Positions 1 to 64,000 of a DNA stretch of 64,000 nt are shown one piece after another; the stretch's first letter is position 1; every line of letters begins with the position of its first letter. Both the position numbers and the translations under genes were made by a program. This DNA comes from Leucoraja ocellata (taxonomy: Eukaryota), in NCBI GenBank assembly GCA_036785375.1, contig JAWMAR010000391.1, positions 868,001-932,000 on the forward strand, written 5' to 3'. The notes beneath the pieces were generated by a model. That model was not told the DNA's origin, did not search any database, and saw nothing but the letters and a program-made list of their open reading frames with translations.

Positions 1-1379
1 GGAATAGAACTTCCGCCAGCCTTCAAAACTGTTGATTTAAAGAATCAGGCAGAGGGCAAGAATTGCTCAGGTGAGGAAATTCGGAACTGTCCCAGGATCA
101 GGACATAGTGTTGTGCTTTTGGAGGTGTATTATGTTCTCATGTGCCCCCCTCCTGACACCTGACTGAAGTTGTAACTTTGACTCCCAAGTGTGAGAGAGA
201 AGTCTCAATGAAGGTATTGCAAGCAGCGTTGTCAAAGTATGTCAGCCACCCTCCCTTCCCCTGTTTTATTTTGGTCATCATTTCTGGTATGTTCAAGGAT
301 TGCTACCGATATATGTAAATATAGGGGTTACATCCTTGATTCATTTCAAAGCTATGAAGCTCTATTTAGTGAGTCTAAAATAATTCCATTTGGAAATTTT
401 AAGAGCTGCTTTGAAAACAAACTGCTTTTACCTGGAATGTATCAGTGTTGTGTCCCTTTGTCATTCTTTTAGGAAAGAAATTTAAAAACATGGGAAAGGA
501 ATGAATTTGGCTTTATATAGGCCAAGGGACTATGCAGCTGTCATGATCAGTTAGTTGCCCAATGCTTAATTAACAAAATAATCAACGGCATAAATGACAT
601 TTGTGTGTGTTTCACATGTTTTCAATTTGTGTATCTTTTTTGGAGTTCAAAAGATCACACTGAATATAGCCATATCTGATAACCTACGAGACTAAACAAA
701 ACTGGCCATTTGAAGATTAGCTTCATATGTCAAACACATTGCAGCAATGACATAAACATTTCTTCATTTTCAGCACAAGTAATCGGCATGAATTATAAAA
801 CTAATATATGCAGTGCCTATACAAATTAATGGGGATTATCTGAATTAAGGTGCATACATCAGACTGGGACCTGCCAAGGAGTCTCCCTTTTGTATCACGA
901 TGCTGCAGAACAAGAAACGCTGTTAAAACCTGGCTGGGATGTGTGTGCCTAACATCAGGCACGCTTCAGAACAATGTGACCTAATTTTTCCTGGCAGCAA
1001 TCTAAACAAGGGTTGTATGGGGAATAACATCATTATAAGGGCATCTGATGCAGAATCTGATTGAGCTGCACAAGGGCAATGTATGGCAGTTAGTGTCTAG
1101 TCAATGATGTGGATATCATTGTAAATGCATTTCAATCTGGGAAATGTCAGCTATTATGTCTGTTGGTAATATCTTACAGTTCCATTAATTAATCAATCAT
1201 CATCATTCTCTCATGGTCAAGTATAATTGTCTCCCAAGGCACGTCTCATCTTTGGGTCTGAAGATAGCTGATGAAGCTGATCTGGTGTGGCAGACTGCTG
1301 CAAATTGGACAAATATTTCCGTTCAGGTGGGTGGATTTACTGATCTGAGTCACAATACACCATTTCACCACTTTTCTAT

Positions 1380-1448
1380 TTTATGTATATTGCAAAGTAC
1401 TTTCGGTTCAGACTGGTTTATGTATATTGCAAAGTACTTTCAGTTCAG
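1380..1448. repeat. 37-bp tandem duplication
   Basis: TTTATGTATATTGCAAAGTACTTTCRGTTCAG twice. Confidence 0.88.
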
Positions 1449-1815
1449 TCCAGCCAAGTTGCATCGTTGCCCCAATACTTTTCTTAATCTTCTTGATGCA
1501 ATGGTGCTTCTCAGGTGGAATGAAGTTAATCCATGGGACAAATGAGAAACTTTCCAACCATCACCACTTCCACTCCAGAACCATCCAATTCCCATTACCG
1601 AGCTGCAGTGCACAGATTATGTTCCACATGCCCACATTCAGAGAACAAGCTCCAAGCCATATTGTTGTTCGCTGACACATGAGAGAATGTGCTTTATACT
1701 TAAAATCTGCAAAGGACCATCGTCAAACTATCCCAACTGTGCACCACTGCCTTACAATAATAAAGACTTGCAATGGGATCCTCAAAGACATGGATGGATT
1801 TCTACATCTTGTATA

Positions 1816-1870
1816 TATGTCTTGGGCACTTTCTATGCCTTGGGCACTTTCTATGTCTTGGGCACTTTCT
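1816..1870. repeat. 18-bp tandem repeat x3
   Basis: TATGYCTTGGGCACTTTC three times. Confidence 0.9.
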
Positions 1871-2499
1871 CTGAACAATGACATTCATAGATTATAAAAT
1901 TGATGATTGTCAGCACAGCGTTTGCATGTCTGAGGAAAAAACAGTGTATGAAGACCAAGACCTTAAACCCAATACAGTGGTTTGGTTGACTGGGCAGCAG
2001 TTACCCCGCATTTCTGTTTGCTTCAGAGACTCGGGTGACCTGGACAGATATAGTCAATGCTCTGCCTGAAAAATTCTCCAAACCCTTGGAAGAATTAGCA
2101 TATTTATGTCAGCATCCTATTCCAGTTATTAAGATCCTAATTAAACTCTGCATGCGTTATTGGTCATGCCATGCTATAGCCACTTCAGTATTTGCAAAAA
2201 TGGCCTTCTCGACTGAGCGCAAACCTGGTTTCAAGGTGCAGTCCCCCAGTTCAGACAAATTTAGTGGCAAGCTGAATTTCAGAGGTGCAGTGAGTATGCC
2301 TGCTCTGGAGGCTGTATATAATCCAATCAATTTCCCACAATGAGAGAACACAAATATTAAATGCATAATAACAACATAGAGGGAGAAGGGGAGGTAGAGG
2401 GAGAGAGGACAATAAGAACAGAATATAAAAACAGAGAGAAATAAAAGAGAACGGTAGAGAAATAATGACCTAAATTAGCATCCTCTCATTTTGAATTAA

Positions 2500-2780
2500 C
2501 TTAAAGTGCTCCATATAAAATAAATTACTTTGAAATATAATGTTGTTATTTTAGCAAATGCCATGCTGCAATAACAAGATATTGATTAAGGAAGGGAGAT
2601 TCATCAGAACAATGAGATAACTCACTGCTCTATGTTGAATATTCCCATAGGATCTTAAGCATCCCCTTAAATAACTGTAACAGACAGACCAAACCTCAAT
2701 TTAATGTTTCATATGAAGGGCAATGCGTCATACATGCAGTGCTGTATAATGTTGTCACCTGAGATAAAGCACTCAAGGAA
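2500..2780 (-). mobile_element. Ancient Deu-domain SINE remnant
   Basis: Minus strand ATGAAACATTAAATTGAGG...AAGATCCTATGGGAATATT...AGAGCAGTGAGTTATCTC resembles the Deu domain as I recall it; a matching L2-type tail lies at 26790-26940(+). Confidence 0.5.
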
Positions 2781-4624
2781 GAGAGGCATTGTTATGTTCC
2801 ACCTATAAGCAAAGCCACAGGAGATTCACTATCATAGTTTAAAAATAATTTTCTTTCCATTACCAGTGTAGATGATATCATTCAGCAATGAACTGATTAC
2901 ATAAATTAGGATCATTTTTAAACAATATTCATATAAAGAGCATATTTAAATTGTCCAATATTTTAGATGGTGCTTGATGTTTGAAAAAGTGAGCTTTCAC
3001 TCATTAATTTCACAGAATAAATAGACATTTGAAACAGACTATAGGGCCTCTTGGAGAATTTGAGTGAACCATAACTGCATTTTGTGTGAGAATTCCTGTA
3101 TATTCATTTAGGAATTAATCTCAATTCATTTCTTAAGCATGTCTTAAGGGTATGTGGCCTGAATTTGAAGGAAGAACTTTCAGATTCTACCAAAGTCCAA
3201 AGTCATTCCACTCTACAACTATTCCAGTTGTGGAGAGGGGATGACACCCTCTCTATCTCTCTCCCCCCCCCCCCCCCCCTTATCTTTCCACATCCCCAAT
3301 CCTTTCCACTCGTCACTTTAATTTCATGTTTCATGTATTTTGTGTTTTATGACTGTTGGCAGATCAATTTCCCTCCTGGGATAAATAAAGTTGTATCGTA
3401 TTGTACTTAATCATACATCATCACTCTGGTGCTCTGCATTTTGGGAGAGATATCAAGTTTGGAGGGATACATAACCTGAAATTGAATAAATTATGACAGG
3501 GATTTAATAAATTGTCTGATCATATAATACTTTGTAAGGCTCGACAGTGCACAAGCTATTTTCATGAATGGTTCAATTCCTAAAGTACAATTTTTCAAAT
3601 TTGTTCTCTTTATTCCCAGGTAGAACAGAAATTGGAGAGAGAATGATCACAAAAAGGTTTGTTTAATGTATTTTTGGTAACTTAAAGGGACAAGAAATTT
3701 GTTGACATATTTATATTATTCATCAACATTATTTCGTTAGCAGTAAATGTCGATATATTTGTAAAAAAAATTTACTTTTGAGAAAGGAAAAATAAATGAT
3801 TTAACACGATTCACATAAGAAAATAGAAGCAGGAATAGGATCCCTAAATCTGGCTCGCTGTTCATTAGGGTAATGGGTCGGGTTGTGTTGCTGATAACTT
3901 TGGACTGCCTGTCTCCCATGGTATCGCAACAGTGACAAGGACTGAATCAGTGCACAGCTAAGGCTCCACTTTTGAGGACGAGCTGTGTGCAAGATATTGG
4001 TAAGTCAAGTTGAGTTTATTGTCATGTGCAGAAGTACGGTGATCAATGAAATATCAGTGCATGGGATCCAGAGGGCCTGAGGTACCAGAATTATGTAGCA
4101 TTTCAAGAGAGAATCTTCTGTGTCCCTTCATCAATATTCTTGATATAAGATAGGAATCACAATTATTTACATTAAAATTCCCTTCCTGAAGTTATCTTTA
4201 TTTTTTATTTTACTTCATTTCCTCGTGTTTTGATGTGTTAAAAATATGTTTTAGTTTATAATCTATTTACAGCGATTTTTAATAGTTGGTCTCCCTGCTT
4301 TAAGAGAAGGCAAGACTTCACTCCCTGTGTCTCCCACACACAACTCCTTTCTCTTATCAAAGACTGTCAGAAGTGGGGCCTCAATGCTACACAAGTGAGG
4401 CTCAGTTGACCTTGAGGCCTGACTGCACAATGTTACCTAATTCACTTCCAGGAGTGGACAGTCATCTATTCAGTCTTCCACACCTGGTCCAAGTTAATGC
4501 AAAGGCGAAGAGCCAAGAGTGCTGAGTCAGGGAGCTGGAACAAAATCAGATAATCCTCTAGTTATCTTTGCATGCTGGAATATGTTGATCTCACCCAGGA
4601 ATTGTGATGCACATCTGCTTCTTG

Positions 4625-5035
4625 GGGAAGGCCAGATCGACAAGCCAAATCACATGGTTAGAGCACATAGGATCCAGGGTAAGATGGCCAAGTAGTGCAA
4701 AGTTGGCTTGATGGAAAGAGACTGAGGGTGTAGATGGAGGTGTGTTATTCATATTGAAGGCTTTTGATCAGTGATGTGCCAATGAGATTCCTGCTCGGTC
4801 CACTGTTGTTTGTTAGTTATATTAATTAACAAATTAGATGACAATGTTGTTAAAAGAGTTAACAAGTTTGCAGATGCCACCAAAATTGGTTATAGTATGG
4901 ACAGTGAAGAAGGTTTTCTAAGATTATAACAGATCTGGATGAATTGGGGACATGAGCCAAGGAATGGCAAATGGGATTTAACTGGGACAAGTGTGGGGTG
5001 TTGCATTTTGGTGAGTTAAAACAGCAGGACTCACA
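4625..5035 (+). mobile_element. Old CR1 RT fragment
   Basis: AAGTTTGCAGATGCCACCAAAATTGGT (KFADDTK-like). Other old CR1 pieces lie near 12200-12700(-), 13370-13950, 25900-26720, 43390-43750, 57800-58180(-) and 60640-61140. Confidence 0.65.
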
Positions 5036-5087
5036 CAATTTTTATAATTTCATCAACTTGAGATACCAATCAGAAACATTCTAATTA

Positions 5088-5270
5088 GACATAAAGTCCT
5101 GGAGTAAGTCAGTGAGTCAGGCAGCATCCTTGTTAAACATGGATAGTGATGTTTCAGGTCAGGACCCAAAGCGACACCTATCCATATTTTCCAGAGATAT
5201 TGCCTAACCCGCTGAGTTACTCCAGTACTTTGTGTCTTCTCTTGTAAACAGCACCTGCAGTTCCTTGTTT
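5088..5270. mobile_element. Degenerate fold-back Penelope-end derivative
   Basis: GACATAAAGTCCTGGAGTAAGTCAG...CTGAGTTACTCCAGTACTTTGTGTC inverted arms plus CTGCAGTTCC tail. Confidence 0.7.
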
Positions 5271-6051
5271 CAACATTCTAATTAGATTGTGTTTACAGAC
5301 AGTGACATTAGCAGAGCTTGGTTGCACTCCCTTGAGATGAATCACTTAATGCACATTGCTTAAATTCAAATCCCAAGGCAAAAGGATTACCTTAACCATT
5401 CAATTTTAATGTGTAATATGTGTTGATCTTTGAAATTTCAGAACTCAGACTTTAATATGAGATGGATTATGTTGGAGATAATAAATAAAATGAGATCACC
5501 TATCAAAACATTTTTTTATTCAAGTAATGAAAGAATTGCTCATAAAAAACTTGGATAATTGGAAGCTGAACAATAAACATATGCTATTATGTTTTGTTTA
5601 TTGCATTGTGGAAAATATTCACAGTTCGTTTTGCCAAACTAGTAAAGAACTTCCTTTTGTTCTTTAAGGTTAATGTTAATTATAGTATAATAATCGTTTT
5701 TGATAATGCAGGCAAACAAAATAATGGCTTCCTGAATCTAACTGTGTGCGGGACAACTTAATTTTTTTCTACATGGTTAAATAATAAAAATTCTAGCTGG
5801 AATGTTCATCCCCAGTGTTTGCATGGTTGCATAATTTATAAGTACAACAAATCATGTGAAATTTAATACAATCAAATAATAAAATATTTGTGAGAATTTT
5901 TTAGCATTATTGTTGAGTCTAACACCAGATTGCTCTTCTACATTTAATTTAGCAAATGAGTGATATGGTAACAGAGTTATTTAGTTACTGGAGTAGCAGC
6001 CTTAGGACTGGAGCATTTATTGTGAGTCTGGATGTTACCAAAGCAGCTATG

Positions 6052-6306
6052 ATCCATGCGGTGAGAACGGAGAGGTTGAGAAGGAGTTTCTTCCCAGAGG
6101 CAATTCGGACTGTAAACGTCTTTCTCACCAGGGACTAACTGTACAGAACGTTTTTCTTTCTATTATTTATTATGTAAAATAATATGTGTGTTATGATTAT
6201 GTCTATAATTTGTTTGGATGTTTTGTTGTTCCGCGAGCATTGCCACTTTCATTTCACTGCACATCTCGTATGTGTATGTGACAAATAAACTTGACTTGAC
6301 TTGACT
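6052..6306 (+). mobile_element. Rex1/Babar-like LINE 3' end
   Basis: RTERLRRSFFPEAIRTVN C-terminal motif; AATAAA followed by (CTTGA)n tail. A related degraded piece lies at about 43765-44300. Confidence 0.65.
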
Positions 6307-7004
6307 AATGACTGGCTTCAGTAACTAACTGCTGGATTGTCATAAAGTCACATCTAGATGATAAAAGTCCTTCAGGGAAGGACGTGTAATATACCATCCT
6401 TACCTGATCTGGCCTAAATATGACTGTGGCAATGTGCTTGACTCTTGACTGCTTCCTTAGTTTGGTCCAACTTGGGATGGGCAATGAATGCTGACATTAC
6501 AAGCATTGTAATGACTCAACAAAAAAAAATGTTGGTAGCCTGGACCCAACCACCAGAATATGAATATCAGGCCTAGTTAAGGTATCCCATTTACAGTTGT
6601 GGCAAGAAGGTTATAAGAGATGCTGTGGTATTTGTTTTCTAGAGGTAGATGGCAGCCCATTTATGGACTGCAACAAGATGATTAAATGTTATCTAGAATA
6701 CCCAAACAGCTGGTTTCAGTACCTAACTACTTGATTGTCATAAAGATACATCTGGATGATAAAGGTAACTGGCATAACTATTTAATTTTAAACTCTTCTC
6801 TGAGTCTGTTGAAGAATGTTTTTAGATCATGCATATGTCCAAGCAACTGCCTCAATTATGAACCAACAGAAAAAAAATTACATTCATCCTTCGTCAACTA
6901 CAGAGAACAACAGGATTTGTATTAAATTCAAAGGGTAGGCAGGACATACAGAATGACTTGATCAGATGGTTAAGTTATGTCATCTAAATGGAGAGAATAT
7001 CTAT

Positions 7005-7063
7005 GTTTAAGAAGGAACTGCAGATGCTGGAGAATCGAAGGTACACAAAAAAGCTGGAGAAAC
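7005..7063 (-). mobile_element. 59-bp Penelope terminal fragment with 14-bp duplication
   Basis: GAGAGAATATCTAT at 6991-7004 and 7064-7077. Confidence 0.8.
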
Positions 7064-8147
7064 GAGAGAATATCTATTCTCATGAATTGTCCCAAATAAT
7101 AACAGGGTAAGAATATTTATAGCCAATTATCTTGCAAAAGACGTTCCGATATGGAGTAAGGAAACACAGTTCTGAAGAAACTGAATCCAAATGTAAATGA
7201 TGGGGAACCAGGATTTATTAATTTTTAATAGAAGCATCAATGCCAAGGACAGACAGTGACAGCTTTACAAAGGACATGTTATAGCCAAAAACAGCAACAT
7301 TCTTCTCATAGATATCAACCAGCCAAGATTAACAACTAAAAATAGCCATGTATGATGCTTTGCTACTATATTATTTAATCTTGATTTTGTTTCAATATTT
7401 GTTTCAGATTCTGACCCACACAAAGAATAACCTGAAGTCAAGTAATGTTCACTAAAAAGAGGCAATGGACATTATAACAATCCAGTGTTTTATCATGTAT
7501 TATTAATGCAATTAGAAGAAATGTTAGTGGTAGTTCTGTTAAAACTAGTTAATGATTTGCTTCTGTTATAAAATGTTAGTTAGTTTAGTTAAAGCTTTGA
7601 GTTCTGGTATACCTGGTGATAATCTTGATCATAATTTAAGTTATACAGATGTGTCTGTGTGAAGTATCAACTACTACTATGTTCCCTCTTCAATCTAAAA
7701 TTTTTCAAAATCAGAAAATATAAAACGATGCTGCATTTTTATTCCACAATGCACAGGAGTGATATCAGTGCATCGCAGATGCTGGTATTTTAGAATACAT
7801 TGCCTTATAGAGACACATTCTGTTCTAGGTACCTACATGAGTGAATACCTATACACAAGTAGGTATTAGCGATCATATTTGGATCTGCAGTGTTCACTTC
7901 CTCACACTGTCCTGAAGCATTATGCATGTTCATTCCCTCAAAATAAGGGAATGGATTTCACACCAGTGGGCCACATGAGCGGCAAGAATGTGGGGTAAAA
8001 TTATGATTTGGTGCGTAGCCTCTGAGAATGTCAGATGAAGTTTTTTGCACAGTACATGTATTGTTCATATTTATTACTTGAATAAAGTCAATTTTGAAAT
8101 ATATTTAAAAAAATGTTCATTGCCAAATAACAATTGTTGGGAATAAA

Positions 8148-8345
8148 AGGCACAAAGTGCTGATGTAACTCAGCAGGTCGGGCAGCAATGCATCTCTGGA
8201 GTAACATGGATAGTGATGTTTCAGGTCGGGATCTTTCTTCAGACTGAGGCCACCTTGAGTCTGAAGAAGTGTCCCAACCTGAAATGACCCTCTGAATTAT
8301 ACTCCCACTTTGTATCTTTTTTTTTAGACTTGCAACTGCAGTTGT
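8148..8345. mobile_element. Degenerate fold-back Penelope-end derivative
   Basis: TTCTTCAGACT...AGTCTGAAGAA inverted cores and the family terminal motifs. Confidence 0.65.
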
Positions 8346-9101
8346 CTTAAATATCTTATAATATAATTTTTTAAATATACCTTTACACTTCATAAAGTGT
8401 TTGTTTGGGGACGTGGGGTGTTACTCAGATGCTTTAGATAGATAAATAAACTGTACAATCTGACAATGGATGTGTCTAGAAGGATTCAACAAGATAAGAA
8501 CTACATAGTATTGCCCTCATAGCCATGAAAATATCAATACTCAAATTTTCACTAAATTAATTCCCAATAAATAGGTTATGGGGAGAGGGCAGGAGAATGG
8601 GTTTAGGGGAGAGAGATAGATCAGCAATGATTGAATAGCGGAGTAGACTAGATGGGCCGAATGGCATAATTCTGCTCCTATCACTTATGAACTTATAAAG
8701 CACAGCTTGGCCATGGCATCTCGAGTTAAACAGAGTTAGTGAAGCTTAAATAACGTCTGGCCTATGCAGATCTGAGCCATCTCTAAATATTGGATCAGGA
8801 CTGAGCGTGGAAGGGACCTTAAACATGGATCTTAAACATGTGCTAAACGTGATGAGTTGAACCTTTCTGTTGGCCTCGATTCATTTATAGAGAGCACACA
8901 AAGGAATTCCCATGCTTGAAATCATTGAGGCTTGAGTATTTCCTGCTATTTTTTGAGAAATTTGCACTGTAGTCAAATGTCCCTTCCAAGCATGGTGGCA
9001 AAAATAATATTTACCAATAATAGGAGCTACCCACTTTGATGGTAAAACATTCCTTGCAAAGCTGTCGTGAGCAGCTAAATACAAACAAGGCAATAACATA
9101 A

Positions 9102-9420
9102 AGGGTGGCACAATGCTGCCACGACAGGGCTGCTGTCTCTTAACATCAGGGACCTGGGTTTGATCCTGACAATCGGTGCTGTTTGTGTAGGGTTTCTATG
9201 TTCTTCCTGTGACCATGCGGATTTTCTCTGGGTGCTCTGGTTTCCTCCCACATTCCAAAGACGTGAAAGTTTGCAGATTAATTAGCTTCTGTAAATTCCC
9301 CTAGTGTGTACAATGCGAAAGTGGGATAACATGGAGGTAGTATACGGGTGGTCGATGGATGGCATGCACACGGTCAGAGGAAGGGCCTGTTTCCACACTG
9401 TATCTCTAAACTAAACTAAA
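9102..9420 (+). mobile_element. tRNA-derived V-SINE (HE1-like)
   Basis: B-box-like GGTTTGATCC, V-domain GGGTGCTCTGGTTTCCTCCCAC, (CTAAA)n tail. Confidence 0.75.
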
Positions 9421-9865
9421 CACAACTGAGGCAGCCTCGAAGGATTCTGAGATAAGATTTCAGACAATGAATGTGACTTTGACCCTGAGAGAATTGGCAC
9501 TTGTGTTTAGTTACCACTGATGTTTACTCTGCATCCAAACACCAGTACTGTGAGGAATTGTGCTACCAATGCTGGAAATTCTCCTGTTAAAGCACAGTGA
9601 TCTTGAAATAGAATAATGTTTCACAGGAGAGCTTGCTAGTGTTTATTAACTGATGTTAAAAAAAATCACAGTTACTTTAGAGCTTTTAGGAGATGAGTAA
9701 TACTTGAAAAATAGACAGATACATTTGTAGATACAAGTTTCCCACAGTTATTCCTAATTTTGAATAAAGTAAACAATGTTAGATGCTCCTCATTGTGGCT
9801 TTTGAAGTGGCATACATCCACAAATGCATTAATAAACTCTCTAAAAATCAGAACTGTTGAGAATA

Positions 9866-10743
9866 TGCCATTCAAGATGGCGGACTGCGGGGGTGATGCG
9901 CCGTTGTGTATGGCTGCTCCTCCTGCAGTCCGTCCTTTCACCCTTATTTATTTTTATTTTTAGTCCTGTTAATATGAGGTGTTTCTTGGAGGTCTTCTTT
10001 TATGTGGTGGGTGGGGGAGGGGAAGGGGGAAATTATTTTTAACCCCAGTCCTACCTGGTCGGAGATGCGGTTTTTCTCCGAACCGCATCTTCGTCGTCTC
10101 TGTGCGGCCTACGAACGAACTGGAGCAGCGCTGGAGCGGCGTTTCCTGCCGGGACTGCAGCTTCGACGGCGGTGTAGATGCTGGGACACCTACAAGGAGC
10201 GGGTGATGTCTTACCGGGTCACCTTGCGGTAAGCTCCGGGGCACTGTGACCGTCGACAGCACCGCGGAGCCTGGGATCCGAGATCGCCAGAGTCGGGGGT
10301 TCGGCCGGCGCGGCCTGTGAACTTTGGTCGTTGCAGTCTTCGCGTCGGGAAGCGGCCGCTTCAGTCCAGGCCGCTGATGGATGTTCACCGACGCCGATGA
10401 TCCAGCTTCGTGGCAGGAGGGCCTGAAGACACCGGGTTGGCTGAGGAGGCCAGATATAGGCCCCGACCTCGGGTGGACTATGAGGGGGAGAACTGGATAT
10501 TTTTGGTGCCTTCCCTCACAGTGAATTCTGCTGTGGGGGGACGTTTCATGTTGATTTCTATAGTGTACTGTTTCTGTGTCTTTTTTCTTATTCTCTTCTT
10601 TCTCTTTTTTTGATTTGTATGGATTTATTGCATTGATCTGTTCAATTAATTTAATCAATCTCTGTAAAGCACTTTGGTTCAAATACTGGTTTTGTTGAAA
10701 AGTGCTATATAAATAAATATTATTATTATTATTATTATTATTA
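9866..10743 (+). mobile_element. Young GC-rich non-autonomous retroposon with L2-like tail
   Basis: 5' CAAGATGGCGG; 3' TGTAAAGCACTTTGG...AAAGTGCTATATAAATAAAT(ATT)n; TGAGAATA duplication at 9858-9865 and 10744-10751. Confidence 0.75.
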
Positions 10744-10886
10744 TGAGAATAGATTCAGAGGTCAAACATTTTGAAATTCTCAATCATTTGACTGTGAAGC
10801 GAATGTTAACACTGCCGAACTGCAACTTGTGCAGCTGTCCATGTTTAGTACAATTAATTCCGACAATCCAAGAAGTCAGAAGAGAG

Positions 10887-11040
10887 AAAGACACAAAATG
10901 CAGGAGTAACTCAGCGGATCAGGCAGCAACTCTGGAGAACATGGATTGGTGACATTTCGTGTCGGGAACCTTCTTCAGACTGAAGAAGGGTCATGACCCA
11001 AAACAACACCTATAAACCAGCATCTGCAGTTCCTTCCCAC
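10887..11040. mobile_element. Fold-back Penelope-end derivative with abutting inverted CTGAAGA cores
   Basis: CCTTCTTCAG-A-CTGAAGAAGG palindrome; CAGCATCTGCAGTTCC tail. Confidence 0.7.
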
Positions 11041-11972
11041 TTCCAAGGAAGCAAGATCTTTTTGAAATGTAAATCTTTCTGATGATTTTTCACAAATGTT
11101 CTTGGAGATTCTGTTAGAATAATTAAAATTGTTCATATGAAATAGATTTGCATTTAGCTTGCATTTTATAGCTTAGAAGAACTTTAAAAACCTATTGTTT
11201 ATCATACTATAAATTAGAAGTAGAATGGTTATATAGGTAAACACTGTAGCTGTATTGCATGCTACATATTTTCAGAAACATTAAGGTGCAGAATCCAGTC
11301 TAATATGCAATGAAGGGTTTATGACAACGATGTAGAATTTATAACAGTATACCTAGAGGGAAAAGTTGAATTTGCTGAGAAAGACCCAGGACAAAGAGAA
11401 ATAAGAGGTGACCTAAACTATTTTAAATTAAGAAAGAGATTGATAGAATCCTTGTCCAAGATGTAAACGGCCCTCCCTGTGCACAAATGCTAACTTCCTC
11501 GCACAGTGCTTCCAAAGTGTTGTTTTTTAGTTTTGTCTGAATTGGAAACATGGTTGATTTAATGGCTCTTCACTGATTCATTACTCATTCAATGAGCTGT
11601 AGACCTATGGAAGCCCAAAATTGAAATCCAATCTACACTGACAGTTGATTTTAGTTAGAATGGTGATGAAGTTGTTTTAATTAATATCACAGGCCTTGGG
11701 CTAAATCCAAAACCGCCAACCCTATATTCTGTGACACTTGGTTCCAGACAAAGGAAACAAAGGCCTGCATCCACTCTGTTGAACTTTGTAAGTTTTAATG
11801 AGATCATCTCTCGTTCTTCTAATTTCTGGAGAATTGAGGCTGAATTTATTCAATCTCATGAAGCAAACTCATTATCCTCGGAACCAATCTATTGAAACAT
11901 CTTGTCCATACTCACTATCCCTCAAGTAAAACCTTTTTTTGGTAAGAAGACCAAATCTTTACATTATCTTCC

Positions 11973-12160
11973 AGGTAGACAAAAATGCTGGAGAAACTCA
12001 GCGGGTGAGGCAGCATCTATGGAGCGAAGGAAATAGTCAACGTTTCGACCCGAAACGTTGCCTATTTCTTTCGCTCCATAGATGCTGCCTCACCCGCTGT
12101 GTTTCTCCAGCATTTTTGTCTACCTTTGATTTTCCAGCATCTACAGTTCCTTCTTAAACA
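11973..12160. mobile_element. Young palindromic Penelope-end derivative (75-bp arms plus 35-bp tail)
   Basis: Arms 11973-12047 and 12051-12125; flanking TACATTATCT/CTCCAGG duplication. Confidence 0.85.
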
Positions 12161-12775
12161 TTAATACATTATCCTCCAGGAATGATTTCACTAAGGCCCT
12201 TCATGATTACTGTAAGATTTCTTTACTCCTATACTTAATCTTTCTCATGATAAAGGCCAGAGAGGGCAAGCTCATTAAGGTCCCTTTGAACATTAAGATT
12301 TTTCAATTTGTTCCTATTTCTGTTTTGTGTAGCAGAGGATGACCTCGTATTTTCGAACAACATTTTTTCAGACATGTCTTCGCCAATTCATTTAGCTTAA
12401 TAATATATCTATAAAACCTATGTACATCCTGCTCACAACTGTACCTAATTTTGCATTATCAGCAGATTGTAAATATGACATCTGGTGGTCCTTTCAGGCA
12501 AGTTATTAATATAAAATATTAATGGCGAGTGCCTCGTCACCAACATAAGTGATACCTTAATAATCACATCCTCCCACTTTGAGGAAACCTGTTTATTCCT
12601 ATTCTTTGCTGTCTGTTTGTTAACCAATTCTCAGTCTCTGCCAGTGTATTATCCCCAATTCCATGTGCTCTGATGTTATTGGCTGACCTTTGTGGAACTT
12701 TTTTGTTGAACTCTGGGGCAGCACAGTGATGCAGCAGTGATGCCTTTACACCTCCAATGGCCCGGGTTCGAACCA

Positions 12776-13172
12776 TGTGCTTGAAAGTGCAATGGCAATG
12801 GAAATGAAGTGAAAATGCAATCAGCTGTTTGGCTTGGGCCTGCCCTGTGCTTGAAAGTCCAATGTCAATGGAAATGGAGTCAAAATACAATCAGCTGTTT
12901 GGCTTGAGCCTGCCCTGTGCTTGAAAGTGCAATGGCAATGGAAATACAGTGAAATGCAATCAGCTGTTTGGCTTGTGCCTGCCCTGTGCTTGAAAGTGCA
13001 ATGACAATGGAAATTAAGTGAAAATGCAATCAGTTGTTTGGCTTGGCCTGGCCTGTGCTTGAAACTGCAATGGCAATGGAAGTGAAATGAAAATGCAATG
13101 AGCTGTTCGGCCTGCCCTGTGCTTGAAACTGCAATGCAATTGGAAATGAAATGAGTTGTTTGGCCTGCCTGA
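12776..13172. repeat. Minisatellite, about 6 copies of a 64-70 bp unit
   Basis: Units start TGTGCTTGAAA at 12776, 12846, 12916, 12985, 13054 and 13118. Confidence 0.92.
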
Positions 13173-14036
13173 AACCACAAATTTCGGCCCACAAGGCCCC
13201 TATTAGCCGAGAAACCAGTCCCTTTTTGGACCAAAAGGCCATGCCAGGCCAGGAAAAGTCCAGAAAAAAGTGCCTTTCACTGAGATTTCACTCAGATTTT
13301 TTAAAGAGCCCCTTTGGCCCATCAGGCCTGTACTAGCCCAGGAGTCTCTTCGACCCAACAGTAAGAATATGGCATTCTTGCATCCAAAGACCAGGGCATA
13401 GAATCTAAAAGTTGGGACATTATGTTGCGACTTTACAAAGCACTGGCTTAATCACTCTTGGAGTGTTCTGTGCAGTTCTGGCTGCTTGAATGGATTGTGC
13501 TGGAGAGAGCGCAGAATCCAGTATGTTGCCTGGATGGGAGAACCTTGTTTATGGAAAGAGGTTGGATAGGCTGTGTGTGTTTTCCCCAGAACAAAAGAGG
13601 CCGAGGGAAGATCTGACAGTTGTATTTAAAATTATAAAAGGATGGTCTGAATCTATTTTTCCCTATTGTAGGGATATCAAGTTGACACACATTTAAGGGG
13701 GGGGGGGGGGGGAGCGGGGGGGAGGAATCTTAAAATGGACTTGAGGGGAACGTTTTTTTAGCACAGAAGTGGAATCTGTTTCACGGGGGGGAGGGGATGG
13801 TGGAGTCAGAAACATTCACTACATTTATGAGGCATGTAGCAAGACACATAAAGAAGCAAGGAATAGAAAGATGCAGTCCCAATGTAGACACATAAGTATT
13901 GATGGACTAAATGGTTGGCAGGACATTTAGAGCAGAATGGGCCATTTCTGTGCTATACCACTGCGACTTGAGTCTTGAAGCACATTGTGGCTTTAGTTTG
14001 ATAACACAGCTCACTGCTGCACATGTGTCTGTCAGT

Positions 14037-14064
14037 CTGAAGATGGGGTTCGGCCCGAAACGTT
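14037..14064 (+). ncRNA. Minimal hammerhead ribozyme motif upstream of the promoter
   Basis: CTGAAGA-T-GGG gttcgg CCC-GAAA-CGTT within Penelope-like fragment 14030-14130. Confidence 0.5.
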
Positions 14065-14459
14065 GCCTATTTCCTTCGCTCCATAGATGCTACTGCACCC
14101 GCTGAGTTTCTCCAGCTTTTTTGTGCACCTTTACTGCTGCACGTGATAGCTGGGCTACATCGAGGACTCTCTGGGAGCGACCTGCTCCCGTTGCCCCAGC
14201 CCAACTCCACTCCCTCCCTTGCCCCAGCCCAACTCCACTCCCTCCCTTCCCCCAACCAACTCTTCCTCCCCCATCCTATAAACAACACTCCTTCTGTCAT
14301 TGCAGCAAATCCTTCCTTTAACCAACCCTCATCCCTCCCTCAGACGACCCGTGCTACCACTCCTGCATACAACCACCCTTCCCTGCCTGAACATAACCAA
14401 CCCACCCTCCCTGTAAACATCCCTCCCTCCAAACAACCCTCCCACCCGTCCCCAGCCCC

Positions 14460-15190
14460 CCCCTAACGGCGGTGTGCGCCTGCGCCCCGCACCGCTCTGC
14501 TCTGCTGTCTGCGCCTGATCTGATGTGGGCTCCGCTCACAGCCCGAGTGCATGGCCCCCGACTGCAGCCCCGGGCTGTAACACTCCGCAAACACCAGCGC
14601 CCCCAAACCCCCTCCGATTTTATTCCAATATTCAAAGCGGTCGGATCTCGGTGTCCGTGAGCGACCGAAGCATCTTCCGGCTCGGAGCGGGACCACGATG
14701 CACCAGACCCGGGGACAGGCCGAGGCCGGGGCCGTGTTGCTTCGCTGAATCGGGGCCGAGCGGAATCGGGAGTGTGGCTGTCTGGCGACAGGGGGGGGGG
14801 GCAGGGGGGAGGCGCTGATCGCTCCAACGGGGCCAACGCTGAGGAGGTTGCGGCCTAGTCGCCGTGCGTGTCCCCCCCACCCCTCCTCCCCTCGTTTGCT
14901 CGACTTGGCCGAGACCCTCCCCCCTCCTTCTCCTCCTCCCTCCCTCCCTCCGTCCACCGCACCATCTCCATCATGGCAGAGGAGCAGCCCGAGCGAGAGT
15001 CGGAGCAGCAGCAGCCCCGCAGGCCGGACGGCAGCGCGGCTCTGCCAAGCCTGGTGCCGGGGCTGGCAGAGTCGGAGGCGAATGCACTGCAGCAGAAGCT
15101 GAAGAACTCAATCTGGTGAGTGTGCACAACCATGGCCTTCTTCACAAACAAGTCCCTGCCTGCCCCTCAGCCGGATATCATAACATATTG
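14460..15190 (+). promoter_or_regulatory. CpG island / RFX7 promoter and 5' UTR
   Basis: Sharp rise in GC and CpG content over the first coding exon; CCAAT at about 14625; G-rich Sp/KLF-like runs near 14790-14815. Confidence 0.85.
14973..15115 (+). CDS. RFX7: RFX7 coding exon 1 (MAEEQPERE...QKLKNSI)
   Basis: ATCATGG Kozak context in the CpG island; ALPSLVPGL...ALQQKLKNSI matches the RFX7 N-terminus; donor TG|GTGAGT. Confidence 0.93.
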
Positions 15191-18100
15191 TTTGCCGGTG
15201 ATAAGAGGTGCTAACGCTACTAATGTTTTATGATATTAAGTGTAAGTACTTCTTTCATAGGCAAACAATATTTTATTTTCCGTGTGGTGGGACATCGATT
15301 TTACTGGTGTTTTTGTTTGTTTGGGTTGATACACGTTTATGGGGTCCGTTGAAGGAATGGATAGATTCTTTATGTGCTTTAGTTAAAAACCATTGCCATC
15401 CTCGAATTTATGTGAAACATGAGAGATTGCCTACATTTTTTTCTCTCGCATTATTCGTAAAACGATATGTTTTCTTTAGCCCCCCCCCCCCCCCCATACA
15501 GTGTCAAAGGGCGTATAAACGAAAATGCGCCCGAGAGCATTCATTGGAGTAGAAATTAATACGGTCAAACTTATTAACTTCTTGTAACGATGATGCCCTT
15601 GTATAGAAAAACGGGATTCATCTGGAAAATATTAACAGGTCTGCACTTCTAATTACAACAAATGAGTTATTTACAGGCAAAATATGTCCATTAGTTTTGT
15701 TCTTCAAATGTTTGATATTGTTAAAAATGAATAACTACTATCTGATATTTTTAGGGATTTTAACTTGATTTTCAGGGGTCTAAATATATGAAAATGTTTA
15801 GACCAAATCTCGTGATGCACTTCGAAGTAATATGGTTTTCAGAAAATATTGCCACCCTACAATCCAAAAAATGCAACGTTGTGTACAGATCCTATCTTCC
15901 TCCTGCACCAATCTCTTGAAATCCCCAAAAATCTGTATTATTTCAGTTTTTGCCTTGTGTTCATCTGCCAATTTTCAATTGTTGATGATGAATATTCAGG
16001 CTCAAAGCCGTGTAATTCCCTTCTGAATCCATCCATCTTTCTTCCTTTTGTTGAAATTTATTCTGAGCACCTGTTTTAATATCACTCTGTGAAGCTCGGC
16101 ATAAATTTTAGCTGGTTATGCCCATGGTGTACCTTGCTATGTCAATAAGAAGCCCGTTAATAATATGTGTAGGAAAGAACTGCAGATGGTTTATACTAGT
16201 TTAAATGGAAGATGGACACAAAATGCTTGAGTAACTCAGCAGGGCAGGCAGCATCTTTGGAGAGAAGGTATGGGTTAATAATAATTGAAAAGTGTACAAC
16301 CCACTAGGATTTGCTTTTCCATATTTCTGTCATCCAACAGTTTTAAATGATGTAAGAAATTCCACTCTTATTAGTTATTTAGTATAATACAAGTCTGAAT
16401 GTGATACATTTCATCATCAACACCACTCATTTTCGAAGTCCTTATGTCTATGTTCAATATCCAATGAGCTTGAATCCAAGTTCCATGAAAACCTGCTCTA
16501 TGATTAATGTTTTAACATTTTATTTTTGGTGTGTACCGGAGTTTGCTTTTGAAGGAAGTCCGGCTACAATCTGGCTTTGTATGGATTTGATTGCAAATGC
16601 TGTTCATTTGAACTTGATATAAGTTTTTTCCAATTTTAGACTAAGCTGCCAGGTGCAGCAGTTTGCAAGACGTGAAATGGATGGTTCTTGGTCTAGTCAG
16701 CTCATCTTGCTTGAATATGCACCTAGTGGCTGATGATAGTAGAGCATTACTAAGTTTTTGTGTTATTCCTGGCCTACCTTGTTCTTCCAAAGTGAGCTGT
16801 TTTAGTAAGTACAGGATTTAAACTTTCATATTGGATTTGAATAAAAGCATTGTTCATCAATCCATTTTTTTAAAAGCTGGCATAAATCATTATGCCCTGG
16901 CACTACTTGTGTACTCCTCTCTGAAATGCAGCTTGTTATTTTCCTCACAGCAGCTTTAGGAAATGTGGGTGATGGGGCTGATGGGAATGCATTGAGATCA
17001 AGTGTAGAATTGATGGGCTGAATAGCATCCATCTGTGTCATGAGAAAAAGTCTTGGGTCACAAAGTTTAGATTTTTCTGCTGTCAAATTATTCTGGAGTA
17101 TTATTTTAATGAATGTGAAAATTAACATTGTGTAAAATATGTAATTAAATTATGGGATGGAAGGCATTTGGCTGGAGGAATAGATGGTAGCATGAAGTGG
17201 TGTACAAGGAATTTGGGCATCATCATTAGCAAGAATTGGCATTCAACCAGCTTTTTTGGTTGATTTGGACAATGGGACTGTGTTAGAATGTCTTGAGTTT
17301 GCAGATAATTATCATTACATGCAAATGCAAAAAAGGATCTGAAAAAAGTAGGCCTGTTGACATAAAGATGGCAAATGCTATTTGATGCATAAAGCTATGG
17401 GCGTAACCACCGAACACAGATAATTCTAAAGCAATGGCTTGGTCTGGATCGTTGTATATATGTTAATGGAGTTTAGATATCTTGTTTAGTTAATGTACTA
17501 GTTTGGAAAAAGAGTCTTAATAATTCCAGAATCAAAGTTTTTGACGAGATGGCAGACATTGGGACTTTGTCCCATGAGCCGAATGAAGGATGATTTGTTT
17601 TAGTGCATAATATTCAGATGTTTGCATAATTTAGATCTAGATAATTTCATTTTACATTATCCATAGTACAATAATAAGGGATTTTAAAGAAAATAGTTAG
17701 CAAAATGCATGAAGCAGATTTAAATAAGGAAAGAAAGAAACATTTTAAGAACTGGGGGGGGGGGGGAGTGAGATGCTCATTAGTTGATGTAATCATATAT
17801 TAAAGTTCAAAATGTGGTAAGAAGTTCATTTGATTGTGTGGATCAGATAAATGGAATATTTATAATCTTCTGTCTGAAATACCCATGGTTCTTGCCCATT
17901 GTTCAAACTCCAGACATTTTTTCCCCCCAGTGCTGCAGTGATGTTGTGGAACCGTGTGTGGGAATTGGAAGATTCTGGAGCTTATAAAAGTCCATTGATG
18001 GTGGGTGTGCACCTGCAGGCTTGTTTGTTTGTCATGGCAAAGTGGTTGCCAAATATGCAGAGTACAAAATGTAAAGGAAATTTAATAGATTGCTGGTTGA

Positions 18101-20645
18101 GTTATCTGGTTGGCAATTCGGGCTATGTTTGGTCTCGCAAGAGGTAAAGGTCTTGGGGGATAATTGAAACGAGATATAGTTTAGTTTCCGTTTTGGTGAA
18201 GTGTTGTACTTGCCCTGATTTCAAATCGAACACCCTATAAAATACATTGATTATGACGCAATCGTATTATTGATATTTCAGTACCTCCAAAGGTGTAGGG
18301 TCTAATGGCAATGACAGATTTACAAAGATAGTTTCTGTTAACAGTATTAAAGTTTGTGCTTTGAAGATTTTTAATCAGGATAGTGTATAGGATTTTGTGT
18401 GCTTTTTGACTTTATTGGATAGTGATCTAAAACCAGCTTATAATGTATTTTCTGAAGTCATAATTCTTTCCCCTTTTTATATTAATGGCATGTAGAAAAG
18501 TTGCTGGATGCAAATATGTTGTGTTTTTTTACGGCTCTTTGTTTTCCTACGCTTAATGTTGCATTGTCAATTACTCATAAGGACCATTTGTAAGTGACTT
18601 GGCATATGAAATTCGTCGTATTTTGCAAACATACTTGGCTAATAAAGTATTATTGTGTGATTGTGATCTAATGTCTTGGCTATGAATATTCAATAAGTAC
18701 GTTTGTGGAATAAACTGCCAAATCTTAAACATGTAGTTATTACAGGTAATTTACTTCATATTTATGATTTTGTAAAAGAATAGTAGAACATGGGTTAAAA
18801 TATGTAATTGTTTATTACATAGGGGGAGGGGTTGGGGCAGGTTGAGATATTAGTAGTTAGTGACCTATGGTGAGACTGAAGAGGCCACAAGATAGAAAGC
18901 CCACTTTAAGGTAATTTTATAAACACTTTGAGAATTGGTATTGTCCCTATTGGATGCAGGGGGGTGGTTCACCCAATAAATATGTATTAGTTTACAATCC
19001 CACATCCTTACTTCATAATGCACAGGTCATTTTGTTTCTGAGGTCAAAATAAAGCTTTCATATCTTGTTTCTTAAAAGATGGGTTTAATTATAGGTACAA
19101 TGAAAGTAAGTAGATTTGCTGCTATTTTTTGCATTTATGTGGCTAGCAAAAGTTTCCTAAGAGCCATGTCGTGTTCCTTTATTTGGTGCATTTATGGTTG
19201 TCAATTTCATTGGTAGTCTGGTTACAGTAATCTTTGTTTTGATTTAATGCGCAAGCAGCTCCTATTTCAACCTGTGGCCTGACCTGTTTTCCCCCAGTAA
19301 TTCCGTTTTGTACACCTTAAAACACACTGACATTGGACATTTTCAGAATGTCACAAGCACATTACATAAATTTTCTCTGTTGCAGTCTCTGCAACACAAA
19401 CTTTTAAATCTTAATTCAGGTTTTATGGTCTTTTTAAGTTTCAAGTAAAACATATTTGTATCTGCTGGGATACAGTGTTTATCTGGGAAGCTGACTGTTT
19501 CCTGGTTGTTTGAAAAGATCTGATCCTTGTTTTTAGTTACCATCGCTCCAAAACAAAATTATTTTTCTATTTCTTAATCCTTCAATCTCTAAATACTTTT
19601 CGTTAAAGATTTATTTTAATGAAATACCTTTGGAAAAAAAATGGTGTATGGTCTGAACTGGTTCCCTGGCTTGTTTCAGCAGAAGGTGGGTTGGGTGGTT
19701 AAGGGGAGGAAAATCAGACTGGCCCTATACCTGCTTGTGTTTAAGTGAAGGCAAGGCAAATATGTGTAATCTGTTTCCTTTGCTGGGGTATCTAGAACCA
19801 AATGCCATCGTCTCAAACTAAGGGGTTGGCCATTTTTGACAGTTGAGAAGCAATTTATTTCCCCAGGTGATAGTGAATCTTTGGAATTCCCACCTGAAAG
19901 GGCTCCAGTTGCTCAGATGCAGAGTACATTCTAGAGAGACCAGTACATTTTTAGAAAGTAAGAGTATGAAGGAATATGGTGCATGCAGGAAAGTGGCACT
20001 GACATAGTAGATCAGCTATGATTTTATTTAATGGAGAAGCAAATTTTATGGAGGATCCCATTTGGAAGAGAATAAGTTAATTAGAGGCAGCAGCTTGTAT
20101 CTTATGTTCAAGTTGTTTGAGGAAGTGACTAATGTGAGCGATGCAGTTAGGGTGGTGGATATTGCCTACATGGATTTTTGTAGGGCATTTGATAAAATCC
20201 CCCATTGTAAATTGATCCAGAAGATTAGGATGAATGGGATTAACAGCAACTTGGTCACTACTGGCTTACTGGTGGTAGGACAATATTTAGGCTGGAGCTG
20301 TGTGACCAGTGGAGTTCCACAGAGATGGATGCTGGGACCTGTTGTTTGTGATATATATAAATGACTTTGAAATAAGCGTAGATGGGTTAGTTAGCAATTT
20401 TACGGATGGCACCAAGATTGCGGCGCACTGTGAGGAAGGCTGCCTAAATACATAGCAGAATCTAGATCAGTTATAGAAATGGCTGCTGTAGTTTAATCTG
20501 AACAAGTGTGAGGTGTTGCACTTTGGGAGGTCAAATGTATGAGGAATGTATACAATTATTGTTAAAGCTTTAACAGTGTTAATGTGTAGAGGGATCTTGG
20601 GGAATGAAGTGCATAACTCCCTGACGGTGGCAATACAAGTAGATA

Positions 20646-22290
20646 CAATGCCCTCCATAATGTTTGGGACAAAGACCCATCATTTATTTATTTGCATCTG
20701 TACCCCACAATTTGAGATATGTAATAGCAAAAATCACATGTGGTTAAAGTGCACATTGTCAGATTTGAATAAAGGCCATTTTTATACATTTTGGTTTCAC
20801 CATGTAGAAATTACAGCTGTATTGTACATAGCCCCCCTCCCCCCCCCCCCCATATAAGGCAACCATATGTTTGGGACACATGGCTTCACAATTGTTTGTA
20901 ATTGCTTTAATTGTTTAATTGCCTCCTTAATGCAGGTATAAGAGAGCTCTCAGCACTTCGTCTTTCTTCCAGTCTTTCCATCACCTTTTATTGCTGTTTA
21001 TCAACATGAGGACCAAAGTTGTGCCAATGAAAGTCAAAGAAGCCATTATGAGACTGAGAAACAAGAATAAAACTGTTAGAGACATCAGCCAAACCTTAGG
21101 CTTACCAAAATCAACTGCTTGGAACATCATTAAGAAGAAAGAGAGCACTGCTGACCTTACTAATCACAAAGGGACTGGCAGGCCAAGGCCAAGTCCACAG
21201 CTGATGACAGAAGAATTCTCTCTACCAAAGAAAAATCCTCAAATACCTGTCCGACCGATCAGAAACACTCTTCAGGAGTCAGGTGTGGATTTGTTAATGA
21301 CCACTGTCCGCAGAAGACTTCATGAACAGACATACAGAGGCTACACTGCATGATGCAAACCACTGGTTAGACGCAAAAATAGAATGGCCAGGTTACAGTT
21401 TGCCAAGAAGTACTTAAAAGAGCAACCACAGAGCTGGAAAAAGGTCTTGCGGACAGATGAGACAAAGATTAGCATATCAGAGTAATGGCAAGCGCAAAGT
21501 ATGGAGGAGAGAAGGAACTGCCCAAGATCCAAAGCATACCACGTGAAACATGGTGGTGGGGGTGTTGTTATGTCCTGGGCATGTATGGCTGCTGAAGGTA
21601 CTGGCTCACTTATCTTCATTGATGATACAACTGCTGAAGGTAGTAGCATAATGAATTCTGAAGTGTATAGACACATCCTATCTGCTCAAGTTCAAACAAA
21701 TGCCTCAAAACTCATTGGCCGGTGGTTCATTCTACAGCAAGCCAATGATCCCAAACATGCTGCTAAAGCAACAAAGGGGTTTTTCAAAGCTAAAACATGG
21801 TCAATTCATGAGTGGCCAAGTCAATCACCCGATCTGAACCCAATTGATCATGCCTTTTGTATGCTGAAGAGAAAACTGAAGGGGACCAACTTCCAAAACA
21901 AGCATTAGCTAAAGATGGCTGCAATACAGGCCTGGCAGAGCATCACCAGAGACGACCCACAGCAACTGGTGATGTCCATGAAAAGCAGACTTCAAGCAGT
22001 CATTGCATGCAAAGGATATGCAACAAAATACTAAACATGACTACTTTCATTTACATGACATTGCTGTGTCCCAAACATTATGGTGCCTTGAAATGGGGGG
22101 CTATGTATAAACGCTGCTGTAATTTCTACATGGGGAACCCAAAATGTATAAAAATTGCCTTTATTAAAATCTGACAAGGTGTACTTTAACCACATGTGAT
22201 TTTTTAAAATATTACAAATCTCCAATTGTGGAGTACAGAGGCAAATGCATAAATTATGGGTCTTTGGCCCAAACATTATGGAGAACACTG
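20646..22290 (+). mobile_element. Tc1-like (DD34E) DNA transposon, full length, decayed, IR/DR-type ends
   Basis: TA|CAATG...CACTG|TA; TIRs of about 230 bp (20646-20880, 22065-22290), each with a repeated CATAATGTTTGGGACA-like motif. Confidence 0.93.
21006..22035 (+). pseudogene. Tc1 transposase pseudogene
   Basis: HTH region TVRDISQTLGLPKSTAWNIIKK, GRPR, TDETK, KHGGG, QQANDPKH, WPSQSPDLNPID; frameshifts and stops. Confidence 0.9.
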
Positions 22291-22932
22291 TAGAGTGGTA
22301 AATAATGCTTGACTTCAATGATTAGGGCATTGAGTTTAAGAGTCAGGAGGTTGTAGTTGTATTGTAGTTTTATAGGACTTTGTTTAGGTCGCCTTTGAAG
22401 TTTTGCATGTAGTTCTGGTTACACCATTACAGGAAGGATGTGGAGGCTTTGGAAAGATGCAGAGAAGGTTTACCAAAAAGATGCTTGGAAGAGTGGGGAT
22501 TAGCAAAATGAAAAGGTTGGACAGACTTTGATTCTTTTCTCTGGATGGGGGAAACCTGAAAGAAATGTATTAAATTATGAAAGGCATAGTGAGACTAGAC
22601 AGTCAGAACCGTTTTCCGCAGGATTGAAATATCAAATAATAGAGGGCAAAGCTTTAAGGGGAGAGGGGAAAAGTTTAAAAAAAGATGTGGGGCAATTTTA
22701 TTTTATTGCAGAGTGCCTCAAGCTTGCTGCTGGTGGAGGTAGATAATGGTATTGAATAGGCTGTTGGATAAGCACATGGATATGCAGGGTATTACGTGAA
22801 TTATGTGCAGGCAGATAAGAGTTGACATCATGTTCGGCACAGACATTGTGAGCCTAAGGGTTTGTTCTTGTGCTGTATTCTTCTATGTTATCCTTTTGTG
22901 TGCTTAAAATCAGGCAGATGATGATCACAGGA

Positions 22933-23065
22933 ATGTGTAGGAAGGAACTGCAGATGCTGGTTTAAACCGAAGATGGACACAAAAGGCTGGAGTAACTCAG
23001 TGGGACAGGCAGCATCTCTGGAGAGAATGAATAGGTGATGTTTCGGCTCGTGACCCTTCTTCGGA
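22933..23065 (-). mobile_element. Penelope terminal fragment
   Basis: GGAAGGAACTGCAGATGCTGG...GTTTCGG...CCCTTCTTC. Similar pieces lie at 16167-16275, 33835-33963, 34688-34822, 38510-38590, 40795-40870, 61320-61710 and 62395-62620. Confidence 0.75.
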
Positions 23066-23984
23066 AGTGGTGGTCACCTGAATGCCTAATTAAGAAATAC
23101 AGAGAGCAAAATTTATATACTGCATCAACAGATTGGATGAAGGTCTTGGAGCTGGGATGTTAACTCTTCTTTTTCCATAGATGCTGTTCGTATGTTATTT
23201 CTGTTTTTACTACCGTTTTGGGGCTTAGTGTCAGGTGATGTTCACATGCAATTGGAACTTTTTGATGTCCTTGTATTTCAAGATAAGGTTATTTACTTGC
23301 ACTCTATGTTCATGGTCTTGGTTCAGGGACCAGTGTCTTCATTATGGATTTAAAAACAAAAAAGTGTGCAAAATTGCATTAATGATATTCATTGGGGAAT
23401 TGTCTATCTATTAGAGCTCACTCCCTCAACTTTTATCCCCCCCCCCCCCCCCCCCCCCAGTGTCTTGATGACTACACTGGTGACCATTGCAGGACTGAGG
23501 TCAGTTCACCAGACTACAACAGCGCCATCCTTGTCGGCAGCATTTGATGACAGCATCCGTATTGGATTTTTAGTAAGCATAATTGAAATTGCGCTAATTA
23601 TGAATCAATTTTTATATCATCATCAAATCTGCTGACAATTTAATCATTTCCCAAGGTTAGCACTACATATGAACATAATAAATTGTGCCAAGAAGCTATG
23701 CCATGGCTGATATCCTACCTTGCTACGGTTTTTCTGTGCCACTAATTATTCCTTTCAGTGAACTTGACAAATAAGGCTTAACAGTCCTCTGGGGTAGAGA
23801 TTTCTAAAACATTAATTTCCATTTTATGATGGAAGTATAATAATCCATTTTACTCAGTTAACATGTTTTGCTGAGACATCATGGTCTTTTGGGATTCCGA
23901 AATGAGCAAAACATCTTCTGTATAAATATTGTAAATCGCCTTATTTAGATTTCAATATAGTACTAATTTTCTTTCTCTCCACAG

Positions 23985-24018
23985 CAAAACTGTACAATCA
24001 AAAGTGGACTGCATTTTG
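23985..24018 (+). CDS. RFX7: RFX7 coding exon 2 (CKTVQSKVDCIL)
   Basis: Polypyrimidine tract then ACAG acceptor; 34 nt; donor TTG|GTAAGT; phase fits exons 1 and 3. Confidence 0.95.
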
Positions 24019-27000
24019 GTAAGTACATAATGCAATATTTTATATTTGTTGTATGTTGTCTTTTGTGCATACCATTGCTTGGTTATAAATATGCACTAAT
24101 GGTGTTTAAGAAAGTGGCATGGTGTTGATGCAAGTGATAAAATAGACATTGTTGTGGTGCCTTTTGTTAATCTCGGGATCATCTTAAAACGTTCAAATAC
24201 AAATTCTAAATTTCAAGTACATTAACTCTTTTATAAATCAACGTGACAACGGTTGTGAACAATACTGTGATGGTTGGTAAATCCATTAAAAAAAATATTT
24301 GTCATAGTGGAAAACTGATCAGAATGTTGAGAGATCTTACTGTTTTTCCATTATTTGAGTAGGATTATTAACTTTAGTATAAATCTTCAAAACAGGTAGA
24401 ATTAGATTTTCCATCTTGACAGAAGGATTAGATTGTAGCCTCAACAGTGCAATACAATCATGTTTAATATTGAGACTTTCTGTTTAAACTTTATTTTAGT
24501 CTGACTTCATTTCAGGTATAATTTAGATATGTACTCCCATAGATGACAAAATAAAACTAAGTGTAGGTTAAATCTGGGTTCCTTTCTCAGCCCTACATTT
24601 TGAAAATATAGTACAAACAATCTAAAAATGCTCTCCTCTGCTCCCTATAATAATACAACAAGGAACCTAATTTTTTCAATGCATCTCAGATTTGTAACTT
24701 GAAAACATTCTGAAAACTCATGCACCTCTCGTCTTTTAGTCTAGCCCATTCTAATTCTTTGTGTCAACACAGTGATCTTTATTTTTAGCAACTTGCTGCA
24801 CCATCTTTTCCTTCCAACCAACTTGTGTTTTTTCCTCCCCTTCTATTTATTGGGTACATTTCCTTGGTTTCTGATTGTCCGATGGTTTCTCATTGAAGTG
24901 GCCAATATCCATAAGAGATTATATTGTGAATACTGACAAGTTGCTTGATTACAGTGGGCATTTTCCTTCAAATATTTAACAAATTCCCTTTTCGGGATGA
25001 TGTTATTGAATTTGCTCCTTTCAGTCCAACAGATAACATTACAGATTATAATTTACTGAGAACAAATCATCTTACAATTCTCCATGTGTTCTGCTTCTGC
25101 AGGTCCATTCTCTCCCTAGACAACACCTCACCCTCTCCCAAACCATTGAAACACAAAATTCCACAGGGACTGATGATCAAACTTCAACTTTCTTGGTCTT
25201 TGTGAGTCAACTGCTTGTGTTAAAGCTTGGTTATCTTTGGATCATTTCTCCACAAGATCACAAATTCGGCCTGGAAAAGGAAAGATCTCACTGGATTTTT
25301 CCTCCGTCATTGAGTTCTTCCTCCATCCGGCCCTACTTTAATTCTCCTGTAGCTGAAGTGTTTCATATTTGCCTGGAAAATTGTATTTGGGGCTTGAAAG
25401 AGAAGCTGTTTGAAATTTTGCCAGTGGAAACATTTGGTTTAACGGTTGAATTATATTATTACCATTTAGTTGCAGAATATGTTTGTGTTCTTCAATTATG
25501 TACCATCGTGGTTTAGCATTTATTTAAAATAGTCATGGAGCATAAAAAACTGGCCCTTTGGCCGAATGTGCCCATGCTGACTGATGCCTATCTACACCTA
25601 TATACACATTGATGCCATTTACCTGCATTTATTATTATTTTTTAATAATATCTACCTCGACCACGTCCTCTGGTCGTTTGTTACATATAAACACCACCCT
25701 TTGTGTGGAAAGAAACTTGCTCCTCAGATCTCCTTTAACTTTTACCCCTTGTTTCCTGGACCTATGGCCTCTAGTAAGACTCTTTTACTTTAGTAAACCT
25801 CTATAAAGTCATCCCTCAACCTCCTTCACGCCGGTGAAAATAAAATCAGCCTATCCAAGCTCTCCCTACAAGTAATGCTTTGACTTGGACCACACCATAT
25901 CTGATAAATAAATTGGAAGTCTATGGTATCGGAGGAACTGAGTTAGAATGGATTGAAAACTAGCTGACAAGTAGAAAATCATTTAAATTAATTGGTACTA
26001 TTCAGACTGGAAGAAGGTAACTAATGGAGTACTACAGAGATCAGTTCTTGGCCCGCAATTGTTCGCTATTTTTATTAACAACCTGTTGGAATGGATGGTT
26101 CTGAATTTGCCAATGTAGGTGGAAGGCTAAGTTGTGGTAATGATACTGGGTTAAAGAAAGATTGAGTGGGCAAAGGATTGAAAAATTTAGTTGGAAAGTG
26201 TGGGGTCATGAACTTCGGTAAGATAAATCAAAATGGCGGATTATTATCTAAATGGAGAGAGACTGCAAGTGAATGAGGTATAGAGGTATCCAGATGTTTT
26301 GGAGCATGAATTATGAAAGGCTAGCAGGCAGGATAAAAAATAATTTAAGATGATAAACTACATGTGGGGTTCATTGCAATGGGGTTGGAGTTGAAAATTA
26401 GGGAGGTTTTGTTACAATTGTACAAGGTGTTAGTGAGTACTATTTTTTTTGGTTTTCCCTTAACCTGTTTTCCCTTCCATTACCTGTTTTGGTCCCTATT
26501 TTTTAAAAATGTCATAACATTGGAGGCAGTGCAATGGAGATTTATTGGCTAATTGCTGGAGTGAACCAAGAGGGAATAAATAATTGGGATCTATATTCCT
26601 TGGAGTTCTGAAGAATGAGTGGGGATGTTATTCAAACATGTAAGATCCTTTGGCCAGTTGTCTGAGTAGATACTAAGATGTTTTCACCAGTAGTGGAGTC
26701 ACAAGCAAGGGGATATTAGCTTGAAGAGTAAGTAGGTGAGGTAACACCAGTAAACTGGGCAAATAAAAGTGATTGTGTAGTTATTACCACAGTGCCCACG
26801 GTGTATTTAATGGGATCCAGCTGTGTGCAAATTGGCTGCTGAGTTTCAGCTCGTTTACTACACATTTTAAGAATTATTTCATGGTTGTAAATGTCTTTGA
26901 GACATCTGGAGATTGTGAAATGCATTTTATAAATGTTAGGTTTTTTCTTGCTATTTTGTGATTAGGTATGCGCCATTTTAAACAGTATAACAGTTCTGTC

Positions 27001-27719
27001 AACAAAAGACAATATAAAATCTTAAATTGATTCAGCTATTTCAGTGTAACTAGAAATTTAAAGCTGATTACCCATGGTAAATATTAATTTTTTGCTCATG
27101 AAGTTAATGGGGAACATATTTCGAAATTATAGCCTGTCAGAAGTTTATATGTGGTTCTGGGTGTAAAATTAATTTATTGTCCAAAAGCCCATTTCCCACA
27201 ATAGCATGCTAATTGGTATCTTGGGCAAGTAAATTTCCTCTTTTTCTAACTATTTGATGTATTTTCCTTCGCAATTCATTCTACCTTATCCACATGATCA
27301 TTTTTGTTGGATTTTAATGAATTGATTGAACGACTGAAAAATACAGCATGGAAACGGGCCCTCTGGCCCACCGATTCTTTTAATCTTCTCTCCATTCCCA
27401 ATTTACTGTTACAGCATTTTGTATGAAAATTACTGGTATATCTGAAGGATCCATTTTCACGGAATTTCTTGATTTGCTTCATACACATTTAAAGATACAA
27501 CACATCTTTATGGAACTCTTACAGTATTGGATATGCTGTACATTACACGTCCAAGCTGCTACAACTATTGCCTGACGTAGGCGAGTTCCTAATATTATAA
27601 AGCATGTACCAGGCGGGGCTACTACTAACAAACACAATAATTGGCTAGCATGCAATAGCCAATCTACAATCCCCAACTGGAATATTTTACTTTCCCATAT
27701 TCTTTCCAAATTGTGTGAT

Positions 27720-27985
27720 TGCGTTAATTGGCCTCTATAAATTGCCCCTAGTGTGAAGGGAGTGGATGTAAAAGTGGGATAACATAGGACAAATGTGGGT
27801 ACAAAAAATTGCTGGAAAAACTCAGCGGGTGCAGCAGCATCTATGGAGCGAAGAAAATAGGCGACGTTTCGGGCCGAAACCCTTCTTTAGACTCAAGTTC
27901 AGACTATAGAACAAATGTGAATGGGTGATCAATGGTCGGCGAGGACACATTGACCAAAGGGCCTGTTTCATCACTATCACTAAAA
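27720..27985 (+). mobile_element. V-SINE 3' half interrupted by a Penelope fragment (27798-27905)
   Basis: SINE sequence resumes after an ATAGG/AACAAATGTG duplication (27784-27797, 27906-27919). Confidence 0.7.
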
Positions 27986-28307
27986 CTACACCCTCAAAAG
28001 GGAATTACATAGCATTTTGACAGTTGATGGAGGGAAATCATTTTAATTTTAATTAACAAATGGTAACCATAACACAAAGATTTATGATGTTTGGCAAAAG
28101 AAACACTGTATTGGGGGATGGAATTTTATCGTATGGAATGCACTGTTTTGTGGAGAGGCAGATCATCTTTTGTCTAATTGGTTGACACTGATTTGATGTA
28201 ACATTTTGCTCGGAAGTGTAGGATTTACTTTGCACTTCACATGTCTGTGCCACTTATTTTCAAAAAGTAATTTGTACTTCCAACTCCGTTTTATTTTTTG
28301 CTTTTAG

Positions 28308-28390
28308 CAAGAAGTGATGAAGTTTACAGATCCAGAAAAACTCTACCTCTACCTTCAGTTGCCTTCTGGTCTCAGCAATGGAAACAAAAG
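28308..28390 (+). CDS. RFX7: RFX7 coding exon 3 (QEVMKFTDPEKLYLYLQLPSGLSNGNK)
   Basis: TTTTAG acceptor, AG|GTAATG donor; EKLYLYLQLPSG motif of the RFX5/RFX7 N-terminal domain. Confidence 0.96.
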
Positions 28391-28470
28391 GTAATGTCGA
28401 CATGGATATTCTTTTACTCTTTATATAGCTTTTCAAGGAACTATATGTTTATAAATAGTAACTACTTATA

Positions 28471-28989
28471 GGGTGATTTCACCAAAGGTCAAATGAGCGT
28501 AGATCCCCCCTCACGTGACCGAAAATTTTAACTGGAGGACATATCTCAGTTTGGTACATGTTAGTGAATGGGGAAACACGTACTTTCCCACCCGTTAAAA
28601 ACATGGAATTAATGGAGTTAATAATCCCTTACTTTTGATGAAATTCAGCGAGCAAACGCGATAATTCCCGATATTTTGGACCTGTAAATCACCACGGCAA
28701 ATGTTTGCTGTTCACTTCTGCTGTTTTCTACCTTCAGTTCCCTCTTGTAATTACCTTACTTTCTATCTTTTTTTTGCCTAAAAATTTAGGTCGCTGTGCT
28801 TCACGGTCACCCCGACAAGCACAGAAAATGTCAGCTCAAAAATCGGCCGTTTTCCATGTTTTTAACGGGTGGGAAAGTGCGTGTTTCCCCATTCACTAAC
28901 ATGTACCAAACTGAGATATGTCCTCCAGTTAAAATTTTCGGTCACGTGAGGGGGGATCTACGCTCATTTGACATTTGGTAAAATCACCC
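28471..28989. mobile_element. Non-autonomous DNA transposon (MITE) with 138-bp near-perfect TIRs
   Basis: TATA|GGGTGATT...AATCACCC|TATA; arms 28471-28608 and 28852-28989 are reverse complements with only a few mismatches. Confidence 0.9.
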
Positions 28990-30927
28990 TATAGAAAATA
29001 AGCGACAACAAATGCTCGCAAGTCAATTAAACTTTAAAGAGGAATCAATCATTTTGTTATAAACAGATGCTGAGTAACAACAGTCAAATAGAAAAGAGGT
29101 ACACCATTTAATTATTTTTGTTTTAAAAATAAAAATTACTTGGTTCCAGACAAGTAGCTCATAAGCTTAATTTTAGCAACCTATATTTATCATGTTATGA
29201 TAGTCGTAGGATCCACAAGTGAATAACTTAACCTTTTGTGCACTTCTCATTAAAAACTTGAATTTTAAAGCAGTTTGTGTTAATTATTAATTTTTCTCGA
29301 TATCTTTTGATATTGCGCTCTTGAATTGATGAACCCTGACCAATTTTCAACAGGATACTAGTTTGAAGCACAGCGTTGATATGTAGCAGCACATTCACAC
29401 TGCTACGTTTCTAATCATATCCTTGCTCTGCAGGTTGAAAGGGAAACTATTTCAGATGGGAAGTCTGAGTGGTCTTTCAGCCTGAGACATTGCCTGAAAA
29501 TAGATTTGATAAATTTAGAAAAATACTTCTTTTTGGCAGCAGGCAGTTCTGGAAGCAATAATGGTGGAAGAAAATGTCTACTTGTTCATTCTCCTCCAAT
29601 AGATGAATATGATGTTTGCTCAAATTGCAAAATAGGTGGGAGTAGACAAACAAGAAAACTGGACCAAGTTGTTCGCTTGGACTCTGCAGTCCATCACAAC
29701 GTGAACTGTGTGTAAATTAACATGTTGAAGTAATTGTATCACAACTACTGCATGATTGGTTTCCTTTAACAAATGATGCAGCTGTAAGTGGCAGTTTTGA
29801 AGTCTGGTAGCTTGATCATTTTCACCTGTTTAAATGGCAAGTTACTACAAGTTTACTGTGCGCATGTAGCTCTGGCCTGGCTCCAGGTATTATCTACATT
29901 TGAAATGTGCAAATTGTTATCACTCTAAAATAACCATAAACAATCGGTTTAATGGGATGTGCTGTATATCTTCTGGAAAATAGAAGATAAACATCCCATT
30001 AAATCTCGTTGAAAGGTTTGATTCGAGGGTATTTACTACGAGAGCAGGAACAGTATGGAGCTAGGGGGTCATAAATGAGAGACCATCACAACTAATCCAA
30101 AAGGGAATTTGGGAAATAATACTTTATGTAGTGTTTAGCATGTGGCACATACCATTTTAAAAAGTAGATGAGGCATTTAAGAAGAAGCTAGATATATATG
30201 AGGGAGTAAGGAATGAAAAATACATTGCGTTAGCAGAAGAAAAAGTGAGAAGTTCAATTCCAAATATATCCTTTTGGGTCAAACAGTCTATTTCTCTGTT
30301 GTAACTGCTGTACAGTTATAAAGCAATAATACTGATTAGGCAGTTCTACTCAGGTCAAAAGCTAGCTTTATACTGTAAGAGCACCAGATTTATTATATCA
30401 TTCATCAAAATTGTCATGCAGATAAACAATCAGTATGATTTTTCTTACATTTTATGTTGGGATAGGGTTAGAAAATCTGCTTCCTTTGAGCTTTATTCCA
30501 ACAACTTAATCAGCCGCATAGTAACATATATTTCTAATCTATTTTGTAGACTATAATAAATATTGAGGAATATAATTACAAGTAAGTTTTTTAATATTAA
30601 AATAGACAACTGTTATAAAAAAATAGTTTAACTTGGTTTTCCTGATTTATTAGCAACTGGAATAAGGAAAACAAATTAAAATGTTAAAAGCTATTAAGTT
30701 TATTATCAGAAATCTTTATTGTCAGAAATAATTGAAATTGTATTATGAGAAAGCGGCCTGTCAATTAATTAATTAATTAATTTGTGAGTTGATTAGCTTG
30801 TCACAAATTCCAAAAGGTTAGATTTAATGGTAACTTTTCTCCTGTTTCTAAAACCAGAAAACCTTCCCTGTGCATCTTGCTTAATTTCTATGTTGCAACT
30901 ATGCTAACATTTCTTCGTTGTTTGCAG

Positions 30928-31050
30928 CAATCCAAGCTCTTTGTCTTCAAGCCGTACTCTGCAAATGCATGCATGTAACTGGATCCGAAATCATTTGGAG
31001 GACCACCCAGATACTTCACTGCCCAAGCAAGAGGTTTATGACGAATACAA
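30928..31050 (+). CDS. RFX7: RFX7 coding exon 4, start of RFX DNA-binding domain ([24 protein letters not shown])
   Basis: TTGCAG acceptor, AA|GTGGGT donor, 123 nt, RFX winged-helix sequence. Confidence 0.96.
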
Positions 31051-32474
31051 GTGGGTATTACATTAGAAAACGTAAATGACCAAGTGAAATATAGATTACA
31101 GACAGACTTTAAACATGGTTTGTAGTTTATAAATGATGCATCAGTGAAGAGCTTCATAACTTAACTGATATATAAATGTTCTACAATTTTTCATCCTTGT
31201 AATATACTTTGCTAATTAAGGATAATTTAGATTTCTTTAAGATTAATCCGTTGAATCTTCAATCTTTTTTACTCTCGCAGATGTTTCTGTTATTCGTTAA
31301 CGTTATGGGACAGAGCCATAACAACAGATAATTCCGTTTCTTCCCTTTTGATAAATATTGTTTGTTTATTGATCTAATCATGGTTATGAAAACATAAATA
31401 CATCGAGGAGCAATGATTTGCCCGTAATATTCTTTGTTATCTATTGTTAAAAGGACAACCTATTTTTCAGGATATTGGATCTTCTGCTGTTAGAACATTT
31501 ATGAAAAGATATGAGGAGCTATAAAATAATTTGGTTACAACTAATGAAGAATGCAATACCTGGAAGCAAATAGCATATTTTGTAAAGAGTTATGTTTTGC
31601 ATTTTGTAAAATACACTACTAATACTTTGATTAAACCGCATTGGACTGGTCCTTCCTTGCTGGATTTGCAGCTTACAGTCTGCCCAAGGCCATACTTAGT
31701 TAAGCCAGATGACGAAGGCAAGTGCTGTTGGCTCACCAGATATCAGGATCCAGCATTGTTGAGGGATGGTGACTCAGCCTCTGGCAGCTTGGCCTTAAAT
31801 GTTCCTGACAGGATTTAGTTACATTTGAAAAAAAATCGAGCCATTTTATCACCCCTCGGACCCCTGCATATGTGTATTCACTGAATTCTGTATCTGGAGC
31901 GAGCTTCCAGAGGAAGATATTGAGGCAGATACAATTACCCATCACTGGGCCCTCGCCTTTCTTCACGTCTGACGCCTGGGACAAAATCCCAGTGTGTTTT
32001 AAGCTTTTTCCTTTTCTCTTCCCCCTCTCCTCCCCCAAATCAAACTCCTCCTGACCCAAGTAATATAATGCTAGGGAAAACACAGTAATACTGACTCTCG
32101 ATCTATCATAAAGTTATAAACTTTGGCACTTCACAGACCTACAATTATCTTGAACTTCAGTTTGAAAGTGTCAGATGATCTATGATAGTGATTCACATGG
32201 ATCCACCAAAAAATGATCATGATTAGTACAGCTATTTTTCATCATTTGGAATCATAAAATGAGGCAAATACTGAAAACGTCAAATCATCAACCTAAAACG
32301 TAACTGTTTTTCTCTCCACAGATACTGCCTGAGCTGCTAAGAATGTCTAGAATATTCTGGTTTTATTTCAGATTTCAAGCATCTATGGCATTTTACTTTT
32401 GAAATTTGATTATTATTATTTATGCAAGGTAGTTGTGCCTGAAAGCAGGTGAGTTCATTGAAAGATGATCTGCC

Positions 32475-32890
32475 CTAGAATTTAGGAGATTGAGAGGGGA
32501 TCTTATAGAAACTTACAAAATTCTTAAGGGGTTGGACAGGCTAGATGCAGGAAGATTGTTCCCGATGTTGGGGAAGTCCAGGACAAGGGGTCACAGCTTA
32601 AGGATAAGGGGGAAATCCTTTAAAACCGAGATGAGGAGAACTTTTTTCACACAGAGTGGTGAATCTCTGGAACTCTCTGCCACAGAGGGTAGTTGAGGCC
32701 AGTTCATTGGCTATATTTAAGAGGGAGTTAGATGTGGCCCTTGTGGCTAAGGGGATCAGAGGGTATGGAGAGAAGGCAGGTACGGGATACTGAGTTGGAT
32801 GATCAGCCATGATCATATTGAATGGCGGTGCAGGCTCGAAGGGCCAAATGGCCTACTCCTGCACCTAATTTCTATGTTTCTATGTTTCTA
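32475..32890 (+). mobile_element. Young CR1-type LINE 3' end
   Basis: LRGDLIETYKILKGLD...TRGHSLRI C-terminus; (TTTCTATG)n tail. Confidence 0.88.
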
Positions 32891-34694
32891 TACCTCTAAC
32901 ATTCCATACACTTTTTGTAAAATTACTTCATTTTCAAGATTGATAAAATCATAAATAATTTGGAACAGAGAAGATGACCATAATGAAAAAAAGAGCTCCC
33001 CGAGATCCATAACTCTACAGGTCAGGGCTCTTCAAGCAATCGTCCAAATATTGTTTAAATGCGATAAGTTATCCGTGCACTCATTTTAAGCAGTGAGAAC
33101 TCTGCACTCTAATTCCTCCACCAAGTGCCTTAAATCCGTACACCCTAACTTTTGACCCTTCTGCTGAAGGACTAGATCATTCCCATTTATTCTACCAGGC
33201 CATTCATTTTAAAATGATCTTCCCTCTGTCATATTTCTAATGAAAGTACCCATTGGTTATCCAGTTTTCAATTCCTGGTTCAATTTTCCTGGCTTGGCAA
33301 CATCTTTGTAAATTTCTGAATCCTATAATCTTTCCTATCGTGTGATATTTGCTATATAGAGACAAGTAATAACAGCAGAATCTGATTGATAATAGTTGTA
33401 AAAAATGTTGTGCAAAGTAATTTGGTAACTGGAGTACATCACAATGAATGCTTTCAACAAGAACTTTGTTAACTACAAGATTTGCAGGTAGCCTTAGGAT
33501 GGGATGACTTCTGAGGTTTCAACATTTTAGGTAGTTGGAAGTAGGAAAGGTTTGTCCAGAAATGCTTAAAGCGCAACCATAAATTGTTCTCCTGAAATGG
33601 TTTCCAGCTGCCCGGTCGGTATCCGCAATGCAGTTTTGTGACTGATTAGCCGCAATTTTTTAGCAAGTTGATTGAGAGTCTTTGTGGCACAAAGATCCAT
33701 TGTTATTCCTATTCATGAAATGGAACGTCACTCTGTTCAGTTCAGACTAGAAGTTAGTTATAAGAACAACAATGTCAGTGCTCATGGCGGCAAACTGAAT
33801 TTAAAACCATTCACCATTAAAACCATTTTTGTCACCACCCGCTGAGTTTCTCCAGCATTTATGGCAAGTCTGAAGAAAGGTTTCGACCCAAAACGTTGCC
33901 TGTTTCCTTTGCTCCATGGATGCTGCCTCGCCCTCTGAGTTTCTCTAGCATTTTTGTCTACCTTAAACCCATTAATTCTGGTCCTTAATTTCAGTGGTTA
34001 ATAACCTACATAGGCTAATAATCTAAGACTGCGCATTATAATCTTCAACCATGCATCTGAGCAGTTCATTAGTTTTCAAAGGCTTGTGGGCATTTCAAGG
34101 ACACAAGGCTGAACTAACAGATTTTCCTCATTAGTTTATGTTAGTCCCTGTTAAAACCTAACGCATTTATAATCGCTTTTTATATGTTACGCAATATCAT
34201 AATCAATTTCACAATAAACCAGCAAGTTTAAACGGAGTTGGGGAGATGGGTTCCCATTTGGTTCAAGGAGAGCATGGAAACTAGGGCTCTGGTGAGTTTA
34301 AAGGACAGTGGAGAATATGCCCAGCCTGATCTGCCAGGCTAGTCTTCCTACTTGCATTTCACAACGCATATATTTTTTTGTCTTGTTTCCTTTTTCTCCA
34401 ATTGAAATATAGAAAATAGGTGCAAGAGGAGGCCATTTGGCCCTTTGAGCCAGCACCGCCATTTATGGTGATCATGGCTGATCATCCCCTATCAATAACC
34501 CGTGCCTGCCTTCTCTCCATATCCCTTGACTCCACTAGCCCCTAGAGCTCTATCCAACTCTCTCTTAAATCCATCCAGTGACTTGGCCTCCACTGCCCTC
34601 TGTGGCAGGGAATTCCATAAATTCACAATTGCTCCCATTTACTCCTTGACGAGATAACATTGTTTACAGTTTATCCTCGTGCCACTCCTGAAGT

Positions 34695-34722
34695 CTGAAG
34701 AAGGGCCACGACCCGAAACGTC
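34695..34722 (+). ncRNA. Minimal type I hammerhead ribozyme motif (Penelope-associated)
   Basis: CTGAAGA-A-GGG ccacga CCC-GAAA-CGTC: CUGANGA and GAAA cores, helix II, palindromic ACGU helix III, GUC site. Confidence 0.65.
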
Positions 34723-35599
34723 ACCTTTTCCTTCGCTTCATAGATGCTGTCTCACCCGCTGAATTTCTTCAGCTTTTTTGTCTACCTTCGATTTTTCCAG
34801 CATCTGCAGTTCTTTCTTAAACAAAGTAAGGTAACATATGACTTTGTAATTATAGCCATGTTGGATTTGATCCAAGGCAAAACCAGATTCATTGTATAGT
34901 AAAATGGACAATATAGCTTAAAAAATTGAGATTTGTTTGCTAGTGCTGTACTAGCAGATTTTCTGGAGTATTAAAAGCCACTACTATTAATACACAAATG
35001 CATTTTCATTTCATTTTTTAAAAACATTTTACACAGTAGTATAATATGTGAACAGGAAATATACAAGCACTGTGGACCTTTGCTGTGTTTGCAAGGCTAC
35101 ATGCTTCCTGACCCCCTGGTGTTTCAGCCCCAACCCTGTTTGCAGCTGCACAACGGCCCACTCTCCAGCATTCCTTTCTGACCGTGCTGCTGACCCCTGG
35201 CTCCTGTCACATTGCCTGATCACATTTTGGAATTCTGGCACACACTCTGGACTAACGAATGATTTCTGAACTATCCAGATTGTCAGAGTTTTATTTGTTC
35301 TGCAGTGTTTAACGTGTTGCCAGGGTCAGTGTAATTACTGGAGCACTTTAGATACGACAACATGCTTTGTGTTATATATGGTCCTCAGGCAAAAAGATTT
35401 TGTGCCTGTCTCTCCACTAGTTAAAACTTACAGCACCTCTTGTTCCCACGTGGCCTTTCAGCCAAGTACTAACGTCCTAAATCTACTTATTACTTGGTTT
35501 CTGAGATGCCATCTGGGTGGCAGTACCTTAGCATTTAAACAAATCAGTTATCGAGTACATAAATACACAAACTTGTAATATAAATGGCCTTCCTTTCAA

Positions 35600-37190
35600 A
35601 ATCCCTATTGTGTATACTTAGTGAGTAGTGATTTAGCCTGCAGCAGAAAGTTCTGCAGTTTCTATGAACCACCCTGTGGTGTACTTGAATGGTGTTGGGG
35701 AAATTTGCATACAGTAGTTCCCTATAAGCGAGCTTGGTATCTCTCGTGCGCAATGAATCATGGGATTTGTCAAAGGTCATTCGGGATAAACAAAGAGCAT
35801 TGCCAGTGATTGCGAACGCAGTGCTTTATAAACTGTGTACGTATTGGGCGGAACTGTGTAAAAATAACATTTCCGGTCTGAGTTTTCGTCTTTTTTGTAT
35901 CTTAAAATGATAGCAAGCAACCCTCTATCGCGTGTACAACAACCATGACATGCCACCTAAATAATCATCTAGCATGTTTTTATCAATTATTTGCAATTCC
36001 AAAGCACTATGATTTTCCCCAACATTTTATCTCTACCTGGTACATGAAGAATTATTTGAAAACTACCCAGCAGATATGCCAAATGAGTTCCCGACATGCA
36101 TCCTGGAACTAATCCAGACACACATACAGTATAACTATTATTAAATAGTTATTGTGGCTTGAAGAAACAAATTATCTTAAAATTGTTTATACAAATGCAA
36201 CTACACTGGGCCTTCACAAAGTAAATGTATAGTTCAGTACTGTCATACTTGCGAGAAACACCATGGCGCAGCTTCATCAACACAAGTACCATTTCATCCT
36301 TGATGCTGAGTTTTGACCTGGGTCCAGATTTCTTTGGAGATTGTTTAAATGTTCTTGGTACTTTAGTACTAACGACTTTTTTTCTTCCTATCCCAATATT
36401 GCATTTTCATTGCTTTATGTTTCACATGCTCGCATAGGTCTTCGAAGAAAGCCTTGTCAATCTTCTCGCATTTTTGTCGGCCTTGATATTGCTACAAAAA
36501 GAGTTTTTAGCTGCAGCATTCTTCAGTTTTAATTTCAATTCTTCTACCTTGCCTTCCAAAATTTCAACTTTGTCGGTCAGTTTGTTTATGTCCTTCTGTT
36601 TTTGGATGCATCCCTTGCAAGTACACTTCTCTTGACTGCTGCATTTGTACACATACACATGATCTACAGCAAATGCTCAAATGCTTGTTGACTTGTCCGT
36701 CATCAATGTGTTGGTCAACATTGGTTTGCTTTACACAACTTTACTTACACATGTACATGCAGAATTCATTCAGAAGTCAACAAATGTGCATACAGCCCAT
36801 GACTGTGGACTAGTATAGTAAGAGGTGAAAACCCCGCAAATACTTTTCATATTATCTATTGATAGTTATAGAAATCATACATTTTATTTCATTCTCCCCA
36901 CCCCCCCTCCAAAAAAAACCCAATTAAAAATGGTTATTCATTGTCACGATCTCGCTCACTCAAGCGAGCCAGCAAGTGACCAAGGAAAAGCCAATAAAAT
37001 TTGAACCATATATACACCTAGTTAATAGTTTTGAAAGCAGTATTTTCTTACCTCGAAGAAGCAAAACTGGAAAATACATATGAAACGAAGGTCAAAACAA
37101 TTATCGATCGTAGCTCAGCTGGCGAGAATGTTTGTCCCGAATGACCCACGACCTGGGCAAACTCACGCATGCGCAGTTGTAATACCAAAC
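35600..37190 (-). mobile_element. Degenerate PIF/Harbinger-ISL2EU-like DNA transposon fragment
   Basis: Minus-strand translation gives a coiled coil, then MQYW...KSGPRSKLSIKDEMVLVLMKLRHG and SFGIS, resembling the HTH_Tnp_4 region; frameshifted; ends not found. Confidence 0.5.
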
Positions 37191-39451
37191 TCGCTTATTT
37201 GGAGGATGCTACGCTGGAGGAAGAATTTTGCTCCCAGTGTTTAACTTGTACATAAACACGGAATGCATGTGTCAGTCAGATAAGGTAAATGCTGCTTGGG
37301 ATGTTATGGAGGTGGAATTCAATTCCGGTTTTTAAAAAAAAGTATTTAAAGGGAGTGTCTAATAATAAATAGTTATGTCATGTTATTCAGCAATTTCTGC
37401 CTTTCATCTGTTGTCAATATTGCAGCAGCTATCTTAAAGTTTTGCAGTTTATTAATTTAAACAAAATTGGCTGAAGGTTATCTTTTGGCACATTAATGTA
37501 GATATTTCCCACAATATGAAAGTTTGGGTCGATGATTTAATATACTGATATCTTGTGTGTACCTCAGTATCTGACTTTACTGGTTAAATTTTGCAAATTT
37601 GTGCTGCTTTTGGCAAATAGTTGCTATCTTCATATACTTTATTATTTCTGACTTCTGATGCCTTATAAAACAGAGTTGTAGAATATTGGTATTGGATCCT
37701 TTTTTGATAAAGTTTAATTGTACATGGACAAGTTATTTCTTGTAATATCATTACACCCTAATAGTGGTCAATACCAACATTCAATCATTGTCCATTGCAT
37801 TTAGTCCAAATGCTTAATAATTCATGAGTAATGGGAAAGACGCTTCTTACTCTGGCCATTTGAGAGGTCGGCTCCCAAATCAATGGAGAAGGCTTGATGA
37901 GAGCAAGACTTCTGAGCATTGGAGCAGTTCCAAATCTCACTGGCTGGCAGAGCTACCATTTAAATTGGATTTACTGTGAACGGTGGATCATCAGCACCAA
38001 TCAAACATGCATTGCTTTGTAGTGTGCGTTTTGTCAGGTGTTTTATTTATGAATGTGAGTTTTATGAATTGTGATTTGTTTACATAGTGAACAGTTATCC
38101 CCCATTTTCCTTTTGTCTTCAAATAGTGAATTTTTTAAAAGTATTTTGTTGCACAGCAGGTAAATTTAAGCTTTGAATTACATTGTGTTAATATAAATTT
38201 GTGTTGAATCTTATTCCCATCGCTGAATTTTTTAAAAACTTTTTAAGTATGGTTTTGGCCATCGTTCAGGAATATTTACACAACGTTTCGTATTGGGTAA
38301 CTTTTCTTTTTCCCCATTATAATGCAGGAACATTTGTCAGATGCAACTTTCTAAGTGTTGATGATTTCCATAAAAGCTCATGCAATTAATAATTTACTCT
38401 TAATATCACTGGCTTTTAATTTAAAGAACATGTTTAAATGGGGTTTCTGCATTTGGCGGGGACAATATAATCTGGGGGGTAAATATGGACATAATGCACC
38501 AAATGATAAAGGGTCTGAAGAAATGTCGCCCATTCCTTCTCTCCATAGATGCTGCCTCACCTGCTGAGTTACTCCAGCGTTTTGTGTCTACAAATGATAT
38601 TTAAACCTACCCATGGTCAACCATTACTGATTAATTTAATAGGCCATGTGGTGGGTTCTGTATTAAATTTCAATGGGCGAGTAAACATGAAATGAATGAA
38701 CAATTATTGATTAAAAGTTTCTGCAGTTACCGATTGTTAAAGTGCTTCAATCCATGCATTATATTAAATTGCTCGATATTTTCCAGACTTGCCCTTTTCA
38801 ATAAAAATAAAAACAACAAATAAACACATTACCCAGCAGGGCAGGCAAATATTTTGTTTTTACTTTGAACCCTCTAGTACAAATAAAATAAAAATAAAAG
38901 ATTTGGCCATTCTGTCTATAGAATTCCAGAAACTAATACCAGCACATTTCACTTATCAGATTTAATGCATTGCAATTGGAGCTGAAGTCTGCTGTTGAAT
39001 TCTGGAACTAGGTTTAGTGCCTGCTGCCTTAACTATACATTAATAATGGTGGACTTTTCCCAAGATTACCTAAACACAATACAATATATTAAAAACAATT
39101 GCATTTTTCTTTTGATATAATGGGGCAATTTATAGGTTAGTTATTCTTGCAAACTGTGAATTAAAGTTCTTTCTGATGGAATATTTAAGTCTACGTACAT
39201 TACAAACACAGGTACAAATGTACTAATGAATATGGTGTATTAGAACAAGTTATCAGATTGGGTGAGCCTTTAAAAAAAGATAATCATCGGTAATGGCAAT
39301 TCATGATTCTATTGTTGATCTTTTGTGGATTCGTCACATGACAAAGGTATGGTAACTTTTGAACGGTGTTTGGGTGGATGGGGGAAGAAGTGTTTAATAT
39401 CTAAAGAAGTGAGAATGCAGGCCTCAGATCTAAAATTACCCCCAGACCTAA

Positions 39452-41290
<1,839 letters not shown>

Positions 41291-41375
41291 ATATTGCTAT
41301 AGTGGTCTGAGGAAAAAGGCTTTTGTTCACATGCCGTCACTACCAAGCTTGGATTTTCACAAAACCACTGAAGGG
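41291..41375 (+). CDS. RFX7: RFX7 coding exon 6 ([28 protein letters not shown])
   Basis: Follows the AC acceptor; donor GGG|GTAAGT; end of the DNA-binding domain. Confidence 0.95.
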
Positions 41376-42410
41376 GTAAGTATCATACTATACTATAACA
41401 ATATGTTTTCCTTCACTATTGGAAAGAATATTGTGTGTGCAACTGTCATCTTCCACTGTTTCAGTTGAAAGTGGCAGTCCTATCTTTATATCCACCAATA
41501 GCAAAACCTCACCCACACTTGAATTTGCAGACAAATCTGGAGAACTTGTTCTTCAGTACAACGTTAAGTCCTGCACTCGTGTTAACCATTCTAAACTGCT
41601 TTCATACAGCTGCAGAATGTTCTTAAATGTTAGATTAAGTCATGCTTAATCACTTATAATACATCTGTGTGCTCAGGTATTCCTGCACATTATACTTTTT
41701 AGTGGTCTTACTGTTGTTAGTATGGTGAATACTTCATTATACATAGTTCTGGAATGTGCCCTTCACTCCAGGATGTTTATGCTTTTGATGCCAATTTAAA
41801 CTGTACATCTGTCTGTACATGGTCTATATCCTTCCATTGTCTGACCGTGCCTTTTAAAATGCCTCTTAAACACTTTTATGTATCTGCTTCAACCATCTCC
41901 TCAGCAGTGCATTCCAGGCACTTCCCATTCTCTGTGTAAATAAACTTACCTTGCAAATCTCTTTAAGCTTTCCCTTTCCTCCCTCTAGTATTTGATATTT
42001 CTATCCTGGGGAGGTGGGGGGGGGGGGGACAATCCCATCTCTGCTTCCTAGAATTTTAAATGCTTTACAGCCTTTTATTTAATCTTTGAAAGTCAATCTG
42101 TAATAGCTCTTTCTGTTTGACTCTCCCACAAATTTATATTTGCCCATTTTATCAGAAAGCTTGCTGATGCCATCTGAAAACACATTAACATCGTCCATTT
42201 GTATATTTCTCTTCACTGCCTTTCAACCTCTTTTTTAAGTTACACATTTATTATATGAGGAGAATTTTCTTTCCGTAAATATTCTGAAGTTAAAGCATTG
42301 CTTTGAATATGTCCACTTTGTTTCATGGCTTACCAGCTTCATCCCTCCCTTGGATAACTATCTCAGGTTGTCCAAGATTGTTGATAAACGATGTTAAACA
42401 CTGACATGTT

Positions 42411-43215
42411 TAAGAAAGAACTGCAGATGCTGAAAAAATCGAAGGTAGACCGAAATGTTGGCCATGGAGGAGGCCCAGGACAGAAAGGTCGGATTCGGAA
42501 TGGGAGGGGGAGTTGAAGTGCTGAGCCACCGGGAGATCAGGTTGGTTATTACGAACTGAGCGGAGGTGTTGGGCGAAGCGATCGGCAAGCAACAAGTGTA
42601 GCATTGCAACCGCAGGAAATGCTACACTTGTCGCTTTACCGCCCCCTCGACTCCATCCAAGGACCCAAGCAATCTTTTCAGGTGAGGCAGAAGTTCACCT
42701 GCACCTTCTCCAACCTCATCTATTGCATCCGCTGTTCCAGGTGACAACTGCTCTACATTGGTGAGACCAAGCGCAGGCTTGGAGATCGCTTCGCCTAATA
42801 CCTTCGCTCAGTTCGCAATAACTAACCTGATCTCCCGGTGGCTCAGCACTTCAACTCCCCCTCCCATTCCGAATCAGACCTTTCTGTCCGGGGCCTGCTC
42901 CATGGCCAGAGTGAGTCCCACTGCAAATTGGAGGAGCAGCACCTCATATTTTGCTTGGGTAGTTTACACCCCAGCGGTATGAACATTGACTTCTCCAATT
43001 TCAGGTAGTCCTTGCTTTCTCCCTCATTCCCCTTCCCTTCCCAGCTCTCCCACTGGTCTTACTTTCTCTGTCTACATTCTATCTTTTTCCCGTGCCCCCC
43101 CCCCCCCCCCCCCCACATCAGTCTGAAGAAGGGACTCGACCCGAAACGTCGCCTATTCCCTCACTCCATAGATGCTGCCTCACACGCTGAGTTTCTCCAG
43201 CATTTTTGTCTACCT
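42411..43215 (+). mobile_element. Penelope-like retroelement fragment (GIY-YIG endonuclease) with inverted 5' piece
   Basis: CNRRKCYTC Cys linker, then NLIYCIRCSR*QLLYIGETKRRLGDRF and VAQHFN with internal stops; flanked by TTAAACA/CCTGACATGTT duplication. Confidence 0.9.
43123..43150 (+). ncRNA. Minimal hammerhead ribozyme motif (Penelope-associated)
   Basis: CTGAAGA-A-GGG actcga CCC-GAAA-CGTC. Confidence 0.65.
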
Positions 43216-44400
43216 TTAAACCCTGACATGTTCATCCAAGCACATAAATATTCTATTACCAAGAATAAATACTTGCACTTCTATAATGAAGGAGCACATA
43301 CTGTAAATAGTGTGAGTTTGCATAGCTTTGATTGCCAAGGGATTTGGCTGTCCTATGGTGTGATTTGCACACAGCTGGTATGCTGGTACAGGAAGCAAAC
43401 AATATTATAGTTCATTGCCGGTATAATTTAATACAAAATAAGGAGATGGTTCTTATGTTGTATAGGGTTTTGGTAAAGTCATATCTGTAGGACCGTGTAC
43501 AATATGGAACTCCTTAATGAGAGACAGGTGTAAATGCATTGAAGCAATTCAGGGCAGATTTACTGGACCCATTCCTGGAACAAATAGGTTGAACTATAAG
43601 GAAAGGTTGGATAAGATGGGCATTTTCCCGAAAAAATATAGATGTGAGAAAGAATTTGATTGAAGGCGCAAGATACTGAGAAATCTTGACAGAGTGGATA
43701 TAAAGATAATATTTCTTCCTGTGGAAGAATCGAGTAGAGGTAATTGTCTTGAAACAGCATATTGACTGGCAGCATGGCCTGGTTCAGCAACTCGAATGAC
43801 CAGGAATGTAAGAAGATTACTAAATGTAGTGGACGTCACTTTGTCCTTCATGGGTGCTGACTTCTCCACCATCGAAGGGATCTGTACAAGGCAGTGCTTC
43901 AGAAAGGCAGCAAGCATCGTCAAGGGCCCTCCCCACTGTGGCCATGCTCTCATTTAACTCCTGACTGAAATGAGAGCATGGCCAGGGTGGGAAGTGCCCT
44001 TGATGATGCTAGCCGCTTTACTGAAGCATCTTTCAGATGGCAGGAGTGAAATGCCTGAGAACTATCATGTCCAGGCTTGGGACCACCTTCGTCGCAACAA
44101 CCATCAGTCTCTTGAACACTATGAACACCAACTAAACTACAAACTGGCATTGCAGTTTTGTTTGGCATCAAAATTATTATTTTTTAATTTATTGAACTTT
44201 TATTGTTTATTGTGTTACCTATGAGTACTGTGATTACAGACCTGTTATACTGTTGCAAGTAACAATTTCATTGTTCCATTGTCAGTACATGTGATAGTTA
44301 AACACCAGTTGCAACCAATTTCACAGTGCAGACAGCAAATATTCAGGAAATGTACATGCTTAAAGTTTCCTGCACAATAATAAATGGCAGTATTTGACCT

Positions 44401-44582
44401 TAGAAACAGAAACATAGAAAATAGGTGCAGGAGTAGGCCATTCGGCCCTTCGAGCCTGCACCGCCATTCAATATGATCATGGCTGATCATCCAACTTGGT
44501 ATCCTGTACCTGCCTTCTCTCCATACCCCCTGATCCCTTTAGCCACAAGGGCCACATCTAACTCCCTCTTAAATATAGCCAA
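44401..44582 (-). mobile_element. Young CR1-type LINE 3' end, inverted
   Basis: Reverse complement of 46584-46758; a related minus-strand copy lies at 34405-34630. Confidence 0.85.
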
Positions 44583-44710
44583 CCTCAAATGGTTTTTGTG
44601 ATTAAAAGATGAGATTATCACGCAGAGATATTCCTTATTTTTGGAGTGAATGTTTTATTTTCCACTGTTAATAATTAGAGACTAATTTTTGATTATCTTG
44701 TTTTTTTTAG

Positions 44711-44918
44711 TCTGAAGGATCAGACTGTGCAGGGCACTTGCAGAGTATTGATGAAGAGGTCAGATCTGCAGCTTGCAGTCTGGTGTGTGAGTGGGCCCAG
44801 AAGGTATTAATTCGCAAGTTTGATTCGGTGGTCGATCTCGCACGCTTCCTTGTAACCAGTCACTATATTGTCACTAAATCCGTCGCTGCGTTGTCCATGA
44901 TGACTGGTGATCCTTCAG
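44711..44918 (+). CDS. RFX7: RFX7 coding exon 7 ([33 protein letters not shown]...GDPS)
   Basis: T-rich tract then TAG acceptor; G|GTGAGC donor; [10 protein letters not shown] motif. Confidence 0.95.
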
Positions 44919-45147
44919 GTGAGCGATTGAGTGTATGGAATATCTCCCCATTAAATATTTTAAGACTACTTTGCTGCTGCTTAATATACAACGTTTTTAT
45001 GATGGTAAAGGAAACAAGTTGCCAAGTACAGTATTGCTTGCATTATTGGTTATGAAGTTCAACTACATACTGTAGTTACGTGAGGGGAGTTGCTCCTTCC
45101 CTTTCCTGATACGTGCATGATGTTGCAACTTTTATGTCGTCACAATG

Positions 45148-46280
45148 AAGTACAGATGCTGGTTTACAAAAAAAGACACAAAGCATTGGAGTAACTCAAC
45201 GGGTCAGGTAGCATCTCTGGAGAACATGGATAGGTGACATTTGGGACTGGGACCCTCCTCCAGACAGATTGTGGTGGTGGGGGAGAAAGCTGAAAGACAG
45301 GAGGGGCAGGACACTACCAGGTGTGTGATAGGTGGATACAGGTGAGATGAGCTTTGATAGGCAGATGTTCAGAAAGCCAGAAAAGTGAGAGTTAAGGTTA
45401 GAAGAGTTGTAATTTGTGAAGCCAGAGGAATATAGGTGGAAGGGGAGGGGCAATGGGCTGTGGCAATGGAGGAGCCCCTCAACAGAAAGATCAGTAAGGG
45501 GATTTAAAATGGTTAGCAACCGGGAGATCCAGTCGGCTTTGCCGGACCCAGCGCAGGTGTTCGATGAAACGGTCGCCGAGTCTATGCTAGGTCTCGCCAA
45601 TTTAAAAGAATACAGTAGTTGACGTTAGAGGAGGTGTACGTGAACCTCTGTTTCATCTGGAAGGACTGCTGGAGTCCCTGGATGTATGTGAGGGAGGAGG
45701 TATATGGACTGGTATTACACCTGTGGTTTCAGGGGATAGTGCATGGGGGAAGGGGTTGTTTGGGTGGGAAAGGATGAACGAACTAAGGAGTTGCAGAGGG
45801 AGTGGTCTCTGGAATGCAGAAAGGAACGAATGGAAGATATGACTGGTGGTGGGGGTCACATTGAAAGTTGTGGAAACATCAAAGAATGATGTGTTGGATG
45901 CGAAGGCTGCTGGGGGTGAAAGGTGAGGGCCTGGAGAACTACCATTGTTCTGTCTGCGGGGAGGTGTGAGAGCAGGACTCACTGGGACACATAGGAGGTG
46001 TCCATTTATGAGGGGGAAGAGGGGAAAGCATGATTACTAGGGAAAGAGAGTATTTTGGATGTCCTACAATGGAAAAGCTCATCTTGGGAGATGATGCGAT
46101 GGAGAAACTAAGAGTTGGGGATACTGTCTTTGCAAGAGACAGGGTGGGAGGAGGTGCATTCCAGATGACTGGGAGTCAGTGGGTTTGGAGTCGACTTCAA
46201 TCAATAGCCTGTTCCCCATGATGGAGACAAAGAGATCAAGAAAGAGGAGAGGCATCGGATGGCAGATATTCTGTTCGGTG
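45148..46280 (-). mobile_element. Older Penelope-like element fragment
   Basis: Same terminal motif (CAGATGCTGG...GAGTAACTCA) and degraded endonuclease-like sequence on the minus strand. Confidence 0.7.
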
Positions 46281-46445
46281 AAGGATTTGTGTGTGCAACT
46301 TAGTTTAAACATAGTTGAAGGCAAATTGGTTTGTCAGATCCACACTAGATCTTGCACTGAGTAAAGTCATCAAACTAATTCCTGCTCTTTGTTTCTCTGA
46401 AGTCCAGCAATTTAACACACATGCCCATCAACTTCCCTTCTATTT

Positions 46446-46765
46446 GGGAAATCCAGGACAAGGGGTCACAGCTTAAGGATAAGGGGGAAATCCTTTAAAA
46501 CTGAGATGAGAAGAACTTTTTTCACACAGAGAGTGGTGAATCTCTGGAACTCTCTGCCACAGAGGGTAGTTGAGGCCAGTTCATTGGCTATATTTAAGAG
46601 GGAGTTAGATGTGGCCCTTGTGGCTAAGGGGATCAGGGGGTATGGAGAGAAGGCAGGTACGGGATACTGAGTTGGATGATCAGCCATGATCATATTGAAT
46701 GGCGGTGCAGGCTCGAAGGGCCGAATGGCCTACTCCTGCACCTAATTTCTATGTTTCTATGTTTC
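46446..46765 (+). mobile_element. Young CR1-type LINE 3' end
   Basis: Nearly identical to 32570-32885; (TTTCTATG)n tail. Confidence 0.88.
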
Positions 46766-48031
46766 TTTTTTACCCACATTAAACTTGTCCCATTAGCCTG
46801 CATTTGGCCAATATCCCTCTAAACCTATCCAATCCATTTATCCTTCCCTGTAAATTACAATTCATTATGAATATGCAGTATAACACATCATTCAAAAATG
46901 ATATGCTCGGATATATTAAAAGAAAGCCATTTCAATAAACTATCAAATTCCAACAACTATCAGTAAAAATTATATTTACTGATAATTTAAAACTTGTATG
47001 AATGCAGTTATCCAGCGATCCAGAGACATGGGTTTGATTCTGACCTGCTGTGTTACTTAATGGAGTTTTCATGCTCTCCCTGTGCCCATGTGTGCTTCTC
47101 CCTCAGGTGCTCAATTTGTTCTGACATCCTAAAGACATGCTGACTGTCAGGTGAATTGTCTACTATACGACTGGGCGATAGAAGTATTGGGAAGTTGATG
47201 AGCATGTATATGAGAATGGGGTTCAGGGGAAAAATGTAGAGGACTTGACAATGGTTTCATGGCTTTTCATTGTATTTTATCTTGTCAATTAAAAAACAAA
47301 ATTGTTGGCAAGATTCCGCAATGAGAAAGGGATAATGAGATTTTATTGATTATGTTGCATTGTTAAACCCATGCAGGCAAGAATGCTGCCTAGGGACTAT
47401 ACAGTATCTTGATATTTTTTATGTTGACGTGCTGTAAAAGCTGGACAGTTCTACATTGCTGGCACTGATATTATTGATCAGCAACAGACAAGTTTTTATT
47501 TATTATGTCGTAACAAAAGAACCTGAAGAACCACATATTACCTAACTGCTTTGCTTTTAATATCATATGTAAGAAATAACTAGCAACTGCAAAAGGCAAA
47601 AATAGTTGTGCCCAGGTTCCTGGATGAATTATGAAATATAACTATCGAAATCTTATGCTTTTATTTCGTGACTAATTGCTTATAAAAATGATTAGATTTA
47701 TGTCTTTCTCTAGGGAGTTGGTGTTTCAACTATTGCAGAAACGATTGGAAATGCACCAGAGTTTAATGTGCTCAAAGAAATACAGAGCATTATGGAAACA
47801 GAATAGTTGTTTTCAACAATGATTATATCATGTTTCCATTTTTATCAGAGATCCAAAAAATGTACTGAAAGCACGGGTGGTGAAATGGTTATCATGAAAA
47901 ATATAGTAATAAGCAGCTAACAAAATCAGAAGCTGCATGTTTCAGAGCTAAATATCCTCATGATTTTGATGCTGACTTATCGAGTGTTCATAGTTTTGCG
48001 TGTTCACAGTTTATAATTTCCTTTGTTGCAG

Positions 48032-48336
48032 GAGGGAAGCAACCTTCTGCATTTGTGCCTATGGCTGAAAGCAACTCTTTTCAGCCCCAAGTGAAGACTT
48101 TGCTTTCGCCATCAATAGATGCCAAACAACAATTACAGCGCAAAATTCAACAAAATACACTGAAGAAACAACAAGAACAGAAACTTCAATCTCCACTTCC
48201 AGGCGAGCAACAAGGGAAGAAGATAGAGGGCCCCACTGTTGGAGGAGTAACTAACATTCCCAATGGAAGCCCAGCTTTGCTTTCTCCACAGCCCACAATT
48301 GGCATAGTAGTGGCAACTGTTCCCAGCCCTATCCAG
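48032..48336 (+). CDS. RFX7: RFX7 coding exon 8 ([21 protein letters not shown]...VPSPIQ)
   Basis: TTGCAG acceptor, CAG|GTAGGT donor; [11 protein letters not shown] motif. Confidence 0.95.
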
Positions 48337-50148
48337 GTAGGTTATTCGTGATTCAGTGTTAAGATTGACAATCAAAGTGAAGACTGTTGGAGAGGGTGGT
48401 GTGGAGTGAGGGGAGGTGGCAGGATTTAAAAATCTAATGAATAAAATCACATAATTTTTCAATTGTAAAGTCACATAACGTAGGTACGTGGTATCAGGTG
48501 GTTTAATTGCTTCGGTGCTGCACATCCAGTTTCAGGGTAATGGTTCAGTTAAAATTTCTTGTGCTGATTTGGCGATGCATGGTCTGATACTATTATTTAC
48601 TTGGCCACTTTTCCCAGTGTTGTTACTTGTCAGCACTATGTATTTTTCCAAAGGTCAAGCATTGAAAAAAAAGCTCTGAAACACATCTTTAATGCATTTT
48701 CCCAATCCATATCCATCCTCTCTTCATTTTTAAGTAATTACCTTTATTTTTGTTTAAGATCCTATTCTCACACGGGTTTGCCACTCCAAACTAGATGTGA
48801 AAGTCCATCATGCTATGATCACTTCTTTCAAAGAATTCTTGCCATGAGAACACCAATTTAATCCTGTCTTTTGCCTGGTTCACAAGGGGAGCTGCCCTAT
48901 GAAATGGTTCAGCATGCATTCTATGAATCTATCCATAAGACTGCCTTTATGAGGTTGATTTGCCCAATCAATATGAAATTCAAGTTTCCCATGATTTTGT
49001 TCACTGCCTTACTGTGCCTTTGTCACAAGCCCCCTTTATTTTGTGATCAATACCATGTACAGCAATGTAGTAATTATGTGGAGACACACTGATTTCATTC
49101 TTTCTTATCCTGGGCCAGGCTGGCTCTATTTGCTGATTTTTGAGGCCTGAATATCATTCACAGCATTCATTTTACTCCTCTTTCTGAAATGCCAAATACC
49201 CAAGTATAGTCAATTCCCAGCAAGAGAAAATAAAAAAAACTGCAGATGCTGGAATTATGAAATTAAAGGAGAAAATGCTGTCAAAAGTCAAGTAGAAAAG
49301 TATTTCCACCACTTTCTGTTTTTTATTTATTTCACAGCTTTGATCACCTTGCATATACATCACTAATGCAATTGTGCCCATTTATGTCTCTGGGCAATGA
49401 GTTCATCAGACATGCGTTGAGATTCCAAACCTTTGGCTTCAACATATAATGATTTTTTTAAAATTAACTACGGAAGCTAAATATTTAGCGTCACATTTAG
49501 CACTTTTTGTGCTGCATGTTTGACCATATTTTTGTCTGGATTCTCTCTGCTGCTGCTTATCATTAATTGTATTAACTTGTCCTTTTTCTTTAACTAATTC
49601 AATTAACACCATCCATTCCCCAACTTCCACCTCATTATTCATCTTAAACCCTAACCGTCCTAGTTACTTACTTTTCCAGGGAACTTTTCTCTGGATCATG
49701 GCTGATCTACCTACCCCTCTTAACCCCATTCTCCTGCCTTCTCCTCATAACTTGTACTAATCAAGAATCTTAACTATCGCTGCCGTAAAAATATAGTACA
49801 ATGCAGTTCTACCTAAAGTTGTATAGATCAATGTCAATTTGAATGTTTCATTTTCATTGCAACGTGATCAGCAAAACTACTAATAGTGAATGCTTTTAGT
49901 GCACATGATTTTCTTAGGACACTTTCAATAATTAACAGTGCAATTGCTTTAATTTTGAAACTAGTTGTGAAGGAAGTAAAATACTTTTATGCTTGGATGC
50001 ATTGGTTGGATATTTTTCTTATCATAGCTTTGCAAAAAAAACATAGAAAATTGTTGACCATTTAATGTGTGCAAGGAAAAGCATTTCCTCTACTTTGAGT
50101 TCATTTATTAAACTTAGTTCTTATGTAACTGTTATGGTGTTTTTTTAG

Positions 50149-53100
50149 ATGCAAAGAAGCAGGCAGATGATGACGTCACCAAGTCCATTGGGTCCATCAG
50201 AAAGCAAGGTCCTTCCTTTGAATGTTCAGGTTGTGGCTCAACATATGCAGTCAGTCAAACAGCAGCAGAAGACTATCCAGAATATTCCTGCAAGTCCACA
50301 TAATGACCGCTCAAGGCCACGTTATCATCAAATCTTGCCTAAACCACCTTCAACCAACACACTTACTCTTACCTCTCCAACAAGGGTACTTTTGGCCAGT
50401 AGCAGTCCAATTAAAACTGTTGTTTCTGGAGCATCCCATCCAAGCTCTTTGAATATGGTGAAGATGACTACAATATCTCTTCCACCCAGTACAGGTGCAT
50501 CTCCTAAACCTACATCCTCAGCGAGTAACAGTGGTGGAGTAACAGAAAAAACAAAATCTACGTCAACTGTGAAAGTTGGCGCAACTTCTCTTTCTGCTGC
50601 TGGGTCCAGATCAAGTAGTGCCACAACTACACCTACTGCGGAGGTCATCAAATACGAACAGGAAGCGATATCAAATGATGAAAAGCAGATTCAGTGCCAA
50701 GATCATTCAAGAAACCTGAATGATCCCAGAAGAGCTTCTGGTTCTCCGTCCGGACAGAGAGGTAATAGTGAAAGTACCACAAAAGTGAAGACGCCAAATG
50801 GGAGAATATCTACTGAGAAGGCAGCTAAAGTCTGTAATGGTCAGAAAACTGAAGGAAAACGGTCAAAAAATGATGGCAAGTTTTTACACAATGAAAATCT
50901 GGCCATTTCATTGTCTGGAAATAATCAAAATTCTCTTGTTGTTTCCTCTGCTTTAATGATGAGCACCAGCATTAGTTCAAAATCCAATGCCGATACTGCC
51001 AGATTTCATAAAGATAATGGGATGTGCCCAAAAAGCCCAAGGAAACGGTCTCCCTCAAATTCGTTATCTGAGCCACTGGTGCCACCTGTGAAGAAAGCTC
51101 TGGTTTTGGAACCCATTTTCGATAGTGCAGAACATCAGATCAGTCCTGGAACTGCAGTAGTGACACCTCCGAAGCTCTCTGCAGGTGTACTGGTAAAAAA
51201 TGAGAAAACCCCAACATCTCAGGTTCATACACCTAGTAAAATTACTGTTAAACTAAATACAACAGGTATAACTCGTATATTAGCCAACCCTTCATCCGAT
51301 ATCCAAGTGGTCACCTTGGGTTGTGTTCAGACGGATACAGAACAAATGTCTATCTTTCAGGAAAACGAGACCGCAGACTTGGAAAGGGGCTTATTTTCTG
51401 TGCAGGGACACAACACAAGTACAAAGCTGTTTGCCGATCATACTGATATCCAGCATATCAAAAGGAAACACCAATGTTTTTTTATGAATACAGAAAGGCA
51501 GGCAGCTGTAAATGCTAATACAATAGGGAATTCAGGGACCATTGATTTTCGAGAATCTGCATGGGAGCCAGCACAATGTAATGGGTTGGATCAGCAGCCT
51601 TATGATCAACAGTTGCATGCTCAAAATCAGATGCAAGTTTCTAATTCGGTTCAGCTGCAAGGACACCATCCAGTGCAGTTGTCACACCCGTTACCTCTGC
51701 AGGATAATTTGATGGATCTCACTGCTCCAAGTTCACAACCCAGTGACAACTACTTTCAATTTGACGATGATCTTACACAGGACAGTATTGTAGAAGAACT
51801 TGTGTTATTTGAAGAGCAAATGTCCTTGAATGTTGATTATGAATCTGCGTTGGGAATACCTGCTCATAGTCATTCTGCAGGAAGTCAGAATACACTGTTA
51901 TCTCATCAAATGGGGCAATTCTATCATCCCATCCATAGCAGTGGCACTCCAACCCCAACGCCAACACCAACTCTGACACCCAATCCGACACCTACATCAG
52001 AAATGATTGGCTCCCAAACATGTTCCAGTCCTAGCTCCAGAATGGCACAATCCACACCTGTTGACAGTGCTCTCGGTAGTAGCAGGCATACGCCAATTGG
52101 TACACCTCATTCAAACTGCAGCAGTAGTGTACCTCCGAGCCCTGTTGAGTGCCGGAACCCTTTTGCTTTTACTCCCATAAGCTCCAGCCTGGCCTACCAG
52201 GATGCTAGTGTAATTTCCAGTAGTCCTGTTAAACCGATGCAACGGCCCATGGCTACTCATCCAGACAAAACAAAAATTGAATGGATGAATAATGGATACA
52301 ACACTGGAATGAGCAATCCAGCAATGTTGACCAGTGGTGTTGGTATTCTTCCTAGTTACCAGAAACTTACAGAGGATCACTTTAGAAAACCACATGCCTT
52401 TGCAGTTCCTGGACAGACAATGCAATCATATCATAATACTGTGCAGTTACAGTCCAGACATCATGATGCTCAAATGGGCCGTGTTACTCCTGTTTCACCT
52501 ATACCACACCAGGCAGCGTCAATGGCTAATGGCAATAAGCAGGAGGGCTTTGCAGTGCCAGCGCCTCTTGACAACAAAGGAATCCATTCACTGATCAATA
52601 ATTTTAGGTGCCGCAGTGTCAGTCCTGCTGTTCGTCAACGTAATCTTAGCGGAAGCACAGTTGGTCCAGTGATTAATCTGCCGAGAACAAGTTTGGCAAC
52701 TTTTGGAAGCCCAATGACACCCGAGGTTCACAACACATTTGTTAACAATATTTCTGATAATAGTGCCAACAGCATAGCTCAAAGAAGCCAATCTGTCCCT
52801 TTGTCTGTTATGATGCAGAATACTTTTCCATCTTACCAGAAGCCAACTAACACGAAAAAGATAACAAATGTGTTGTTAAGTAAACTTGATTCTGAAGGTG
52901 ACGATGCAATGAGAGGCTTAGGAATAAATAATTTGCCCTCCAATTATACAGCACGAATGAATCTTACTCAGATATTAGAGACAACATCTAATTTTGCCAA
53001 CCAGCAACCAATGATTAATCCAGGCTCTTCTGTCTTTGAATTCCAAAAGCCCAGTTATGTAACAAAACACATCAATAATGATCAGATGGGTTATATTTCT

Positions 53101-53472
53101 GAGGATAATCAAGCACAAACAGAAGCCAGAGTGCAATCATTGGATTTCAACAATACAGTCAAAGACTTTCTGGCTGAAGAGAGCCTACAGTCTAACCAGC
53201 AAGTGGTTGGTCAAGTATCATCAGATCTAAATGTTGCCTCTGATTTCTCCAGTGATCTCAGGTTACCTACTGAGCTTTCAGGCAGCATAAACGATCTGAG
53301 CACTTTAGACACAAATTTGCTGTTTGACCCTAGTAAACAACAGGGGCACGATGTTGATACTACACTGGAGGAACTAAATAATGATGCAGTATTTCAGCAA
53401 ATCTGTAACGAGTCTTCAGGTTTTGACTGGATGGAAAGTAAAGATCATCCTACAGTTGAAATGTTGGGTTAA
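50149..53472 (+). CDS. RFX7: RFX7 terminal coding exon 9 (1107 codons, Ser/Pro/Thr-rich C-terminal region)
   Basis: TTTTAG acceptor directly before ATG; long ORF with DDDLTQDSIVEELVL, TPTP repeat, RCRSVSPAV, RSQSVP and the C-terminus SKDHPTVEMLG. Confidence 0.97.
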   Translation: MQRSRQMMTSPSPLGPSESKVLPLNVQVVAQHMQSVKQQQKTIQNIPASPHNDRSRPRYHQILPKPPSTNTLTLTSPTRVLLASSSPIKTVVSGASHPSSLNMVKMTTISLPPSTGASPKPTSSASNSGGVTEKTKSTSTVKVGATSLSAAGSRSSSATTTPTAEVIKYEQEAISNDEKQIQCQDHSRNLNDPRRASGSPSGQRGNSESTTKVKTPNGRISTEKAAKVCNGQKTEGKRSKNDGKFLHNENLAISLSGNNQNSLVVSSALMMSTSISSKSNADTARFHKDNGMCPKSPRKRSPSNSLSEPLVPPVKKALVLEPIFDSAEHQISPGTAVVTPPKLSAGVLVKNEKTPTSQVHTPSKITVKLNTTGITRILANPSSDIQVVTLGCVQTDTEQMSIFQENETADLERGLFSVQGHNTSTKLFADHTDIQHIKRKHQCFFMNTERQAAVNANTIGNSGTIDFRESAWEPAQCNGLDQQPYDQQLHAQNQMQVSNSVQLQGHHPVQLSHPLPLQDNLMDLTAPSSQPSDNYFQFDDDLTQDSIVEELVLFEEQMSLNVDYESALGIPAHSHSAGSQNTLLSHQMGQFYHPIHSSGTPTPTPTPTLTPNPTPTSEMIGSQTCSSPSSRMAQSTPVDSALGSSRHTPIGTPHSNCSSSVPPSPVECRNPFAFTPISSSLAYQDASVISSSPVKPMQRPMATHPDKTKIEWMNNGYNTGMSNPAMLTSGVGILPSYQKLTEDHFRKPHAFAVPGQTMQSYHNTVQLQSRHHDAQMGRVTPVSPIPHQAASMANGNKQEGFAVPAPLDNKGIHSLINNFRCRSVSPAVRQRNLSGSTVGPVINLPRTSLATFGSPMTPEVHNTFVNNISDNSANSIAQRSQSVPLSVMMQNTFPSYQKPTNTKKITNVLLSKLDSEGDDAMRGLGINNLPSNYTARMNLTQILETTSNFANQQPMINPGSSVFEFQKPSYVTKHINNDQMGYISEDNQAQTEARVQSLDFNNTVKDFLAEESLQSNQQVVGQVSSDLNVASDFSSDLRLPTELSGSINDLSTLDTNLLFDPSKQQGHDVDTTLEELNNDAVFQQICNESSGFDWMESKDHPTVEMLG

Positions 53473-53827
53473 ATCAAAGAGTACTGTTAAATATATAGCA
53501 CACATTTCATTTTCTGATTCATAATATTTGACCTAATAGATGTGCCTGCCTTCAGAAAAACATTTGTTCATAAACAAGTGTATTCCAGGAGAAAAAACAT
53601 AACTGTTCTCCATACATATGTTCTATTAATCGTGTGTCCATAATTTCATTTTAGATGCCATCCTGTATGGTTCACTGTAAATACATCTGTGTGGATGTGT
53701 GTGTGCCATCCATTTATGGAATTGTGAGTAAGAAAGAACTGCAGATGCTGGTTTAAATCGAAGGTAGACACAAAATGCTGGAGTAACTCAGCGGGTGACT
53801 CGGCATCTCTGGAGAGAAGGAATGGGC

Positions 53828-53855
53828 GACGTTTCGGGTTGAAACCCTTCTTCAG
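53828..53855 (-). ncRNA. Minimal hammerhead ribozyme motif (Penelope-associated)
   Basis: Reverse complement reads CTGAAGA-A-GGGTT tc AACCC-GAAA-CGTC. Confidence 0.65.
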
Positions 53856-54473
53856 ACTGATGTCCGGGGAGGGGGTGGGACAAAGATAGAATGTAGGCGG
53901 AGACAGTAAGACTAGTGGGAGAACTGGGAAGGGGAAGGGGATGTAGAGAGAAAGCTAGGGCTATCTGAAGTTAGAGAAGTCAATGTTCATACCGCTGGGG
54001 TGTAAACTACCCAAGCGAAATATGAGGTGCTGTTCCTCCAATTTGTGCTGGGCCTCACTCTGACAATGGAGGAGGTCCAGGACAGAAAGGTCAGATGTTC
54101 CAGGTGTCAACTTCTCTACATCGCCGAAACCAACCGTAGGCTTGGCGATCGTTTCACTGAACACCTCCGCTCAGTCCGCCTTAACCTCCCTGATCTCCCG
54201 GTGGCTCAGCACTTCAACTCCCCCTCCCATTCCCAATCTGACCTTTCTGTCCTGGGCCTCCATTGTCAGAGTGATGCCCAGCGCAAATTGGAAGAACAGC
54301 ACCTCATATTTTGCTTGGGTAGTTTACACCCCAGCTGTAGGAACATTGACATCTCTAACTTCAGATAGCCCTTGCTTTCCCTCTCCATCCCCTTCCCCTT
54401 CCCAGTTCTCCCACTGGTCTTACTGTCTCCGTCTACATTCTATCTTTGTCCCGCCCCCTCCCCTGACAGAAGT

Positions 54474-54501
54474 CTGAAGAAGGGTCTTGACCCGAAATGT
54501 C
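54474..54501 (+). ncRNA. Minimal hammerhead ribozyme motif in the putative 3' UTR
   Basis: CTGAAGA-A-GGGTC tt GACCC-GAAA-TGTC; the helix III palindrome is mutated to ATGT. Confidence 0.55.
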
Positions 54502-57500
54502 GCCCATTCCCTCTCTCCAGAGATGCTGCCTCATCCGCTGAGTTATTCCAGCATTTTGAGTCTAACAAAGGAATTAGGTGCATTTACAAGCTCGGCTGCT
54601 GTCAGTAGGTAGATTTTAGCCCAGCGTCTTTTAAGATGCAACTTCAGGTCTCAAAATGCTTCATTGTGACTTTTCTTTTACGAGTTTAACTATTAATACG
54701 ATTTAATAAGTTCTATTGAATTTAACAAGCAACAATATTTATACTGTTGTGTTTCAGCCACGTTTTCTTATTTTTGTTTGCTCTGTATTTCTTATTCGAA
54801 ACATATAGAGGACTTGGCATTATGTACAATACTAAAAAACCTTTATAGTGATATCAGTGGGAACACTGTAATGCAATCCTTATATTACTCAAAACGTTAT
54901 CTTGCAATTCACCCAATGTTGGATGCCTGAAACTGTCCATAAAGGGTGAAATAATACAAGTCATTGAGATACCACAACAGTAATGAAGAATTCTATTGCC
55001 AACCATATACTCTTATTGTCGGCAGTGTGATGCTTGCCTTGTAACAAGGAGGAATTCAACAGTCTGAATTTGGTAAAGCAAACAAATTAGTATATCATGC
55101 TAGTTGCTTTCCCACTTGAGACGCTGTTATGATACAACCTGACCATGGTATATTTCTCTGAGGTGTTGTAACAGTTATGTTAATCTATTTCAGAAGATTA
55201 ACAACAGTGTTAAGCAGCACATGCAAGAATTAAACACAAATCAACTTGGGTGGTTTAAATCCTTTGTATCATTTGTAAAAGAGTATAGACTGTTCAATAA
55301 AATCAGTTGCTAGCTCTTAATGGTAAAAACATTCATGGTGCTTTATAAAAATTAGTTCATTACATAATTTACCTTTTTCTAGACTGATTGAGAGGATTCC
55401 CCAAATAAATTAAGTTCTATGAAAATATCATAAATGTCTCCATCCCAAGTATGGGACTTGTCTCCTGACAAACACTTTTCTTGTTGTCCACAACTCAAGA
55501 AATGGGTGAAACGAAAAGCTGCCCTCAAGGGAGTATTTTAAATTTGATTCATATATAGTCCAATAGGATTTGATTTTTAATCAGGCCATGGTAAAACTTA
55601 GTTGCCTTTTTATTTATTCCCTTGCATATGGAGCTGCATTTTAAAGACTACACGCCTTCCTATGCTGTTTAATGGATAAATGTGATATGCAAAATATGAT
55701 CCTTAAACAACCCGAGTTGATTCCGCATTCCATGATTCTGTCTTGGCTATTCTCAAGGCTGATAACCTTCGATAGTCTTTTACAACTTATCAACTTATCA
55801 AAACTGAGAAGTGAGATGAGACTTTTGAGTTACCCATGTGATTGAACAAAAAGAATCCAGGCAGAATGGTTGGCCTGTTTTATTAAAATGTATGCAATTC
55901 CTAGAAGAACTTGCTGTCTGAAAAGTGGTCTGAATTTTAGAAGCAACAAGGATAAAAACATGAAATTAAGAAAACAGTTTAAAGTGTGAAGATTGCTCCT
56001 TTCGTGAGCAGGCACAATGGGCCGAATGGCCTCAGCTGATGTAAAATGTAATGTTTTTATCATGTGAGAATTAAATTAATTTCAGCAACCCAAAACCAGC
56101 AATTCAAAAATTTGATTGTCAATTATCTCTAACTCCTGTTAGAAAACTGAGCATTTTTCAGTATTCTCCTTTCCAACAAAACTGAAAACTACGTTTGCAG
56201 CACAATTAAAATAACTTGTTGAGTGACGTGAATCCAACATTTGTTTAATTTTTAAAGTTGAAAGCCACATCATAAATTTAGTTCACATGCATAATTTTAG
56301 AAATCTTTGACCACAAGAGGGTGCTCCATTTTGTTGCAACTGAAGCCTTCTAAGATAGTTATCCCATTGAATTAGAAACAGTCATATTTCTAAAATCTGT
56401 AATGACAAATATAGCATAAACTGAATTTTCTCCTTATAGTTTGATTGTTCAGAATAATCATAATGATTATGGTTTGACACTTGATTATGTCCAGTCCCTC
56501 TCTGGAATTTATTTGTTAATTTTGCTATCATGAAATTTTGTTCATTGATTTCCATATTTTTTTTTAATAATGGGATTGTTTGTGAAGATGTACATGCTAG
56601 CTCATTCTTCATTTAGATTAACCCTTCTCAAACACATCAATATTTATTCCAGTTGCAGAGTAAATTACTGATCATGAAGCGAACACCCATCCAGTGGATT
56701 TTAAAACTCAATTTTAAAAGCTGACCAACTAATTTACAGGAATAGATGTACACTATTGTAGTCGAGGTGTAGACTTATTCCACATATTCTCATTGCCTTT
56801 TGTGACACTGAAGACATGTTTTTTTATCCAATCATATTTCAAGAACAAATTAATTTCCTAAATTCTTTCTTGATCTCTGTATTTGATTAAAATCTTAAAT
56901 GAACAAAATATCCCTTTAACCAGTTGTAGGTAATGTAAATAGTTACGTTACTGGACCAGCTGCCAAGAGTTTCTAACCATTGATCCAGAAAGTTCGAATC
57001 TCACCACAGCAGCTGGGAAATTTACTTTCAGATTAGTTTTATTAATTGAATTACAACTGGAATACTTAGCTGGATTGTCATTAGACACCTGCTTTGTTCA
57101 CTAATGTCCATTCATGAACATTGCCACCCTTACCTCGTCTCAGCTACCTACGACTCCTGATGCATCAACGTGATTGATTCTTATTTGCCACCTCAGGAAC
57201 AATTAGAGATAGTAATAAATACAGCCAATTTCAGTAGCATTTATTTAGTTGGTGAATAATTTAAAGTTAGTGATTAAAGTTGTCCCATGAACAAATAGAA
57301 AAAAGTTAGTAATAAAATTTTAGAAAAAATGAAAACTTAAATTAAATTATTTGTTTCCTATTACCATGCAATGTCTTTGCCTCCTCCATATCCAGATTAT
57401 CATCTCCAAAAAAAATCTACGCATCACATTTGCATGCTTTCTCTATCAAAAATAAAGCTGAAAGCTGTACCTGGTTTTAGATCTAGTCTGGTTCTCAAGA

Positions 57501-60090
57501 GCACATGCAGAATTTGAAATAGCTTGCATTTAACCATGACATTTTGTGCTAGCTTATTTCTGAATGGTGAGGACTAAAATGTTTTGCCACTGTCAATTTG
57601 TCTATAAAATAATGGATAGAAGCAAAAAGGTCCACTAGTCTATACACATGTGGACACTGCTATTCTCAATGGATCAGTATATATTCCTTGCATTACATTT
57701 TGTTATTGTCATTTATATTCCACATGCACTGCTTGATGTTCTTAGTTGGCAAACTTTTGAATGTTTTTAAAAATATATATATAAATATTTTATACCTTTA
57801 ATTAGATTAGTCATACAGCACAAAACAGTACATTTAGCTCAAAAGTTACATGCCGACCAAGATGCCTGTCTGAGCTAGTCCTTGTTCTATTTTGACCCAT
57901 ATCGATCTAAACCTTTCATATCTATGCACATGTTCAAATATCTCTTAAACGATGTCATTGAAACTGCCTTAACCACTTCCTCTGGTGACTCGTTCCATAT
58001 ATCCACCACTCTGGGTGAGAAAGTTGTCACTAGGATTTCTATTAAATCTTAATCTTATGTCCTCTGGTTTTTACTCTGGGTAAAGGACTCTGTGCATTCA
58101 TCCTGTCTATACCCCTCATGATTGTATAAACCCCTATATGATAGCCCCACAGTCCTCTATGCTCTAAGGAATAAAGTGCTGAGTTTGGAGTGTTTTATCC
58201 TTATCCTCAACTTCCTGATACGTGTCTGTCAGGTGGACAGTCAACCTATGGGCATCAATTATGCAGAACATAACATTGTGTTGCTCAACTAGTTATTTTA
58301 ACTTGGTCAATTAATTTGCCTTAACAGTCAAAGAAAAGTTTCCCAGAATGCATCAAATATACCCAATGATGTCACGATACTAGTTACATTTCATCAGTGT
58401 AGACTGATTCTTTGTTTAAGGCTATGGTATTAACATCCCTATGATACTTTTACATTTGTGATTGCAGATTTAGTGATTCATGCTTTAACTGAAACAATTG
58501 ACTGAAAGGCCAAGCACATCTTTAAACTTTAAAATTTTAAAGCATTTTTAAACATATTTGCCAATTAACCAAAATCTACAGTCTCTGTTTTCATCAATCT
58601 CTACAAAGGAAGGTCTTGCTAATTTTATTTTGATGTGAAGAAATATGATCAATAGGTATTAACCAAGGGCAGAGCTGTTACATTACATATAATTTCTGTA
58701 ATGTTTTAAAAGTCAATCCATATGATTATCGGGCTTGGAAAATGATGAGCTGAGTAAATGGTTGAATGGAGAGGATGCGATGTACCAGTGATTTATTTTA
58801 AATCTGTCCAGTTGAAGAGTTTTCTGGAAAACTCTAAAAGTGGGCTATATATGTGTGGTTTTATGTATGGGGAATTGAAAAGCTCATGAAAACTTTGGAC
58901 ATTTTTAATTCATATTTGTGTTTCTTTCCTTTTTTTTTAGTCTGCTTTTTAATATATGCACTTACAAAGAGGTTATCACTTTGGCAATCTCTGAAGTTTG
59001 GTATTTTAATATTGACATATTAGCTATCACATTGTTGTTGACATTCTGGTCCACTGGACCTGAACTGCTCAGCAGAGCACAAATAATCTACCTTTATCTA
59101 GCTGAAACAGCGCTGAGCGTAACATGGCATAGTTTTTAGCAAGAGGTTCTTACATAGGTTTGCACCTTAAGTATATTTGGAGATGCTTTTAATCTAAGTA
59201 TATCCTCAGTTCTGAGTTCAGTGGATATATTTTGATCATATTTTGCACTAGATGTCTAAAGGGAGTTTCTGGCCTGGCACATCTCTTAGGACAAATGTTA
59301 ATCGTTACACAAACTAAGTTGTCATTTGAATTGATTTTAGAAGGTGAGACCATACATAAGATGAAATGTCATTGCAAAATGACATTTTGAGTGTTTTATG
59401 TAGCAGTGTACATTGATCTCAATGAGATAATTGTTTTTCTTAATTCTCTTGTATGAGAATATTAAAACGATGAAAATTTAACGTTCAGTTTTTCTTCACC
59501 ATGTTAATAAATGATCACAAGTGTGCATGTGTGTTGTTGAATTATATTGTACAGTGCTAGTTATATTCCAGTAACCTCTTTTTGCTGAAATGAATCTGGT
59601 TCTTTAAGGGCCAGGGATGCTCAATTAGACACATTACAAGTTATGTACCTTTTCTGAAGTTTACTAATTCACATTGGAAACGTTGAATATGTTATCACTT
59701 TTGTTCAATTGATTTGGGGAATTAGTGTTTGGTAAACTATTGTGGAAGGTGCTACAGTAATTTGCTATACATATATTTTTGCGAAATAAATTGCCATTAA
59801 TGTGAGCTGATTGAAGATGATTTGGTTTCAGCAATTATAACTAATACACATCAAGAGAAACTACAAGCATTGAACCCCAACTACTTACTACATCACAAGG
59901 TAATGCTGGCCTGTACCATCATTTTTATTTAGTGTAGATTTTTTTAAATGGTATTTGTGTATTGTACTGCTGAAAAACAAAATCAGTAGTGCAGTAATGT
60001 TGGAATAGCATTTCAGTTTAGCTTTTTTTTTTCTTATTGATGAAAGTGCTCACAGATATTGTTGAAGTTTTGTAAATGGTTTCAAAAACC

Positions 60091-60096
60091 AATAAA
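60091..60096 (+). terminator. Candidate distal polyadenylation signal AATAAA of RFX7
   Basis: AATAAA at the end of a repeat-free U-rich block (58700-60110) that resembles a distal 3' UTR. Earlier AATAAA hexamers also exist. Confidence 0.4.
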
Positions 60097-60341
60097 AAAA
60101 TTTTGTACCACATTCCAATCTGGAAAGCGTGTCATCATGTGCCTTCTGCTCTGGCAGGCAACCAGCAATCATTACCCTCATGGGTAAGTCCAGGAGAAAC
60201 ATTACATGGATTTGGATATGTACTTAATCACCAAGTGCCTTGGATAATTACAATAAGAAGCCTGTTCAACATGGAAGATAATAAATTGCTATACTTTAAA
60301 ACAAAAGGAACTGGTCCAGAACTACCATTCCAATCACAAAA

Positions 60342-60635
60342 TTTAGTTTAGTTTAGAAATACAGCATGGAAACAGACCCTTCAGCCCACAGAGTTGATGC
60401 CTACCTGCGATCCCCAAACACTAGTTCTATCCTGCAGACTAGTGACACAGTCCGGAAGCCAATTAACCTACACACCTGCTGTCTTTGGAATGTGGGAGGA
60501 AACAGGAGCACCCAGAGAAAACCCACGCAGTCACAGAGAGAATGTACAAACTCCCTACAGGCAGCATGTGTAGTCAGAATCAAGCCCGGGTCTCTAGCGC
60601 TGTCTGTGGAAGCAACTCTACCGCTGTGCCGTCAC
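60342..60635 (-). mobile_element. tRNA-derived V-SINE (HE1-like)
   Basis: Reverse complement of the 9102-9420 family: (TTTAG)n, GTGGGAGGAAACAGGAGCACCC. Confidence 0.75.
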
Positions 60636-62893
60636 TTGTTTTAGACAGGTCTCATGGAATCCAGAATGATCCAGCCAATTGGATATAAAATTGGCTCGGA
60701 GGAAATAATCAGAGCATAGCAGTGGAGGGTTGTTTTACCTATTGGAGGCCTGTTACTAGTGATGTGCCATAGGGACTGGTGCTGAGTCCATTGATATTTA
60801 TCACCTTTATTCAGGATTTGGATGACAACGGTGTAAGTTTTCAGGTGACACCAACAGTTTGTGGTTATAGTGGGCAGTGAGAGGGTTATCTAAGATTACA
60901 ATAGGGTCTAGATAACCGGTAGCGAGTCAAAGAATGGTGGATGGAATGTAACTTTGGATAAATGTGAGATGTTGCACTTTGGTAAATTAAACAAGGGCAG
61001 GACTTGCTCAGACAATTAGATGTATACATCGATAGGAAATGTTTAGAGGGATATGAGCCAAACGTAGGCAGATGGAATAGGTCAGCTAGACAACTTTGTC
61101 GGCATGAACGTGGTGAACCAAAGGGCCTGTTCCTATGGCGCTATAATAACGACACATCAATGTTATGTGCAGTCTAAAAGTAATGTTGGGAGTCTTCTGG
61201 ACTTTTAAGGTGAATACTAACTTAGCAGCTACTTAACCAATCATGTTTTTATGCGTTCCATAGTTTCTTGCGCACCTTTGGATGAAAGATTGTTTAAATA
61301 CACCATTGTGATATTAAATGGTAGAGGAGGAGTGAAATGTAAGGCTGGAGGGAAGGATATGGGTGGAAGGGACAGAGGAAGTTATCTTTCATCTCCGAGT
61401 TCTTAATTTCCCTTTTATCTTGCCTACTTTATCCATTTTGTCTGCTTTTCACCTCTAGCCTTTGTCACTCACCCCACCAATCTGCCAATGACTCTTCACT
61501 TGCGTGTATCCATTTGCTAGACGTGGCCCCACCCTTGGCTCCCTTTTCCAGCTTTCTCACACTTGCTCTGTATGTCAGAAGAAGGGTCCTGACCTGAAAC
61601 ATAATCTGCCCATTCCCTCGGATACCTCCTGACCTTTTGAGTTCCTCCGACGCTTTTTGAGTTGAATGAATGTCTCATCCAGTTGATTTACTCCAGCCTT
61701 TTGTGTCTATCTTCAGCTAATTTTAATGTTGATTCAGATGTTGTCTTGGGTCAGCTTGACAAATCTTCCCACAAATTCAAACGTGCCTGTTTTGGGGAAC
61801 ATTTTGGCACAATAGCATGAAATGGAATAAAACAATAAATTGCTATGCCTTACAAAAATGAACTTTCTGATGAAGCTTAATGTGATAGCCCATGCAAATT
61901 GAATACTCTGCTTTTTGTAATAGGGTAGGGATATTGTTTCATGCAATGCATTCATGCTGTGTTCAGTAGCTTGGACAATGAACTTAAGATCACGCTATAA
62001 TTACTGCAAATGGGTGTGACACGAGGCCAATTACATACTCATGCAACTGGGGGGTAATTGTAGACTTCTCTGTACATTGGTATTAGTGCCTTGGGTAATT
62101 ACAGTTCACAAAGATGTTTCTAACATGGAAAATCACAAACCTAAATCTCATTATCTTGGTAATATGTAATTTCCCCACACTGAAGGTTAAAAAATATGCA
62201 CAATTACGAACATATCTCAGTTTGCTCTCAGATCGATTTGGAAGTAAATTTGATTCACATTTAGTCTTGTCAGTTAAACAGTCCTTTTGTGGTCAAGCAG
62301 ACTTGTGCTTTCTAAACATTTCAATCTGAGCACTGGGTGTAGAGCTTAAAGTCCTTTGAGAAAGCAAATTAAAAGTGAGTTGAAGTATTGAGCAAAACAA
62401 TGTATTAGAGTAAATAAGCAGGTCAGGCTGTATCTGTGGAGGGAATGGACAGATAGTGTTTCAGAACAGCAACCTTTAAACAGATGGAGCAAAGGACAGG
62501 TAGTTCTGTCTCCCGAAAAGGTCGTATGTCCTTTACCTTCACAGATACTGCCTGACTTGCTGAGTTACCCCAGCACTTTATGATATGCTCAAGATTTAAG
62601 CATCTTCAGTTCCTTGTGTCCCTGAGACGAAGTCGTCATGAGTTACCAGCTCACATTACAGGTATTTAGGCAGCACCTCAGTTCCTTGGCTGCAGAATCA
62701 CCCAAGTAAGTAGAAAAAGAGATTTATAACAGAATCTATCCTACACTAATTTTAGGGATAATACGTTGTTTTCCTGTTTCTTAAATGGGCAGAGAAATCT
62801 CTTTACAGCCATCCTTCTCGGGTAGAATTTACTATTCTAATTTCTTCCAACCGCGCCACACCCCTCGCCATCAATAGGTGAACACTTCTCAAT

Positions 62894-63405
62894 AAAAATA
62901 CAGTGTTGGAGTAATTCAATGGGTCAGGCAGCATCTCTGGAAAACATGGATAAGTGACGCTTCGGGCCGGGATCCTTCTTCAGACTGAATGTAGGAAGTG
63001 AAGGATGGAGAAAGATGGATAAAGAGGTAGGGGCGTGACAAAACCAGGCAATTGATAGGCGGATGGGATTTTTGATAAAGGCCAGAGATGAAAGACTAAA
63101 GTAAGGATAGAAGTGTAAAATGTTAAGCCAGAGGAAGGAATACAAGGGGATGGGTGGGAAAGGGAGCAATTGTCCAGCCATCTGGCTTTCACCTCCCCCC
63201 CCCCCCCCCCCCCCCCCACCTCTCACTTGCTAAACCCGGTTTCCGCTCCATCCTCTCTTCATATCTTCTCCTCTTGCCCCCTTACAAACAGTCTGAAGAA
63301 GGGTCCCGGCCCAAAAGTCATGTTCTCCAGAGGTGCTGCATGACTCGCTGAGTTGCTCTGGCACTTTGTGTCTGTTTTTGTAAACCAGCTTCTGCAGTTC
63401 CTTGT
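62894..63405. mobile_element. Inverted Penelope-end pair with perfect 16-bp duplication
   Basis: GTGAACACTTCTCAAT at 62878-62893 and 63406-63421. Confidence 0.8.
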
Positions 63406-64000
63406 GTGAACACTTCTCAATCCTAGTCAGTACAAGTCTACATGGCACATATGTTCCCATATATTGACATGTGGAGTTGTACTGAGTAGGATTGGTAAGT
63501 GTTCACACAAGCAACTGCAGATGCTGGTTTACAAAATAAAGATGCATATGGAAATGTACATAGCCCTGACAATTAATTATATCTTTGGATGACACACGTT
63601 CCCATTTCTCATTCACAAGGCACTATCATTAGAGGAACTATTAAGAATACCAGGAGGTGGTGTATCTTTTCAAGGGGCAGGAACATTTAATTTCCACAAA
63701 ATCATCCCATATATACTTGGAGTGCTTTGAACCTCCATCTTCGGTAATTTACCTCGAATGAAATTTATGGCTAAAAGTAATGTTACAAAAAATAATAAAT
63801 AATTTCTCACAAGTATTGTTTATTCTCCAGAAAAAAAATTCTCTGGCTCTTGATTTTCTTTGTGAGCTGGACAATGTGTTGCCAAAGCATGAAAAGCACT
63901 GGCTATTTATCTGTAAATGTTATGCTGTCTGCATAGGTGTTCCTCCCCCATCAATCAGGGAAGGTGTGTTGGCGCAATGTTCAGTAATGCGGTTATGACA

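Follow-up and report, generated by a model that had tools for sequence, protein, structure and literature searches.

The hammerhead motifs scattered through the 64-kb stretch of Leucoraja ocellata DNA analysed here (the window) almost certainly, judging from their sequence, mark the 3' ends of a Neptune-type Penelope-like retrotransposon (PLE) that carries a minimal hammerhead motif in its pLTR. The positions at which its copies start and stop point, on balance, to most of them having been made from uncut RNA initiated in the pLTR and to long copies needing a seamless template. The association of minimal hammerheads with PLE pLTRs is already known from the min-HHRs of Cervera and De la Pena 2014, minimal type I hammerheads in metazoan PLE pLTRs (PMC4209133), and the identification given in the initial annotation stands: the motif is a minimal type I hammerhead that belongs to the pLTR of an EN+ PLE.

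A search of the window with nhmmer gave 28 profile matches to the hammerhead-bearing pLTR end, representing ~19 insertion events by hand count (about 20 related fragments had been noted initially); three shuffled windows and the reversed window gave none. The window covers introns and likely 3' UTR of an RFX7-like gene; its last exon holds an open frame of 1,107 codons (50149..53472, + strand) and RFX DNA-binding exons lie near 30960, 39500 and 41290. The absence of RNA reads from the host exon results from filtering and carries no biological meaning. The copies in the window are themselves ordinary dead remnants, the majority being solo ~100-bp stubs or head-to-head doublets. In the numbering used here C3 is 0 and the predicted cut falls between +27 and +28. 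Solo stubs were found at 14031..14133 (+; young subfamily, intact core 14037-14064 with a GUU triplet, 10-bp target duplication), 22941..23065 (-; with a tail, core broken by U4->C), 27797..27896 (-; G5->A, 14-bp target duplication with one mismatch) and 34689..34823 (+; with a tail, intact GUC core 34695-34722, on the sense strand of a host intron). Further stubs lie at 16209..16276 (-), which begins at +30, ~2 nt beyond where the cut is predicted, and has a 10-bp target duplication, at 33865..33966 (+), where CpG decay has changed G12 to A, and at 38509..38596 (+), with the core rearranged or deleted and a 9-bp target duplication; those at 40788..40877 (-) and 61571..61715 (+, possibly more than one) are old and decayed. 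The doublets comprise one joined head-to-head in helix II (5081..5242, 15-bp target duplication), an old one with decayed helices II and III (8143..8288), one centred on CTTCAG-N-CTGAAG with a broken helix II pair in its - arm (10885..11013), one folded back in helix II/III with a tail on the + arm only and a 16-bp target duplication with one mismatch (11972..12160), an old one with decayed cores (62397..62583) and one with A14->G in the - arm (62983) and a deletion in the + arm (62890..63420). The G12->A change (CCCGAAA to CCCAAAA) reported at 10980, 33870 and 63293 was recovered at each, on the + strand.

When the natural full-length frame of the element was used as a tblastn query, GIY-YIG remnants adjoined only 3 of the ~19 events, so that the motif sits just 3' of such remnants in these and not, as had been proposed generally, in the others; a Pfam search of the window's open frames and remnants gave no PLE domain match. 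Remnants are present in a 5'-truncated element at 42459..43218 (+), made up of a short inverted piece, a broken GIY-YIG remnant (42643-43002), 3' UTR and an intact core (43123-43150), in an older truncated element at 45168..46249 (-) with linker and GIY-YIG remnants (45497-46249) and a decayed core, and in a head-to-head doublet at 53727..54568 (remnant 54090-54362, extended to 53967-54362 by tblastn; cores 53855-53828(-) and 54474-54501(+)). The five cores previously called intact (14037+, 34695+, 43123+, 53855-53828(-) and 54474+) all keep C3-A9, G12-A14, A15.1, U16.1 and H17, but two deviate from the pattern: that at 14037 has a terminal GAAACGTT (GUU) and a helix II topped by G-G, and that at 54474 reads GAAATGTC, i.e. 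U15.2.G16.2. The doublet at 53727..54568 begins ~255 nt past the host stop codon and likely lies in the host 3' UTR. This one sense-strand core in a likely RFX7-like 3' UTR might suggest that the ~100-bp stubs are co-opted host regulators, and their uniform size, target duplications and huge number that they form a ribozyme SINE or retrozyme family able to propagate itself. Both ideas are highly improbable, as the stubs bear the diagnostic bases of autonomous subfamilies, vary at their 5' ends, decay at CpG sites and lack +186..+299, a stretch found in nearly all re-copied mini templates, while the copy in the UTR has a mutation at 15.2 and would be paired by the inverted arm of its own doublet.

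The element unit is 3,946 bp with a single RT and GIY-YIG frame. Open frames of 1,233 codons occur in the genome, tandem 3,946-bp units are 100% identical and the family is recently active. In Pfam searches the 1,233-codon frame gave RVT_1 at E 1.6e-6 and GIY-YIG at E 0.013, and a second result for the RT frame gave 5e-7 and 0.0045 respectively, both results being under the curated cut-offs. A single ORF joining RT to a C-terminal GIY-YIG endonuclease is the arrangement of EN+ PLEs, and the linker CGRSRCNTC at residue 1100 (C-X4-C-X2-C) conforms to the CX2-5CxxC that precedes the endonuclease in the Neptune clade and is common to Nematis (PMC8557442). As described for EN+ PLEs (PMC8557442, PMC3846280), there are partial tandems, inverted truncated pLTR copies, a 30-40 bp tail on one end (on a single arm in 8/8 long doublets with both ends visible) and target duplications of ~8-16 bp; unlike in those accounts, the dominant product here is a ~100-bp stub.

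The core CUGANGA / GAAA / UH is that of a minimal type I hammerhead, and the unpaired base before helix II, G10.1-C11.1, the palindromic 15.2-16.2, the pLTR position, the thousands of solo copies and the opposite-strand pairs are likewise shared with min-HHRs (PMC4209133). Helix II has 4 bp, and helix I has 2 pairs (U.G or U-A, G-C) followed by A-C and C-U mismatches and 2-3 possible pairs, unlike the schistosome forms (helix II 7-8, helix I 4-5 bp) and like D. virilis with its helix I of 2 bp (PMC4209133). The hammerhead fold was calculated at -4.5 kcal/mol against a predicted minimum of -8.0, the cofolded dimer did not take the hammerhead fold and an Rfam search of the window gave no hammerhead match at E<=1. 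The covariation anticipated for helix II did not materialise, there being 1 double change in 120 cells, a number equalled in 238/500 shuffles. No compensatory covariation was detected in the helices, solely one-sided U-A/U.G changes with a score matched by 198/500 shuffles, in a test that has little power because divergence is low.

The suggestion of a very high copy number was amply confirmed, with 48,006 exact GUC cores (control 0) and 25,986 exact GUU cores, ~74,000 in the assembly, the haploid numbers being perhaps up to half of these counts because the assembly contains a second haplotype (97-98% identical at the window locus). Cleavage had been expected after GUC, and GUC cores are indeed abundant, but the youngest subfamily carries GUU at the predicted cut. 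A GUU triplet makes a poorer hammerhead substrate. A search was also made for an older family in which helix I is longer, a stingray-type motif; there were 89 CUGAUGA matches, and those at the 15 loci inspected were variants of the family described here. The highest number given in PMC4209133 is 9,000, and cartilaginous fish do not appear in the text sections consulted or in supplement file 2.

End maps, made with short end-specific patterns and locus sampling, placed the 3' ends in clusters at +90-100 and +121-136, so that copies stop at ~+94 or +130. Among unique young arms, 41/89 5' ends fell at -6..+3 (mode -2), the 5' edge of the ribozyme, 30/89 beyond -40 and 4/89 at +26..+30; in the genome as a whole there were 3,995 ends at -2, 2,428 at -3, 193 at +28 and 44 at +30. 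The interpretation that we consider likely is that the element protein binds its own RNA where the ORF starts, immediately downstream of the pLTR, that RT begins within the RNA, at +94 or +130, in the manner shown for the anole element, and that the template RNA mostly has its 5' end at ~-2, where transcription would probably start within the pLTR. RT would then run off after ~100 or 130 nt, leaving behind either a stub that is dead or a doublet in head-to-head orientation, and the stubs so dispersed would be inert cargo decaying at CpGs. Likewise PAc, a Poseidon element from the green anole described by Frangieh et al. 2024 (PMC11167929), starts RT internally at two sites that lie downstream of the ribozyme and 30-40 nt from each other; ORF-start RNA is needed and no reads end at the cut site. 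The skate element differs from it in its Neptune-type linker, an ORF start at ~+164, outside the ribozyme, and RT starts at +94/+130, and the -2 pile of 5' ends and the mini-tandems described below have no counterpart in the parts of the PAc account consulted.

The -2 pile might instead be a stop of RT immediately beyond the ribozyme, imposed by protein on a pyrimidine tract and CAG acceptor-like site or by structure in G-rich cDNA; the sequence adjoining -1 on its 5' side is a C-rich tract that terminates in CAG, and the ends spread across -6..+9, microhomology or extra bases being present at many of them. Such a stop is unlikely given that 0/25 passes of long-unit copies through the upstream pLTR end at -6..+3 (Fisher p = 3e-6; 11 of the passes came from loci selected for long frames, and the counts exclude L342, with no match at 90%, L077/L080/L372, in which the upstream pLTR was not reached, and duplicate haplotype loci). 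Moreover, 10/51 mini-tandems restart at the pile, some having both passes end there, and 0/32 direct ends fall at -1 and 14/32 target duplications either adjoin G(-2) or overlap it, for which reasons splicing to host exons is also unsupported as the origin of these ends. An HDV-like ribozyme cutting before G(-2) was rejected by inspection (<=5 P1 pairs where 7 are needed, no P3). A cap signature is weak (G before G(-2) in 42/100 rows against ~30 expected, by hand count), no constant cap-derived extra G stands beside the target duplication and RNA reads showed no start pile at -2 or +28 in libraries that show such ends poorly.

No footprint of cleavage was seen in the genome: in the end maps, neither ends nor scars are in excess at the predicted cut site (+28). 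Only 6 rows (4 events) from 30 loci with +28 ends were plain host-flanked ends, and run-off at the cut site was rejected, the +28 excess being accounted for by fold-backs and by deletions at microhomologies. The cut site carried 45 insertions, 24 of them T slippage, against 25 at the control bond, and a ligation or jump scar was rejected; the +26 control was of little use, being dominated by 1-nt T insertions. The centres of the first 50 doublet events, counted by hand, lay in the helix III palindrome in 21, at TA 3 nt downstream in 6 and at the cut site in 4.

A different kind of product was seen among insertions that bear the ORF start, 51/76 of which are retrozyme-like mini-tandems, one of them without a core. 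Sequence up to +186..+299 is contained in 49/51, which fits the need of the anole element for RNA downstream of the start sites (PMC11167929). They resemble non-LTR retrozymes (PMC7229834; 10.64898/2026.07.22.740005) in their tandem arrangement with units of 190-470 bp apart from two that are longer, type I hammerhead and derivation from the pLTR. Tandem non-coding units each with a type I hammerhead were found in L184, L195, L201, L329, L345 and L359, but not in L204. Unlike the retrozymes of those two accounts, every array has its own junction, and no multi-locus family sharing a unit was found among the 51, junctions differing except in haplotype duplicates. As the arrays also match the live element at 91-100% identity and have flanking target duplications where checked, each seems to have been born once, in the course of reverse transcription, and not to represent an established family; the preprint of Li, Clavereau and Pollet 2026, which sampled one chondrichthyan, favours a later retrozyme expansion by unequal crossover (10.64898/2026.07.22.740005). 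One 4-unit array (unit +21..+225) has no hammerhead core and another has three different restart points, each jumping to +226/227, from which it follows that RT is able to repeat a template without hammerhead cleavage.

Longer and more-than-unit copies would require an ORF end that runs seamlessly into the pLTR and ORF start. The template would most likely be a unit-length RNA cut in both pLTRs by a protein-assisted dimeric hammerhead and then closed, or jumped end to end. Cleavage with circularisation is a plausible source of the seamless template, and a cleavage-derived unit template for long copies is proposed tentatively. A somewhat unlikely alternative is that the hammerhead is vestigial, long and tandem copies arising by read-through of head-to-tail arrays or RT jumps between RNA ends and the motif persisting because it overlaps the promoter and protein-binding region. 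An Inr-like TCAGTC, recognised by the Inr consensus, overlaps the motif. So does an ACGT resembling the Penelope DPE (PMC2377424), and the missing cut-site footprint, the 2-bp helix I, the GUU triplet, the core-less array repeated 4 times and natural multi-unit head-to-tail arrays (L071/L072, L079) agree with this alternative, as does the insertion in vitro of anole ribozyme mutants regardless (PMC11167929). Against it, >=3 pLTRs occur in only 2/9 long insertions, so that arrays would need renewal, and the core and both CpGs, invariant in 6/6 consensus rows with variable sites remaining compatible, are retained in subfamilies up to ~15% diverged from their consensus, whereas dead copies have lost G12 in 30/102. 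Between subfamilies the downstream non-ribozyme stretches are conserved as much as the core, and selection on catalysis is therefore not isolated.

A bolder extension of the cleavage-derived template, which we regard as possible though rather doubtful, makes the hammerhead a switch between abortive and productive copying. Since RT start needs the pLTR and then the ORF start, uncut transcripts would yield only ~100-bp stubs, and cleavage at both pLTRs would give a seamless unit-length circle, the source of all long and more-than-unit copies; rolling on a small pLTR RNA would be the birth of a retrozyme in one step. Its basis is the contrast in stops at -6..+3 between long passes (0/25) and young arms (41/89). 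A literature search of partial coverage found nothing on PLE hammerheads of cartilaginous fish, a -2 pile or mini-tandems, and supplements of the cited accounts may list the family. Penelope hammerheads have low activity in vitro, and that of the anole element is protein-assisted and dispensable for insertion in vitro (PMC11167929). Because this family is young and its tens of thousands of copies are nearly identical, it offers a statistical record of RT starts and stops, according to which cut RNA is rarely the direct template and two template classes are defined. The record names the exact RNA ends and circles to seek, making the disputed role of the motif testable, and the mini-tandems directly supply intermediates for the origin that has been proposed for animal retrozymes. 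If the switch reading is true, this is a genome in which retrozymes are caught in the course of their birth from a live Penelope element.

The element whose terminal repeats (pLTRs) carry the minimal hammerhead motif is, judging from its sequence, a recently active EN+ Penelope-like element, and the C-X4-C-X2-C linker of the source-type protein suggests a Neptune-type assignment by the criterion outlined in PMC8557442. Source-type copies have a unit of 3,946 bp with an open frame of 1,233 codons, in which RT and GIY-YIG matches both fell below Pfam cut-offs, and their head-to-tail units are 100% identical. The initial annotation's claim of very high copy number was borne out: 48,006 exact GUC and 25,986 exact GUU cores were found genome-wide, together with 71,882 perfect matches to a 30-mer from the youngest subfamily, and a looser count (27 of 102 core-covering copies intact across 494 kb, most of it random sequence) extrapolates to ~190,000 intact cores, all of these being upper bounds because a second haplotype of the window is present (L028 on contig G000:C603, 97-98% identical). 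Paired duplicate loci also occur at 0.2-2.9 Mb of G000:C1, and the assembly is not fully purged.

A search profile built from 13 window copies of the pLTR end gave 28 matches within the window, against none in three shuffles and none in the reversed window; by hand tally ~19 insertions underlie them. The motif had been placed just 3' of GIY-YIG remnants, but such remnants flank only 3 of the ~19. All five cores previously named intact keep their catalytic bases, although 14037 has a GUU ending and 54474 a U at 15.2, while the G12->A changes at 10980, 33870 and 63293 proved correct on checking the sequence. The motif matches the form of the minimal hammerhead described in PMC4209133, with four pairs in helix II, the palindrome ACGU as helix III and only two pairs in helix I, followed by two mismatches. 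The core and both CpGs were kept in 6/6 consensus rows; the only variation, in loop II and at 11.4 (A/G), 17 (C/U) and 1.1 (A/G), fits the hammerhead fold at every site. Stretches downstream were as constant as the core, so selection on the core is only weakly indicated; no compensatory covariation in helix II, the check proposed earlier, was found among 20 copies, and RNA folding did not give the hammerhead as the predicted minimum. G12, given as the general base in PMC6155905, was lost from dead copies in 30 of 102 cases, as expected from CpG decay. The window also holds Tc1/mariner-type transposase remnants (HTH_Tnp_Tc3_2, DDE_3; 20931-21908) and a minisatellite of 5.5 copies of a ~70-bp unit (12776-13154).

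RFX DNA-binding exons are present in the host gene and the first Atlas match of its last-exon frame was an RFX cluster (0.95, of low recognition value), which points to an RFX7-like gene, RFX7 being the name that we presume. Its promoter region is probably the GC-rich (51%) stretch at 14001-16000, the edge of which is occupied by a young stub, a ~100-bp pLTR-end insertion, at 14031. Past the stop codon at 53472 and ahead of the first AATAAA at 55296, likely within the 3' UTR, sits an inverted doublet of two head-to-head pLTR ends (53727-54568), whose end was joined to unique downstream sequence in one contig from a run tentatively taken as RNA. The doublet would fold back into a long double-stranded hairpin, with A-to-I editing or nuclear retention as candidate consequences; at this locus nothing pointed to co-option by the gene.

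With position 0 at C3 of the core, cleavage is predicted between +27 and +28. Ends were mapped for 100 young copies taken consecutively, which gave 108 rows and 89 unique arms; the 3' ends lay at ~+94 or ~+130, the two-site-plus-tail pattern of the anole element, there explained by internal RT initiation (PMC11167929). The 5' ends of the 89 arms fell at -6..+3 in 41 (mode -2), +4..+12 in 11, +26..+30 in 4, elsewhere in 3 and beyond -40 in 30. Genome-wide, end-specific patterns found 3,995 copies beginning at -2, 2,428 at -3, 193 at +28 and 44 at +30, with chance pass rates of ~0.56, ~0.56, ~0.18 and ~0.20 and differing CpG content. Thirty loci with a +28 end were mostly fold-backs or microhomology deletions, and plain ends made up 6 rows (4 events), which puts +28 level with +30. 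Of 811 short doublets the first 50 were read by hand, and their centres lay at the helix III palindrome in 21, at a TA just downstream in 6 and at the cut site in 4; extra bases numbered 45 at the cut bond (24 being T slippage) vs 25 at a control bond. A cut-site footprint was thus absent from end map, doublet centres and bond insertions, which argues that cut RNA is rarely the direct template. In three RNA runs from related organisms, loose ends at -3/-2 were among the top rows listed, above 709 weaker ones, and those top rows, from poorly suited libraries, had no pile of starts or ends at any place.

The -2 pile coincides with the outer helix I pair and with TCAGTC, which resembles the Inr consensus. 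Among 23 hand-tallied insertions carrying longer parts of the unit (9 selected for long frames), none of 25 passes into the upstream pLTR stopped at -6..+3 (Fisher p = 3e-6). A fixed RT pause is therefore unlikely, and the pile more probably marks where one class of RNA has its 5' end; a promoter internal to the pLTR is described for Drosophila Penelope (PMC2377424). A cap-derived G at -2 ends is only weakly indicated.

Approximately the first 100 of 300 exact ORF-start matches were read, giving by hand 76 events, of which 51 were short tandems, 21 had long units and 4 were of other kinds. Units of these mini-tandems end at +186..+299 in 49/51 and restart at -6..+3 in 10/51; a single one (L347, 1393-1610) resumes precisely at +28, the predicted cut site, after one extra A. 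Where arrays had two or more junctions the same junction was repeated in seven, mostly with 0-1 nt microhomology. At locus L186, jumps that leave three separate points all land at +226/227, and at L204-L207 (G000:C13:10.639 Mb) a single target duplication encloses four units of 204 bp (+21..+225) that lack the catalytic core. RT is thus able to roll or jump along fragments of pLTR RNA even when the ribozyme is missing. Extra A or AA was frequent at junctions (L340, L346, L347, L357, L200, L318, L338), possibly derived from oligo-adenylated 3' ends of the RNA or from bases that RT added without a template. An older subfamily at L039 has core-less tandem arrays (6556-6900 and 9353-9620) with a 66-bp unit from GAAAC (~+20).

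RT would start internally at +94/+130 and need downstream ORF-start RNA; stubs would be run-offs from uncut RNA beginning at ~-2, and long copies would come from a seamless template. Array read-through or jumping, rather than cleavage, is a somewhat unlikely source of the long copies. We prefer, tentatively and at less than even odds, a seamless template made by protein-assisted dimeric cleavage plus closure, as modelled in PMC4209133. Compared with the retrozymes described in PMC7229834 and 10.64898/2026.07.22.740005, the mini-tandems resemble retrozyme-like arrays that were born in a single step, and unequal crossover may later have expanded them.
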